The notes under the pieces: generated by a model | What the model saw: the letters and a program-made list of their open reading frames with translations, nothing else | What the model was told of the DNA's origin: nothing | Database searches by the model: none | Part shown: in pieces, positions 1 to 64,000 of the stretch | Numbering within the stretch: the stretch's first letter is position 1 | Layout of the letters: each line of letters begins with the position of its first letter | Program-made: the position numbers and the translations under genes | DNA from: Lytechinus pictus | Lineage: Eukaryota | DNA length: 64,000 nucleotides | Direction: 5' to 3' | Assembly (NCBI RefSeq): GCF_037042905.1 | Contig: NC_087250.1 | Coordinates: 18,726,001 to 18,790,000 of the forward strand

Positions 1-8
1 ATACTTAC

Positions 9-5579
<5,571 letters not shown>

Positions 5580-5635
5580 CTATAATGGGAAAGATCATAG
5601 AATGGTACATCAACCTAGTTTGAGATAACCCCTTC

Positions 5636-6088
5636 CCCTGGGGGGGGGGCAGTCAAATATATTGCTGTACACACGAGTGACCAAGGAATTTCCAAACACC
5701 CCCTCAACGAGTTTTTCTCTGTGTGCAATAATAACCCCCTAAACAAGTTTTTCGCGGGCTTTATTTACACCTTATGGCCCCTAAACAAGTTGTCGCCAAA
5801 ATATGACATCGGGGAAAAAGCTTGGGGGAAAAATACCATACCGGAAACACATTTCGCTAGTCTTTAAAAAAGGTTTTAGGGAAAAAACATACCCTAAATA
5901 CGTCTGACCCCGCGATTGACCATTGACCAGTTTTTTAAAACCAACCTTTAAAAAAAAAATGTTTTTGATACCCTTTACGAGTCCATGCGCCGACCGCGTC
6001 CAAAACTGAGAAACATCCCTTTCAACGGATTTTTTGAGGTCACGCGTGTGTACAGCAATATATTTGACTGTTTTAATTCTCCCCCGGG
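5636..6088. mobile_element. MITE with G-run terminal inverted repeats; related partial copy at about 28905-29165
   Basis: gcagtcaaatatattgctgtacacacg and its reverse complement at 6044-6070. Confidence 0.7.
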
Positions 6089-6657
6089 CCCTCTCCCTAA
6101 CTTCTACATTAAATTACATAAATTATATAACGATTGAAAGTAATAATGGAGATAGGCTTGGACAACGTTTACAAATTTAATATGTTTGTTTTGCGACATA
6201 AAAAATGCACCAACATTTTTTATATTTGGTTGTTTTTTTCAATAAGACGAACTTTTAATTTCACGATTTATTTACACCCTAGAACTTTTGTTTGCCCCAC
6301 ATTGACCATCATTAAACTACCAAAAAAACTTGTATACATGATATATATGGAATTTTTTTAGTATTCCATTAGGATATTTAATTCATGTTAATCAACGGCC
6401 GTCTTGACTTTTGTTTTATTGCATTGATTCATTGGCTTTATCTGTCATGAAAAAGGCCAACGGACAAGTAGGGAGTATGCAAGTACGTCTACAGCCCATG
6501 AAAACCGAGATAACTTAATCCATTGAGGTCCTTACCCAATCACCTGATGACGAAAGTACAATGGTATAGCTACATTCTCTTCATGATCTTTGAAGAGGTA
6601 TGCAACATAGATTCTCAGGCAGGGAAGTGAGATGATCTAACCTCCAACTTTCTTGGC

Positions 6658-6821
6658 GGGTGTTTCATACAGCTGTTCGTAAGTTCAGAGCGACTTTAAG
6701 AACGACTGGTGATCCTTCCTTGTGGTAAATGGTATATTCATTGGCGATGGTTTAGCGCGTAAGGATAACCAGTCGTTCTTAAAGTCTCTCTTAACTTACG
6801 AACAGCTTTATGAAACGGCCC
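6658..6821. mobile_element. Short palindromic MITE
   Basis: tttcatacagctgttcgtaagtt...aacttacgaacagctttatgaaa inverted arms. Confidence 0.7.
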
Positions 6822-6834
6822 GCTGGTCGGATAT

Positions 6835-7178
6835 TAAGGAGCTTTCTATTTGCACGTCGACTAGTGGACTGCGACGAAAGTACGTCATAATAGTCTGCTT
6901 TGTGTTGATGGTATACAAAGTCAGTCGAGCACATGATTGGAAGACACTGAGCATGTGCAAGCCATTCCTGACACGTCAACTTCATGATGACGAACGTGGA
7001 TTTCGCTCAGATCACGCTCGTTCGAAACGTAGTAAACGAGCAATCAAATCCTTGCCCATTGATTGAAGCCCCGTGGTGATATACTCCAGCGGTTCTGTAT
7101 ACCGTAAACACAAAGCAGACTATTATGACGTACTTTCGTCGCAGTCCACTAGTCGACGTGCAAATAGAAAGCTCCTTA
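6835..7178. mobile_element. MITE with near-perfect terminal inverted repeats of about 80 bp
   Basis: aaggagctttctatttgcacgtcgactagtggactgcgacgaaagtacg... mirrored at 7097-7177. Confidence 0.8.
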
Positions 7179-9175
7179 TTACCAATATGATTACTCACGC
7201 GGAAATCCTCATAGAACGTGTCAGTGTGCTTAGGCGTGTTGTCAAAAGTGTGCGTGCGTCTTTACCTTTATATTCTACGGCGAACCCGCTGAGCGTGCCA
7301 TTGTCCATTTTTCTTTCCTACGGGTCAGTGCTCCTGCCATTCAAGACGCCAGCGTGCCCTTTTGCAGCGAAAACGGAAGCGTTCGCTTTTATCTTTTCTT
7401 CTGACATGCTTCGGTTGGCTCTCCGATAATATGTTTTTGCATTAGCGCCCTCTATGTTCACGATATCGGCGTTTTAGGCAAACTATTGAACGCCCGATCT
7501 CTAGTCACTGATCTGAATATCATTGTGTCCTTGTATCGGTGTGCCTAGTCCATTGGGGGTACATTTTCCAAAGTTACGCTTTCACAATTTCTTTTGATAG
7601 TTTTTCGTTTCAGGTTTCAGTAGTGACAAAGTTCAATTAGATTTAGATTTGATTTTTTTTTAAATAGAACGAGTTTTTTTATTTTGAAGAATATACCGTT
7701 AAGACACTGACTTTCTAAAAGTAAATGTTCAGGTGCGGGTAAATTTTTTTTCATCACACTGAGCCCACACAGTCAGCATTGTCGGGTGAAAAGGAAAAAT
7801 ATGGAATTGTCCTTAACTTCTTTGTAAACGAAATGCAAACCCTTTGCAAAAGATGCAATATAAATCATACCTGGGTCCCAAAATGATGGAATTTAAATAT
7901 CTACATTGAAACGCTATACTGTGACAAAAAAATAATAAACTCATAAAATGCAAGCGTTTTTGTGGGAAAATGGACAAGGGCATCGTTGAGATTCATATTT
8001 GAGCTAAACATAGGCCTACATCTAATTTAGCCAAAGTGCACAACAATTTTACTCTTATTATACATTATGTTTAAACATTAACATGCTAGAAACTTATATA
8101 TTCACACATAATACAGATGTCGTGCAAAACAAACGAATAAAATATCATTAATTTTGAACTTTTAAAAATTAATTTGGATGCTCAAGCAGTCATATCGGTC
8201 ATTGTTGATTAAATGCACAATTCTTGAATTTCATTGCCCGAAATTTAGAACAAAAAGTATTTTCGTTACTTTGTAAGACCATTACAAACATCTTTACCTT
8301 CAAACGAAATCAAAAGCACTTAATAATTTAGTATAAAAATTATCAAACTTGACCATGAATTGAGTTGAATGTTTATAAAGGAATTATAGCGTATTTTAAT
8401 GAATCCCATTCTAAACTTTGAATGACCGATGTCTCCGGGGAAAAAGTATCGCGTGAATTAAAATGCAAATTAACACATTTAAGTGACTCTGACATGAAAT
8501 TGGACATGAAAACCTATATTATCTTTTTACCTGGGATCCGTCTTTATTCTCTTATCAATTTCCCCTGTGATCTAGAGTACTAAGTGACCAAGTGTTCTTG
8601 ATTACCATCCAGCAGACACAAAACCGAAGGGGGTCTGGGCTGAAGCCTCCACACTCTTTTTCCTCCAAATAGCGTACAAAACGTAAAAAGTACCATGATT
8701 TTATGCATGGTGATCCCCTTCAAAACCGTTCGGCGGTTGGGGAAGGCTTAATTATCTTTTTCAATTTTTCAGTTCTACTCACAATATTTAATTTTGTCAA
8801 CTTAATTTTAATGGCTTTTATTTTCATCCAACTTCATTTCTTCCTTTGAATTTTTCTAAACCTTTTCTATACTTATTTTTTTAACCTTCACGTTTGACTT
8901 ATACAGTAGTGCATATTGCCGTTGATTTCTTCTTCCTATCAAATATCTGAATTTATCTGCAATATGTGTGTGTCAAATAATTGCAAATTAGATTCCCAGT
9001 GTCTAAGGTAAACATAATTTACCGACGTAAAGTTTGTAATACGAAAGCCTCTTTGGCCTAGTTTCCCTTCCAACTTTGTACTTCACCTCTTAATCGTATA
9101 GCTGTATTCTGTATAGCTTGCAAATTTAAATACTTTTACACACACAAAACAAATCAATAAACGTTCAGGAAATGG

Positions 9176-9343
9176 TAATGCCTCGGTCACATTTGCTCTC
9201 CGGCGGCCGTACGGCGAGTCGAAAACAGCCGTTTTATTCATTTTTATTCAAACCACCTATATTTAGCTGGTACAAAAACTGTTGAAACGACTGTTTTCGA
9301 CTCGCCGTACGGCCGCCGTAGAACAAATGTGACCGAGGTATTA
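9176..9343. mobile_element. Palindromic MITE family (~165 bp); other copies at about 37870-37980, 45975-46100, 53371-53532 and 53828-53973
   Basis: ggtcacatttgctct...cggcgagtcgaaaacagccgttt arms present at five places. Confidence 0.8.
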
Positions 9344-10209
9344 GGCATACTAGATCAAGAAGGATGGAGTGTATGCTGGCGCAGATCCTGCCGAATTAAC
9401 ACAATACAATCTAATAGGCGCCGTATTTATTTTGAACAATAGTTGTTGGCCTCTCAAAAGTATTGTGGTCTATTCTGTGACCTCTACTATTGTAAGCGCT
9501 TTGGGCCTAATGGGAAAAGCGCAGTACAAATAATAAGTAATAATAATAATACTAAAAGAAGTCAGTGGGTCTATATTCTGCACCTGGAGGGTACAGTAGT
9601 GATACCGGGGGGGGGGGGGGGGGTGGCATCCGGCCCTTGCGCCCTCCCTCTTTGAGAGCCATTATCAATTGCTAATGTAAATATGCCATTTTTACACAAG
9701 TGTGCCCCCCTTTGAAACTCACAGCATGTATTTTAATGAGGATATGTCGTTCATGCACAAGTGAGGACCTTCACTTTCGCCTGGTAAACACCCCTTTTCC
9801 AAATATATTTGATTATTAAAATACACGGAGAGATGATAGGCAAAGAATATAACTCGAATGTTAATATTAAGAGTAGACCTATAAGGAGGGAAGTTACATG
9901 GTTAATTAAAAATGTGTTGATAAAATATCAGTGGAACGTTATGTTATAATTTGCTGCGCCAAACAGGTTTTATGTAATATTGCTCTTTATAAAGACAAGT
10001 ATTAAACTACATTAAATGTCGAAATGCTGAGATGTATAATGGAAACCATATTAAAATGCACATTACGAAAAGAACCAAAATCAAGGCTCTAGTATGGGGA
10101 CAAAACGAGAACAAGAAAACTACCCATTTGATGCTCATTTTAATTCCCAGAAAGCCGGACGTTGAAAATGACCTGGGCCAGTGCATTGCTAGCTGTATTT
10201 AGCTGTAGT

Positions 10210-10488
10210 GGAGCGTTGTGGCCCAGTGGATTAGTCTTCGGACTTTGAAACAGAGGGTCGTGGGTTCGAATCCCAGCCATGGCGTAATTTCCTTCAGCAA
10301 GAAATTGATCCACAGTGTGCTGCACTCAACCCAGGTGAGGTAAATGGGTACCGGTAGGAAGTAATTCCTTAAAAAGCTGTGTGCGCTATGAACGCCTAGC
10401 TTAGCCGGGTAATATAGGAGCGCCTTGAGCACCTAACAAGGTGGATATGTGCGCAATATAAATACCCTATATTATTATTATTATTATT
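10210..10488 (+). mobile_element. tRNA-derived SINE
   Basis: A box TGGCCCAGTGG, B box GGTTCGAATCC, body gctgcactcaacccaggtg...aaatgggtacc, LINE-like tail and (ATT)n. Confidence 0.85.
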
Positions 10489-11559
10489 TAATGGGAGAGC
10501 TCGGCTTACCCCATTGTCAAGGTAGATTTAAATTACCCCATTCTTGATTGGGGAGATTACCCTATTGTTGAACATAGAGGAGGTGGTCTGACTGGTGGCG
10601 GATTTCAATAGAAGGATGACCCCTTGATTGGTGGGGGTATTTCAATGGGAGATTACCACTTTGTCAGCGCGGGTGACTGTCTTAATACTTTGATGTGTCC
10701 CCGATGTGTCTTTTAATCGAACACCGTGTTTGCAACTAATCCCAATTAATGAGACTATTTGGCATCAAAATGAAAGTCTAACTTCCATCCTTTTCATAGA
10801 TTTCGTTTGAAAATACTTACAGTGTACGTTTATAAGGTAAACTTGAAATATGAGAAGGCGCTTTATAATATGTAAACCAAATATGATTTGTTCATAAGTA
10901 TCTTTATAACAAATGTTTTCAAAATCGAGTTTCATAGAACAGATGTATAATACTCGATTTAATAACAACCATAATATTTCAAAGTCATCGAGAGGGTAAG
11001 TATCAGACTAAATAATGCAAGCGTGATTTGTTCAGGCGCTGGTAAGATTTTTCTTTTCAATCCCACTGAGCCTGATCTCTTTTTTTTTTCATACAAAAGC
11101 CGGGATAGACATGTGGTTAAATAAGCATTAATTGGATTCGTGCTTTCGGGAAAACAGTATTTATTTACGAGCAAGAACATTGAAGTGTTCAGTGTTGGCA
11201 CCGGTTGGCACCACTGCGATGAAGTTAATTCGAATTGTGTTTTTGAACAGGATCAAAATAGTAGAAGTAAAAACGTTAAGCTTATTATATATATATGTAT
11301 TAATCATTCGGATTTATGCATTATTCTGAACTACAATTGTCTATAATTGAATGATTTATATGTATTCAATCAGTGGCAGATTTTCAGGTGGGGGCACATT
11401 TTCCCTTGAAAACTTTTTAGACAAAAAAGTTGTCACTAAAATAGGGCATTTTGACCCGTTTAAAACGTGACGTTAAAAAATTAAGGTCTTTACTTGTGTT
11501 TGAACAACATATTCATATTACAGATATTTGCTGTGACTCTCAAAAAGTGAGTACACTTG

Positions 11560-12920
11560 CAGGGGCGGAACCATCCTTCGCCAAAGGGGGGGGGGGGTCT
11601 TTTTAACCACATACCCCCGATCAGCCGCTCAAATATGATTTTTGTTTGTTTAAATGAATGTAAAATAATCTCATAAGCCTTATTTAAATAGTGCGAGCGC
11701 GAAGCGCGAGCTATTGTTTAAATTATTATTCCATGTATTTTGTCCTAAAATGGCATTCTGGCAATGCTTGGGATCCTAGACGAGATGAGTAAATTTAATA
11801 TACGCTTTGATCATTCTGATAAAAAAAGATATGTTAACGGCTGATTGCGGTTAGCCATGAAGACGTTACATATTTCAACAGTCAAATAACGCGAGCGCGA
11901 AGCGCGAGCTGAAAATTTTGATCTTTCTACCTGAAGAATTGAAATTCTAAGCAATTTTTGTAATCATGAAAAAGTTGAATATATAACAAAGCAATTGATG
12001 CGAGCGCGAAGCGCAAGCGGAAAATTCGAGATTTGTAGGAAAATTGTGAGTGGATATGGATCACAGTTAAAAAGGAGCTGATATGTTTCATTATTATTAC
12101 TTTGAGTTTGACATACATGTAGGACCGGGACATTCTAAGAACATTATTCCATCGTATGAAAATTATGACTGTCTTCCTATTTCTCTTCCTATCAATGCGC
12201 TAGATGAAACTTGTCGATATTCCATTCTGAAAAAGGAACAATTTAAAGCGCTTTTGTAATAATGAATAAGATGCATGAGTTAATATATTTTTAACAATCA
12301 ATGTGCGCGCATATCGCCAGCCGAAAATTGTTTATAAACTGTCATAAAATGGAGATTTTAAGTAGTTTGTTATAGAATTAATATTTAAATTTTTATAACT
12401 CACCAATCAAAATGCAAGCATGCAGCGCTAGCTGATACGTTTTTACAATCTGACATGAATAGGTATATTTTTATAAGTATATGGAATACAGGAAAATAAT
12501 AGGTACCTGGAAATCAAATTTTGTGAGCGCGCAGCGCAAGCAGAAAATGTTTATATTCAGACAATAAAAAATAAATTTTTACAGAACACTTTTTTAAAAT
12601 GAAAGTTCAATTTCCGAGCTGAAATATGTTATGTATATTGACTTCAAAATTTGATATTTAAAGTTCCATATATGTAAATCACCTAAAAGGTAATGCGAGC
12701 GCAAAGCACGAGCGAAAATTTTATATAATGACATGAAAGATTTTTTTTTATTGTTTTCGAAGTCTTCCCCTCGTCTTATTTATTCACTCGTTTTCCTCCT
12801 CTCATGTTTACCATTTTTTCTCCCGTCTTTTCCCTTTTTGGTCTTTCTTTCCCCCTTTTTTTGCTCCGCCAATAGGGGGAGGAGGGAGGGCGGACCCCTT
12901 GCCCCACCCCTGGATCCAAC
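11560..12920. mobile_element. Non-autonomous DNA element with repeated GCGAGCGCGAAGCGCGAGC motifs; related sequence at about 55630-56150
   Basis: caggggcgga... left end and ...ccctggatcc right end; internal motif repeated many times. Confidence 0.5.
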
Positions 12921-15900
12921 TCTGGAACAATCTACCAAAAAGTATTAAACAAGCAGATTCAAGAGAGAAATTCAAATCCGTGTTAAAACCTTTTTTGTTA
13001 AATATAGCTTTCCCTCCGCATGTGAAGCCCCTCAATTGTTTACAGCCTACTGTGAACTGTACAACTACTTTATTTTTTGGTGAAATTCCTTCTCTCTCTA
13101 TATTTTTTCCTTAGCGTTTAGATAAATGTTTTGTTCTAAGTGGTATACAAATAATGTAAATTAGGGGCGTGCGTTTCCCGATCTCCGTATCGAAATCAAT
13201 ATTAATGAGAGAGCGCAATTTCATTGTTTTCGCTCTAATGGGGGAGGGGAGGGGGAGAGGGTCAGTGTTCAATCAAGCAAAAGACGTAGGCCTATATGTG
13301 CATAAGTCCATGTCATTGGTGTAATGATAAAGATGATGAATCTGATGAATTATGTTTGTCGACGTTATAATAAAGTTAATACAATCAATATGATTCAGGC
13401 GTACACCGCTTTAACTGCATGGTATCATGCATCCAGAAATCGAAATAGCCGATGTATTCAAAACGTACGTAGCCGGGATGGCATGCAGTTCGGATGTTAC
13501 AGTACTCTAACATTAGAATAATCTCGTATTACAAATGTCAATTTTGCGAAAATGCACACAAATTCATAACTTGATAGACTCTGGGGGATGATGTCGATAT
13601 AAAAATCGCATCGACCTCGATATGCAAGCATGTTTGATACTGCGTCGGACTTGACAACCCGCAAAATCTTTTCCAAAATTAGATGAAGGCCATCCATTCT
13701 CATTCTTTTTAATCTATATATAATCTATGTATTTCAGGATCATGATATGAAAACCTTTTATAACAAACATGATAAAGGAAAAACGCGTCTCAAGTTATAC
13801 ATGGTTCATTGCCGCAAAATATATCAATCATCTTCATTTGTTATCATTTAATCATCAACATTATCACTGATATTATTATTCGTATTATCATGTCCGTTAA
13901 TATCACTTCAAAGTTATAATTATCATTATATCATCATCACTGTTATCATCATCACCATCATCATTCATTCAGTATCTATTTCCAATCGTTCTCCAATATC
14001 AATTTTATATTTTATATAATTAAGAATATATGAAAGGTAATAGTAATGATAATGGTGATGCTGGTAATCATGAACATTAGATCCGTTTTGTGAGATAATT
14101 TATGCAATTTTACACGCTAATCGCTACTCGATGATGGTGAAAGAAAGAAGTCGGGACGGTAGTTACTGTATACACGTACTTTATTACACTATAGTACAAA
14201 AGATTCCCCATCGGACGGGCCAACGGTCTTTTGAAATAGGTTCCTCTATTGAAATTATGACAATAATCACGACAGCGGATATGGGGAACTATTCTCTGAG
14301 CGCCTCTCCCATTCATTGTTGTCTGTGGCGAACCCGCTGAGCATGCCATTGTCAATGATTCTCTACACGGGTGAGTGATCTTGCTTTTTCATGATCATAG
14401 GCCTGGGCAATGACTAAGAACAGTTCGATGAGTATCAATGCCAAGTAATCCTGAAAGGTCAATAATGTTAAATTCTCTTGCTGGAGAAGACTATATCATG
14501 GCACTATTTGCTTTTGCTGTAGGCCAGTTGTGTACAACCTGATATAGATGATAAATAATAATTATCTTTCATCTATTTTAGAGTAATGATCTAATGTTAA
14601 TATCATTCTACATAATCACCCTGAAGCTTACGGCCCCATATCTTCACCCGTGAAGTATTGAAATTTGAAGTTTAAATTATTGAACATCATGGCATCCTAG
14701 TATTGTACTGATTTTTAACCATCACTGCAATATAGATAAAAACATAGAGTTAATTCTACTCACATTGATTTTACTTTAGAGCAAATTCAACCCCCCCCCC
14801 TTCCCTTCCCGCTACAAACTTTCTTTCATTCCCTTTCATTATTTCCTTACAAAAAATGATCCTAATTTCAATCACTATGATAATGACATAGATGATTTGC
14901 TGTTGACGATAATGATGCTGCTGATGATAGTGATGATAATCAAAACTGATGATGATGATGGTGGTGGTGGTGGCGGTGATGGTGAATGTGGTAGTGGTAG
15001 CCTTGGTGATTATGACAAATAAAAATACTGAAAGTTACGAAAGTCACACATTCAATGAATAATACCTAGAAACATACTTTTAGATGAAATAAAAATCACA
15101 CACAATTTGTGCAACTTGTAAGCCTCCCATTTAGTTTATTCTTATTTTTTTAACTGAATTGTGTCCGCTTATATTCCTTCTTGATGATGATTTAAAGCTT
15201 TTAAGTTTATAATTATATTGGTAAATCCCGGTCAGAAAAGTTCATGTCACCATTCCATTCCTGAGTACTATATAATATCAAGGAGATGATATCTCCTTGA
15301 TTATATGAGCATGGCCCTAAAGTGATTGTGATGTGATAGGTATGAAATCAAATGTGTTTTATTGGAAAATTTAGCCCTTTTCACACATTCTTTTTTTCCA
15401 GCGATTTGGCGACCGATCAAAATGTCTGTGTATTTTGAATTGGAAACCATCTATCGGGACAGACTTCAAGATGTAGGTCTGAATAACATTGCAACATACT
15501 TCGTTTGGTGCTCAAAAGGTTATTTCTAAAATAGAACATCATCGAGAAATGGTGCTTGATTCATGACGTCTGAAGAAAAAAATCCGATGACCACTGCACT
15601 TTTGTAAACATTTTAAAATGCTTGTTAATACTCGACAAAATTAAAAAGACAAAATTACGTATTATTTACCAAAGTTAATCGAAGAGTTTCAACATGACAA
15701 TTAGAACAATAAATTAAACACTACACATGCAGAGAACGATCGAGATGAGAATAAAAACTTGATCAGATGATGTAATATACTGATAAGCTTTTTCTTTATC
15801 TTCCTTTTTCCTCTTCGTATTCTTCCTCATCTCTCATTATTATTCTTATCCCTTTTTACTGCTCCCCCATTCTACATGTACGTCTGCTTCTCCTTGGTAA

Positions 15901-17516
15901 TTCTTCTTCTCCTCCTCCTTCTCCCACCTCATCGATATGTGAAGATAAAATTATAATGAAATAATAGAAATGTTTATGAAGATAATACTTATAATAGAGA
16001 AATGAAGATGATTGCGATTGTAACAGCGGTGATGACGATATCGATAATTATGAGAGGTCATAAACCATGTACAGCACAAAGTATCAGACGCAATTTCAAA
16101 TATGATTACATGACGATTTCGATACGAAATATTAATCATAAATCTAGATCTGGTACATTAATATACACTTATTTTTGTAGAATAATGAAATCGCCGCTCA
16201 ATATCGATAATTCTGATGATGACTAAAACAGAAAAGCATACGTGGGACAGTGTATTATGATATTGCCTCGAAAAATACCTGACACTTGATGGAATTCCGT
16301 GCTTATACCGCTCATTTCTCAGCACGAATTTCTTTCACAGGGCTATTTGGCAAATATTTTTCATTTATACAAACAAACACTCCGTTGGTAAATTTCATTG
16401 GATTCTGATCGAACTAATTTTCAGATCGTTACCACATTTGGTATTCATCTTCAATTCCGAACATTACGTTTAATACATTAAACCAATTAAATTAAGTTAC
16501 ATACTTTAGTCTGTTATAAGTTGTTTATATGTACTCTCATACCCCGAGAGGGGATCGATGGGGTGAATAAAATGTAAATCTAAATCAGGGGCGGATCCAG
16601 CCTCCGCCACTGCATGTCTTCCCCTCTGTTCCCCTTTCACTCTTTCCCTTTTTCCCCTTTATTTCTCCCCCCATCGTCCACCAGATCTCTCTTCTTCTTT
16701 CCCCTTATTTTCTGTCTCTATCCATTTCCATATTCCAATTTGTCCCCCCTCTCCCGTTGATTCGATCCTAAATTTCTTCCCCTCTCAAATTTCCAATTTT
16801 TTTTTCTCTTTCAACTGTTTTTCCTCCATATTTTTTCACCCTTCCTCTTCCTCCATCCCAATGTTTTTTTTCTTATTTTTTCTCTGTTTCCCCTTCCTTT
16901 TCTCTCCCTATCCTTAGTTTTCTTCTTCCTCGTTTCATCTTCTCTTTTGGTCCCGCTTCTTTAAAACAAGGAGATAAAGAAAATTAAGAGACTATAATTA
17001 TGTTATCCTGGGGAAATGGTTGCCCGTCCAAAAATTGAACAAACTATTTTTAACAGTTTCTAATAAATCTTTGATCTATCTATGCCTTATAGTGCCAAGC
17101 TGTTCCGGTCATATTCATTTCATCTTGCCATTTCCTTCTCTTTATTTTATTATTACTTTTTTTTTGGGGGGGGGGGGGGACTCCCGACACTTATTTCAGA
17201 TGCGAGTAATAATAAATATTCCAAGTTGACGTGAATTGTACGAATGGCTTGGGAATCTTATTTTCCCACCTAAAACATCATAAATTGACCCTCTTCCAAT
17301 GCGAAAAAGGAGGTTTTCATGGTTATTGCAGCAAATTCGAAAGATCAGTAACGATTTATGACACGTGCGTGATTTTTGATTAAGCTACTGTGGCTTTATG
17401 AATGCACCCGAACTTCCATTATAGATGCCAACCATAGTTCAGAACAGTGACCCGAACTCTCCGATCCGACAATAAATATGAAGGCACGCCTTTGTTTTGG
17501 TCGTAGAGGGAGCTAT

Positions 17517-17833
17517 TTAGAATAGATTCTCCGGTTTTTCGACAGAAATTAAGACTTGCAGGAAAGACGAACAAAAGAACGGTGGCATCAATGGGCCTTT
17601 GATGGCGGCCGTTCCTTTGAAGAGAAGGGAACGTTGGGCAGGAAAGCCGAAGCGAAAACCCGGATGCAGTAAAGACGGTATAGAACGGTGCATGGACTTT
17701 TGACAAGCTCCCTTATTGCTGTCAACAAAGGTGGCGAACTTTGAGACAGGTATGACGCGACGATCCTTTAATGATTCCTCTTCTGCAATTCGTGTAGGTT
17801 TGTGACCCTCATCCAAACGAGTAGTTGGTAGGT
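17517..17833 (-). CDS. Exon 22: juxtamembrane/wedge-proximal segment, 3' boundary uncertain
   Basis: Strong polypyrimidine acceptor (cttttccattccaaccccttccaccag), phase 1. DLPTTRLDEG...RRVIPVSKFATFVDSNK resembles the RPTP pre-wedge helix. No good donor follows; the frame stays open to TAA at 17517. Confidence 0.6.
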
Positions 17834-20800
17834 CTGGTGGAAGGGGTTGGAATGGAAAAGACAACGTGTTGAAGATCGACCCAAACGCGTTATTACGAAG
17901 TCGGCAGTAACTACCGCATTGAAATGAATTGCTTAAAATGGGCGTTCACACACACTACATATTATATGTTGGTTTACGGTGGTATTCTCCTGAAGCTTAA
18001 TGCATTCAGAGTACTTTATTCCAGAGCCTGGTAAATTAATTATGGTGTTTACTGCTACGTGAGGCAAGCATAATTCCTAATAATTACATCCTCTGATTGC
18101 ATCCCAACCTCGGGGACCAAACCGCCGTCTAAACGGGCAATATGTGATCGTGTTTAACTCCTTTGTCGCAAGAATGTACAGAGGACATGAAAACCGTATT
18201 AAAAAGCTTTAGGTGAAAAAATACAAATGTATAACTTCTGGTCAGGATATTTCATTTCAACATCATGTTAAATGTGTAACTACAGGGAATATAGGTCTGT
18301 CTCAATTGTCTTTGCATTATTGAGCCGAGGACCGATAGATACACCGTTAAAACGGCAAAAGAATCTATGTCTCGATATATCGATTTTCAAAATAACTTTC
18401 CACAAATTTTGCTAAACAAAATAACCCACTCTGGCGTTTAACATACCAGTGGAAATGCCTTCGATGAATCCTTCGTTTTTGTAAGTCACAGGTTTGGAAA
18501 CTTCTTCAGGTCGATTTCTAAATCAAAGTTAAAAATGTTACACGTAGACTACGAAAAATGACAAAAAATAATAAATGTATTACAAGCAGTCACGGTAAAC
18601 AAAGATGATGATGATGATGATGAAGTGCAACTCAACCCTAAGCCGATGTGAATAAAAGGAGACCGTTAATACGGGCACACGTTTCCAGGAAAAAAAATAT
18701 TATACATGTAGTGCAAATTTCACAAGACGAACATCCTGGCTACATGCAAATAAAAGATATTCCAACTATTTCCTCATTAGAAATTTGAAAAAGTATGGTT
18801 TAACCTAAGAAAAATTACCTTACTGTAAAATACGGTTTTGATGAAATTCCAAATGTTATGTTTCTTTAGCTATCCAGTTTTATTCAAACCAACTCTTGTC
18901 GGAGTGGATTTCCCTCTTCAAAAACGTAATCTGCCGAACAACAATTCCCTCTACTTCTCACGCCACTACTTATACTATCACTGACACTATTATCTACCAC
19001 ACTGTTTAAGGTCTGAATAGGTCATCATAATCATCTAAAGATGAGCCCAATATTCTGTACACAAGAACTCCATCTTATTTCGAGAAGGGGGGGGGGGGGC
19101 ACTGGATATCTTCTTTTCAAGAACCATGATGATGATAGGTGTGTGATGAGGAAGAGAAACCGTCGAGACATATCCAGTTACCTTCTTCTTTTGGTTATTA
19201 TGATCACCAGGCCAGCAATCAACAGAAGGATGATTATTCCACCTATAGAGCCACCAACGGCTGGACCAGTAGAAGAGCCAGAAGGCGGTTCTATTGAAGA
19301 TAAGGGTGTAAAAATTAAAAGATATACATCGTTTCAATGCTCGATTGTTTGTGTTTGATCTTGTTATGGATGCGCCGTGGCTCCATTTCCCCTCGAACTT
19401 TAAGATTTTCATTCCCGCTAGCAAAAACCATGCATGGCCCGAATTCACAAAGGTGGTTTTGAAAACCCACGGTTGAGTCCATAGATTATGCAGATTTCCT
19501 GTATAAATTACGCTTAATTTAGTGCGTATCGGGCGCTTGTATAAAAAAATGTCCAATGCCGATGCGCGTTTTCGTCACAGTGCGCCAAATTGACGCCTGT
19601 TACCCTGGTTAAATACGCTATTTTATTCATGAGTCCACGTTTGAAGAGTGAGCTCTTTTTTTCAAAACAGTAGACTCATGAATAATATAGCGTGGATCAC
19701 CACGGCAACAGGCGTCAATTTGGCGCACTCTCACAAAAGCGCGCATAAGCATTGGGCATTTTTTAATATACGCGGTAAAATAAGCGCAATTTATACAGGA
19801 AATCTGCATAAACCATGGACTCAACCGTGGGTTTTCAAAACCACCTTTGTGAATTCGGGCCATTGAGTTACAAAAAACAAATCCTGTAAAGTGACCAGTC
19901 GTACCCTGCAGTGAAAGTGGATAAAGAAATCGATTAATATTCTCTAGATTCGAATCTTTAAAGTGATTGTTTAACATTGATTTGACTTTAAGAAAATCTG
20001 AGCTAGAAGGTCACACTTGTCAACTCTGTCTGTGATATGTTACAAAAATGAAGCCCAGAAAAAATTACGTTCGAAGATAATTATTAAGTGCTTCAAAAAT
20101 TGAAATATAAAGTGACCGGAAACACCACCTTAATTTCATCCCATACATGTATGTGTACTATTTAGGCGTCTATTAGACGCCTATTTACGAAATCGGGGTT
20201 TGCCTTGTAGATTTAGCTTTTCATTCTCAATAATGGTTGTTTTCAGGGTTTATTAGTTCTAATACATGTATTTATACAAATGTTTAATCTTGGTTTAAGA
20301 ATTTTTTAAATCGGCTGCTCACAAAGTTAAACAATACCTTTAAGTCAAGTGTGTATAGTGGTCGATTGGCCACTTTGTATTTTAACTGCTACATACTAGA
20401 ATGCATGCCATTATACCATGGGAGTACAATAATACCGTTGTCCGATATAGGACTGTTGGCCTTAGAACTTGTCTACATAATAAAATAAGACAATTTATAA
20501 AGTTCAAACAAGTGATTTATTAAAGCAAAAATAAATGAAAACTTTTTGATAATAAAAATAAACAATATAAGACAAACTATCGCTGCCAAAATTTGAACAA
20601 ACCTGACAAACAAGGAGAAAGTAAATATTATTAAATGTTGTAAAAACTGGCAATATAACATTTTTTTTATCAATGGGTGATGTCATAGTGATGTATCTCC
20701 GTGTAGTTAGTGGAATAAAACTCCACTTTGTATAGCACACTTTTCTCATCATGTTTTTTTTAATTAAGGATTACATTCAAAAAATTAATATAAACTCAAG

Positions 20801-22732
20801 GTAAATTACAACAAAATTTACAAATCCCCATTTTATATTCACAAGAGTCTACAATATTCACCAAAATCTGAGGTAGAATAAAATGCCTAAAATAATATAT
20901 ACTAAGAAAACTAAACTGAGCCCGGCACTCGAAGTAAACCTAATTCATGAATGATTTGCAGGAAACAAAAGTCAAAATATTATCATCGCAATCGTAATTT
21001 CATTTTACATCAAGCTCCCACGTACAAAAAACATACATTAGCATATACACCTCCACTCACACATACACATATATAAACAATCATAATTATTTACAAATGT
21101 GCTCAAAGACTTAAGCATTTTATTTCCTGCAACATAAGGAACAGGGGAAAAAATGAAAATTACATTATTATAAGAGGAGGGGAAATCGACAAGAACTCAT
21201 ACAAAAATGCACCCTGCAACACCAAGATTCACTCTCGCACTATGCTAGTCACCGCATACCTGTTCATGTTCAAATCTCTATTCACATTCAGTACATCCCA
21301 TTTCTGTATACTTAACTTGTCTGACTTCGTTGATAGGCGTCTGTGTTCCTTGTTTCATACAACCCGCAATGTATTGCGTTATTTTAGTTGCCTTGCTTCA
21401 ATTTACGGCTGGTACTAAGCCTAAATTGCTTACCTTGACAGCCAATCACAGCTCGCCGTTTAGCGTCCATTGTCTTTTTTGCGGTTCTATTTTATATTGT
21501 TTCGCTATGAAGCTATAGTCATTCATGTGATTTTACTCAGATGACTGCATACCGAAAAGCTTCAGTATGTCCGTTTCTAAGGCTATTTCATAATACATTT
21601 CTGTATTTTGATAAATGAGGTACCCGGCCTTCAGCTCTGAAATTGAATATTGCACGTATTTTATTAATAAAATAACAAAATTAACACATTTATTTCTATT
21701 TGAATTTCCATTTAATTCAAAGGATATACCCCTCCAAGCCGCAGTTCTTAATTCAAATGAACAAAACTAATCAATACAAAATTGCCACAGAGGTTTAACT
21801 TTCAGACAATCCATGAGTAAATTAAAGTACATGTATGATTCGCACAACGTCAAAGACTAAAATGTCATTATCTTTATCATTGACTCACCTTCAATTATCT
21901 CGAGAGTGGTAAAATTCAAAGCAGGACCCTTTCCTCCTTCACCGTTAAGTCCCTCACGAACTGCTGAAATCCGAATCTCATACGACTGACCATCGTCCAG
22001 ACCAGAGATGTTGTACATCAGAATATCTAAATCTCCCTGTCTCTTTTTCCTAGAAGAATCATTTGGTAAGCGATTCACCTGAAGCTGTTTCATCTGCAAT
22101 CCGTCTCGTTCTTTCTTTACCGTTGTAAACACTTCATAGGAAGATTTCATTGATCCTCCATACCCTCGTCTTTTCCTTGAAGGCGCAGATCCTGGCGGTG
22201 ATGATGGAACACCCGAAGCTGTTAAGAAGGTGCTTGTTTCGTTGCCATCTGGGGTAGCAACGTATACCTTGTACCCGATGATAGGACCATCACCAACATC
22301 AACATCAGGGTTCCACGAATCCCAGGCAATGACGACATTTTTAAAACCTAGCTCTGCTATTCGAGGCTGATTTCTGATCATTGGGAGAACTAGTGGAAAG
22401 GTGTGTAAGTTGTATTTGATATAAATCATTTCATAAAGTGAGGAAAGGAAGGATTAACACATATTTTACACACACCCTCCTAGGCCTCCCTCACCCTCAA
22501 CCACTCGGACACACTTCCTGACGAATACCCTCTCACGTTCCTCCTCGCAGGAACACACTCACATTACACATGAAAGGATTGAGGAATGGGAACACGAAAA
22601 TATCTTTTTAACATTATTCATCTCATTTTCTTCGTTTTTGCCCATTCCATATATTCTATTTATTCTGTTAGGTAGCACAAACAAATATAAAAATGCATAT
22701 GTATATTGTATATTTTTACACACACACACACG

Positions 22733-22792
<60 letters not shown>

Positions 22793-23585
22793 AAAGAAAT
22801 GGATGAAGAGAACAAAGGTAGGCGTAGCTTAAATCAAGGTTCCCCAGAGCTATCTACCCTTTGGAAAAATTGGTGATGCCGAAAAAAATGTCTCTGCCGG
22901 GAATCGAACCCGGGCTCCCAGCTTTGAACGCCGGTGCCTTAACCACTAGACCACAGAGACGGGTTAGTGGCTAGGGTGACCCCGATCCGATTGACCGTCA
23001 GATAGACAGATTTTCGACATCATACCAATTATAATTTCCTTTGTCGGGTGAAGGTGGGTTTTGAACAATGACAAGCCGCCATGCCTCAGCTGGATCAAAG
23101 CTATTGCTTCGATACAGTACACGTATGGGAGAAGACATACAAATGTGTAAAGTGATACATGTACAACAGCTTTTGGCAACTCTTTTTTATTTAAATATTG
23201 TAAAGAAATGGATGAAGAGAACAAAGGTAGGCGTAGCTTAAATCAAGGTTCCCCAGAGCTATCTACCCTTTGGAAAAATTGGTGATGCCGAAAAATGTCT
23301 CTGCCGGGAATCGAACCCGGGCTTCCAGCTTTGAACGCCGGAAATTATAATTGGTATGGTGTCGAAAATCTGTCTATCTGACGGTCAATCGGATCGGGGT
23401 CGCCCTAGCCACTAACCCGTCTCTGTGGTCTAGTGGTTAAGGCACCGGCGTTCAAAGCTGGGAGCCCGGGTTCGATTCGCGGCAGAGACATTTTTTCGGC
23501 ATCACCAATTTTTCCAAAGGGTTGATAGCTCTGGGGAACCTTGATTTAAGCTACGCCTACCTTTGTTCTCTTCATTCATTTCTTT

Positions 23586-23623
<38 letters not shown>

Positions 23624-23692
23624 AAAGAAATGGATGAAGAGAACAAAGGTAGGCGTTGCCAAAGTTGCCAAAAGCTGTTGTACATGTAAAAC

Positions 23693-23736
<44 letters not shown>

Positions 23737-25396
23737 CACTGTTGGTCATAAAGGTGGAATATTTTTTTTCACCAAATTTTCACAGCGTAATTATTACAAC
23801 ATGATTTGAATATGGCATCTATGGTGCATGATAACCACTTTACTTTATTATTCTGCCTTTTACACACGTTTGACAGTGATATTTTACAAGTTTATGTCCT
23901 AAGCGATGGATGTCATGAGCATAAAACAACAATGACGACAATATACAGTACATTAAAGGATCATGATGTATTTATTTTTAATCTCTCTCAGTTTTCCAGA
24001 TGACTTCTTTTTTTGTGATTTAATGGACAAATTTGCATCAAACTTGAGACATTGTTCTTACTCAGTCACTAGTATCGGGTATGTCCACCCCTGGCACGAA
24101 CCAGCGCATGCAGACGTCGTGGCATGCTGTCCACTAGCTTGTTGATGACGTCAACAGGCATAGCGTCCCATTCTTCCCTCAGAGCATCTGCCAACTCCTG
24201 CAGATTTTGAGGAATGACCTCTCTGTCGTTGATGGCTCGGCCTAGGGCATCCCATGCATGCTCTATGGGGTTCATATCCGGCGAACAAGCTGGCCATGGC
24301 AACTGTACGACGCCCTCTGCCTCCAGGAATTCCCTTACTGCAGCGGCCCTGTGCGGTCTAGCGTTGTCATCCTGCAGTCGGAAATTGTGCCCATACACTC
24401 GTCTTGCATATGGACGACAGTGGAACTCCAAGATCTCGCTGTATGCAGCGGCGTTGGCGTTTCCGTCCGGAACCACCAGTGGCGTTTTCCCTCCATAATG
24501 GATGCCGGCCCATATCATCACTGAGCCGCCTCCGCCTTGAGTCGTCTCGTGGATACATTCATCGCTGAGGTTTTCCCCGGCTAATCGATGAACACGTTGT
24601 CTCCCATCCTTCCGGTCAAGGATGAATTGGCTCTCGTCCGTGAAGACTACATGTTGCCAATGTCCTGGATGAAGCCTTCTGTGCTCCCTAGCCCAAAGAA
24701 GACGAGCTACTCTGTGGCGAACAGACAGGCGTGGACATTTGGTCAACCCTCGTGCTCGGTAACCATGTTTGAGCAATCTGCGATTAACGGTTGACCGGGA
24801 AACGTTGATTCCATGATATCTCTTCCACAAACGACGAAGACGGCTCTTGGGCAATTTCCGGTTTCTGCGGCTGAAATTCAACAATTGGCGATCATCTCTT
24901 CTTGTGGTCAATCTGGGACGTCCTGGAGATTTCCGTGGCCGCACATTCCCCGCCTCACGTTGACGTTTCAGGATCTTAGAGACTGCACTCTGTGATATCC
25001 CTAGGACTTCTGCGATAACAGTCTGCTTGTAGCCCTCCTGTCGCAGTGCTACCACTCTCTCGCGTGTTGCTGTTGCCGTTGGACTAGGCATAGTCCAGGG
25101 AACGTCTCTACCGATTTTTATTCCAAACGGTACAAGGAACTCGAAAAAATGCAACCTTCTTATACACAGTGCTAAATCAGGGAAAGGGACATATTATCAT
25201 ATGCATAGGCTTTTATAGTCTACAACAAAAGAATTTATTACGTAATCCAAATTTCTCATGATATAATGTCACCTGTGTAATGGGGAAACATTATGTAATC
25301 ACTCAATTACCATTTTGTCTACGTGTAGCCTTTCAAATACCAACAAAACTGTCGATTTTTATTCAAAAATATTTTATTCCACCTTTATGACCAACA

Positions 25397-25463
<67 letters not shown>

Positions 25464-28400
25464 GGTGAAAAAAAGTATTCAATGAAAGACATACCAAATG
25501 TCCCAGACGGTGAGACTCTGGCGTAAGCGAAACCACCGTAACTCGTTGCATACCCCACAAAACAATAAATGGGTTGGGTGTCAATGCCTTCATAGAACAA
25601 GGTAAAGTTTGATTGTATTGAAGGCTGTTCGCCGTCGGCAGTAGTTTGAGCCTCCTGCCCGTTCACCAAACTATTTCTTGAGATGTCTCCAATACTTGCC
25701 CAGATGACGAGGGTGCTGTCCAGTGAATCAGAAGTAAAGGAACAAGAAAAGATCGCGACCCCTGGGTTCGTCTTTTCTCTTGTGACAGTAAAACGATCTA
25801 AGACAAAGTGTTAAGCATTTTGCACATCAATGTTCAATAGAAAATGACAGGGCAAATGCAAACAAAGGGTTTCACAAAAGTGAGAGGGAAGTTAAAGAAT
25901 ATTTTCACCAAGATATTTATATAAACTTTACAAACCCCACATATGCACCAATCCTCGTACCTTCTATTATAGTAATGATAATAAAAACCGCTCAGGTACG
26001 TTATCAGTCATTTTGATTGAATTTCATACATAGCTATCACACAATACATTTATGCATTACAAGGAACGATTTATACTTCTCATACTAACCTTTTTGACAA
26101 TTGTCTCCAATCCAACGTGGATGGCATGATGAAACGTTGCACATCCCGGTCTCTTGGTCGCAATCTGTGTAACCACCAGCACAGTGACATGTTTTCGAGC
26201 AAGACTCAAAACATCCAGAAACTAAAAGTTTTAAATTGGCAGAGAAAATCTTAAGGAGTGCATATGTGGAAGGCGCGCCAATTAAAGGGGGGGGGGGACT
26301 CGCCCTAGTTTTTTCATTTTTTTGCTTTAAAAAAGTTGGACACCCCCAATGTATTAAATCGTTCATTCATCCCAGCTTCAAGGAATAATTTGTTCAATTG
26401 AAACAAATTTTGAAATAGTTTTCCGTCATATATAACACACACATCGTCTGGAGGATCTCAGAAAATCTATGGTATATATGTATAACCAAAGAGCCTTTAA
26501 TACCTTATATTGTTCATCGTTCTGCTCAAGTGCAGACATTTTACACCGATTTTCTCAGCTAGCCCTCTTGAATCGCTTATATATTTTACGTTGTAAAGAA
26601 CACAGACTGTAGATGACATTTTAAACTCAACATCACGCAAATTTGTCATATCGTTGTCACATGCAAATAAGCACTGACTAAAAAGCTGAAAGATCATGTC
26701 TTACAAGTGGAACATCGGTCTGGTGTGTCTGGAGATTGAGCAACATATCCAATCTCACATTGTCCTTGTGTTGACGTACAGAACCCCGACTCCTTCTCAC
26801 ATTCTGAGTGATCCGGGCAGGTACAGAACTCTGTGCAATTAAATCCGGTATATCCAGTAGGGCAGACACTTGGGACTGAAAAAAAAAAACACGGAATTCA
26901 TGATTTTCGACTAAATGCTATTACCATGTCAATGTCGATTGTGACTCAAAATGATTTAGAAACAGATTGCCCCTGAAAGATGCAGAAAAAAAATTAGGAG
27001 TTTATTATTATAACTATACTATTACTACTACCTTGTCAATCTTCTCCAGACCAACCATCTTCACAGCTTAATTCACACCCACATCACATGTGGGTGCGTC
27101 GTGGTCTAGTGGTTATGACTCTCCTTTGAAACAGAGGGTCGTGGGTTCGAATCGTAGCCATGGCGTGTTTTCCTTCAGGAAGAAATTCATCCACACTGTG
27201 CTGCACTCGACCCAGGTGAGGTGGATGGTTACCCGGCAGGAGTAATTCCTTGCATGCACTAAGCGCCGGTGATGGTAGTTCGAGCTAAAGCCGGGGTAAT
27301 AATAGCAGCGCTTTGTATCTTCTGGCAAAAAGCGCTTTATAAATCCAGCTATTATTATCATTATTATCCTCCAGTGAAAGCATCACATGATTTCCCTCCA
27401 GCACAGTGACAATATTGAAGACAATCAACCCCAAACTGTGTGTGAGGGTTGTGTGCGTGTGTAGGAGGTGAGTGGGGGTGGGTGTTTGTGTGCGCAAGGT
27501 GGGGGTAGAGCTAAGAGGAACTATGCATACCTTGGCAACCGTCTCCTGACCAACCATCTTCACAGCTACCTTGACATCCTCCAGTGAATGCATCACATGG
27601 TATCCCTCCAGCACAGTGACAATCTTGAAGGCAGTCAACACCAAACTTTCCTGGAGTACATTCTGATGAAGGGAAATTGATGAAACAAAATAAGATTAGT
27701 TTTATACTACATATCTGCTTCATCAGCATATCTCACTGTATGCAACTTGAAAGCATCCAAGCAATGTTAGGTACTTCCTTACCACACACACGCGCATCCT
27801 CACATAACCACACACACGCGCGCGCACCATCACTCAAACACATATATGTATTAATTATTTTTTTCTTAATCATTATAAGAGTTATTATTAGAATTATTCT
27901 ACCGGACATTTTGAAGGTGTCATGCGATAATGCTATTAGATGAACAATATGTTTTAATGGGTAGGCTAACGGAAATCAATTGATTTTCTTTTCATACGTT
28001 CATCGCAGTATATTCCTGTGTAACCAGAGAGGCAGTTGCATCCATAGGGATCGGGTAGACATATTTGACTCCCACTGCAAGCATCCAGAACATCGCCAGC
28101 ACCACATTCGAGTTCACAATCCCATCCAAAACGATGTTTGCCACATGCTAGTGAATAACAATTGTTCATTAAAAAATAGTCAAACTTTGTTACTACATTC
28201 TTAAGTCGCATTATTTAAACCAATCATATGCCCTATACACTGGATATCTTTATAATTCAAGCTATATTACTTCTGTATGTGTATATACTGCTACCGTCTT
28301 ACAAAGAGATACGATTGATCCAATAAATCGTAACTCTATGGAAATCCATCAGTGTCATAATTTTTTCTACAGGAAATTTGCAAAATGGCCTTTGTAAAAA

Positions 28401-31400
28401 AGGAGAACACATCAAATTGTCAAGAAATCAATGAACTTATGGATATACATTCATATCTAGACATTTTTTTCTTAGCAAACATGCACTTTATATGTTGACT
28501 TTGCTGGCTTTCCATAGTTGCGATCGATCGGATCAATCGCAACTCTTTGTAAGACGGGACCCTGATCTTGCCTGCGTTTGCATAAACCTCCATTGCAGCT
28601 GGAAATCGAATCTGAACAAATATCTGCGATTCATACATCTATGTTTTCGTGGTCACATCGAGTCAAGATGTTGGCCTTTCGCTCTTTTGTTTCCTCCACT
28701 CTCACTGCGCTCCATCCAGTGCACCCTTTCATCCACACTGCACAAAGCCCGGGGGTCCCACGATCAGTGGGTAAGTGCAGTGCGGAGGAAAAGCGTGCAG
28801 TGGATGGAGTGCAGTGAGAGTGGAGGGGAAAATATAGAAGGACCAGCATCCGGATTCCGGACTAGGTAACATCCAGCCTTTACCTGACTGTGTCTTCAGT
28901 TCGGCCGGAGGGGGGGGGGGCAGTCAAATATATTGTGGTACACATGCGTGACCAAAATAACGCTTTTAAAGGGGTGTTTTTTCAGATTTGGACGCGGACC
29001 GCCCGTGCATTCGGTCAGGGTATCAACAACACCAATCCCCCCCAAAAAAAATGGTTGTTTCGAAAGACTCGTCAATGATCAATCGCGGGGTCAAACGTTT
29101 TTAGGGTACGTTTTCCCCCCAAAGTTTTTTTCAAGAATATCCAAACGTGTTTAGGGTATGTTTAGGTCATAAATCAATTATATAAGGATATGACATATAG
29201 CACAAGAAAGGATCACCAGTCGTGCGTAAAGTCATTCGCATCTTACCAACAGTTTTATGAAACACCCACCTGGGCTACCAAGAGGGCTGCTCAGATGGTT
29301 TGACATATTATGTACGTGCAGGAAACACGATGACCGTTCGTATATCATCTTGATTTTATAACAAGTAGCCACACGCACCTGGCACGTTTCGGACATGTAC
29401 AGAAGCTGTCCTTTCGTATTTAACTTGCTCCTGCGTACTCAATGAACAAGTACAGACCTGTGCATATGTCACAAGGATTATCTAATCTTATTCACTGCAG
29501 ATAACACGTTGGAGGAACACAGTGAATTATTATCAAGCCATAGCCTATCCACGAAATTTAGTTCATTTATTCCTCGACCAAAATGGTATATGCAGAAATT
29601 AAGGTCAAGGTTAAAGAAAATCGAACAGAAATACACACCGGTGAGACAATTCTTGCCGCTGAATCCTGGAGGACAGATACACGTTCCTGATTGTGGATGA
29701 CAGATTCCTCCATTGTAACAGTTATCACACAAACGATCACACAACGGTACGTTCCATCGGCTTCGGGGACAATCTTTTAAAAAATTTGATGAGGAAATGC
29801 AGAAAATGGTTTAAATGAAGTCAATGTAACATTCAACAAACTCGAACTGTATACATTTATAAAAAGGTAAATACATTTATAATGTTAGGACATACCAACA
29901 TTTTTACAACGTCTTTATAGACCAATTCAGTTTAGTTGCCGGTTGACGGCTGTAACAGGGTCTCAATAGCGTAAACAACGCATATGTGCGGGCGGCACAG
30001 CTCCAAGTTTTGTAAGTACAAGAGAGGAAGGAGAGCATGAGCTAGATCTTACCACTAACTATGACGCGAATCAAGCTGTAAAGACGGTTATCGACTGTAT
30101 TACTTCTGAATGTTCCATAGATATCTGCATTTCTTTTAGCCGCTGAACGAATAGTATAGGTCAGAGTTCCATCTCCCTCTGGAGACAAAGATCCTTCAGC
30201 AAGGTTTGAGAAGGTGCTCCAACGGATTTCATCCGACGACCCCGATGAATACCTATCAGTGGTAGACACACTTAGCGTAAAGTCATCTCCGGGATAAACT
30301 GTTTTGGTGAGGCGACCGTCACTTGGTTGAAAATGTCCTGGAAATGAATGGGTTAATAATGATGTGATAGCAATTAAATTGATGAGGACAACGAACTTTA
30401 ATTTGATATGCATGATTGGCGCCCAATTTATGTCAAGGAGCCACAGATGTCTGCAAATAGTTTACTGAAAAAAGGTCCATGTGGTCTGGGTTCTTGAAGT
30501 TTCGTACTCCTTGGACACTATTATCATAGAACAGTAATCATGCAAATCGTATACATACGTACTGTCTTGTGAGAGAATCGTTACATCTACAGACGTCGAA
30601 GTACCGGTAATGGTAGATGTACTGGAACACTTATAAACGCCAACGGATTTTGCATCATCAGGGAGGGTCTGTGTAAAACCACCGGTCTGAGATGTGTCCG
30701 TGCCCGGTACGTTTAGTGTGTATCCCTCGGGAGTGAGGCTTGGTCTAATCGCTCTTTCTGCATAAGTTATTGTACTCTGCGGAGTGTGAGATGAGAGTAT
30801 GCAAGAGAAACTTGGACTTGTCCTGGTACTCCCGAAAGGGGATGGAGTCATGGCAAGTAGATGAAGAGGTGTGACTTTAAAGAATAAGAATGAGAAAAAA
30901 ATGGACAGTAAATATTTGGTTCAATTTCATTTCAGTTTATTTCTGGTTCCCGTCATACAAGGAGTTGCGATTGATGCGATCAACCTCAATTGTATGGAAA
31001 TCCATCAATGTCGTATTTTCAAGGTTTTTAAGAAAGAAATTACATATCTAGAAATTATTTTGAATGAACATGCATTTTTTATACATGACGGTGCTGGATT
31101 TCCATATTTGCAGTTGATCAGATCGATCGGAATTCTTTATAAAAACAGGTCCCCGCTGAGCGTTTCAACATCATCCAGTAGCAATTGGCATGTTTGGTAT
31201 CTGATAATGATGCATGGTTTCTAGAGGCGAAGGGTGTAGTAGTTACTATGGTAACGACGCGCGAACAATCGACGAGATGAGCGTAGGCGTCATAAATGGA
31301 CAATTCTATATGTAGTCGCTTTTGTACTTGAGGTTGAATTTCTGAAAAACTCCCAGTTCCCGAGTAAAATGAAGTGTCCGATTAATCAAGTACCTGAGAC

Positions 31401-34400
31401 CAAATATGGCTATGAGCTACATGTAGCCATATTCAGATGCTTAAAAGGATACTACCCTCGCCTTATTTTGGCTAGAGTGTCTGCCAGTTGGAAATCCCCT
31501 GTATTGTCCACTGTCTTGACAACTTCATGAATTGTAACTCTCGTCATCGTAACTCTCCTCGGATGACGACTATAGGATACATCTTTGCAAGTGCTAGTGC
31601 CTACGCCGGCAAACTTCTTGTCACTTTTTGTAGGTGTCTTTGAGATGGGGGTGACTTCTTCCAATGGGACAGCATGTCTTTTAGGATATGCCCAGGTTTC
31701 ATGCGTTTTGAGAAGGTCGGCGCGCGATTTGTCCTGAGTCAGCACTCTAACTTAAATCATGGACCTATGAAGAGATGGACATTCGACGCTAAGATAACGA
31801 ATTCACTAACAGGTGACTGTTCTTGTCATCTGCATAACTTTCTATTCATACTTGTCTACTTTGGCCATACGATCGTTACCGCGAGAAGGGTCTGAAACAG
31901 TTCGTGATTGGAACTTTCTATTTAACAGATTGGTTGCGCAGTTGATAGCAATACACTTAAATTATGGAAAATCAATGTGCGGTTCAATTTGGGTAAATTT
32001 AGTTGCATGTGTTTTATTTGGGAAAAAATTGTGCATATTTTAATAAAGAGGCAAATTTTCCATTGATAGTCAACAATTTAAAATTCCATTTTCCCAAATT
32101 TCTCCATAATATTCCAGATATACTTGGCGCATAACGTGTATAGATCGTTTATCTTTCAATGTTATTCAGGTCATTACGTGCGTCCGGAAGTGTTCGGATC
32201 GAATAATATCATATTTTACATCACAGAAATCGTCTGCTTCTCAAGTTTGCTGTTCCAAGTATGAAGCATGTTGACTCAAAGGTACATGCTGAAACAGAGT
32301 ATCAGCCAACAAAAACTAAGACCGGGGAAACTGTCTTTAAGTGATCAGATACGTCTTGGTAGTCATACATGGCAATTGCTTTTGTCACAACACATGTATG
32401 TTCTTTTTAAGATGCACATAACCAGGTGACGGTGACTATCATTGGATCAAAGAAACACTCGCGGTCCATCTTGTATCTTTTCATAGGTCCATGCTTTAAT
32501 TTATCCACCTCTATGGTCATAAAATGAGCTTGGCTTAATCCGGGTGAAATTATCCTTTATTTTATGACAGCATTCAATCATATTTACTGAAAAAAACAAC
32601 AACATAATCAATGACATACTCAACACTGTTCGAAATTGGTTGACTGATCGATATTTAATTGCCTTTCAATTCACTAACAAGAAAGTTCCTATAATTGTTT
32701 TAAATTCAAACTAACTGAACCTAACACAATAGATACACTATAAGCAGATTGTAAACTAGATTTTAAAATTCCAGTTGCCTTGCAACAACCAATATACGGG
32801 AGCCGCGGAACGGTTTTCAAAATGGGGGGGGGGGGGCTGACTATGCAAAAAAACACAATCATTCTGGTCATTTTTATGTTTTTACGTTGTACACGGTTTT
32901 GAAAAAAAGTGTAAAAAAGCCCCCCCCCCCCCGCTTCCGCGGCCCCTGAAATAGGGTCAACCGGCGTGGTCATTTAAGTGTTTGGACAGACTCAGTCGTA
33001 AAGAGTACCGAAGCGATTACGTCAGTTGCCATGATGTAATGGCGGCCTCATTCTAAACAAATTAATGAACCAGTTCTCATAGGAGAATGATGGTATTTTT
33101 TACATATACAAATGTGTAAAGACGATCGTCAGCTGCGACTCTGTCTAGATCCAGCCGGTTCGTTTTTCATGTCAGTGACGTCACACTTCTCGGCACTCTA
33201 TTGTGAATGAAAGGGTAAAATATTCAACCATTGTGTAGAATTTAGAGTAATGCGAGGGAGCGAAGTGGGTACAGAAGCAAATTGAAACCTACATGAAATA
33301 AAAAGACGGGGCGTACCTTCTGACTTTTCGCAGACAAATTCACGTCGATAGGAGCAGGGATTGTCATTCCATCCGGCGCCACTGCTTCGTTCCCAAACCT
33401 CACCACAGTGTGCCCATCCGTTATAATTATTTGGCTGGTTTGAAGTCCATGATGAGTATCTGCAAAAACGAAGTAAGAATGATGATGATGTTCCTTCATT
33501 CCGATATCATTACAATTCAATCTTGTAATTCGTCCCAACAAAATGTTGATTTGAATAAAAAGAGAAAATCCAACAAGCACTGAAAATTGATCAAAATCGG
33601 ATGTGAAAAAAGAAAGTGATGACATTTTGAAGTTTTACTTACTATCATAAAACAGTTAAATGCACAACCTGGTCGGTATGCAATTGAGGAGACTAATGAT
33701 ATCTTCCACTCACTATTTCTTTGTATTTAATTATATGGAATATGAAATATTCTAATTTTCTTCCTCATTGTCAAGTAAAACAATGATTGATCCCTCCCTG
33801 AACATGTGGAATTAACATTGTTTAATACTATACAGCGCGTCCCCCCCCCAAAAAAAAAATGTCCTTCTAATATGCGGCTAAATTACTTCAAAAAATAAAA
33901 TCATTTTCAATGAAATGTATGGATATAGGAAGTTCATCTCATGTTCTAACTTCTTAAAAATAGGCTGCTGATACTTAAACCGGACAAAGCTCATTTCATT
34001 TTTGCCTGGGAGATAAGATTTTGATGTCTAAACCACTGGTTTCAACGGTCAAAATAATACATTTCCACAAATATAAAGAATAGTCAGTGGTCTGGTATGA
34101 CCAAAAATCCAATATGGCTTCCGAAAATTGATTCTAAAATGGCTGCTGATACTTAAAAGGGGCATAGCTCATTTTAATATTCACCTGTGAGATGTGATTT
34201 TGGTGTCTAAACTGTGGTTTCAAAGGTCAAATTACACATTAGGACAAGTTACAATGACAGTCAGTGGTCTTGTATGTTCAAAGTTACAAGATGGCTTCCA
34301 AATATAGAGTAAAAAATGTATGACGTTACTTAGTTTGTTTAATATCTGTCTGGGGAAAATGAGTTTGGTGTCCAATCCATGGTTTAAAGAGTCAAGTAAT

Positions 34401-37400
34401 ACAGTAGGGTAAGTTACAAGACCAGTCAGTTGTCTCTATGTAAAAAAAAATCAATATGACTTTTAAAAATGGGGTGTAAATTGGCTGTTGTTACTTAAAA
34501 TTATACATAGCTTATTAGAAATACACCTTGGAGGTATGATGTTGCTGTTTACACTACAGTTTAAAAGGTCAATTAATACATTGGGTTAAGTTTAAAGGAC
34601 AGTTAGGTGTCAGGTATGTCAAAAAAAAATCGAAAATGCTTTTTACTTTTATGCATGACTCAATCAACCAACTGTTTCTCATTTATTTATGTGAACAATG
34701 TTTAAGTGTATATACACTCTTCAAATGTAAATAATATTTAATGTAAGTTTTGCAGAATTAGTCTCCGGACTACTGCATTGTATTCTGTTTTATATCTGAT
34801 AAACCGAATTGAAAAAAGGGGTTCTTAAAGTGAATTGAATTGAATGCATTTATTGTCCTGTGTAGGAAATTCCTTTCACATCGCGTTTACAAAATTACAA
34901 ATACATATGCACATAAACAGAATGAATTTCACTTTCAATATCGTGTGATTACATACACATACAAAATGCCGTATATTTTATTTAAAGTATGAAATAATAA
35001 GTACAGTTGCAAATATATAAAGGAATCAATTATTGAAATATAAATTGATTTGTGATTCCATCTCCAGCCCGTATACTTAGGCTGGCGGGGAGGGGTGGAA
35101 GTAGTAATGCGAGGAAGGTAAATTAAAAGTGAAAGGGGGATCAATACCTTTTCAAAGTAAGTGTATACCCCATACTATTTGATAACTGTACTTATATTAA
35201 AGGAAAATGAAACCTTTGGAACAAGATAGCTTGTGTGAAAACAGAAAAATCAAAGAAACAGATCAACGAAAGTTTGAGAAAATTCGGACAAATTATCAGG
35301 AAGTTATGAGCATTTGAATATTGCGATCACTAATGCTATGGAGATCCTCAAATTGGCAATGCGAGAAAGATATGTTATGTCACTTGTGAACAACTCTCCC
35401 CATTACTTTAGGATATGTTTCACTTAAATTATCTCTTTTATTACATCTATCAGTAGATCATGTGTTCTTTCTATAGGAGGGCATGTAATACAGATTTTTA
35501 AAGAATACATCATGGATAAAGAGTTTGTATCACCATAAGAAAAGGCAAAAAGAGACATTTTGGGGGTATTTCATAGTCCATCAAAGGGAAAGTTGTTCAC
35601 ATGTCACATCACACTTCCTTGATGTCGCATTGCCGATGGGAGGATCTCCATAGCATTAGTGATTGCAATATTCAAATGCTCATTACTTTCTCATTGTTTG
35701 TTTTTTTGGAAGCCATCTTGGATTTTTTGATATACTGGACAACTGACTGTCCGTTCAACTTGTCATAGTGTATTATTTTGACCATTGAAACCATGGTCTA
35801 GAAACCAAAATCATATATCCCAGACGGATATGAAATGAGCTATGTCCATTTATATATCAACAGCCATTTCAAACTCCAATTTTGGAAGCCGTCTAAGGGT
35901 TTTGGACACATCAGACCACATTGTAACTAGTCCCAATGTACTACTTCACCCTTAAACCCATTGCATAGAAACCAAATTGAGCCACTGAAATTAGATGTTA
36001 TTTGGTTGTCATGGCAATGGCTTAAGTTATTTTTATATCAACAGCAAACATATCTATGCTTTGCATTCTAAACTTAGGGAAATTTATGACAAAATGCAGA
36101 TTCTAAACTGTTTTTCGATCAAATTTGGTGCTTTTCTTGGGAAAAAAGGAGTCGTTGCCATGACAACGGCCCATATGCAACATTAATATTCATCATTAAA
36201 TTCAAGCATTACCAAGGCAACCTCAAATTTCATCATTCTAATGAACTAATGCGAAACACTGTAATCTTTGTTCAAAACTAAATGACTGGGTCAAACCTTG
36301 AGTTAATTGTTATAAATTGCATTTTCCACCTGCCATTATCATGTCAACCATGTTATTTTTTTTCAAATTAGATGTTATTTGGTTGCCATGACAATGGGTT
36401 AAGATGTTATTTGCATGATAACAACAAACATATCCATTCTTACCCTACAATTAAGGGAAATGAAAGACAAATTATACAGTCCTTTTTTAAATCAAAATTG
36501 GTAATTTCTTCGGTAAATGATCCGTTGCTATGACAACAGCCCATTTGGAACATTGATATTTATCGTTGAATTCAAGTATTACCAAGGCAACATCAATGTT
36601 TATCATTCTTATTAGTTCATGCAGAACACTCACTGTATTATTTTCCCCTAAATTAAGGTCAAACCTTACGCATGTACATTAAGTTAATTTTCTTTGTATT
36701 TTTCACCTTTCCATAACCTTATCATCTATGTTATTTTTTCTTTGAATTAGATGTTATCTGGTTGCCATGGCAATGGCTTAAGATGTTATATTTATAAATT
36801 TAATCACAAACATATCTCATTTTGTACCTTTAAATTAGGGAAAATGGAATGATGACCATACATGTATTCTACATTTTTATCAATATTTTTACCTTTCTAG
36901 AGGGAAATAAGCTGTTGCCATGGCAACGGGCCCTTTGCAAAGTTTTTTTTTTATAATTTAATTCAAGCATTACCAAGGCAACATAATTTTTTATCTTTAT
37001 GAAGAACTCCTGCAAAACACTTTCTGTATTTTTTGTTCAAATGAGGGGTCTTGACAACCATGTTATTTTTGTAAATTAGATGTTATTTGGTTGCCATGGC
37101 AATGGCTTGAGATATAATTTACACATTCAGCAACCAAAATATCTTTGTTAAGCACTGTAAAATGAGGGTAGATTAAAGATAAATCATATTCTACAACGTT
37201 TTTTTAATCAGATTTTTTATTTTTCTGGGGAAAAACAATCCGTTGCCATGGCAACGGACCAAATGGAACTATCTTGACAATCTAGAATGTTTCTAAATTT
37301 CTTATGTATTCAATTGGGATCCTGAAAATTATCATTTTGGTCATCCATATCATGTTTGTTTACCATTTACATGGGAAAGTATGTTATTTTGGAGAAATTA

Positions 37401-40400
37401 ATCCGTTGCCATGGCAACGGCCGAAAAAGGCATTTATAAATTAAACTCCCATCTTTAGAATAAATCTTACGGCATATTCTAATACTTGTGAAAGTTTCAT
37501 GCTTTAGTCAAAATTTGCACAATTGTTGTGATTTTTGGAGCTTATCCGCTCTACTATATATAATTATTTAAAACGCGTGTACAAAATATGTCATCCACCT
37601 GATAGGTATGTGATGGATATTCCTAACACATGTACATTTTTACCTAGGTTTAAATATTCAAAACACATGAGCTATCATTATAAACTCAGAACATGAGTCT
37701 AATCAAAGGAATTACATTCAATACATTTCTTCCTTGACAGCAAGAAAAGGGAATATATAGAAGAGATATCACCCAGAGCACGGAATCCGTCGAATTTGAA
37801 ACCAAGGAAAGTTAACATAAATGTTATACTCCCGAGTTTGGCCGGGAAATCTCGATACATGTATCATTCATGCCTCAGTAACATTTCCTTTACGGCCGCC
37901 GTACGGCGATTCGAAAACAGCCGTTTTATCTGATTCTACTCACTGTACGGCGGCAGTAGATGAAAAATGACTGAGGTACCACTGTGCACATATTCGCGTC
38001 TTATCTCAAGGTGTGTCTCTATGGGGGTGTGTCCAAACTTCGCGGATATTTCCAACATATTTATCAGGCTACAATTCATTCACAAGATTTTCACTTTTTA
38101 TACATAACTGTTTCAAATAATACTTTCAAATTGACGGTAATATCGTAAACTAAAAATGATTGACGGCAGTGTGAATAAGGTCAAGGGGTTTCGTCGTTAT
38201 CGTGATTCAAAATTCCATTTCCGAGTGAGTAAATCGAAATTGACATCTAAGATATCCCTAATTTAAGGAAAAATATGTCATAAATGCATCATTATCATGA
38301 CATGTCTGGAAGGACTATCTTCTCCCAAATAATTTGATGCCATATTTATGTTGTAAGCAGTGGCGTACCTAGGATTTTCCACAGGGGTGGGGGGGTAAAG
38401 CCGTCCGCCCAAAAATTTGACAAGCCCCCCCCCCCAAAAAAAAAAGGTCTTCAATCACAAAAGGCCATATACAGTGCGTATCAAAAAAAAGTTTACACTT
38501 AGAAAAAATCCTGTAAAATTATGTATTTGTAATATCCTGACGATTTTTCCACATTTTAGCATTGGTACAGATCCATTTAAGCAAATTACGATATAACTGT
38601 CGAAAAATATTTCCGCTTGAGTGAGCACCACTTACTTTTGAAAAGTTGGTGAAATTTGATTTGCGCAGAACTTTGAAATAGTTATGCAAATAAAAGTAGA
38701 CTTTAATCATGAAGAACACGTGGAATGTAGGTAGTAAAATTGATTTGAAGATATCTTTTATCTTTTTAAACTTTTTTCCTTGCCAAAAACACTTCGAAGA
38801 GTGCATTGCGCCCCACCCCACTCCCCCACACACTGAGGCCATCGTGACGATATTTGCTTTACACTGAGCTGTGATTTACATGAAATGGCTTAGGCTTGAT
38901 TTTCATTTTGTTAATCATTGCCAAGCTTGGGAAAAGTGTGGAGAAACAAGTATTAAATGAAAAATGATATGTAAACCCACTTTAAATGATAAAAACTTAG
39001 TGAAAAATGGTGAAGATGTCTGATATAAACTTTTGCTCAGATTCAGTTATGTCCTCAGATCCAGCCGGCACAAAAAGGGTAAAGGTTTTGCTTACTAAGT
39101 GTTGAAATTTCAAATTTGGGCGGCAAAATTGTTACAAAATGCTTGAATGTATCCGTTTCATTTCAATTGGCTAAAAGTGCTAGGGAAATTTATGAGAAAT
39201 GCTTTGCAGGGTAAGTTTGATTTCGCCCTTTCCCCTTGACACAGCGTGAAAACAAGCATTTCTGCGCAAACAGATTTCGGCGAGCTTTACAAAAATTGAC
39301 AGTGCTCACTCAAGTGTAACATTCTGTCAAAACTTTTATTTTCATTGGATAGATGAGACCCAAACCCATAATTATATGTGAAAAAATTACCCACATGTTG
39401 TATATTTTTTAATTCCCAGGGCTTTTTCAAAGTGTAAACTTTTTTTTGATACGCACTGTATAATAATTATGTATCAATGGCACATTTATTTTCCTTAAAG
39501 TAGGAATTCATGAGTTGTCATTTTTTTACTCACACGGTATAAACTTGCGATCTAACTGACGGATGTTGATGTGGAAATTTAATGTGAAAAAGCACCTCCG
39601 GTATTCTCGAAAAGGTGCGTTAATTTGACCCCCTTCCTCAAACCATACTTTTGAGAAAAACTATAGTTTTTCTCGAAAGTTTCCGGCAACCCCCGCTCCA
39701 TGAGCGCAGACGGTCCGCCATAGGCCATGTAGAAAGGGCAAAACAAGCTACTATAAGCTATTCACAAGGCTCGCTCCTATTGTGCTGTCCCTCTCATACT
39801 TTATCTTGCATGGCTAGTGTATACTTTATTGGGTGAATAGTGAATTGACTCTTTAGACATGATGTAATGAATAAAGATTAAATTCAAAAGTAACTTATCA
39901 GAGGGTGTTTCCATGAAAATTCTTATTAAAATAAATTAGAAAAGCCACACAATCTTGTCATGAAGCTACAATATATTCTTTTATACCAGGATCTCGTCAT
40001 TTTGTCATTTGTAATAGCAATTATAGTAGGTGCCCAGCTAACCAGGTATATTTTCTAATTCTAGTGGATTGCTTTTTGAGTGCATGGGCATTTCACACCT
40101 ATTTAATATTCAACTTTCTTGAAACAGTTATGTATGTATCATTGGCCGTATGCAAACAGGGAAATTAATTACTTCGCTCACTCTTTTCTGTTTCCTTTTA
40201 TTGTAAAATATATATCGTATAAGTAAAAAAAAATGACATCTCACAATTCCGATATATTTGCATAACTTAATGTGTAAGCAGATTAACCTTGCCTCACCCC
40301 CCCCGGCTCACCCCTTCATACACAAAGACATACACAACCTCCCCGGGATACCATGTTTTGTTCCTTTTAAAGAGTGTACTGCGGACTAAGGTTTTGGTGC

Positions 40401-43400
40401 AACATTCAACTTACCCCGTTGTTCGTAACAATGTTCCGTCACTCCATCTGAAATCACCTTCACTGGTCAGATCATCAAGTCCAAACCAAAACCTGACCAC
40501 TCCAATCTTTGCAAATTCATCTACCACTCGTGACTGTTTCATAATGAAGAATATAAACAGTTATTTTACCTCGAAATTTTGCTCAAACGACACCGTACTA
40601 TAACAGACACAAGCACCCCAACACGTTCGCACGCAGTGCACTCGTCTGTGATGCATTTTGTGAAACCTATGTTACACGTGTGCGAGAGTCAATCCTTACA
40701 TCCTTTCATTTATCAAAATTATGATTCCCATTATTCTTCATATGAATGTATTATTATTGTAATTATCATTTTTATCATTATCATAATCATTACTATCATC
40801 ATCATCGTCGTCATCATTATCATCGTCACCATCACCATCGCAATCGTTATCATCATAATCCCAATCACCATCGTCTTAATCATAATCACCATCGTCTTCG
40901 TCTATTACGACGACATTGTCTAGTTGATATAAAGCAATCTTACGTGTAAAGTTTGTGTTTTCAACTGGGCAAGCTGTCCACCTATTTGTTGACAATATTC
41001 ACGTGCGATGAAATAGTTGGTTGAAAATGAAGAAAAGTAATACTGAACATTTTTCACTTGAGGGATATGTATCCATTTGCCAGTGATTGGTACTGTAAGA
41101 AAATAGATAAAAAATGTATTCTGAGTGCTGGAGTGATGAAATCATGAAAATGCTGTTGTGGATGCGAGCTTTGCTTTGACAGGTTCTTTCATATTCTATT
41201 CACTCATAACTGCTGTTTATCTGAGTCTAAGAAATATTACGGAGAAAGTCACATCAGGTTCTGTTATTTTTGTTTTGTTTATAAACATATAGCTTAACGT
41301 GCTGGTTTATCATCGGAGCAATTGTCTCCTCAGAGTAATATGTATAATATTTTATAATTTTATGTAATATCATCATTTATGTTACTAGCAAAGGTTTCAT
41401 GATATTTGCTCCGTCGACAATTACTCTGAAGGAAAATCTGCGCGTTAAGCCAAACATGAAATCTAACATCCAAACGGAGAAGTGTCGCGTCAACCTTCAG
41501 GGTGTCAAAAAACAACACTGTGGCGTTATGATTGATTTTAAACTTAATTAAGACTTTCTGGGGAAAAAAATATTTGTTTTAAATTTTCACCATGTTATTG
41601 AAACCTGGTTTTGAAAGGTAAAAATGACACACATTCATAAAATGTTTAAATCAAGCCAATGTCCCATCTATAAGAATGGAGAGTGTACTACGGTTGGTTG
41701 AATGAATAAACCTTTGACAAGGAATGTTAATTTGGTACATCTCAATTATCTACGATTCATTTTAATCGTAAACATAACACCACGGAGATGAAACCGAACA
41801 ATTTTGGATAAACGACTGTTGCATAATGTATTTTTGTTTTTAAGAAATACAATCAAAAATAATTTTTTAATGTGTAACCATTTTTAATTACCTAGGTTTA
41901 ATAATAACGCTATATTCATTTTCTTTCTCTTGTTGCTATTAACGCCGGTCCCAATATTACCTTGTGATCTTTCGCAGATGTAAGGCAGTGTATCTTCACA
42001 AGTCCTACTGTCCCATCGGCCGTGATTGTCATCATTGTTGCCATCAGACATCAGACACCCACACGACCGTCCTGTAAACCTTGATGGCTCTCCAGGAGCC
42101 CACATGGGGTTACTGAAGCGTTCGGTGATTAAGAATAAAGTATAAAAATGGACGTATAAGCATCTTTGTTAAGTCCTTGATAAATGTTATAGTACCAAAC
42201 TATAAAGGTGAAATAAATTATTTGCATTCACCTTAACGTCCCTGGTCACCAGTGAACTTCAACACACACGAATGTCCTCACAATTTATACAAAGTGTGTT
42301 TGTGTTATTTTACCATAACGTTACTTGTCTGGAAGTATGTATAAGGGTGTGTGTGCGCACGCGCGCGTGTGTGCGTGAGGGGCCTTAGGGTGCGTGTTTT
42401 TTAATACAAGTGCATGAATATTTTTACCTCGGCATTAGCGATGTGCATTGGCCGAGTGGAAGTCTGGGGTTCGATTCCCGGTGCGTCTCTTGAGAGATGT
42501 ATTTAACCTGGTTAATTGCTCATTTATTTTATTATTTATTATTTATATAAATGAAAAATAATATATACTAGTTCCAACGTGTGCGTGTTTAAAAAAAAAT
42601 TAAATAAAATGGCAATGTGTTAAAGAGTTATTTCAGGAGATGTGTAGGAAATAGCTCAAGTGAATGAAGATTTTGCAGAGTCAATTATTCCAGTATAGGT
42701 GTCGCAGTTTTTCATTTGATCAACGTTTGGGGAGATTGGTTATAAAGCTAGAAGCAGACACTTAATGTTTGTATGCATTAACATCTACTATGCCTTTGAG
42801 CATTTCATTGGTTCTGATAACACTTTTATACTCATTTTGAAATATTGATTTTTTTTTTCACAGAAGTTGTAGAATCATTTACTACAGAGTGCACAAAATG
42901 TAATTTTCGTTCTGATGTTTAACTTCATACACACCTAGGCACAAAGTAAAAGAAATATATGGTCACCTTATTGGAGTACCATCATTCCAGATAAATTGGT
43001 CGCTGCCGGAGCTTTGGTTTAGCCCAAACCAGTAACAATGAGGAGATGAAAGGGCGGGTGATACAATTGATGTGAGGAATGTCTGTGATAATATACATGA
43101 ACACAAGATTATTAAAAAAAAATACACGACATGGTTTTACTAAACTTCTCAGGCGTGGTTGTTTTTAACAGAGATATGAATTGGCACACAGAAAAGTAGC
43201 AAGGTAGTTGACATATATATGTTATGTGATTTTTTTTCTTATATCATACAAATTCGGCCATTATAATCATAAAATACAAAGGAGGATGATTTCACTTACA
43301 TTCAATTCTGTTGATCTGATAATTGCCAATCTTCCACCGCTACTCCTACAATCAGTCTCGGCTGCGTCAAAAGTTTGACCATCCCCCATGAAGCGGTATA

Positions 43401-45859
43401 ACGATTGTCCGTACTGGTGCCAGAAACATCGGGGATCTATGAAAAAAATACAACTTTATATTTCCAAACTGATAAACCAATCTGCAAAAGAATAGATTAC
43501 AAAATAAATCATATGACCCCTATTAAAGTCAAAACTGTAAATCAATTAGATATTTTTTTTACAAGTGCACACCAAGTTACCAATAATGCATATAGCACCG
43601 CTATATATTTGAAAGCAGGGTAAACGGAGCATTGTACGTTAAATGCCTTGCTCACGGGCATAGGTGCCGCGGCCGGGGATCGAACCCCGGACTTTCTATG
43701 TATTACCAGGCGCCTTAGCCCACTCGGCAACGGCACCATGATAATGATGATACTTATAAATAGTAACGATAATAGTAATGATGAAAATGAAAGTGAATAA
43801 TAACAAAATAATAACAAAAATGAAATAACAGAAAATAAGAAGTAAATCTAAACATCTATGGAAATTCAGATCTAAGTAACCGATGAATGCGCTGCCCTAG
43901 CCTGTCAAGACTGTAACATATGACATTTTTCGAAAAAAAAATGCTGTCGACCATTAATCTGATATTTTCTATCGATTTGGAGATCATTGCAAAGTAAAGT
44001 AACATCCCCATCTACACACACCCTAACACCCACACTCTTGTTATATTTTACATGTAGACCAACGATCGCTCATTTTCTTCCTTTGATATACCAACACTCC
44101 TTCATACTATGTGTACACCCACATCTAAACACCTCTATTTTTGTTAAATGCACATAGCCTTTGTAATATTCTAGAACTTCTTTAATACACAAACACACAA
44201 GCACACACTTCAACGTTATATTGCACTGCTACCCTCATGCACACACACACGCACGCTGCACGCACAATCCGTTGTATACTCATATTCCTTCCTATAACAT
44301 TGTTCAACAACATATCCCGCGCTCTTTCTGTCTCTTCATTTAAATCACTAACACTCCTCATGGGCGTAGGCTGGTTTGAGCATTGGGAGATGCACATTTT
44401 GGGAAGGTGGAACTAAAGTTTGGAAAATCAGCTGTTGAAACTAGAATAAGGGGTAGAAATTTCATTTTGCTTACCAGTGTCAGTACTCCTCTGCCTCAGC
44501 GGGAGGGTGCATGTGCACCCAGTGCAAGCCCAGCCTACGCCCTTGCTCCTTCATAACATGTTAGACACACACTCTTTTCAGCATTATTGATTGGCAGAAG
44601 GTGAAACTAAAGGCGATATCGAGATATTTTAATACCTATAGGGCGTTGACAAATGTGTAGACGCATGTTGGTACATTCGGACTCCTCCCACTGTCCAGCA
44701 AATTTTGACCTTAGCCGAATACAATTCCCGATGTTTGGTGTATATGGTGTAAGAAGGAAGTTTGAATACCTTAAACATAATAGTTGATAAATGATTTATG
44801 TTCGAATGAAATATTAACTAAAGCTCCAATGAAACATCCATAATGTAATCACATTGACAAGGGACGCGGATTTTTTTTTTTTTTTTGGGGGGGCAAAGCA
44901 AAAAAGGGACTTTAATGAGGGTTAATTACGTTCTGCTTGAAGAAGCTATTTGTTTTGTGGAAATGTAATTCGTACTTAACTTTTTAGAAGGGCATTTCTG
45001 GAGATATATTATAATGTGAAGTACATGAGCGAGCGTAGCACGCGAGTGGATTGGAAAATTCATGCAAAACTCGCTTTGCATTTGGTGCTAATATATATAT
45101 ATATATATATATACAGTGCGTCCCAGAAAAGCTTAGAATCTCCTCTTTCATCTGAAATTACTGAGATTATTTCTCATTCACGCATGAATGCGCAAAAACA
45201 ATTTGAAGAAGGGATATCAAAAAGTCACTTGGCGGGCTGTATCTGGGTTTAAAAAAGAAAACCACATTCTTAAAAAGTTCAATATATGCTCTTTAATTTG
45301 ATACCTCATTTTTAGAAAATGGTCAAGAAATAACAAAGTTTTGGTTATTTGAAATAAGGCTTGAATTTTAATAATTTCATAAAATGAAGAGGTTTTACAG
45401 GATAGCGTTCAGACTCACTCGACACTCCGTTTTAGACGATCAAGTCATGCATTAAGTCTTTTGTTAACCGTGCGATAGCTACTGTGGGAAACTGGTGAAA
45501 ACACGATTATTTAATGAAATTAATGAATTACAAGCATTGTTTCGAGGGAACATAACTTTTTTACTTCTCGACCGTTTTCTGTGATTAAGGTATCAAATAA
45601 AAGAGCAGATATTGAACTTTTTAGGCATGTGATTTTCTTTTTGAAATTCAGATTCCCCCTGCCAAATGATTTTTTGGTATCCTTTCTTCATATTGTTTTT
45701 GCTCACTCATGCGTGAGTGAGGAATAATCTAAATAAGTTTAGATGAAAGAGGAGATTCTAAGCTTTTTATTGGTATAGGTCATTTGTCTATTGTGTTCAT
45801 GATTAAATTATGATAAATCATCGCTAAATCTCGGTTTCGTTTTTTTGTGGGACGCACTG

Positions 45860-45901
<42 letters not shown>

Positions 45902-47087
45902 TATATAGTCATGCTCAAAATAAATAAATTACATTGGCATATATAGACTAGCCGTCCTCATGGCGCAAAACGGTCTACGTACGGTGAGTCGAAAACAGCC
46001 GTTTCAACATTTACAGTAAGGATGGTTTGAATAAAATTAGATGAAACGGTTGTTTTCGCCTCGCCGTTCTGCGGACGTAGGGAAAATGTAACCGAGATTA
46101 CTTACCCTGAAATGCTATTGTTTATCCATGTGTATATGCCGTCCCCGTCAAGGTCATTCAGGCCAATCCAGTAGTTATATTCATTGCCCATCTCTTCTAT
46201 CGTAAACGTGTTCAGAAACGCCTTTTTAAACGACCAATCGAGATTAGTGATATGAAAATACAAATGAAAAATACTAATGGATATTCATGTTAGGTTATCG
46301 GACTTGATAGAAACGACGATTGCTACTATAGACTGATGTGCTATACCTCGTTCCCACTTTACGAACACTATGATTGGCCCTTCGGAACCTATTGCCAACA
46401 AAATTGAACTATGTGATTTTTTTTCTATGATCATTACGATTTCCACAACTGATCTGATACGATCTAATACGAGCTGATACGTTCACCGCGATAACTCCAA
46501 TAGTAAGACCATCGTTTCAATCGTGGCACGAATCGCGAAAGAGGGAACTATAATATTATAAATCTCAGGTTACTTTTGTTACCGCCCCTGGATCTCCAGG
46601 TAGAAGTAACCTCCGTGACGTGTACAGAGAATTCCACAGTAACGTTCTAATAGCACCCCAATGCGTAACTGATAGGATTATGTTGACTGCAGTTGTATAA
46701 ATTGATGCCAGTAACCTTTGATTAATTATATGAGTGACAGAAGCTGTAGCAAAATGTTAAAATTGTAACAATCTGTATTTGTAATAGAACATCAATGAAC
46801 AAATATTTCGGCAATTGACTCCCCCCCCCCCCCCGTCAGTGTTGCTCATATGTGTCAAAATCAAAATGTTTGAACGAGCGAAATTTGCTTATCTTTGGAG
46901 AAAGAGGTTGATATTAACCTTTAATGGCCGTAAATATTAGATAGTAATCACTTAAACCTATATTTTGTACTCCTGATTTAATGACAATTTCACTAAGTGA
47001 GTCAGAAATACAAATTAAATCAATAAGTGATTGTCTGTTAGGCGTAACTCTCGTGGGTTCAGATATAACCTGTGTCATCTGCTTGGT

Positions 47088-47130
<43 letters not shown>

Positions 47131-50100
47131 CTTATTTTGACAGATTAGTATCAGTTAACATGTTAAAGTTAAAATCCCCAAGGATGATAACATTGCATGA
47201 CTTTCCAAATACTTTCTCGAGATTTTGTTCTAAACTCTCAGAGAATTCTAAGTGACTGTCAGGTTTCCTATACAGTATACTAACGAATTAGAGTGAGCTG
47301 CTATTAGCACGCAGTAATTCGAGCCACAATATTTCAAATGTTACAGGTTCAAGATCTGTTCTTCTTACGTAGAAAGTATTTTCAGATATATAACACCCTA
47401 CTCCTCCTCCAAGGGTGCCCCTATACCTTCTCTCAAACTTACATTCTTTAACGGAAAACAAACTATCAGAATATTCTTCTGTCAACCATGTTTCAGACAA
47501 ACTGAATATATCAAATTTATACACCAGCAACCTTATTTACCAGACTCCTTACATTGAGATGAGCAAGTTTGATGCCTTTGTGTTTCATTTGAAAGTGTTA
47601 TTCGACTCATCTTTAATACAAGATAGTACTTGTACTCCCTGACATCTCACTGCATTTTATTTTGATTTCATCATTTTCTTTTACTTCACCTACATTATTC
47701 CAAAAGGGTAGCTGTTGCATCAAGCACATATGACAGAGCCAGTTTTCAAAGAGTACATCTGAATCATAGGGTTTTTTTTCAGGACCTATCCACAATGTAT
47801 ATGTAACCTTGGAAAACATCCAGTACATAATAATGCCTTTTGGGTTTTTTAACGACCTACTGCAAATAGAACATGTGTATTTAACCATTATCAAAAACTG
47901 TGATAAGACTTGCGTGGAATATTGATGTCTCTATTCGTATAAGTCTCAATGTGGTGCAATATAAAATGTATGTGCAAGAGAGTGCACCACAATAAATGAA
48001 CGTTATTTCAAATTGGTAATAATTGAAACATTATAAATAATAACTATATAATCCTTGAGCAATGATCAAACAAGATGCCAAACAATTTAAAGTTGGAACA
48101 ATTACAATATCTCACAGTAATTAATAATAATAATAGGGTATAGCAACCCTGTGAATTTAAATTACCTACTAGATCTAAATCACGATCTAAAACAGTAACT
48201 AGAATATTTATAGAATGTATAGATCTAGACTATGTAAATACATATCCGTATAAAATAGATTTCATTAATGGTAGAGACTTGGTCTAAATATACTCTACTC
48301 TCTACATCTATTAAAACATAAGTAATCGACATTTGTTTCATTCGATGCTATGAATACTGAATTAGTGATGGTCTTGCTTATTATTGGCATAACCCATACT
48401 TTTATCCCATGTTTTACGTAGTTAATTTTGGTAAGGAAGCAGTTTGTAATATTCAAGTGAGAAAACTTGAAAAAATATATTTCCTAATCAAAGTACGCAT
48501 GCAGTCTAGTTACATTCTGATTTACACAGTGTGCCCACTGTGTAAATGATGATCTGATGATAATCCTGAACAGAGCTTTAACTGAACGAGCCTGGTGCTG
48601 AATGATTCCCCTTATACAGTGAGTATCAAAAAAAAGTTTACACTTTGAAAAAGCCCTGGGAATTAAAAAATATACAAGATGTGGGTAATTTTGTTCACAT
48701 ATAATCTTGGGTTTGGGTCTTATCTATCCAATGAAAGTAAAAGTTTTGTCAGAATGTTACACTTGAGTGAGCACTGTCCATTTTTGTAAAGCTCGCAGAA
48801 ATCTGTTTGCGCAGAAATGCTCGTTTTCACGCTGTGTCAAGGGGAAAGGGCGAAATCAAACTTACCCTGCGAAACAATGCTCGTATATTTCTCTTGCACT
48901 TTTAGTCAATTGAAATAAAACGGATACATTCAAGCATTTTGTAACAATTTTGCCACCCAAATTTAAATTTCAGTAATTTTAGTCAGCACAACCTCTACCA
49001 TTTTTGTGCCAGCTGGATCTGAGGACATAACTAAATCTGAACAAAAGTTTATATCAGACATCTTCAGCATTTTTTCACTAAGTTTTTATCATTGAAAGTG
49101 GGTTTACATTTCATTTTTCATTTAATACTTGTTTCTCCACACTTTTCCCAAGCTTGGCAATGATTAACAAAATGAAAATCAGGCTTAAGCCATTCCATGT
49201 AAATCACAGCTCAGTGTAAAAGCAAATGGTGTGTGGGGGAGTGGGGTGGGGTAAAATTCAATTTTCGAAGTGTTTTGGGCAAGGAAACAAGTCAAAAAAG
49301 GTAAAAGATATCTTCAAATCAATTTTACTAGCTAAATTCCACGTGTTCTTCATGATTAAGGTCTACTTTTATTCGCATAACTATCTCAAAGTTCTGCGCA
49401 AATCATTTTTCACTAACTTTTCAAAAGTAAGTGGCGCTCACTCAAGCGGAAATATTTTTCGACAGTTATATCGTCATTTGCTTAAATGGATCTGTACCAA
49501 TGTTAAAATGTGAAAAAATCTTCAGGATATTACAAATGTATAACTTTACAGGATTTTTTCAAAGTGTAAACTTTTTTTGATACGCACTGTATACGTTATG
49601 ATTGAAAGAAAAAGCTTTGAAATTCTTTTAATTGTTTTCATGCGCCTTAACATTTCAAAAATAAAAGCGAAGTCCCATACATCATATACATATCGTGGAT
49701 GGGTTGTTGCTTTCGGGAGGTAACCAGCGGGGGCGGCCGACTTCTATGCATGATATTCAGTTATGAAATATCTGCTGACATATATTATTATTATATTATA
49801 TTATATTATTATTGTTATTAAATTTTGTTTTTTTAAACCAGTTTTGGTCTTATCCCTTTCCAAAGTGGTAAAGTAGTATTAATAGCATTCCACTTGACTC
49901 GACTATATCATAAGACTTTCAAAGAGTAATATAATAAACTTTACCACCTACGTTTTGCTCATTGGAAGTAATAACTGGTAAATCTCCACCCAGTGATCGA
50001 CAATATTCCATAGCATCATTGTATGTCCTAGGAGTAGTAAACACGAGATGATATTGATGATTCTCAAACTCTAACCATCCTGGCGTATTGCATATCTGTC

Positions 50101-51817
50101 CACGTCCTGTATTGGAGAGATTTGGTAAAATTTAAATTATAAACCAATCATCATCTATTTTGTCATCTATAATAAAACAAATATGAAAAATTATAGAAAC
50201 ACTGGAAAAGTGTTTTAATTTTTCGATACAAGTAAGCCTCACTCGCCCACCCCTAAAATAATAAATAAAAAATAAAAAGATAAACAAATTAATGAATAAA
50301 TAAATAAATGAATGCATTGATAAATAAATCATTTTGTTAGTTGCACACTTTTGTTTCTGCATTCAAAACGTAAAAAAACTTCAAAAATCCCCATATGATA
50401 AGTGCAAAACACCATGTTAAGAGTGCTCGACTATAATATAGGAGCGATGAACACACAATATACAAATATATATATATATAGAGAGAGAGAGATAGATAGA
50501 GTGTGTGTTCCGGCCTGTATATACGATAAACAAAATATAACAATTTAGTTATTATATGAAATACGGCATTTAAAAATCGTTAGCAATTAATGAAAGAGAC
50601 CGCAATCCTGAGAAGTTAAACGGTGGCTTCATATAAAGGTTTCCGACATTTTCGTTTAAAAAATAAAAGGTCGATGTATTGTAATGTAAAGTAATGTGAT
50701 CCCATACAAATCCAAATTGCGCTATTTCACAACTTAGAAATTGTTATCGAGTTCTTATTATTATTATTATCATTACGGGGTTGATTAGAAAGGCAGACCT
50801 CGATAGCTCAATGGCCTCGTGTCTGTCCCTCACATCCGCAGCAAGATGGTTTTTGCTTTGCCTCTTTGTTTTTGTTTTTGTTTGTTCTTTGCTTGTTTTG
50901 TAAAATAAATATTTGTCCTTTGTGATTTAAAGAGTTGTGGAATAAATTGAATTGTCGGTAACCAGAAAAAATGTGAGCGGAGCTTTAGTCAAGGTGCCCT
51001 GATCTATCCTCCTTTTTAAATTCTAATGAGGCCAAAATTATATAGTATCTGCCAAAGGTCGAGCCCCGGGGCCCTAAGCTCAATCCACCTCAGTGGTGAA
51101 ATCTAAAAGGCATATGCGTTCTTAAAAATGATGGTCCGGGCTGAAAATATTTATATCTAAATAAATAGAGTAAAATTCACTGAGCAAAAATGCTGAAAAT
51201 TTCATCAAAATAGGATAACAAATAACGAAGTTATTGAATTTTAAAGTTTATCAATATTTTGTAAAAACATTTACATGCACATCGTCATGAATATCTATTG
51301 GGTGGGCTGATGATGTCACATCCCCACTTTTCTTTTTCTTATGTTATTACATGGACTGTGGACTGTGTCTCCATTATGATGAGTTGCGGCAATAAATAAC
51401 TAATGCACTTAATCAGCTATCAATCCAATTGAAATACGAAAGAACAAGTGGGGATATGACATCATCAGCCCACCTAGTGAATATTCATAAAGACATGCCT
51501 AGAACTGTTTCACCGGAATAATGCAAATCTTTAAAATTAAATAACTTTGTTATTTGTTATCAGATTTTGATCAAATTTTCAGCGTTTTGCTTTGTGAATT
51601 TTACTCTATTTATTGAGATATGAATATTTCCAGCCTTGACCATCCCTTTAATGCTGAAGTCCGGCTTCGTTGATTTGGGACGTTGAAATTAAACTGCTTT
51701 AAGTTTAATAGTTGCAATGACGATACATTCATTTTTATGCGATAACTCATTTTAACTCTTACCTCGGCTTGTAAAAATACACAATAATGATAGGAGAACC
51801 CGAACTGATGTGTTCAT
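17517..51817 (-). CDS. Multi-exon receptor gene: signal peptide, 3 C-type lectin domains, Tie-like ectodomain (Ig-Ig-EGFx5-Ig), FN3, TM, juxtamembrane; lectin-bearing receptor-type PTP-like
   Basis: 21 hand-spliced GT-AG exons (51817 to 18447) total 3577 nt, with matching intron phases and no stops. Exon 22 starts at 17833; read through unspliced it stops at TAA 17517-17519 (1297 aa). The 3' end is uncertain. Confidence 0.85.
18447..18517 (-). CDS. Exon 21: cytoplasmic juxtamembrane
   Basis: NRPEEVSKPVTYKNEGFIEGIST; phase 2-1 fits both neighbours; donor gtatgt. Confidence 0.75.
19182..19290 (-). CDS. Exon 20: transmembrane helix and basic stop-transfer
   Basis: EPPSGSSTGPAVGGSIGGIIILLLIAGLVIIITKRRR; phase 1-2. 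Confidence 0.9.
19436..19861. mobile_element. MITE with long terminal inverted repeats (GGCCCGAATTCACAAAGGTGG...)
   Basis: Near-perfect 45+ bp terminal arms with imperfect internal symmetry. Confidence 0.8.
19962..20339. mobile_element. TTAA-flanked non-autonomous DNA element (Kolobok-like)
   Basis: TTAA|AGTGATTGTTTAAC...GTTAAACAATACCT|TTAA. Confidence 0.65.
21889..22389 (-). CDS. Exon 19: fibronectin type III domain with an inserted loop
   Basis: VVIAWDSW...GDGPIIGYKVY...YNISGLDDGQSYEIRISAVREGLNGEG; phase 1-1. Confidence 0.92.
22889..22960 (-). tRNA. tRNA-like gene with a fully paired cloverleaf and UCA anticodon (repeat-borne; function unknown)
   Basis: Acceptor GTCTCTG/CAGAGAC, D stem GTCT/AGGC, anticodon stem CCGGC/GCTGG with loop GT-TCA-AA, T arm CCGGG-TTCGATT-CCCGG, discriminator A, then T7. 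Confidence 0.6.
23419..23490 (+). tRNA. Second copy of the UCA tRNA-like sequence (one T-stem mismatch)
   Basis: Same 72 nt except CGCGG for CCCGG; followed by T6. Confidence 0.5.
23737..25399 (-). mobile_element. Full-length Tc1 transposon (1663 bp)
   Basis: Identical 25-bp TIRs CACTGTTGGTCATAAAGGTGGAATA, TA on both flanks, one internal transposase ORF. Confidence 0.95.
24069..25091 (-). CDS. Tc1-family DD34E transposase (340 aa from the MPSPTA start)
   Basis: Paired-like HTH, GRPR motif, VFTDES, QDDNARPH, SPDMNPIEHAW with 34 residues between D and E, C-terminal RGGHTRY; no stops. Confidence 0.95.
   Translation of the reverse strand: MPSPTATATRERVVALRQEGYKQTVIAEVLGISQSAVSKILKRQREAGNVRPRKSPGRPRLTTRRDDRQLLNFSRRNRKLPKSRLRRLWKRYHGINVSRSTVNRRLLKHGYRARGLTKCPRLSVRHRVARLLWAREHRRLHPGHWQHVVFTDESQFILDRKDGRQRVHRLAGENLSDECIHETTQGGGGSVMIWAGIHYGGKTPLVVPDGNANAAAYSEILEFHCRPYARRVYGHNFRLQDDNARPHRAAAVREFLEAEGVVQLPWPACSPDMNPIEHAWDALGRAINDREVIPQNLQELADALREEWDAMPVDVINKLVDSMPRRLHALVRARGGHTRY
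25495..25797 (-). CDS. Exon 18: Ig-like domain 3
   Basis: EKTNPGVAIFSCSF...PIYCFVG...PSGTF; Cys pair; phase 1-1. Confidence 0.85.
26090..26221 (-). CDS. Exon 17: EGF/laminin-EGF repeat
   Basis: SGCFESCSKTCHCAGG...CHPRWIGDNCQK; phase 1-1. Confidence 0.9.
26705..26875 (-). CDS. Exon 16: EGF/laminin-EGF repeat
   Basis: VPSVCPTGYTGFNCTEFCTCPDHSECEKESGFC...CEIGY...DRCST; phase 1-1. Confidence 0.9.
27032..27436 (-). pseudogene. Decayed tandem duplicate of EGF exon 15, split by a SINE
   Basis: 27366-27436 reads FGVDCLQYCHCAGGKSCDAFTGG; 27032-27080 reads GCELSCEDGWSGED*Q with a gtag donor; the 5' end and acceptor are missing. Confidence 0.8.
27092..27367 (+). mobile_element. tRNA-derived SINE (same family as 10210)
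   Basis: A and B boxes, shared body, (ATT)n tail. Confidence 0.82.
27531..27662 (-). CDS. Exon 15: EGF/laminin-EGF repeat
   Basis: CTPGKFGVDCLQDCHCAGGIPCDAFTGGCQGSCEDGWSGDGCQ; phase 1-1. Confidence 0.92.
27998..28147 (-). CDS. Exon 14: Tie-type EGF repeat
   Basis: ACGKHRFGWDCELEC...CLPDPYGCNCLSGYTGIYCDE; CLPDPYGC is the Tie1/Tie2 signature. Confidence 0.93.
28293..28560. mobile_element. MITE; related copy at about 30945-31155
   Basis: ccgtcttacaaagag...ctctttgtaagacgg terminal inverted repeats. Confidence 0.7.
29639..29773 (-). CDS. Exon 13: Tie-type EGF repeat
   Basis: DCPRSRWNVPLCDRLCDNCYNGGICHPQSGTCICPPGFSGKNCLT; phase 1-1. Confidence 0.93.
30053..30337 (-). CDS. Exon 12: Tie-type Ig domain 2
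   Basis: HFQPSDGRLTKTVYPGDDFTLSV...IRW...ADIY...SLIRVIVS; phase 1-1. Confidence 0.9.
30563..30874 (-). CDS. Exon 11: Tie-type Ig domain 1
   Basis: VTPLHLLAMTPSPFG...FSCIL...SVGVYKCSS...VTILSQD; phase 1-1. Confidence 0.88.
31758..32493. mobile_element. Putative non-autonomous TIR element
   Basis: CATGGACCTATGAA...TTCATAGGTCCATG inverted termini; no clear target-site duplication. Confidence 0.5.
33317..33459 (-). CDS. Exon 10: C-type lectin domain 3, third part
   Basis: YSSWTSNQPNNYNGWAHCGEVW...GWNDNPCSYRREFVCEKS; QPN and WND; phase 2-1. Confidence 0.93.
35990..37556. repeat. Degenerate 330-380 bp tandem subrepeats rich in GTTGCCATGGCAAC, probably the subterminal region of a DNA transposon
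   Basis: ttagatgttatttggttgccatggcaatggcttaag recurs at about 35990, 36368, 36748 and 37077; the region ends ...cttatccgctctacta. Confidence 0.65.
38472..39458 (+). mobile_element. Non-autonomous Tc1/mariner-type element, copy 1
   Basis: TA|CAGTGCGTATCAAAAAAAAGTTTACACTT termini; TA on both flanks. Confidence 0.88.
40415..40533 (-). CDS. Exon 9: C-type lectin domain 3, second part
   Basis: ...VRFWFGLDDLTSEGDFRWSDGTLL; phase 0-2. Confidence 0.93.
40944..41092 (-). CDS. Exon 8: C-type lectin domain 3, first part
   Basis: GKWIHIPQVKNVQYYFSSFSTNYFIAREYCQQIGGQLAQLKTQTLH; phase 1-0. Confidence 0.88.
41961..42112 (-). CDS. Exon 7: C-type lectin domain 2, third part
   Basis: NPMWAPGEPSRFTGRSCGCL...GRWDSRTCEDTLPYICERSQ; phase 2-1. 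Confidence 0.92.
42967..43082 (-). CDS. Exon 6: C-type lectin domain 2, second part
   Basis: TFLTSIV...CYWFGLNQSSGSDQFIWNDGTPI; phase 0-2. Confidence 0.92.
43300..43436 (-). CDS. Exon 5: C-type lectin domain 2, first part
   Basis: DPRCFWHQYGQSLYRFMGDGQTFDAAETDCRSSGGRLAIIRSTELN; phase 1-0. Confidence 0.92.
43545..43737 (-). mobile_element. tRNA-derived SINE
   Basis: Head GGTGCCGTTGCCGAGTGG...GGTTCGATCCCCGG followed by a SINE body and LINE-like tail. Confidence 0.7.
44636..44769 (-). CDS. Exon 4: C-type lectin domain 1, third part
   Basis: YSNFLLTPYTPNIGNCIRLRSKFAGQWEESECTNMRLHICQRPI; phase 2-1. Confidence 0.9.
45114..45859. mobile_element. Non-autonomous Tc1/mariner-type MITE inserted in (TA)n
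   Basis: CAGTGCGTCCCA...TGGGACGCACTG termini, long imperfect internal inverted repeats, TA flanks. Confidence 0.82.
46106..46221 (-). CDS. Exon 3: C-type lectin domain 1, second part
   Basis: AFLNTF...YWIGLNDLDGDGIYTWINNSISG; WIGL motif; phase 0-2. Confidence 0.93.
46560..47894 (-). mobile_element. Decayed CR1/L2-clade LINE fragment (Cys-rich PHD-like region plus APE endonuclease)
   Basis: CSICSRS...WLCHMC, DIFSLSETWL, GGGVGCYI, YRKPD, IILGDFNFNM; stops, frameshifts and an inserted (TA)n. Confidence 0.8.
48617..49589 (-). mobile_element. Non-autonomous Tc1/mariner-type element, copy 2 (inverted relative to 38472)
   Basis: Same termini and body in reverse complement; TA flanks. Confidence 0.88.
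49952..50106 (-). CDS. Exon 2: C-type lectin domain 1, first part
   Basis: QICNTPGWLEFENHQYHLVFTTPRTYNDAMEYCRSLGGDLPVITSNEQN; phase 1-0. Confidence 0.92.
51126..51647. mobile_element. TTAA-flanked non-autonomous DNA element (Kolobok-like)
   Basis: gatggtccgggctgaaaatatt...aatatttccagccttgaccatccct|TTAA with long inverted arms. Confidence 0.65.
51763..51817 (-). CDS. Exon 1 (coding part): signal peptide
   Basis: MNTSVRVLLSLLCIFTSR followed by a G|gtaag donor; phase 1 matches exon 2. Confidence 0.78.
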
Positions 51818-54800
51818 TGCAATGTCAGGTGATTCCAGAAAGTCTGGAACTTTTTAAGAAATTTCCCAGTTCCACTCGTTACACTGCTTTCTAGATAGCT
51901 GTTCTATCTCACTTTGAAAAGAAATAAAAACAGCCGTATAACGTATGTGTCCAGATTGTCAACTTGTTCATGTAACGATGTCGTCTCTGTGTGTGTTTAG
52001 GGGTAAGAAAGCAATTCATTCACTACTCAAGTCATACAAATAATACGAATCGCACTCGTGTAGAATAATCATGTTCAGGGGTAAAACATCGAACTGTTCA
52101 CTCATGCTTGTGTCCTTTAGAATATCGCCAAATATTATGTTTTATGAATGCTTTATGTCTTTGCAGCGCAATTGACGTCAAAGAACTCAATACAAACGTA
52201 TTACAACATAGTAAGGCAGAACCTGGAGCCTCAAAGGAATGGGCCGATCTAACATGTCTAAGAGGGTTGGGGGTGAAGGGGTGGGATCATTTCAGGGAAT
52301 CAGACATGAATTTCATTTATGTCCACGTAACGCATTCATCTCGTCATGACCCTGGGAAGCGGGCCGGGTTTTTATTCTCCGTAATATAGGCAGCACCCCA
52401 TGGAATTATGCAAGGTTTGAAAAATGGAGAAATATGACACAAATGACCTTCATTTTGTACTAAAAACTTATCAAATTTCTCGGGTCCAAAAAGACCCCCA
52501 TTCTTTTTAGTGAAACCTTCCTTTTTTGCGTTTCAAATTCACTGCGGCTGCACCCTACAAGCTACGCTTTTTAGCGGCCTCCTCCATTTCCAACCTGATA
52601 AATATGATAATCGTAACTATGATTCTTGTACGTAAAAATGCTATGTTTCATTGCTATTATATTATCTGTATAATTGTACAAACGACTTTGTAGCATGTTG
52701 GAAATGGAAATAAATGAAATGAAGTGGTTTCGTCTATAGAAAAAGAGGTTCCCAAACACACAAACAAAAAGATGCAACTGCAATAAAAAAAAAAACATTA
52801 TAAGCTAAATCAAAATGTCAAAAAATGAAAATAGAAAACAAGTTGAACACTCCAAAGTGAGGAATTCACTCATATAAAAGAAAGAAGCCGTCCATCTACA
52901 TATTTAAGGAGTGTGTGATAAAAAAAAAATACCCTCGCATCCACCCCTTGACCGCGCCTGGCTTAAACACCTTAGTGCAACATTCCAAAATTGTATATAG
53001 TTATTATGTTCAGTGTGCAGAATAATGCAATAATAACACAAAATATTTGGTGACAAAAGCTGACACCCATAAATGAACTGCTCTACATTTTCTATGTCAT
53101 GTATGTAGTCTACATTTACCTGAATTCTGTATGATAAACACTGAACGTTTGAGGAAGTTGAACATTAATATTTAATATCAGTCAAAACCCAATAGATACT
53201 GGAACGCCACAAAACATTTGTATTTAACAATCTGGATAAGACACACAGCGTTAGAAACAGTCTTGCAGTTTCTAACGCTGTGCAAGACAGTATACTGTCT
53301 TGCATTTTCTAACGCTGTGTGTCAAGCAGAGGAAGTTTTAGCATTCATGAGATTTGAACATGATGATTAATACCATACGGTCACATTTGCTCTACGGCGG
53401 CCATACGGCGATTCGAAAACAGCCGTTTCAACATTTTTGTACCAACTAAATATAGGTGGCTTGCATTAAAATTAATAAAACGGCTGTTTTCGACTCGCCG
53501 TACGGCCGCCGTAGAGCAAACCAAGGTATTAAGGGTTCCTGCAGAGCTACCGATTTAAAAAAAAATCAATTCCCAATGCCATGTCTACACAGTATGAAAA
53601 AATGTCCAATTTTTTTGAAATTCTCTTGAATGGGTTCTGAACTTTTAATCATTGAGTAATTGATACGTCCCGATATTTATTCTTCCCGCACATTTTGGTA
53701 CTATTTTCATAATTGATCATCGCATGCTTGACTGGTATACGAGACAAGTAAGTGCCGGCCGCACGGAAACGTTGTTAGTCTAACAGAGCACTAACAGCAA
53801 GCCCAGTCACATAATGTATCACAATTCAGTCACATTTGCTCTATGGCGTCCGTACAGCGAGTCGAAAAAAGTCGTTTTATAAATTTTTATGCAAACCATC
53901 TATATATTGCTATTGCAAAAAAAATGTTAAAACTGTTTTCGACTCGCCTTACGCCCGCCGTAGAGCAAATGTTACTAAAACATAACTGCCCTTTAGTCAT
54001 ACACACTTAAATTGGGCAACATACTGTCCACTGTGTTGGGTAATATATGTTGCCAAAAAATATTATATTCTGGACATTTATCTAATTGAGCAAATTTATT
54101 AACCAGTTATTAGTTTTTATTACCCAATTTGAGCAGATTTAACCAAAAGTTGTGTGGACAGTGTGTTGACCAGGGTTGGTTATCCCCCAACTATTTTAAG
54201 AGTGTAGTCACTGGTGTTATTGAGAAAGGAGGGGAGGGGGGGGGGGAGTACCCCCGAATCCATCATCATTTTTTCTTTTTTATTTAAGCATTTGATCCCC
54301 CTTCTGTAAAAAAAAAAATCCTCCTGACATGGTTTTCAGCATGAGTATCATGATACATTATGTCCTACAAGGACCATATAGTGACACTCCTATCTTAAGT
54401 TGCAAGATCACTAAGCCCAAATTTATATTAAAAAAAATGGTAATTGCCTGACCTTTTGTTTGAATCTGTTCATCCTAAGGAAACAGGGATTGGATGTGCT
54501 GCTGGTGACTTCAGCTACTGGGCTCCTTTTCATAAAGATTGTTACAATAACAAATACACAATTTATATAACAAATTCACTATCAGCCAATCAGACTGGAG
54601 GATTTCAATGGCTTTTAACTGCTTGCACAGATTTGTTATAATAATGTGGTTCATGAAGATAGACCCACAGCATAGCCTGGATTTGACCCCTTCAGATTTG
54701 CCCAGGTGAAGATTTACGTGAAATAGGAGAAATTATGAATGAATTTATTAATTTATGGAGATCAAACTGAAACCTTGTACGAAGCACGCGGATAATGATT

Positions 54801-56571
54801 TGACGTCCCATCTGCTGATCTTTCACACGGGATGTAGACATGACGAGATCCGAGATCTTTTCCCTAAGAGATGTTCACATGATGAGATGATTATATGAAC
54901 ATCTGGGTGGCACTTTTAGCTTCCATATACAAAGTAATGATGTAGATCTTCTATGTTCAATAACTGATTTGAATAAAATGGTGGATTATGGTATGATCTA
55001 GAAAGTTAGAGGAAGAAATTGTCCTCACGGGTCTTTTTTTAATTTTAAATTTGGATTCGAGTCGTATCTGGGAGGCATTTCCCTAAGCTAAGATTCAATT
55101 ATACATTATATGGCGTAGAAAATTTAACCAAGGTGTGTTTCTTTCGTTAATGATCGTTAAATTATATCACCAAATATTCAGGGTCAATCATATTTTGGTG
55201 ATATTTTGTCTCCTACCGAAATCTGTTGACAAGGAAAATAAAGCTCACGCGGGAAATTTTCCCCTGCAATATTTTGACAAGAAAAAAAAAAGTCTACCGC
55301 TAAACCGACTGCTAGAGCCTATAGTCTATTGACTATAGGTTCTACCAGTCGGTAAATTGCTGTACAATTACTGCCCAGTCGGCAAAAATTCAGATCTGAA
55401 AAGAACAGAGTACAAGACTTCAAGACTAGTTCAGCAATGTAATCTGCATATTCATGGTGACAGAATACAAGTTTGCAGTTGGCAAAAACATGTCCCAAGT
55501 TAATGGTAGGCCTACATTTTTTTTTTTGCCGTAGATTTTTGTTAATTTTATGGAGTCAGAATGTGCCTGGGTTGGGGGTGTGTGGATGTTAATAGTGTTT
55601 GATTGTATTCCTAAAAATTGAAACAGTTTTGCAGGGCGGTGAAACCGGGGTAAGCAAGGGGGGCACTAGCCCCCAAATTTCCTCGTAGGAAATATTCCAT
55701 TTTCAAAATGGAAAGTGCCTTTTTTCAAAATGAAATGTGACCTTTCTCAAAATGAAATACCCTTTTCGAAGGAAAACATATTAATCACAACACCTTTGGC
55801 TCGCGCTTCGCGCTCGCATCAATTATTGTTTAGTAAGGTACTCATTTTGTTCTTGGTTACAAAAAGTGCTTAGAATGTCCAGTTTTCAGCTTGGAATATC
55901 ACAAACTTTCAGCTCACGCTTCGCGCTGGTATTATCCTATTGGTGAGATATGTATCATTTTAATCATAATCAGTCACTAAATGCAGTAATTGTACCTCTT
56001 CTGGTCAGTATATCAAAAATTACAGCTCGCGCTTCGCACCAGTTCTTTAGTGAGAATAAGATTCACAACTGTGCAAGTGCCTTTTTATTGGACTTTCCCC
56101 CCCCAAAAAAAAAAAAAAAAAAAAAAATACTTCCGCCGCCCCTGTCAGTTTGACCATTGTCAAAAAGAATCAACCTGAGCAACCTCAGGAGTGGAACCCG
56201 ATCAAACTTCAATGTAAAGTTTGTGAAGCCATATTGTCTAATGACTACCTGCAAGTTAGCAACTAAGTCACAGTAGCCTTTCTATTTTGATCCAAATGTG
56301 TATTTGTTACATTGCACACCAAATCCTTGTAGAATCCACCTCAAAGTATTCACCAAATGCCACGAATCCAATTCTGAAAATTCAAAATATTTTAGGGGGC
56401 ACTTCCTACATCGGACTCCCCCTTGTGCGCGCAAGCTCACACGTTGGCGCTGTCGCGCCAAATTTAGTCGGGATATTTAGCTCCCCCCCCCCACACACAC
56501 ACAATGCTTCTGACTACGGCCCTGGGTTGAATTACACTCGATTAATTTTCTGTCAACCTTCCAAGTTCATC

Positions 56572-59500
56572 ATTAGGTGGTCTGTCAACGACAGATCACC
56601 TATTAATTTCGCCAGAATTTTCTTTCTTTATTTATTCTTCTTTATTTCTTTATTAGGTGGTCTGTCAACGACAGATCACCTATTGATTTCGCCAGAATTT
56701 TCTTTCTTTATTTATTTTTATTCTTTATTTATTTTTATTTCTTCCGTACACTTTTTTGTACACACGTTCATTCGAAATTGACATGATCAATTTCCTTCAA
56801 ATTTCTGTCAGTCATCAAGCCCTATGATTTCTAGTAAAATCAACTTTTTCAAGGTCATTAGGTCATCGTGACGTCATCCAGGCGCCATTTTGTAAAAATC
56901 AGGTCATTATCATATCTCGATAACGAGTCATCAAAAATCAACTATAATTGGTATACATCAACTTCAGGTCAACGGTCAACTAAAAATTTCATCAAATTCC
57001 GCGCGCGCACCTCGACGCGCACGTACGCGCGCATTAAAATTTTAAAATGCTCAAATTCGTTCCAAATTAATTTTCCATACGTTTCAGGCCATTTTAAGCA
57101 TTTTGCAAAAAAACGCGCGCACGCACATGCGCGCGCGTTTTCGCGCGTAATTGCATCTTCCAACATAGAATCGCCAAATTTTTTTTATATCAATGCACCG
57201 ATAATATAATTCTGAACAATTTGATACCTTGATCAACCTTTTACGACAAGTAATAACGAAATTATCACCCGTTAAACTTTGCAGCACGTGTGCGCGCGAG
57301 CTCTCACTACAGGCCATATATGGGCAAAAACATGTCTATTGAAAATTCACTGTAGCTCTTTAAATAGTCCGCTGACCCCAATTTTTTTTTCATATATCGA
57401 TAGAGTATGAGTTGTAAATTTGATTTCATGTCACCATTGTCCCTCAATTTGATCATGACGTCATCAAAATTGCGCCTAAACTGAAAATTTTATTTTTTCA
57501 AAAATGACGTCATCAAATTTATGCAAATTTGATCATTACTCCGTGAATATTGATCATTATTCGCCCAGATTTCGATGTGTTGTAGTTTAGAATGTACTCT
57601 TTCTCGTCAGTTTCCATGAATTTTCATTTTGAAAACTGCATCACGGTGTAAAATTGCGATGAAAAGAGGCATGTCATTTTTCCTCATTTTACGTGTAATC
57701 TCTATGGGACATGACTTTTTCTCAAAACTAGATTCTACATTCCTCTATTTCGTGAGCTATATCTCCATTTTTTCTTGTCAGTTGTCCCTGAGCTTTTGGT
57801 ATGATGTAGCTGAGATTCTAAGCTTTCGGGAGTGTGCCCTCCATTTTTCGATCAGATGCCAGGATCATGCTCGTTTTTCGCTTGCAAAATTGGATTTGTA
57901 ATTCTCAAATTTGCTTACGTGTAATCTCTATGGGGAATATCGTGGCTCAATGGATAACGCACTTGACTTGAGTTCTCGGGGGCGCAGGTTCGAGTCCTGG
58001 GGGTGAACAAGGTGATTTTTTTTTTTCTTTTCTTTTTACCACCTCGTACATGATCCTTTATGATAATTAAAAGGTATGAAAGTTAAAATTTAGCAAGATT
58101 AAACAGATTATAATTACTTTTTTCATATCACATGTATTTTCATATATCAAAGAGACCCTTTTCACAGTGCTTTATCATCTCCCGTCTTTCACAAGTATTC
58201 CATCCATAATGAACATTCCGTTGTCATCATGAAGATCATATTGATCTGCTTGAACATGGTAATAGTGATCATGATGGCGAGAATAAGGACAGACCACCTA
58301 ATTCGTCCGCATGACGAATTAAAATCTAGTTTATTCTTTATTTCTTTATTAGGTGGTCTGTCAACGACAGATCACCTCTTGATTTCGCTAGAATTTTCTT
58401 TCTTTATTTATTATTCTTTATTTATTCTTTATTTATTTTTATTTCTTCCGTACACTTTTTTGTACACACGTTCACTCGAAATCGACATGGTCAATTTCCT
58501 TGAAATTTCTGTCAGTCATCAAGCCCTATGATTTCAAGTAAAATCAACTTTTTCAAGGTCATCAGGACATGATGACGTCATCCAGGCGCCATTTTGTAAA
58601 ATCACATTGTCGATCATATCTCCATTATCAATTATCAAAAATCAATCAAATTAACATCACATCAACTTCAGGTAAAGAATCAACAGGTCATGTCATCAAA
58701 GGTCACCTGGAGGTCACGACGCGCGCGTACGCGCTCGTCAAATTTTTAAAATGCTCAAAATCACTTTTTGACCAAAGTAAAGTACGTTTCAGGTCATTTT
58801 AAGCATTTCAAAAATTTGCGCACGCACAGGTATGCGCGCGCGTTTCCGCGCGTAACGCCTTCAACGCAACACAGAAATGCCGTTTTTTTTATATCATTGC
58901 ATTGATAATATAATTCTGAGCAATTTGATACCTTGATCAACCTTCTACGACCATTAATAACGAAATTAACACCCGTTAAAGTTTGCAGCACGTGTGCGCG
59001 CGAGCTCTTACTATAGGCCATATATGGGCAAAAACATGCCTATTAAAAATTCACTGTAGTTTCTTAAATAGTCCGTTGACCCTCAATTTTTTTTCATATA
59101 TCGATAGAGTATGAGTTGTAGATTTGATTTCATGTCACCATTGTCCCACAATTCGATCATGACGTCATCAAAATTGCGCCTAAACTGAAAATTTCATTTT
59201 TTCAAAAACGACGTCATCAAATTTATGCAAATTTGATCATAACTCCGTGAATATTGATCATTTTTCGCCCAGATTTCGATATGTTGTAGTTTAGAATGTA
59301 CTCTTTCTCGTCAGTTAGCATGAATTTTCATTTTGAAAAACGCATCATGGTGTAAAATTGCGATGAAAAGAGGCATGTCATTTTTCCTCATTTTACGTGT
59401 AATCTCTATGGGACATGACTTTTTCTCAAAACTAGATTCTACATTCCTCTATATCGTGAGCTATATCTCAATGTTTTCTTGCTAGTTATCCCTGAGCTTT

Positions 59501-62500
59501 TGGTATGATGTAGCTGATATTCTAAGCTTTCGGAAGTGTGCCCTCCATTTTTCGATCAGATGCCAGGATCATGCCCGTTTTTCGCTTGCAAAATTGGATT
59601 TGTAATTCTCAAATTTGCTCACGTGTAATCTCTATGGGAACGTGTAAATCTCTATGGGGAATATCGTGGCTCAATGGATAACGCACTTGACTTGAGTTCT
59701 CGGGGGCGCAGGTTCGAGTCCTTGGGGTGAACAAGATGATTTTTTTTTCATTTTTTTTTCTTTTTACCACCTCGTACATGATCCTTTATGATAATTAAAA
59801 GGTATGAAAGTTAGAATTTAGCAAGATTAAACAGATTATAATTACTTTTTTCATATCACATGTATTTTCATATATCAAAGAGACCCTTTTCACAGTGCTT
59901 TATCATCTCCCGTCTTTCACAAGTATTCCATCCATAATGAACATTCCGTTGTCATCATGAAGATCATATTGATCTGCTTGAACATGGTAATAGTGATCAT
60001 GATGGCGAGAATAAGGACAGACCACCTAATTCGTCCGCATGACGAATTAAAATCTAGTTTATTTTTATTTCTTCCGTACACTTTTTTGTACACACGTTCA
60101 CTCGAAATCGACAAAGTCAATTTCCTTCAAATTTCTGTCAGTCATCAAGCCTTATAATTTCTAGTAAAATCAACTTTTTCAAGGTCATCAGGTCATGATG
60201 ACGTCATCCAGGCGCCATTTTGTAAAATCACATTGTCGATCATATCTCCATTATCAATTATCAAAAATCAATCAAATTAACATCACATCAACTTCAGGTC
60301 AAGGGTCAACAAGTCATGTCATCAAAGGTCACCTGGAGGTCACGACGCGCACGTACGCGCTCGTCAAATTTTTAAAATGCTCAAAATCACTTTTTGACCG
60401 AAGTAAAGTACGTTTCAGGTCATTTAAAGCATTTCAAAAATTTGCGCGCGCACACGTATGCGCGCGCGTTTCCGCGCGTAACGCCTTCAACGCAACGCAA
60501 AAACGCCGTTTTTTTTATATCATTGCATTGATAATATAATTCTGAGCAATTTGATACCTTGATCAACCTTCTAAGACCATTAATAACGAAATTAACACCC
60601 GTTAAAGTTTGCAGCACGTGTGCGCGCGAGCTCTTACTATAGGCCATATATGGGCAAAAACATGCCTATTAAAAATTCACTGTAGCTCTTTAAATAGTCC
60701 GTTGACCCCCAATTTTTTTTCATATATCGATAGAGTATGAGTTGTAGATTAGATTTCATGTCACCATTGTCCCTCAATTTGATCATGACGTCATCAAAAT
60801 TGCGCCTAAATTGAAAATTTCATTTTTCAAAAATGACGTCATCAAATTTATGCAAATTTGATCATAACTCCGTGAATATTGATCATCTTTTGCCCAGATT
60901 TCGATATATAGTGGTTTAGAATGTACTCTTTCTCGTCAGTTAACATGAATTTTCATTTTGAAAAACGCATCATGGTGTAAAATTGCGATGAAAAGAGGCA
61001 TGTCATTTTTCCTCATTTTACGTGTAATCTCTATGGGACATGACTTTTTCTCAAAACTAGATTCTACATTCCTCTATTTCGTGAGCTATATCTCCATTTT
61101 TTCTTGTTAGTTATCCCTGAGCTTTTGGTATGTTGTAGCTGAGATTCTAAGCTTTCGGAAGTGTGCCCTCCATTTTTCGATCAGTTGCCAGGATCATGCC
61201 CGTTTATCGCTTGCAAAATTGGATTTGTAATTCTCAAATTTGCTTACGTGTAATCTCTATGGTAACGTGTAAGCTCTATGGGGAATATCGTGGCTCAATG
61301 GATAACGCACTTGACTTGAGTTCTCGGGGGCGCAGGTTCGAGTCCTGATGGTGAACAAGGTGATTTTTTTTTCATTTTTTTTTTCTTTTTACCACCTCGT
61401 ACATGATCCTTTATGGTATTTAAAAGGTATGAAAGTTAAAATTAAGCAAGATTAAACAGATTGTAATTACTATTTTCATATCACATTTATTTTCATATAT
61501 CAAAGAGACCCTTTTCACAGTTTTTTATCATCTCCCGACTTTCACAAGTATTCCATCCATAATGAACATTCCGTTGTCATCATGAAGATCATATTGATCT
61601 GCTTGAACATGGTAATAGTGATCATGTTGGCGAGAATAATGACAGACCACCTAATTCGTCCGCATGACGAATTAAAATCTAGTTTATTAGGTGGTCTGTC
61701 AACGACAGATCACCTCTTGATTTCGCTAGAATTTTCTTTCTTTATTTATTATTCTTTATTTATTCTTTATTTATTTTTATTTCTTCCGTACACTTTTTTG
61801 TACACACGTTCACTCGAAACCGATATGGTCAATTTCCTTGAAATTTCTGTCAGTCATCAAGCCCTATGATTTCAAGTAAAATCAACTTTTTCAAGGTCAT
61901 CAGGACATGATGACGTCATCCAGGCGCCATTTTGTAAAATCACATTGTCGATCATATCTCCATTATCAATTATCAAAAATCTATCAAATTAACATCACAT
62001 CAACTTCAGGTAAAGGGTCAACAGGTCATGTCATCAAAGGTCACCTGGAGGTCACGACGCGCGCGTACGCGCTCGTCAAATTTTTAAAATGCTCAAAATC
62101 ACTTTTTGACCGGAGTAAAGTACGTTTCAGGTCATTTTAAGCATTTCAAAAATTTGCGCACGCACAGGTATGCGCGCGCGTTTCCGCGCGTAACGCCTTC
62201 AACGCAACACAGAAACGCCGTTTTTTTTATATCATTGCATTGATAATATAATTCTGAGCAATTTGATACCTTGATCAACCTTCTACGACCATTAATAACG
62301 AAATTAACACCCGTTAAAGTTTGCAGCATGTGTGCGCGCGAGCTCTTACTATAGGCCATATATGGGCAAAAACATGCCTATTAAAAATTCACTGTAGTTT
62401 TTTAAATAGTCCGTTGACCCTCAATTTTTTTTCATATATCGATAGAGTATGAGTAGTAGATTTGATTTCATGTCACCATTGTCCCACAATTCGATCATGA

Positions 62501-64000
62501 CGTCATCAAAATTGCGCCTAAACTGAAAATTTCATTTTTTCAAAAACGACGTCATCAAATTTATGCAAATTTGATCATAACTCCGTGAATATTGATCATT
62601 TTTCGCCCAGATTTCGATATGTTGTAGTTTAGAATGTCCTCTTTCTCGTCAGTAACCATGAATTTTCATTTTGAAAAACGCATCATGGTGTAAAATTGCG
62701 ATGAAAAGAGGCATGTCATTTTTCCTCATTTTACGTGTAATCTCTATGGGACATGACTTTTTCTCAAAACTAGATTCTACATTCCTCTATATCGTGAGCT
62801 ATATCTCAATGTTTTCTTGCTAGTTATCCCTGAGCTTTTGGTATGATGTAGCTGAGATTCTAAGCTTTCGGAAGTGTGCCCTCCATTTTTCGATCAGATG
62901 CCAGGATCATGCCCGTTTTTCGCTTGCAAAATTGGATTTGTAATTCTCAAATTTGCTCACGTGTAATCTCTATGGGAACGTGTAAATCTCTATGGGGAAT
63001 ATCGTGGCTCAATGGATAACGCACTTGACTTGAGTTCTCGGGGGCGCAGGTTCGAGTCCTGGGGGTGAACAAGATGATTTTTTTTTTCATTTTTTTTTCT
63101 TTTTACCACCTCGTACATGATCCTTTATGATAATTAAAAGGTATGAAAGTTAGAATTTAGCAAGATTAAACAGATTATAATTACTTTTTTCATATCACAT
63201 GTATTTTCATATATCAAAGAGACCCTTTTCACAGTGCTTTATCATCTCCCGTCTTTCACAAGTATTCCATCCATAATGAACATTCCGTTGTCATCATGAA
63301 GATCATATAGATCTGCTTGAACATGGTAATAGTGATCATGATGGCGAGAATAAGGACAGACCACCTAATTCGTCCGCATGACGAATTAAAATCTAGTTTA
63401 TTTTTATTTCTTCCGTACACTTTTTTGTACACACGTTCATTCGAAATTGACATGATCAATTTCCTTCAAATTTCTGTCAGTCATCAAGCCATATGATTTC
63501 TAGTAAAATTAACTTTTTCAAGGTTATTAGGTCATCGTGACGTCATCCAGGCGCCATTTTGTAAAAATCAGGTCATTATCATATCTCGATAACGAGTCAT
63601 CAAAAATCAACTATATTTGGTATACATCAACTTCAGGTCAACGATCAACTAAAAATGTCATCAAATTCCGCGCGCGCACCTCGACGCGCACGTACGCGCG
63701 CATTAAAATTTTTAAATGCTCAAATTCGTTTCAAATTAATTTTCCATACGTTTCAGGCCATTTCAAGCATTTTGCAAAAAAACGCGCGCAAGCACATGCG
63801 CGCGCGTTTTCGCGCGTAATTGCATCTTTCAACATAGAATCGCCAATTTTTTTTATATCAATGCACCGATAATATAATTCTGAACAATTTGATACCTTGA
63901 TCAACCTTCTACGACAAGTAATAACGAAATTATCACCCGTTATACTTTGCAGCATGTGTGCGCGCGAGCTCTCACTACAGGCCACATATGGGCAAAAACA
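56572..64000 (+). mobile_element. Array of ~1.7-kb non-autonomous Helentron-like (HINE/DINE-1-like) elements
   Basis: Orphan head 56572-56651; units 56652-58330, 58348-60058, 60059-61683, 61686-63397 and 63398 to the window end. Heads have the hairpin ATTAGGTGGTCTGTC-AAC-GACAGATCACCT and a (TTAT)-type microsatellite. Tails have the inverted copy GACAGACCACCTAAT, stem-loop AATTCGTC-CGCAT-GACGAATT and terminal CTAGT. Confidence 0.75.
57936..58007 (+). pseudogene. tRNA-like (Arg-type) Pol III cassette inside the array unit; copies at about 59660-59731, 61284-61355 and 62998-63069
   Basis: A box TGGCTCAATGG, B box GGTTCGAGTCC, downstream T run; acceptor and anticodon stems do not pair. Confidence 0.65.

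Follow-up and report, generated by a model that had tools for sequence, protein, structure and literature searches.

A Lytechinus receptor clade probably lacking the catalytic D1 phosphatase domain, with one copy split by a probable PIF/Harbinger-type insert

Introduction

The Lytechinus pictus locus LOC129272155 raises the question of what became of the catalytic D1 domain in a gene that otherwise has the exons of a receptor protein tyrosine phosphatase (PTP). Very probably the locus belongs to a Lytechinus clade that lacks the whole of D1 and whose D2 is predicted to be inactive, this copy being in addition split by a likely non-autonomous PIF/Harbinger-type insert. An initial annotation of the same DNA had noticed the absence of D1, but it merged two events into one and missed a displaced exon tail.

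Gene structure at the locus

Mapping of P0001 places 22 exons within the window, that is, the whole 64,000-nt stretch analysed. The receptor architecture is present, with a signal peptide, an ectodomain and a single transmembrane (TM) helix, as judged from the P0001 sequence and the exon map (signal peptide and TM helix by eye). Exons 1-21 (18447..51817, minus strand) encode the signal peptide, three C-type lectin domains, a Tie-like Ig/EGF region, EGF-like repeats and an FN3 region with basic RKRR/RKKR sites, and include the TM and juxtamembrane exons. Pfam finds Lectin_C three times and a weak fn3 in the ectodomain, and residues 246-398 of the paralogue P0011 match Tie2/TEK (E 5e-35). The TM exon (exon 20; 19182..19290, minus) has AG/GT ends and spliced joints in sequencing runs X1, X4, X8 and X12; the juxtamembrane exon (exon 21; 18447..18517, minus) ends in phase 1.

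The 5' part of exon 22 (17716..17833, minus) encodes a D1-derived pre-wedge helix, alpha1', according to the exon map and the predicted model of the paralogue P0173. Its 3' tail is displaced: 31 nt (..HTDTFYEDFR) and a phase-0 GT donor lie at 7197..7229 (minus), as located by tblastn with P0002 residues 1086-1107. The exon had been described as having no good donor; in fact the donor follows the displaced tail (7229-7199), inside the interval that had been scanned. The true intron of 1,619 nt (5580..7198, minus), which spans the D1 deletion and has two MITE-like inverted-repeat elements inside it, leads to D2 exon 1 (5480..5579, minus; TLARICPDPP.., with KSRN replacing KNRY). This exon starts in phase 0, as had been stated. 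D2 exons 2, 3, 4 and 5 lie at 4054..4127, 2402..2530, 1416..1544 and 9..163 (minus), the fifth carrying WPK in place of WPD and VHCM at its end, after which the gene continues past the window edge (RefSeq XP_063956640/1). The downstream D2 exons are intact, with no stop and no frameshift. If the halves of exon 22 are rejoined without the insert, the frame is open, the splice to D2 is in frame and every true splice site of the rejoined gene has AG/GT.

The membrane-proximal catalytic D1, with its KNRY, WPD and HCSAGxGR motifs, is missing from this receptor, which does not have the tandem D1+D2 arrangement. That no D1 exon lies in 5580-17833 was borne out by tblastn on both strands (word 2; best E 0.90) with nine D1 stretches taken from the nearest relatives in the family, two of them partial and one the 82-aa stretch of P0010; as a positive control, identical settings with P0002 recovered all five D2 exons of the window at E 1e-6 to 1e-24. 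No D1 remnant was found within the 1,619-nt intron, which this tblastn covered, and a 17-nt pattern search there gave 0 matches.

The insert in exon 22

The two parts of exon 22 are separated by a non-coding insert of 10,480 bp (7233..17712, no strand assigned), PIF/Harbinger-like by its ends and containing nested repeats. It lies between two copies of a TAA target-site duplication, at 17713..17715 and 7230..7232 (both minus). Its 17-nt terminal inverted repeats, the left at 17696..17712 (minus) and the right at 7233..7249 (plus), agree at 13 of 17 positions with an 11-nt perfect core. Beyond the two ends, the left terminal 17-mer recurs at 13/17 or better at 4 of 127,966 window positions, and the right-end match sits flush against the second TAA, with the in-frame tail of the exon beyond it. 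The "unrelated sequence" earlier seen to follow exon 22 is a bounded element with duplicated target and inverted ends.

A 3-bp TWA target duplication and short terminal inverted repeats are described as PIF/Harbinger traits (PMC9710019; bioRxiv 10.64898/2026.05.26.728016), and the insert has both, the former as TAA at 17715-17713 and 7232-7230. Like the non-autonomous PIF/Harbinger elements of the same sources, it appears, from its left end, to occur at several sites, and it disrupts an exon; unlike them, it extends over 10.5 kb in which no transposase or MADF was found, has ends that agree at 13/17 and holds nested repeats. Among the 150 ORFs scanned of the 184 stop-to-stop ORFs of at least 33 aa in the insert, there was no match to DDE_Tnp_4, to MADF or to the PTP family; five sub-cut-off Pfam matches (best Baculo_P15, E 9e-4) were taken as chance. 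Judged by its ends, the insert is likely a non-autonomous PIF/Harbinger-type transposon. It appears to be a young mobile element, and the insertion event itself is ordinary.

Conceptual read-through from exon 22 enters 64 insert-derived codons and a stop (17517..17711, minus), which form the end of the 1297-aa RefSeq model. The frame closes at the TAA at 17519-17517, as first read, and the product is identical to XP_063957173.1; the foreign codons and stop are predicted to yield a truncated 1297-aa product. The first AATAAA in the insert, a candidate signal, is at 17146..17151 (minus) and not at 17141-17146 as originally given, and it is one of 15 on that strand within the insert. The insertion in exon 22 explains why the locus appears in RefSeq as two separate genes (XP_063957173 and XP_063956640/1).

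Contig evidence

Runs X1, X4, X8 and X12 were handled as RNA-like because their exons carry cover and their joints skip introns; none is recorded as RNA. In three of the four runs examined, contigs run out of the element at 17713-17716, departures at 17715 among them, and continue into flanks that differ from one another (four contigs in X4, five in X8 and two in X12, checked at the left end only). In X12, from organism B, a spliced contig of 814 nt passes from exon 22 to the exon tail with no insert; its exon 22 part differs at 4 of 123 nt. In organism A, the locus was not observed in an empty form. One X1 contig, free of differences, spans 17687-17834 across the left junction at depth 23, with 26 letters on the insert side as against the 31-letter bridging rule, and near-identical X1 contigs, at depth 14-30, lie over a large part of the insert; X1 is possibly not independent of the assembled animal. 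Loose contig ends of X1 and X12 agree with the displaced tail of exon 22 in 29 of 30 letters. Neither 7229/17713 nor 7199/5579 was among the joints listed, to which no weight is given either way, the 20-kb stretch being swamped by repeats. Cover is absent on the flanking exons in X2 and X5, and this absence was given no weight.

The D2-only receptor family

The single-domain layout is found in at least six other L. pictus models and in three L. variegatus models, although certain L. pictus rows may represent one locus in two assembly versions. The join of the pre-wedge exon to D2, as read from RefSeq protein models, is present in 11 of the 42 proteins examined and also in P0043, P0044 and P0173; it occurs on several contigs, in two species. 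P0157 has one PTP domain, while Lv_P0015, a fragmentary sequence that lacks the join region, is excluded from the D1-less count. A naturally PTP-less family member (P0006/P0023) exists in both species.

In a 65-row tree built by a quick method, the 11 single-domain rows group together in a single clade that falls among the D2s (SH-aLRT 100). In a careful 26-row tree, from which D1 rows, non-echinoid rows, Lp_LOC686, Sp_P0060, Lv_LOC4198 and the Diadema setosum row were left out, 10 single-domain rows form one clade nested in the D2s of two-domain relatives (100/100). The solitary domain, nesting as it does among the membrane-distal D2s, is 56-68% identical to the D2s of three relatives, as against 29-34% to two D1s.

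The two-domain relatives are echinoid lectin/Tie-like receptor PTPs: LOC129282688 of L. pictus, XP_041452902 of L. variegatus, and LOC115924937, LOC100891371 and LOC100889872 of S. purpuratus. They probably correspond to what Byrum et al. 2006 named 'PTPRLec'. They share with the D2-only clade the ectodomain layout, about 69-73% identity beyond the lectin domains (two compared) and the pre-wedge exon, and their D2 is sister to the solitary domain. They differ in having their own D1, which carries KNRY, WP[DL] and HCSAGVGR, and in the Tyr of KSRY that their D2 retains, whereas the D2-only clade has no D1 past the pre-wedge helix and no KSRY Tyr. Beyond Lytechinus, the best 150 representatives, of which 146 were new (145 with at least two PTP domains and one repetitive fragment), included no single-domain relative; this is a weak test, since near relatives are concealed by clustering at 50% and two-domain proteins tend to rank higher.

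P0044, an older model with the same LOC id, was considered as an uninterrupted version of the locus, but the identity of its main exon matches (about 50-86%) makes it a paralogue; the same low exon identity rules against P0043 as the orthologue of the locus.

As far as these sequence comparisons indicate, the loss of D1 predates the insertion and is common to both Lytechinus species. The earlier suggestion of a recent D1 deletion or misassembly accordingly gives way to an insertion, with its target-site duplication, as the recent event. The proposed direct splice to a D2-only tail was right for the ancestral state of the gene and its paralogues; here the insertion now interrupts it. A D2-only receptor clade is not described in the literature searched, which did not reach the key 2006 urchin survey, and the clade appears to be undescribed.

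Motifs, fold and constraint of the solitary domain

Neither the WPD Asp nor the KNRY Tyr is present in any of the 11 single-domain rows. The WPD position reads WPN, WPK or WPT, with no acid, while the closest two-domain relatives retain the KNRY-position Tyr in D2. The P-loop Cys and Arg are kept and its Ser-Ala replaced: the P-loop HC[MI][ND]GVGRT and the Q-loop Gln occur in all nine single-domain rows that reach them and in P0174, the locus's own model. Changes of the WPD/KNRY type accompany loss of activity in human PTPs (PMC2638020). With both the general acid and the pTyr loop altered, as in pseudophosphatases, the solitary D2 is likely inactive.

A predicted model of P0173 (pTM 0.76) retains the PTP fold, this being a prediction on a paralogue only. 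Helices 47-58 and 62-73 span the join (pLDDT about 77-90), and within the PDB the model comes closest to PTP domains (TM-score 0.74-0.78 by target; best Foldseek E 3.9e-20), at an rmsd of about 6 Å; the loop region 95-118 has pLDDT below 50. Between the orthologues P0002 and P0011, D2 is 95% identical, as against 92% for the ectodomain and 85-88% for the TM/juxtamembrane region and tail. P0044 and P0043 show no excess conservation of D2 (92% versus 94% for the ectodomain).

Alternative explanations

The phosphatase-less decoy receptor proposed in the initial annotation stands as a predicted product, in that RefSeq does model the 1297-aa protein, but that product looks like a by-product of insertion. 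That the insertion allele encodes a functional, selected decoy seems unlikely: the X1 contigs at the junction and over the insert, and the PTP-less P0006/P0023, speak in its favour, while the intact downstream D2 exons fit a recent insertion, organism B's close gene is uninterrupted, the novel tail is element sequence and the contigs over the insert may derive from other copies of the element. It is also very improbable that the insert is removed through cryptic splice sites and a D2-bearing protein still made. The D2 exons and the exon-22 donor are all intact, but skipping exon 22 would join phase 1 to phase 0 with a frameshift, retaining the insert brings the stop at 17517, and no such joint is among those listed. 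Misassembly, whether by removal of D1 or by placing foreign DNA here, is very unlikely. Although none of the contigs listed spans the whole stretch, there is no N anywhere in the 64,000-nt window, a 3-bp duplication with inverted ends at an exon split is not an expected product of assembly error, the D1 loss is common to relatives and the X1 contig crosses the left junction.

As to the family, the D1-less paralogue models are predicted proteins and might be artefacts of annotation or splice skipping, with D1 lost at this locus only. This is most improbable, since both species, and several contigs, show an identical join, the models group in a single clade sharing the loss of the KNRY Tyr, and the 1,619-nt intron holds no trace of D1. 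We also doubt that the solitary D2 is an active enzyme with altered specificity, lipid or redox-linked. Its P-loop and Q-loop Gln are kept, and changed catalytic loops may shift specificity and not abolish activity; yet it has no acid at the WPD position, no KNRY Tyr and a replaced P-loop Ser-Ala, and inactive D2s commonly keep the Cys (both general points from bioRxiv 10.1101/805119). The preferred reading remains an inactive D2 in a D1-less clade, of which this copy is most likely a recently broken member.

A proposed history and its meaning

Comparison points to a single deletion that ran from one phase-0 boundary to another, took out every D1 exon and left the pre-wedge exon fused to D2 exon 1 with the frame intact, presumably before the split of L. 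pictus and L. variegatus, with several duplications afterwards. The join would fall inside helix alpha2', and a complete single PTP fold is predicted to be kept. For the intact members, non-catalytic signalling is about as likely as not: the lectin/Tie-like ectodomain would bind ligand, while D2, together with a tail that bears tyrosines, would offer a docking scaffold and so compete with, or damp, the active D1+D2 paralogue. The insertion allele would give at most a tail-less 1297-aa membrane protein.

The scaffold proposal is made by analogy: PTPRK D2 binds Afadin (PMC9640194), and PTP-epsilon D2 supports an inhibitory intermolecular contact (PMC6016963). PTPRU is likewise a receptor PTP without catalysis, for which D2-based competition with active paralogues for substrates has been proposed, but it keeps a D1 inactivated by substitutions and so has two pseudophosphatase domains (bioRxiv 10.1101/805119). 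In the D2-only clade, by contrast, D1 is deleted and the ectodomain is lectin/Tie-like. IA-2 and IA-2beta (PTPRN, PTPRN2) differ in their SEA-like ectodomain and in a single PTP domain that is not known to be a D2 remnant of a tandem pair. They are similar as receptors with an inactive PTP domain (PMC2638020; bioRxiv 10.1101/805119).

For annotation, the locus flags a 10.5-kb non-coding mobile element. The role of RPTP D2 is still termed a conundrum, and proposals centre on regulation of D1 in the same chain (PMC6016963). In Lytechinus, D2 has been kept in frame after D1 loss through several duplications in two species, and the D2-only clade together with an active two-domain relative allows a direct test of D1-independent D2 function in an urchin kept in the laboratory. 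Tentatively, the Lytechinus lectin/Tie-like receptors might be a graded paired family (active D1+D2, D2-only and tail-less) with related ectodomains, derived from one receptor phosphatase, in which the expanded D2-only members serve as ligand-controlled, non-catalytic antagonists or scaffolds. If true, this would show in nature an RPTP D2 that functions although its own chain has no D1.

The interrupted exon 22 of LOC129272155

The FN3 exon is a 100% match to RefSeq XP_063957173.1 of Lytechinus pictus LOC129272155, a 22-exon model that occupies 51817-17520 (minus strand). This model is the unspliced 1297-amino-acid product read by eye in the initial annotation; its stop is indeed the TAA at 17519-17517, and the minus-strand AATAAA reported with it is present, but at 17151-17146 rather than at the position first assigned. 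In the ectodomain, Pfam recognizes three C-type lectin domains and, weakly, FN3, and the Ig/EGF region of one paralogue matches Tie2. Family proteins are "uncharacterized" in RefSeq, and the LOC129272155 identifier covers two different paralogues (P0001, i.e. XP_063957173.1, and P0044) in two annotation versions. RefSeq assigns the membrane-distal phosphatase domain (D2) exons at 2530-9 to another gene model, XP_063956640/1, located on a contig of equal length; past the window, this model has an HCMNGVGRT loop that is intact, a Q-loop and a tail in which several tyrosines occur.

Exon 22, encoding the D1-derived pre-wedge, had seemed to lack a good donor. Its donor lies beyond an insert: on the minus strand, exon 22 runs to 17716 and is followed by TAA, 10,480 bp (17712-7233), a second TAA, 31 nt and a GT donor. 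The 31 nt code for the remainder of ..KHTDTFYEDFR, and residues 1086-1107 of paralogue P0002 match this displaced exon end at 7249-7184. Once the insert and one TAA are removed in silico, the cytoplasmic exons from the TM to D2 exon 5 read through as a single open frame, and every true splice site has AG/GT.

Between the two insert ends, 13/17 bases agree; elsewhere in the window, just 4 of 127,966 positions score at least as high. PIF/Harbinger elements are marked by TWA duplications of 3 bp and by inverted ends that are short (bioRxiv 10.64898/2026.05.26.728016, PMC9710019). Since the two genes of autonomous PIF/Harbinger elements were not found among the 150 of 184 insert ORFs scanned, the insert is likely, from its sequence, a non-autonomous, Harbinger-like element. 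An internal 83% copy (14327-14384) of its right subterminal sequence (7279-7337) may be the end of an element that is nested or older.

In contigs of the public, RNA-like runs X4, X8 and X12, the left insert end leaves into differing flanks at 17713-17716 and is therefore multi-copy in both coded organisms, A and B. An X1 contig spans 17687-17834 with 0 differences, its insert side being 26 letters only; near-identical X1 contigs cover much of the insert and may partly derive from other element copies. Because a spliced X12 contig (organism B), 97% identical over exon 22, joins it directly to the exon tail (29/30 letters), organism B is read as having an uninterrupted close gene. X1 also has an uninterrupted contig, of paralogue type. 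Among the contigs listed, no empty allele of the LOC129272155 site was seen in organism A. The window copy is without a ~93-nt juxtamembrane exon between exons 21 and 22 (17835-18446), which is present in the organism-B contig and in paralogues, several of which carry a YENL motif there; its absence is frame-neutral.

Read-through from exon 22 into the insert adds 64 foreign codons before a stop, and skipping of exon 22 causes a frameshift, so no simple route to a D2 product is predicted for the window allele, which most likely represents a copy broken recently.

Another element that appears young, the second within LOC129272155, occupies 24072-25091 (minus strand) of the intron preceding the FN3 exon: an open 340-amino-acid Tc1/mariner-type transposase frame (DDE_3, E 4e-15; HTH_Tnp_Tc3_2, E 1e-12). 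Another intron holds a degraded endonuclease-like LINE fragment (46900-47900, minus strand; a single weak Exo_endo_phos_2 match, E 7e-4). A tandem array of 4-5 copies of a ~1.6-1.7 kb unit, mostly 90-97% identical, spans 56570-64000 and continues past the window end.

Loss of D1 in a Lytechinus receptor clade

The membrane-proximal catalytic domain (D1), seemingly missing in the initial annotation, is absent from 5580-17833: tblastn with 9 D1 stretches from the closest relatives gave a best E of 0.90 there, compared with E 1e-6 or better for the D2 exons detected with P0002. Likewise, the 150 of 184 insert ORFs scanned gave no PTP match. Exon 22 and D2 are separated by a true intron of 1,619 nt that holds no D1 trace. 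MITE-like inverted-repeat elements lie in this intron across the D1 deletion, at 5650-6070, 6662-6816 and 6832-7181 (arms 33, 56 and 103 nt).

The initial observation thus holds in part; recent deletion and misassembly, both proposed earlier, are rejected, as the local oddity is a transposon-like insertion and the D1-less join is shared by relatives in both Lytechinus species. The pre-wedge exon leads into a TLARICP/NLANVCP-type D2 start in 11 of 42 proteins checked, from L. pictus LOC129282660, -679, -680, -684, -686 and L. variegatus LOC121405881. Further cases are L. variegatus LOC121424220 and L. pictus XP_054765361 and XP_054765360. L. variegatus LOC121424198 has a single PTP domain. The S. 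purpuratus members in the trees keep both D1 and D2, as do L. pictus LOC129282688 and L. variegatus XP_041452902; all S. purpuratus members found are two-domain or fragmentary. In S. purpuratus LOC100889872 (P0039), D1 has WPL for WPD, a possible independent D1 inactivation in the same family.

In the trees, the solitary domains group together as a single clade nested among D2s (SH-aLRT 100 in a 65-row quick tree; 100/100, stem 0.23, in a careful 26-row tree). The sister group of this clade is uncertain: three S. purpuratus genes take that place at 87/84. The simplest reading is a single D1 loss predating the split of the two Lytechinus species, with duplication afterwards. Several L. pictus paralogues lie on one 15.8-Mb contig and have neighbouring LOC numbers, which suggests genomic clustering. 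PTP-less members with the same ectodomain occur in both species (P0006, L. variegatus LOC121406246; P0023, L. pictus LOC129282662) and fall in one 90% cluster.

The solitary D2 and its possible role

The urchin phosphatase survey of Byrum et al. 2006 reportedly names receptor PTPs of S. purpuratus that bear lectin domains; it was outside the scope of the literature searched, in which no description of a D2-only receptor clade was found. The portions available of PMC10815196, PMC5336234 and PMC7854572 contain nothing on this lectin/Tie-like receptor family.

In each of the 11 single-domain rows, KNRY is replaced by KSRS/KSRN and WPD by WPN/WPK/WPT, and HC[MI][ND]GVGRT is kept in the 9/9 that reach the P-loop. 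The closest two-domain relatives have KSRY in D2, so the Tyr loss marks the single-domain clade. An AlphaFold model of paralogue P0173 (mean pLDDT 73, pTM 0.76; 42-row alignment) predicts helices 47-58 and 62-73 across the pre-wedge-D2 join and matches PTP domains at an rmsd near 6 Å, region 95-118 being low-confidence. As for constraint, D2 is 95% identical in one orthologue pair, on par with D1 and D2 of the two-domain pair (D1 95%, D2 94%) and compared with 92% for the ectodomain and 85-88% for the TM, juxtamembrane and tail; in a second pair the values are 92% for D2 and 94% for the ectodomain.

In human PTPs, absence of the KNRY Tyr and WPD Asp accompanies inactivity (PMC2638020). Residual or altered catalysis by the solitary D2 is improbable. 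Slow decay or other roles for D1-less members take most of what remains beside a scaffold or competitor role, to which we give an even chance by analogy. In intact members the lectin/Tie-like ectodomain would bind a ligand and the receptor would act without catalysis, D2 serving as scaffold or competitor. D2 can recruit partners, as for PTPRK-Afadin (PMC9640194), the inactive receptor PTPRU is proposed to compete with active paralogues (bioRxiv 10.1101/805119), and D2 can underpin inhibitory intermolecular contacts (PMC6016963). The insertion is an ordinary transposon-like event; the finding of substance is the D2-only receptor clade.

Follow-up and report, generated by a model that had tools for sequence, protein, structure and literature searches.

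A lectin-tipped, Tie-type receptor gene of Lytechinus pictus with a lone D2-type phosphatase domain and a split juxtamembrane exon

Results and Discussion

The window, a 64,000-nucleotide stretch of Lytechinus pictus DNA (NC_087250.1, positions 18,726,001 to 18,790,000), contains a receptor gene that joins three C-type lectin domains (CTLDs) to a Tie-type ectodomain and is followed by exons for a single, altered, D2-type protein tyrosine phosphatase (PTP) domain. A 10,480-bp insertion splits the gene between these parts. Lectin-tipped receptors on a Tie scaffold, which resemble paired receptors, have expanded in Lytechinus, and the locus is probably a member of that expansion that was disrupted recently. 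A role as decoy or activating receptor is more likely for it than one as an inhibitory phosphatase.

The gene lies on the minus strand, and its exon model begins with the ATG at 51817. The exon set was derived by homology; splice-score exon prediction alone yielded none. The 22 exons are all bounded by AG and GT, and their spliced product, of 1297 residues, is identical to P0001, the L. pictus RefSeq entry XP_063957173.1. From the N terminus, the protein has a leader, three CTLDs, two Ig domains, five EGF exons, a third Ig domain, one FN3 domain, and transmembrane and juxtamembrane segments. The preliminary description of this DNA had proposed the same domain order; the spliced product confirms it, and Pfam agrees, detecting three Lectin_C domains (E 2e-50) together with FN3 and EGF in P0001.

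Exon 1 (51763..51817), assigned from the spliced model, supplies the start codon and hydrophobic leader. CTLD1 (44636..50106; exons 50106-49952, 46221-46106, 44769-44636) and CTLD2 (41961..43436; exons 43436-43300, 43082-42967, 42112-41961) are defined by Pfam, the exon model and motif alignment, and CTLD3 (33317..41092; exons 41092-40944, 40533-40415, 33459-33317) by the exon model and motif alignment. Each three-exon CTLD block is entered and left in phase 1. The exons that follow are phase 1-1 throughout: Ig1 (30563..30874; Tie2 alignment and paralogue fold), Ig2 (30053..30337; Tie2 alignment and exon model), the five EGF exons (26090..29773; 29773-29639, 28147-27998, 27662-27531, 26875-26705, 26221-26090; exon model and Tie2 alignment), Ig3 (25495..25797; exon model and an all-beta fold in a paralogue model) and FN3 (21889..22389; a single exon with a long disordered insert, from the exon and structure models). 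The phases read from the spliced model thus confirm the phase-1 modular construction suggested earlier. The transmembrane exon (19182..19290) and the first juxtamembrane exon (18447..18517), which ends at position 18447, are placed by the exon model. All 22 exons are open, as are five PTP exons downstream, and we are highly confident in this ectodomain anatomy.

Several smaller features lie within these limits. The FN3 insert (21889-22389) contains furin-like basic sites, RKRR and RKKR, two in Lytechinus and one in Strongylocentrotus purpuratus P0008; cleavage at both would release a peptide of ~40 residues. A dead partial copy of the third EGF exon, interrupted by a repeat and terminated by stops, lies at 27438-27367 and near 27080-27040. 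Paralogues P0002-P0005 have a further juxtamembrane exon, marked by a YENL motif, that is absent here from 17834-18446.

Kinship with the Tie receptors, as first proposed, is supported by both alignment and fold. Residues 501-766 align with residues 73-322 of human Tie2 (E 1e-40), through the CLPDPYGC motif encoded by the second EGF exon (28147-27998), and EGF exons 1-3 align with the three EGF repeats of Tie2. A close paralogue, P0006, was modeled (mean pLDDT 71), and the model, in which Ig3 is all-beta and the FN3 insert is disordered, was used in a Foldseek search. The top three matches are Tie2 structures (E 3e-31 to 4e-16), and the next match has an E value of 6e-11. The urchin receptor shares with Tie1 and Tie2 (TEK) the order Ig-Ig-EGF-Ig-FN3, including the Ig-Ig-EGF3-Ig head. 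It differs from them in its three N-terminal CTLDs, in two extra EGF exons for a total of five, and in having one FN3 exon, whereas Tie2 has three FN3 domains. Tie2 is a blood-vessel receptor of vertebrates. Pfam finds no kinase domain in P0001; PTP exons follow downstream instead.

Calcium site 2 of sugar-binding C-type lectins comprises EPN or QPD, a Glu, and WND. The corresponding positions were read from an alignment with paralogues. CTLD1 has neither EPN/QPD nor WND there, and CTLD2 has EPS and WDS. CTLD3 has QPN and WND, but the calcium-site Glu kept by paralogues is Ala. Paralogue P0002 has the complete set. Glycan sensing, suggested in the preliminary description, is therefore doubtful for the L. 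pictus copy (XP_063957173.1), judging from the missing motifs of CTLD1 and the missing Glu of CTLD3. The CTLD3 tripeptide varies among paralogues (QPN, EPN, NPD, NPN, GPN, GPD, NLN). Identity to paralogues is 52-63% for CTLD3, 76-90% for Ig2 and 83-94% for EGF1-3. Ig3, at 47-76%, is as variable as CTLD3, so the divergence is not specific to the lectin.

The five D2-type PTP exons (9..5579: 5579-5480, 4127-4054, 2530-2402, 1544-1416, 163-9; minus strand, by homology) lie beyond the 18447..51817 range first assigned to the gene. They hold 195 stop-free codons, 85% identical to paralogue P0002, and the domain and its tail extend past window position 1. The proposed link to a phosphatase holds in so far as same-strand PTP exons are present downstream, but they encode one D2-type domain, and D1 is missing. 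Where two-domain relatives have their D1 exons, the locus has a phase-0 intron of 1,619 bp (5580..7198, minus strand; tblastn and profile evidence). Searches of the L. pictus locus by tblastn with P0007 and P0008 found no D1, and a D1 profile matched none of 1,053 open frames in 1-19200, from the transmembrane exon to the D2 exons. This empty profile search rules out a D1 concealed within the insertion.

The remaining domain is itself altered. WP-K replaces WPD, and the pTyr loop reads KSRN in place of KNRY; the catalytic Cys and Arg are retained. In the two-domain sisters, D1 has KNRY and WPD, and D2 still has the pTyr-loop Tyr. The roles of WPD and the pTyr loop are taken from a preprint (bioRxiv 10.1101/805119), which describes D2 domains as inactive, substrate-binding units. 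A working phosphatase, implied by the earlier reading, is not supported: D1 is gone, and D2 lacks the WPD Asp and the pTyr-loop Tyr. Judged by these substitutions, the D2-only form is quite likely catalytically inactive, and the retained Cys and Arg would allow some activity. The union of a Tie-lectin ectodomain with a PTP stands as an ancestral link, since close paralogues join both in one model, but not as a working phosphatase.

In a quick tree of 68 PTP domains, the locus and ten single-domain rows form one clade (SH-aLRT 100). This eleven-row clade contains only L. pictus and L. variegatus, is nested among D2 domains, and adjoins the D2 domains of P0007 and P0008. D2-only models with open frames occur in both species. 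Because one D2-only clade spans both, D1 was most likely lost by a single deletion before they split. Like tandem-domain receptor PTPs, the locus has a domain that groups with D2s; unlike them, it lacks the membrane-proximal D1 (KNRY, WPD, HCSAGxGR). The best-scoring matches of the two-domain sister are PTPRA, PTPRS, PTPRE and LAR. Pseudophosphatase receptors include PTPRU and PTPRN. PTPRU, described in bioRxiv 10.1101/805119 as a decoy that binds substrate without dephosphorylation, keeps a dead D1 along with D2, whereas here D1 is deleted and D2 is membrane-adjacent.

The tail beyond the window was read from the RefSeq D2 model (P0124/P0182). It strictly matches the ITAM consensus, (D/E)xxYxxL-x6-8-YxxL, with a shuffle rate of 0.0004 for a motif that was spotted first and tested afterwards. 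Looser matches, in which the spacer has 9 residues, are found in five models that represent four further loci of the D2-only clade, and there is no ITAM in the D2-only models P0002, P0183, P0011 and P0012. Among two-domain relatives, none of the 14 scanned has one, and six more were not scorable. The RefSeq D2 tail has no ITIM-like match. ITIM-like matches in two-domain tails have p values of 0.09-0.17 (three) and of 0.009 and 0.035 (two); these are mostly no better than chance, and ITIMs are not claimed there. The label "inhibitory" is therefore unsupported, given a tail that matches the ITAM consensus. The motif suggests, tentatively, that D2-only receptors may signal through ITAMs.

Paired and ITAM-bearing innate receptors include Dectin-1 type lectins, Draper/MEGF10 and the KIR/LILR pairs. 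The urchin receptors resemble them in their variable tip, their tyrosine-motif tail and their opposite-tailed sisters. They differ in that their motif comes after a pseudophosphatase domain, on a Tie frame, and that its signaling role is putative. P0216 (L. pictus) and P0231 (Ptychodera flava) combine a Tie-like ectodomain with a short, enzyme-free tail that contains loose ITAM-like motifs.

Searching with the Ig-Ig-EGF block yielded 142 matches, 120 of them listed; 62 were classified, with most vertebrate Tie1 rows left out. Among the matches listed, 23 of the 62 have a D1+D2 tail (urchins, starfish, sea cucumbers, spiders and a tick), six are D2-only, all from Lytechinus, and six have a partial or lone D1. 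A further six are echinoderm proteins with kinase tails (five Patiria, one Amphiura), three are vertebrate Tie, and the remainder have no catalytic tail. CTLDs are present in 20 of these 62 listed matches, and all 18 that were assigned to species come from sea urchins. The P0026 kinase, from Patiria, matches Tie2 clearly above RET or FGFR, after one EGFR-labelled entry. A profile search added 137 proteins, of which 65 are Tie-like: 46 have no catalytic tail, 10 have D1+D2, six a kinase, two a partial tail and one a single D2-like domain. This last is a predicted gene model of the hemichordate Glandiceps talaboti, whose closest matches within the set share only ~37-38% identity with it. Tie-like ectodomains thus occur in echinoderms, hemichordates and chelicerates, with D1+D2, kinase, D2-only or short tails. 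Kinase-tailed relatives are found among echinoderms, in Patiria and Amphiura. The combination of Tie ectodomain and PTP, first described as a chimeric receptor, is not a one-off: it defines a family widespread in invertebrates.

Two-domain sisters with a canonical D1 are present in both genera (P0007, P0008, P0018, P0020, P0021). P0008 of S. purpuratus (LOC115924937) is 75% identical over the Ig-EGF block and falls within the sister group in both the ectodomain and the PTP trees. A 2006 survey of S. purpuratus reportedly noted lectin-bearing receptor PTPs (PTPRLec). The urchin lectin-PTP proteins of the two genera share CTLDs and kinship, and P0008 has the same ectodomain. In contrast to P0008, which has D1+D2 with canonical motifs, the Lytechinus clade is D2-only, no longer has the Tyr of the pTyr loop and, in some members, terminates in an ITAM-like motif. 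The name PTPRLec had no match in the literature searched. That literature likewise held no description of the Tie-scaffold PTP family, the D1-less clade or the tail exchange, although some of it may be treated in subscription papers. Term searches within PMC11688612, PMC13228809 and PMC10815196 returned nothing on the receptor family.

Ectodomains and tails do not share one history. In an ectodomain tree of 64 rows, echinoderm kinase-tailed proteins are nested among echinoderm PTP-tailed ones, apart from vertebrate Tie. AU tests used a set thinned to 29 rows by removing most long branches and near-copies, and the groups tested were named in view of the first tree. A single clade is rejected both for the kinase tails as a whole (p 8e-12) and for those of echinoderms (p 0.0015). 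The ectodomain of PTP-tailed Acanthaster P0034 is 74% identical to that of kinase-tailed Patiria P0032 and 39% identical to that of PTP-tailed Patiria P0023. Tail swapping and gene conversion of ectodomain exons would both produce such a mismatch, with fused gene models as a risk. The stalk varies too: the D2-only P0011 and P0012 models lack EGF4-5, Ig3 and FN3, a shortening by whole phase-1 exons.

These data allow a mechanism to be proposed for the intact D2-only form, which would function as a receptor without catalysis. The variable lectin tip would bind a surface ligand, and the receptor would cluster. Src-family kinases would then phosphorylate the tail, a Syk-type kinase or SH2 adaptor would dock, and the lone D2 would act as a partner-docking surface. 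The two-domain sisters would bind ligand through the lectin tip and dephosphorylate through D1, and D2-only members would see related ligands as their activating or decoy partners. We infer the ligand, cell type, signaling, glycan binding and immune expression of the receptor. A broader scenario, rather unlikely as a whole, is that in deuterostome invertebrates Tie-scaffold ectodomains move among kinase, phosphatase, pseudophosphatase and tyrosine-motif tails, and that urchins add a fast-changing lectin tip. In Lytechinus, deletion of D1 and acquisition of an ITAM would then have converted a phosphatase receptor to an activating one, making paired immune receptors from a receptor tyrosine kinase frame and a receptor PTP tail, with a separate loss of D1 in a hemichordate. 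If so, the Tie ectodomain is not bound to a kinase and, outside vertebrates, is a frame for opposite enzymes. The D2-only receptor would offer a natural test of the role of D2 without D1. A lectin-tipped on/off pair, if real, would be a new candidate recognition family for echinoderm immunity in a laboratory species. The value lies mostly in the family; the locus may be merely a broken allele.

The break is in the second juxtamembrane exon. Its 5' half (17713..17833, minus strand; homology and exon model) ends in a first TAA copy (17715-17713), and its 3' half (7199..7229, minus strand; homology), which has an intact GT donor, is preceded by a second copy (7232-7230). Between them lies the 10,480-bp insertion (7233..17712, unstranded), delimited by the TAA duplication and inverted ends; the two halves are adjacent in paralogues. 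The ends have TAA on each side and 13/17 inverted terminal matches, starting GG, a pairing reached by 0 of 200,000 random pairs. Read-through adds 64 residues before an in-frame stop (17519-17517). A three-base TWA duplication with short inverted ends is the signature of PIF/Harbinger elements. The TAA duplication and the short, GG-starting ends fit this signature; the size of 10.5 kb, the imperfect ends and the lack of a DDE transposase or Myb-like frame do not. Pfam found neither a transposase nor a Myb-like frame in 88 frames and six read-through frames, a search that short exons may escape. It returned three weak, unrelated matches and a baculovirus-family match (E 9e-4) below cutoff, taken as chance. 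A 59-bp piece near the right end (7279-7337) recurs at 14327-14384 (83%), hinting at a nested or composite element. Hairpin-like, MITE-like inverted repeats at 6662-7181 and 9176-9343 have high depth in public runs.

A contig of depth 691 from another organism in public runs matches the last 360 bases of the insertion and stops at 7232, which indicates that this end belongs to a repeat family. This independent match and the TAA repeat make an assembly error unlikely. Contigs of run X1 cover much of the insertion with 0-4 differences; they may come from other copies of the element, since run X5 has near-identical pieces and little of the gene. Among the 15 joints listed, of 465, none skips the insertion. 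In X1, exon 5579-5480 is covered only by a contig differing at two sites, and intron 20609-21225 is nearly uncovered; contigs show presence, not absence, and neither observation is counted as evidence. The intact state of the five downstream exons suggests that the insertion is young, perhaps confined to one allele.

A single intact gene, as first described, is not what the locus holds: the insertion and its stop break the frame, and RefSeq has two gene models. The downstream exons form a separate gene with two isoforms, XP_063956641.1, 100% identical to three window exons, and XP_063956640.1. At the level of gene models, the PTP exons thus belong to a different gene from the lectin and Tie-like exons, which is the kind of outcome that the preliminary description had named as refuting it. 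On this haplotype, the transcript would enter the insertion and encode a membrane-anchored ectodomain. This product would have neither D2 nor ITAM, so we infer that the disrupted copy is a decoy or a null allele.

Alternatively, the loss of D1 and the insertion could be neutral birth-and-death events in a fast-turnover family, leaving a functionless copy. Relatives are often truncated or fragmentary (46 of the 65 Tie-like matches lack a catalytic tail), the L. pictus copy lacks the YENL exon and the CTLD3 Glu, and splicing resumed at 7199 would presumably expose the stop to nonsense-mediated decay. However, D2-only open frames persist in both Lytechinus species, and the exons on both sides of the break, 22 upstream and 5 downstream, are open. 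Decay suits a single copy better than a D2-only clade, and we consider it unlikely. It is very unlikely that the insertion gave rise to two functional products, namely a decoy at the membrane and, from its own transcript, a cytosolic D2 fragment that carries the ITAM tail. RefSeq gives the downstream gene two isoforms, the spliced frame of the five exons has its first Met at codon 69, where the shorter model starts, and a TATAAA lies ~35 bases inside the end of the element. Yet the fragment would lack a membrane anchor and the first 68 residues of the domain, including the pTyr loop, and intact exons suit a young break rather than a domesticated gene. An intact inhibitory phosphatase, with the insertion spliced out or missing in most animals, is extremely doubtful: the break is young and may affect one allele, canonical-D1 sisters exist in both genera, and Cys and Arg are kept, but an insertion-free allele would still lack D1, none of the 18 GT sites from the exon start to the stop reaches the score of the weakest among 27 real donors, and the tail has no ITIM-like match while those of the sisters are mostly non-significant. 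A disrupted, paired-receptor-like member of the Lytechinus expansion remains our preferred reading.

Other elements were noted in the window. An apparently intact Tc1/mariner element occupies 23743-25399 of the Ig3-FN3 intron, with TA on either side, matching repeats at its termini (at least 19 bp) and a 340-residue frame with DD34E spacing. The same intron contains inverted tRNA-like matches with a TCA anticodon at 22889-22960 (minus strand) and 23419-23490 (plus strand), probably carried by a repeat. Upstream of the gene, 56600-64000 is a tandem array of ~4.5 units of 1.63-1.71 kb, in which alternate units are most alike.

Follow-up and report, generated by a model that had tools for sequence, protein, structure and literature searches.

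The tRNA-like cloverleaf with a TCA anticodon seen in a 64-kb window of Lytechinus pictus DNA (the whole stretch that was analysed, 64,000 nucleotides) lies within a 406-bp repeat unit. The cloverleaf is a module derived from a tRNA, and the unit that carries it is a non-autonomous retroelement, which in addition makes a satellite-like array. We hold with fair confidence that the cloverleaf is an internal, tRNA-derived module of a young and abundant non-autonomous 406-bp family, which would have spread in the manner of Penelope-like elements (PLEs). The TCA anticodon is the consensus of the family and has been inherited through copying, and a role of the module as a stop-codon suppressor is improbable. 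What is new here is limited to a variant architecture: a complete internal tRNA unit with its own terminator, combined with a PLE-like signature without a hammerhead.

ARAGORN makes exactly two tRNA calls in the window, at 22889-22960 on the minus strand and at 23419-23490 on the plus strand, both with anticodon tca. The same two stretches match the Rfam tRNA model RF00005 over model positions 1-71, at 60.2 and 49.8 bits respectively, where the gathering score is 29 and the genome's RF00005 matches range from 51 to 75 bits among the 49 listed. Read from the sequence, the stems are 7, 4, 5 and 5 bp long with two G-U pairs (11-24 and 29-41), and the residues G32, U33, T34-C35-A36 and A37 are all seen. 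The cloverleaf is 72 nt long with a variable region of 4 nt, its A box (TGGTCTAGTGG) and B box (GGTTCGATTCC) are canonical, and a T run follows directly behind the discriminator: T7 at 22882-22888 in the minus-strand copy, T6 at 23491-23496 in the plus-strand copy and T5 in a third, partial copy. The anticodon is found as tga on the plus strand at 22925-22927 for the minus-strand copy, and as tca at 23452-23454 for the plus-strand copy, where a single C>G change has removed one T-stem pair. The partial copy is a 3' half at 23296-23341 on the minus strand, equivalent to tRNA positions 27-72; with its T5 it spans 23291-23341. The first-pass annotation had described this paired cloverleaf, its boxes and T run, the one-mismatch copy and the 3' half, and ARAGORN, RF00005 and the sequence itself confirm it in all these points.

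The hallmarks of a tRNA gene are thereby present, namely a cloverleaf with conserved tertiary nucleotides, A and B boxes and a T5-T7 terminator, with 60.2 bits on RF00005 for the window and 60.9 bits for a large array elsewhere in the genome. The nucleotides that we take to be those of the tertiary interactions, and that are kept in the consensus, are U8, A14, G18-G19, the T-loop TTCGA and G53-C61. At tRNA position 45 the window copies have A, not G, which marks them as members of a minor subfamily.

ARAGORN gives the label 'SeC' to such a call because the anticodon alone sets the label. A tRNA-Sec measures about 86-90 nt, its variable arm is long and its acceptor and D stems are extended, none of which applies to the 72-nt module. 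The lack of a long variable arm had been remarked on before, and it is borne out: real tRNA-Sec genes lie elsewhere, as two canonical loci on other contigs (86 nt, 76.9 bits) that are the sole RF01852 matches over the cut-off.

The cloverleaves are part of a compact group of repeat copies between 22720 and 23736. It begins with an (AC)n and then (AT)n microsatellite at 22720-22790, recognised from the sequence and as repeat families D1/D2, which adjoins the 3' end of a minus-strand copy. This copy, delimited by BLAST, is one full 406-nt unit (positions 1-406) at 22791-23199, with 95.6% identity to the consensus of a 44-unit array, and it carries the fully paired cloverleaf, behind which the T7 appears as A7 on the plus strand. 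A partial unit (positions 264-406) stands upstream of it in tandem at 23200-23341, also on the minus strand, and holds the tRNA 3' part together with its T5 at 23291-23295. On the other side of a head-to-head joint at 23340/23341, a 5'-truncated inverted copy that starts from unit position 159 runs along the plus strand from 23340 to 23599 (inverted repeats I1/I2 and BLAST). It contains the second cloverleaf, with one T-stem mismatch, and its 3' end meets an (AT)n tract at 23600-23620. Two short pieces found by BLAST complete the group: an inverted fragment of the unit 3' end (positions 369-406) at 23622-23659 on the minus strand, and a 'tail' fragment (positions 18-54) at 23663-23736 on the plus strand, which passes into (CA)n(AT)n and represents the alternative 3' terminus of the family. 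Inverted 3'-end pieces similar to the first of these are also seen at two other loci (L034 and L043).

The unit was defined by alignment and BLAST of the flanks of the copies, which are conserved on both sides of the 72-mer, and the tRNA occupies unit positions 238-309. In the genome (811 Mb in 368 contigs) the 72-mer of the window has 32 close matches. An exact pattern running from the D arm to the T arm gives 1161+676 matches genome-wide and 0+0 with a reversed control, so that the excess is not due to chance. A flank-anchored pattern that runs across the tRNA has 1074+587 matches against 0, and one placed in the non-tRNA part of the unit has 905+461 against 0. The genome has at least about 1,700-1,800 tRNA-bearing copies. 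The match list of the D-arm/T-arm pattern also returns the real tRNA-Glu-TTC and tRNA-Glu-CTC genes of the genome. Within the unit, tRNA is the sole Rfam family, with weak matches to mascRNA and others far below their gathering scores, and no hammerhead ribozyme is found by Rfam in three units at E<=10.

Most copies form short clusters, partial tandems and head-to-head pairs. In one place (G000:C2:8866197-8883655) the family makes an array of 44 tRNA-bearing units with a spacing of exactly 406 bp, bordered by (AC)n(AT)n on one side and (AT)n on the other. The array is homogeneous, as 30 of its 43 complete units are identical, and it is thus the long, head-to-tail arrangement by which satellite DNA is recognised.

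The way in which the copies are inserted was studied in 48 non-overlapping loci drawn from L001-L060; the overlapping L005 and L028 were dropped, followed by 10 further loci that overlap or are segmentally duplicated, and the array loci L061-L065 were analysed apart. This sample was found via the tRNA and is biased to tRNA-containing copies, with 5' ends beyond position 250 under-sampled. Same-strand tandem junctions are present in 29 of the 48 loci and head-to-head (-,+) junctions in 21, and no locus has a tail-to-tail junction. The 3' ends of the 86 chains concentrate at two places: 33 lie at unit positions 401-406 ('...CATTTCTTT', then CACA...) and 30 at positions 41-80 of the next unit ('...ATGTATAAYTTCACACA', then (TA)n). 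The 5' ends are scattered, with 19 of 20 bins occupied, and 13 chains start at positions 221-260, around the 5' end of the tRNA. A dinucleotide microsatellite is found within 30 nt of 57 of the 86 3' ends and 18 of the 86 5' ends; the background, from 30-nt stretches placed at random in these loci, is 119/6609. Target-site duplications (TSDs) are unreadable within such microsatellite flanks.

The fixed 3' ends, the scatter of the 5' ends and the strict polarity of the inverted pairs are signs of copying from the 3' end. This suggests reverse transcription at the target, not random recombination or cut-and-paste. Satellite-carrying Helentrons occur in bivalves, and a Helitron/Helentron origin was therefore considered; the scattered 5' ends and the polar inverted pairs speak against it.

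The insertion features known from PLEs are found in the 406-bp family: 5' truncation, partial tandems, an inverted 5'-truncated neighbour and a bias to microsatellites. In Craig et al. 2021 (PMC8557442), Naiad PLEs are described with strong 5' truncation, partial tandems (pseudo-LTRs) and an inverted 5'-truncated copy beside the 5' end; an optional terminal 'tail' of 30-40 bp, a preference for (TA)n targets and the lack of a canonical hammerhead are described there as well. A PLE enzyme is, in our analysis, most likely the mobiliser of the family, and what points to it is the insertion architecture alone, which matches these published features. The first-pass annotation had hinted at Penelope-like elements through their in-frame UGA codons. 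The hint is sustained by the PLE-like architecture of the insertions, but not by the codons, since in-frame TGA is not a family-level feature of the high-copy PLE that was examined.

On another view, the family would be a tRNA-derived SINE of the ordinary kind that depends on a LINE with a 3' tail of microsatellite type, and its tandem and palindromic forms would have arisen secondarily. The module is indeed tRNA-like with A and B boxes; the fixed 3' ends followed by (CA)n or (TA)n, and the polar truncation with microsatellite tails, fit LINE-driven SINEs; and the 13 chains that start at 221-260 would be SINE-sized units of about 166 or 226 nt. Further, tandem-like and palindromic SINE structures have been described in bivalve genomes (PMC11481361). 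A simple-repeat end, as expected for the tail of a SINE2, is present at the 57 microsatellite-flanked 3' ends. However, the tRNA sits at 238-309 of 406 and most copies carry upstream sequence, Pol III would be halted short of the tail by the conserved T6-7 behind the tRNA, and the 21:0 ratio of head-to-head to tail-to-tail junctions is unexpected from independent SINE insertions. A 5'-terminal tRNA head, Pol III transcription of the whole element and freedom from internal terminators, by which a SINE2 is defined, do not describe this unit, and we regard a SINE of this kind as unlikely, though it deserves to be kept in mind. The earlier observation of a stand-alone unit of Pol III type on a repeat, with both boxes and a T run directly behind it, is upheld: the unit is internal to the repeat and not a 5' SINE head.

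Another group with tRNA-like sequences is Helenus, a type of TRIM (miniature LTR retrotransposon) with tRNA-like LTRs, in which case the 406-bp period would be one LTR plus the internal region. According to Kojima 2024 (PMC10886601), the animals with Helenus elements include pteriomorph bivalves, LTR-11_DR is a family reported in tandem arrays, and the predicted suppressor tRNAs (Sup-CTA) of some fungi all derive from Helenus. Two LTRs with TG...CA ends, a primer binding site (PBS), a polypurine tract (PPT) and 4-bp TSDs characterise such elements. Inspection by eye of the consensus and the flanks revealed no TG...CA ends, no TGG-type PBS beside an LTR end, no polypurine tract and no 4-bp TSD, and the 5' ends of the 406-bp copies are scattered, not fixed. 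Four words of the element (15-19 nt) and the D-arm 8-mer TCTAGTGG have 0 matches in the supplementary consensus file of PMC10886601, in which a generic B box has 19 matches; the lines of this file are 70 letters long, so words split at a line end can be missed. A Helenus-type origin is accordingly very improbable.

If PLEs move the family, an autonomous partner might be present in the genome. Pfam GIY-YIG has 59 matches there, and the close inverted pairs among them, picked by eye, are all (-,+). One abundant PLE family has at least 111 scored copies with 89-100% identity. Three PLE families with a C-terminal endonuclease (EN) were sampled (loci L068/L070/L071, L069 and L072) and no autonomous partner was found among them: the 3' flanks of the first two have nothing in common with the unit, and for L072 the comparison covers the EN region only. 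No PLE with an N-terminal EN, the Naiad type, was found in this genome among the copies sampled through Pfam GIY-YIG, and no RT ORF adjoins the element copies in the 59 loci scanned.

Three loci gave candidates that were rejected. At L002 a PLE copy of the abundant family lies directly behind an element copy, but a second PLE copy has another 5' flank; the two elements are thus neighbours with no sequence in common. At L009 and L014 the upstream similarity is only a 300-bp unrelated repeat. The literature searched describes no tRNA module in a PLE derivative, and the word 'tRNA' has 0 uses in the preprint 10.64898/2026.07.22.740005.

We next consider how well the tRNA part is preserved. In 59 loci ARAGORN makes 100 calls, one of which is a genuine tRNA-Glu and 99 of which are family copies. 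The anticodon is tca in 92 of these 99 (44 of them in the array), tcc in four, and taa, tcg and tta in one each. A sample picked by the flanks, and thus independent of the cloverleaf, is made up of those 56 of the first 100 listed places that are dispersed, counted by eye; it keeps TCA in 54 of 56 copies (one TCG, one TCT), and 27 of 56 are identical to the consensus over tRNA positions 1-64. The anticodon was to be compared across copies according to the first-pass annotation, and TCA proves to be the consensus in both samples, without the free variation that would have spoken against a tRNA. However, the family is young, with about 2% divergence, which accounts for the high conservation of TCA and makes the anticodon uninformative on function.

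A better measure is the rate of decay, as tRNA paralogues under selection should change more slowly than their flanks and show compensatory changes in their stems. Over the 56 dispersed copies, about 67 differences fall in 3584 nt of tRNA sequence (1.9%, counted by eye). The non-tRNA control, a stretch of equal length for which copies were chosen in the same manner, has about 120 in 4290 nt (2.8%), or 1.8% when two subfamily-diagnostic sites are subtracted (66 dispersed entries, by eye). Among the matches listed, all subfamily-diagnostic changes are outside the tRNA except for position 45. The stems were aligned in 26 ungapped copies, being 21 of 46 listed rows and five from L031-L060, with truncated and indel-bearing copies excluded. 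Their 25 distinct sequences hold 31 pair-breaking cells, 12 one-sided changes that keep the pair and 1 double change, a count that 153 of 500 shuffles reach. The stem covariation that the first-pass annotation had proposed to look for is therefore not seen. As the tRNA part decays no more slowly than the flank, and double changes are no more frequent than in shuffled data, the individual copies are not maintained as tRNAs.

These results bear directly on the idea that some copies are working, chargeable tRNA(UCA) genes that read UGA, acting as opal suppressors and perhaps helping retroelements with in-frame UGA. The consensus cloverleaf is perfect, with its tertiary nucleotides kept and 60.9 bits on RF00005, the A and B boxes and the terminator are intact, the stems differ from tRNA-Glu through double changes that preserve pairing, and an in-frame TGA is present in 6 of the 59 GIY-YIG matches. 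On the other hand, at least 1,800 copies exist and decay neutrally without compensation, and thousands of active suppressor genes would probably be harmful. All 26 aligned copies have G32, which had been called atypical, and cytoplasmic tRNAs rarely carry a purine at this position. No synthetase identity set appears recognisable, and a pyrimidine at 32 together with an anticodon agreeing with the tRNA body, as expected of a decoding tRNA, is not what the module has: besides G32, its D and T arms are those of tRNA-Glu while its anticodon is TCA. Canonical tRNA-Sec genes are present in the genome as well.

The in-frame TGA codons do not help this idea either. In the abundant PLE family, 7 of the 111 scored copies have one TGA and 2 have two, and the ORF of this family itself ends at TGA. 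The L068 copy carries a TGA exactly at the second Cys of a CxxC (a zinc-finger Cys) inside GIY-YIG; it is a private mutation, because a stop is lacking at this place in most of the 111 scored copies. The search for an autonomous partner with in-frame TGA, suggested at the outset, thus ended with this private codon and with no partner among the sampled C-terminal-EN PLEs. In the published PLEs that have UGA in frame, SECIS elements are present and the codon is read as Sec (PMC8557442). With no purifying selection, no compensatory changes, no family-level TGA in the PLE examined and a canonical tRNA-Sec present, the opal suppression put forward in the first-pass annotation is not supported, and we consider such a role of any copy scarcely credible.

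A further alternative is that the cloverleaf is a signal for RNase P/RNase Z, by which tandem transcripts would be cut to unit length, in place of the hammerhead of PLE retrozymes. Retrozymes that derive from PLEs consist of tandem repeats a few hundred bases long (10.64898/2026.07.22.740005), and the 406-bp family likewise forms tandem arrays, without a hammerhead. It is also in favour of this alternative that the full cloverleaf is kept in the consensus although Pol III needs the boxes only. The ends of the copies do not agree with such cutting: 3' ends lie at about 403 and 54-62 and not at 237, and there is no peak of 5' ends at 310.

RNA data point in the same direction. In three sets of raw paired-end RNA-seq reads that carry the same species label, 1419, 876 and 654 reads fall on 22781-23341, counted at >=92% identity in about a quarter of each run. 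Coverage of the unit is even and equal in both mate orientations. The reads span the tRNA borders without an excess of ends, although they may come from unprocessed or intronic RNA or from DNA, and molecule ends do not cluster at the tRNA borders 22889/22960 in any of the three runs, whose libraries are blind to tRNA-sized RNA. The share of reads that continue into unlike sequence is 0.29-0.62 per run. The sequence of the family occurs in these libraries within longer molecules, being host transcripts, read-through or contaminating DNA. A processing signal that sets the unit length is, in our judgement, improbable.

A related and more far-reaching scenario would make the family a retrozyme-like PLE analogue without hammerhead. 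Master copies would be transcribed, the cloverleaf would be seen by RNase P/RNase Z (or by Pol III/TFIIIC), and a released tRNA(UCA)-like RNA would allow low-level UGA read-through that aids retroelements with in-frame UGA. We give this scenario only a very slim chance.

The origin of the module is a separate matter from the fate of its copies. The D and T arms were noted early on to resemble tRNA-Glu, and they are in fact identical to those of the tRNA-Glu-TTC gene of this genome (locus L053). Between this gene, the window copy and the array copy, 47 of 72 columns are invariant. Compared with tRNA-Glu-TTC, four of the seven acceptor pairs and three of the five anticodon-stem pairs differ on both sides and are still paired. 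Since these both-sided differences keep the pairing, the founder is, judged from its sequence, best understood as a structurally constrained tRNA-like gene and not as a decayed copy of tRNA-Glu. This preserved pairing is the one observation that points to a selected RNA, and there is a small probability that the RNA has a role in master copies, possibly as a processing signal, as a Pol III/TFIIIC binding unit or, least likely, in decoding.

The tRNA body does not agree consistently with any one isotype. Its acceptor stem and anticodon loop resemble those of tRNA-Arg(UCU), but a pattern with the same acceptor stem and a different D arm has 0 matches in the genome, so an origin of the tRNA-Arg(UCU) type is unsupported. 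The same genome pattern search finds no other tRNA with the acceptor stem of the module.

Taken together, the family probably spreads as follows. An RNA intermediate of the family would be copied by target-primed reverse transcription, beginning at its 3' end, into (TA)n/(CA)n tracts, most likely by the enzyme of a Penelope-like element, and the arrays would have arisen by local growth after insertion. The tRNA module would be a captured, complete Pol III unit. It would not drive transcription of the whole unit because of the T6-7 run directly behind it. Its output would at most be a short tRNA-like RNA, or else it may provide binding of TFIIIC/Pol III, with no role in translation.

These observations matter for annotation. 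An annotation of this genome would contain almost two thousand false 'suppressor' or 'SeC' tRNA calls from this one family, as ARAGORN labels the copies tRNA-SeC. The family also offers a clean example of a dispersed retroelement that seeds a satellite-like array. SINEs and Helenus TRIMs are known to carry tRNA-like modules; less familiar is a complete tRNA unit that brings its own terminator. If a PLE partner were found, the 406-bp family would be a tRNA-bearing non-autonomous derivative of PLEs.

It is useful to compare the family with known systems. With tRNA-Sec (RF01852) the module shares the UCA anticodon, but it differs in its 7/5 acceptor/T stem and its 4-nt variable region. A classical tRNA-derived SINE resembles the 406-bp family in having a tRNA-related module, a microsatellite 3' end and both direct and inverted multimers. 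However, in such a SINE the tRNA is 5'-terminal, whereas the 406-bp unit has about 237 nt upstream of it and T6-7 behind it, and its inverted junctions are exclusively head-to-head. Helenus, or 'TRIMp3', is likewise non-autonomous and tRNA-like with A and B boxes; it occurs in bivalves, inflates the number of predicted tRNAs and 'suppressors', and can form tandem arrays (LTR-11_DR). In contrast to it, the 406-bp family has a complete cloverleaf with a terminator directly behind, and its 5' ends are scattered.

The resemblance to Naiad PLEs extends to 5' truncation, partial tandems, an inverted neighbour, a tail, (TA)n-type targets and the lack of a hammerhead, although the optional extension has about 55-62 nt in the 406-nt family and 30-40 bp in Naiads. 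The unit has no sequence in common with the PLE ends sampled, and no PLE-derived part is recognisable in it. Tandem amplification is common to the 406-nt family and to PLEs and non-LTR retrozymes, but where retrozymes carry a hammerhead, the 406-nt unit carries a tRNA.

Two subfamilies of the 406-nt repeat unit can be told apart in its non-tRNA part: around unit positions 112-140 there are two linked differences, GAGGCA…TTCAAAA versus GAAGCA…TTCGAAA, and an intermediate form is carried by two adjacent inverted copies on contig C2. Within the tRNA part of the unit no such split was seen. Three copies of the tRNA element, on contig C1, are spaced by about 4.2 kb (G000:C1:2838298, 2842520 and 2846732) and have approximately seven changes of the tRNA part common to all three; this trio is a larger tandem duplication with a decayed copy of the tRNA element inside. 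At two other loci, L009 and L014 (with L066 and L067), both element copies begin at unit position 129 and are directly preceded by the same unrelated repeat, about 300 bp long; a composite or a favoured junction may lie behind this.

The tandem array of 44 units on contig C2 is bounded by (AC)n(AT)n at one end and (AT)n at the other. To its right, in the minus-strand view of the five loci that cover it (L061-L065), lies a minisatellite whose monomer is about 29 nt long (…GGGAGACATAAGAAAGAATTCATACCTTA…), at a distance of about 300 bp from the (AT)n boundary.

The Penelope-like element (PLE) family represented in L068 (G000:C15:5902600-5907600), which has its GIY-YIG at the C-terminus, is of high copy number and very young. 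Among 1121 candidates at least 111 copies were scored; their identity across the final 366 aa is 89-100%, and long open frames occur in many of them. The 3' UTR measures some 950 nt, and of two 3' ends inspected one borders on (AT)n. In one copy, a TGA in frame at L068 832-834 takes the place of the second Cys in a CxxC zinc-finger-like motif of the GIY-YIG; in most other scored copies this region is stop-free. A copy of the same family stands directly 3' of a copy of the tRNA element at L002 1467-1690 (G000:C5, near 50557641-50557864), and at their junction the terminal motif of the tRNA element is duplicated over 12 nt. In a second PLE copy, compared with the one in L002, the 5' flank is unrelated.

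Beside the repeat cluster of the window there are two open frames, both on the minus strand. The frame of 374 aa at 24069-25193, starting about 330 bp rightward of the cluster, encodes a Tc1/mariner-type transposase (Pfam DDE_3, 4.7e-15; HTH_Tnp_Tc3_2, 1.8e-12). The other, of 198 aa at 21857-22453, adjoins the cluster, has a weak match to fibronectin type III (1.1e-05, 26 bits) and possibly represents a host-gene exon.

In the same genome at least 40 tRNA genes, all on a single strand, form a dense cluster (G000:C4:9700711-9735957; RF00005, 51-69 bits), in which they are spaced by about 0.4-2.8 kb and apparently arranged as repeated blocks. Canonical tRNA-Sec genes are found at G000:C2:54020026-54020111 and G000:C25:889015-889100, each with a score of 76.9 bits; the one on C25 may be a haplotig.
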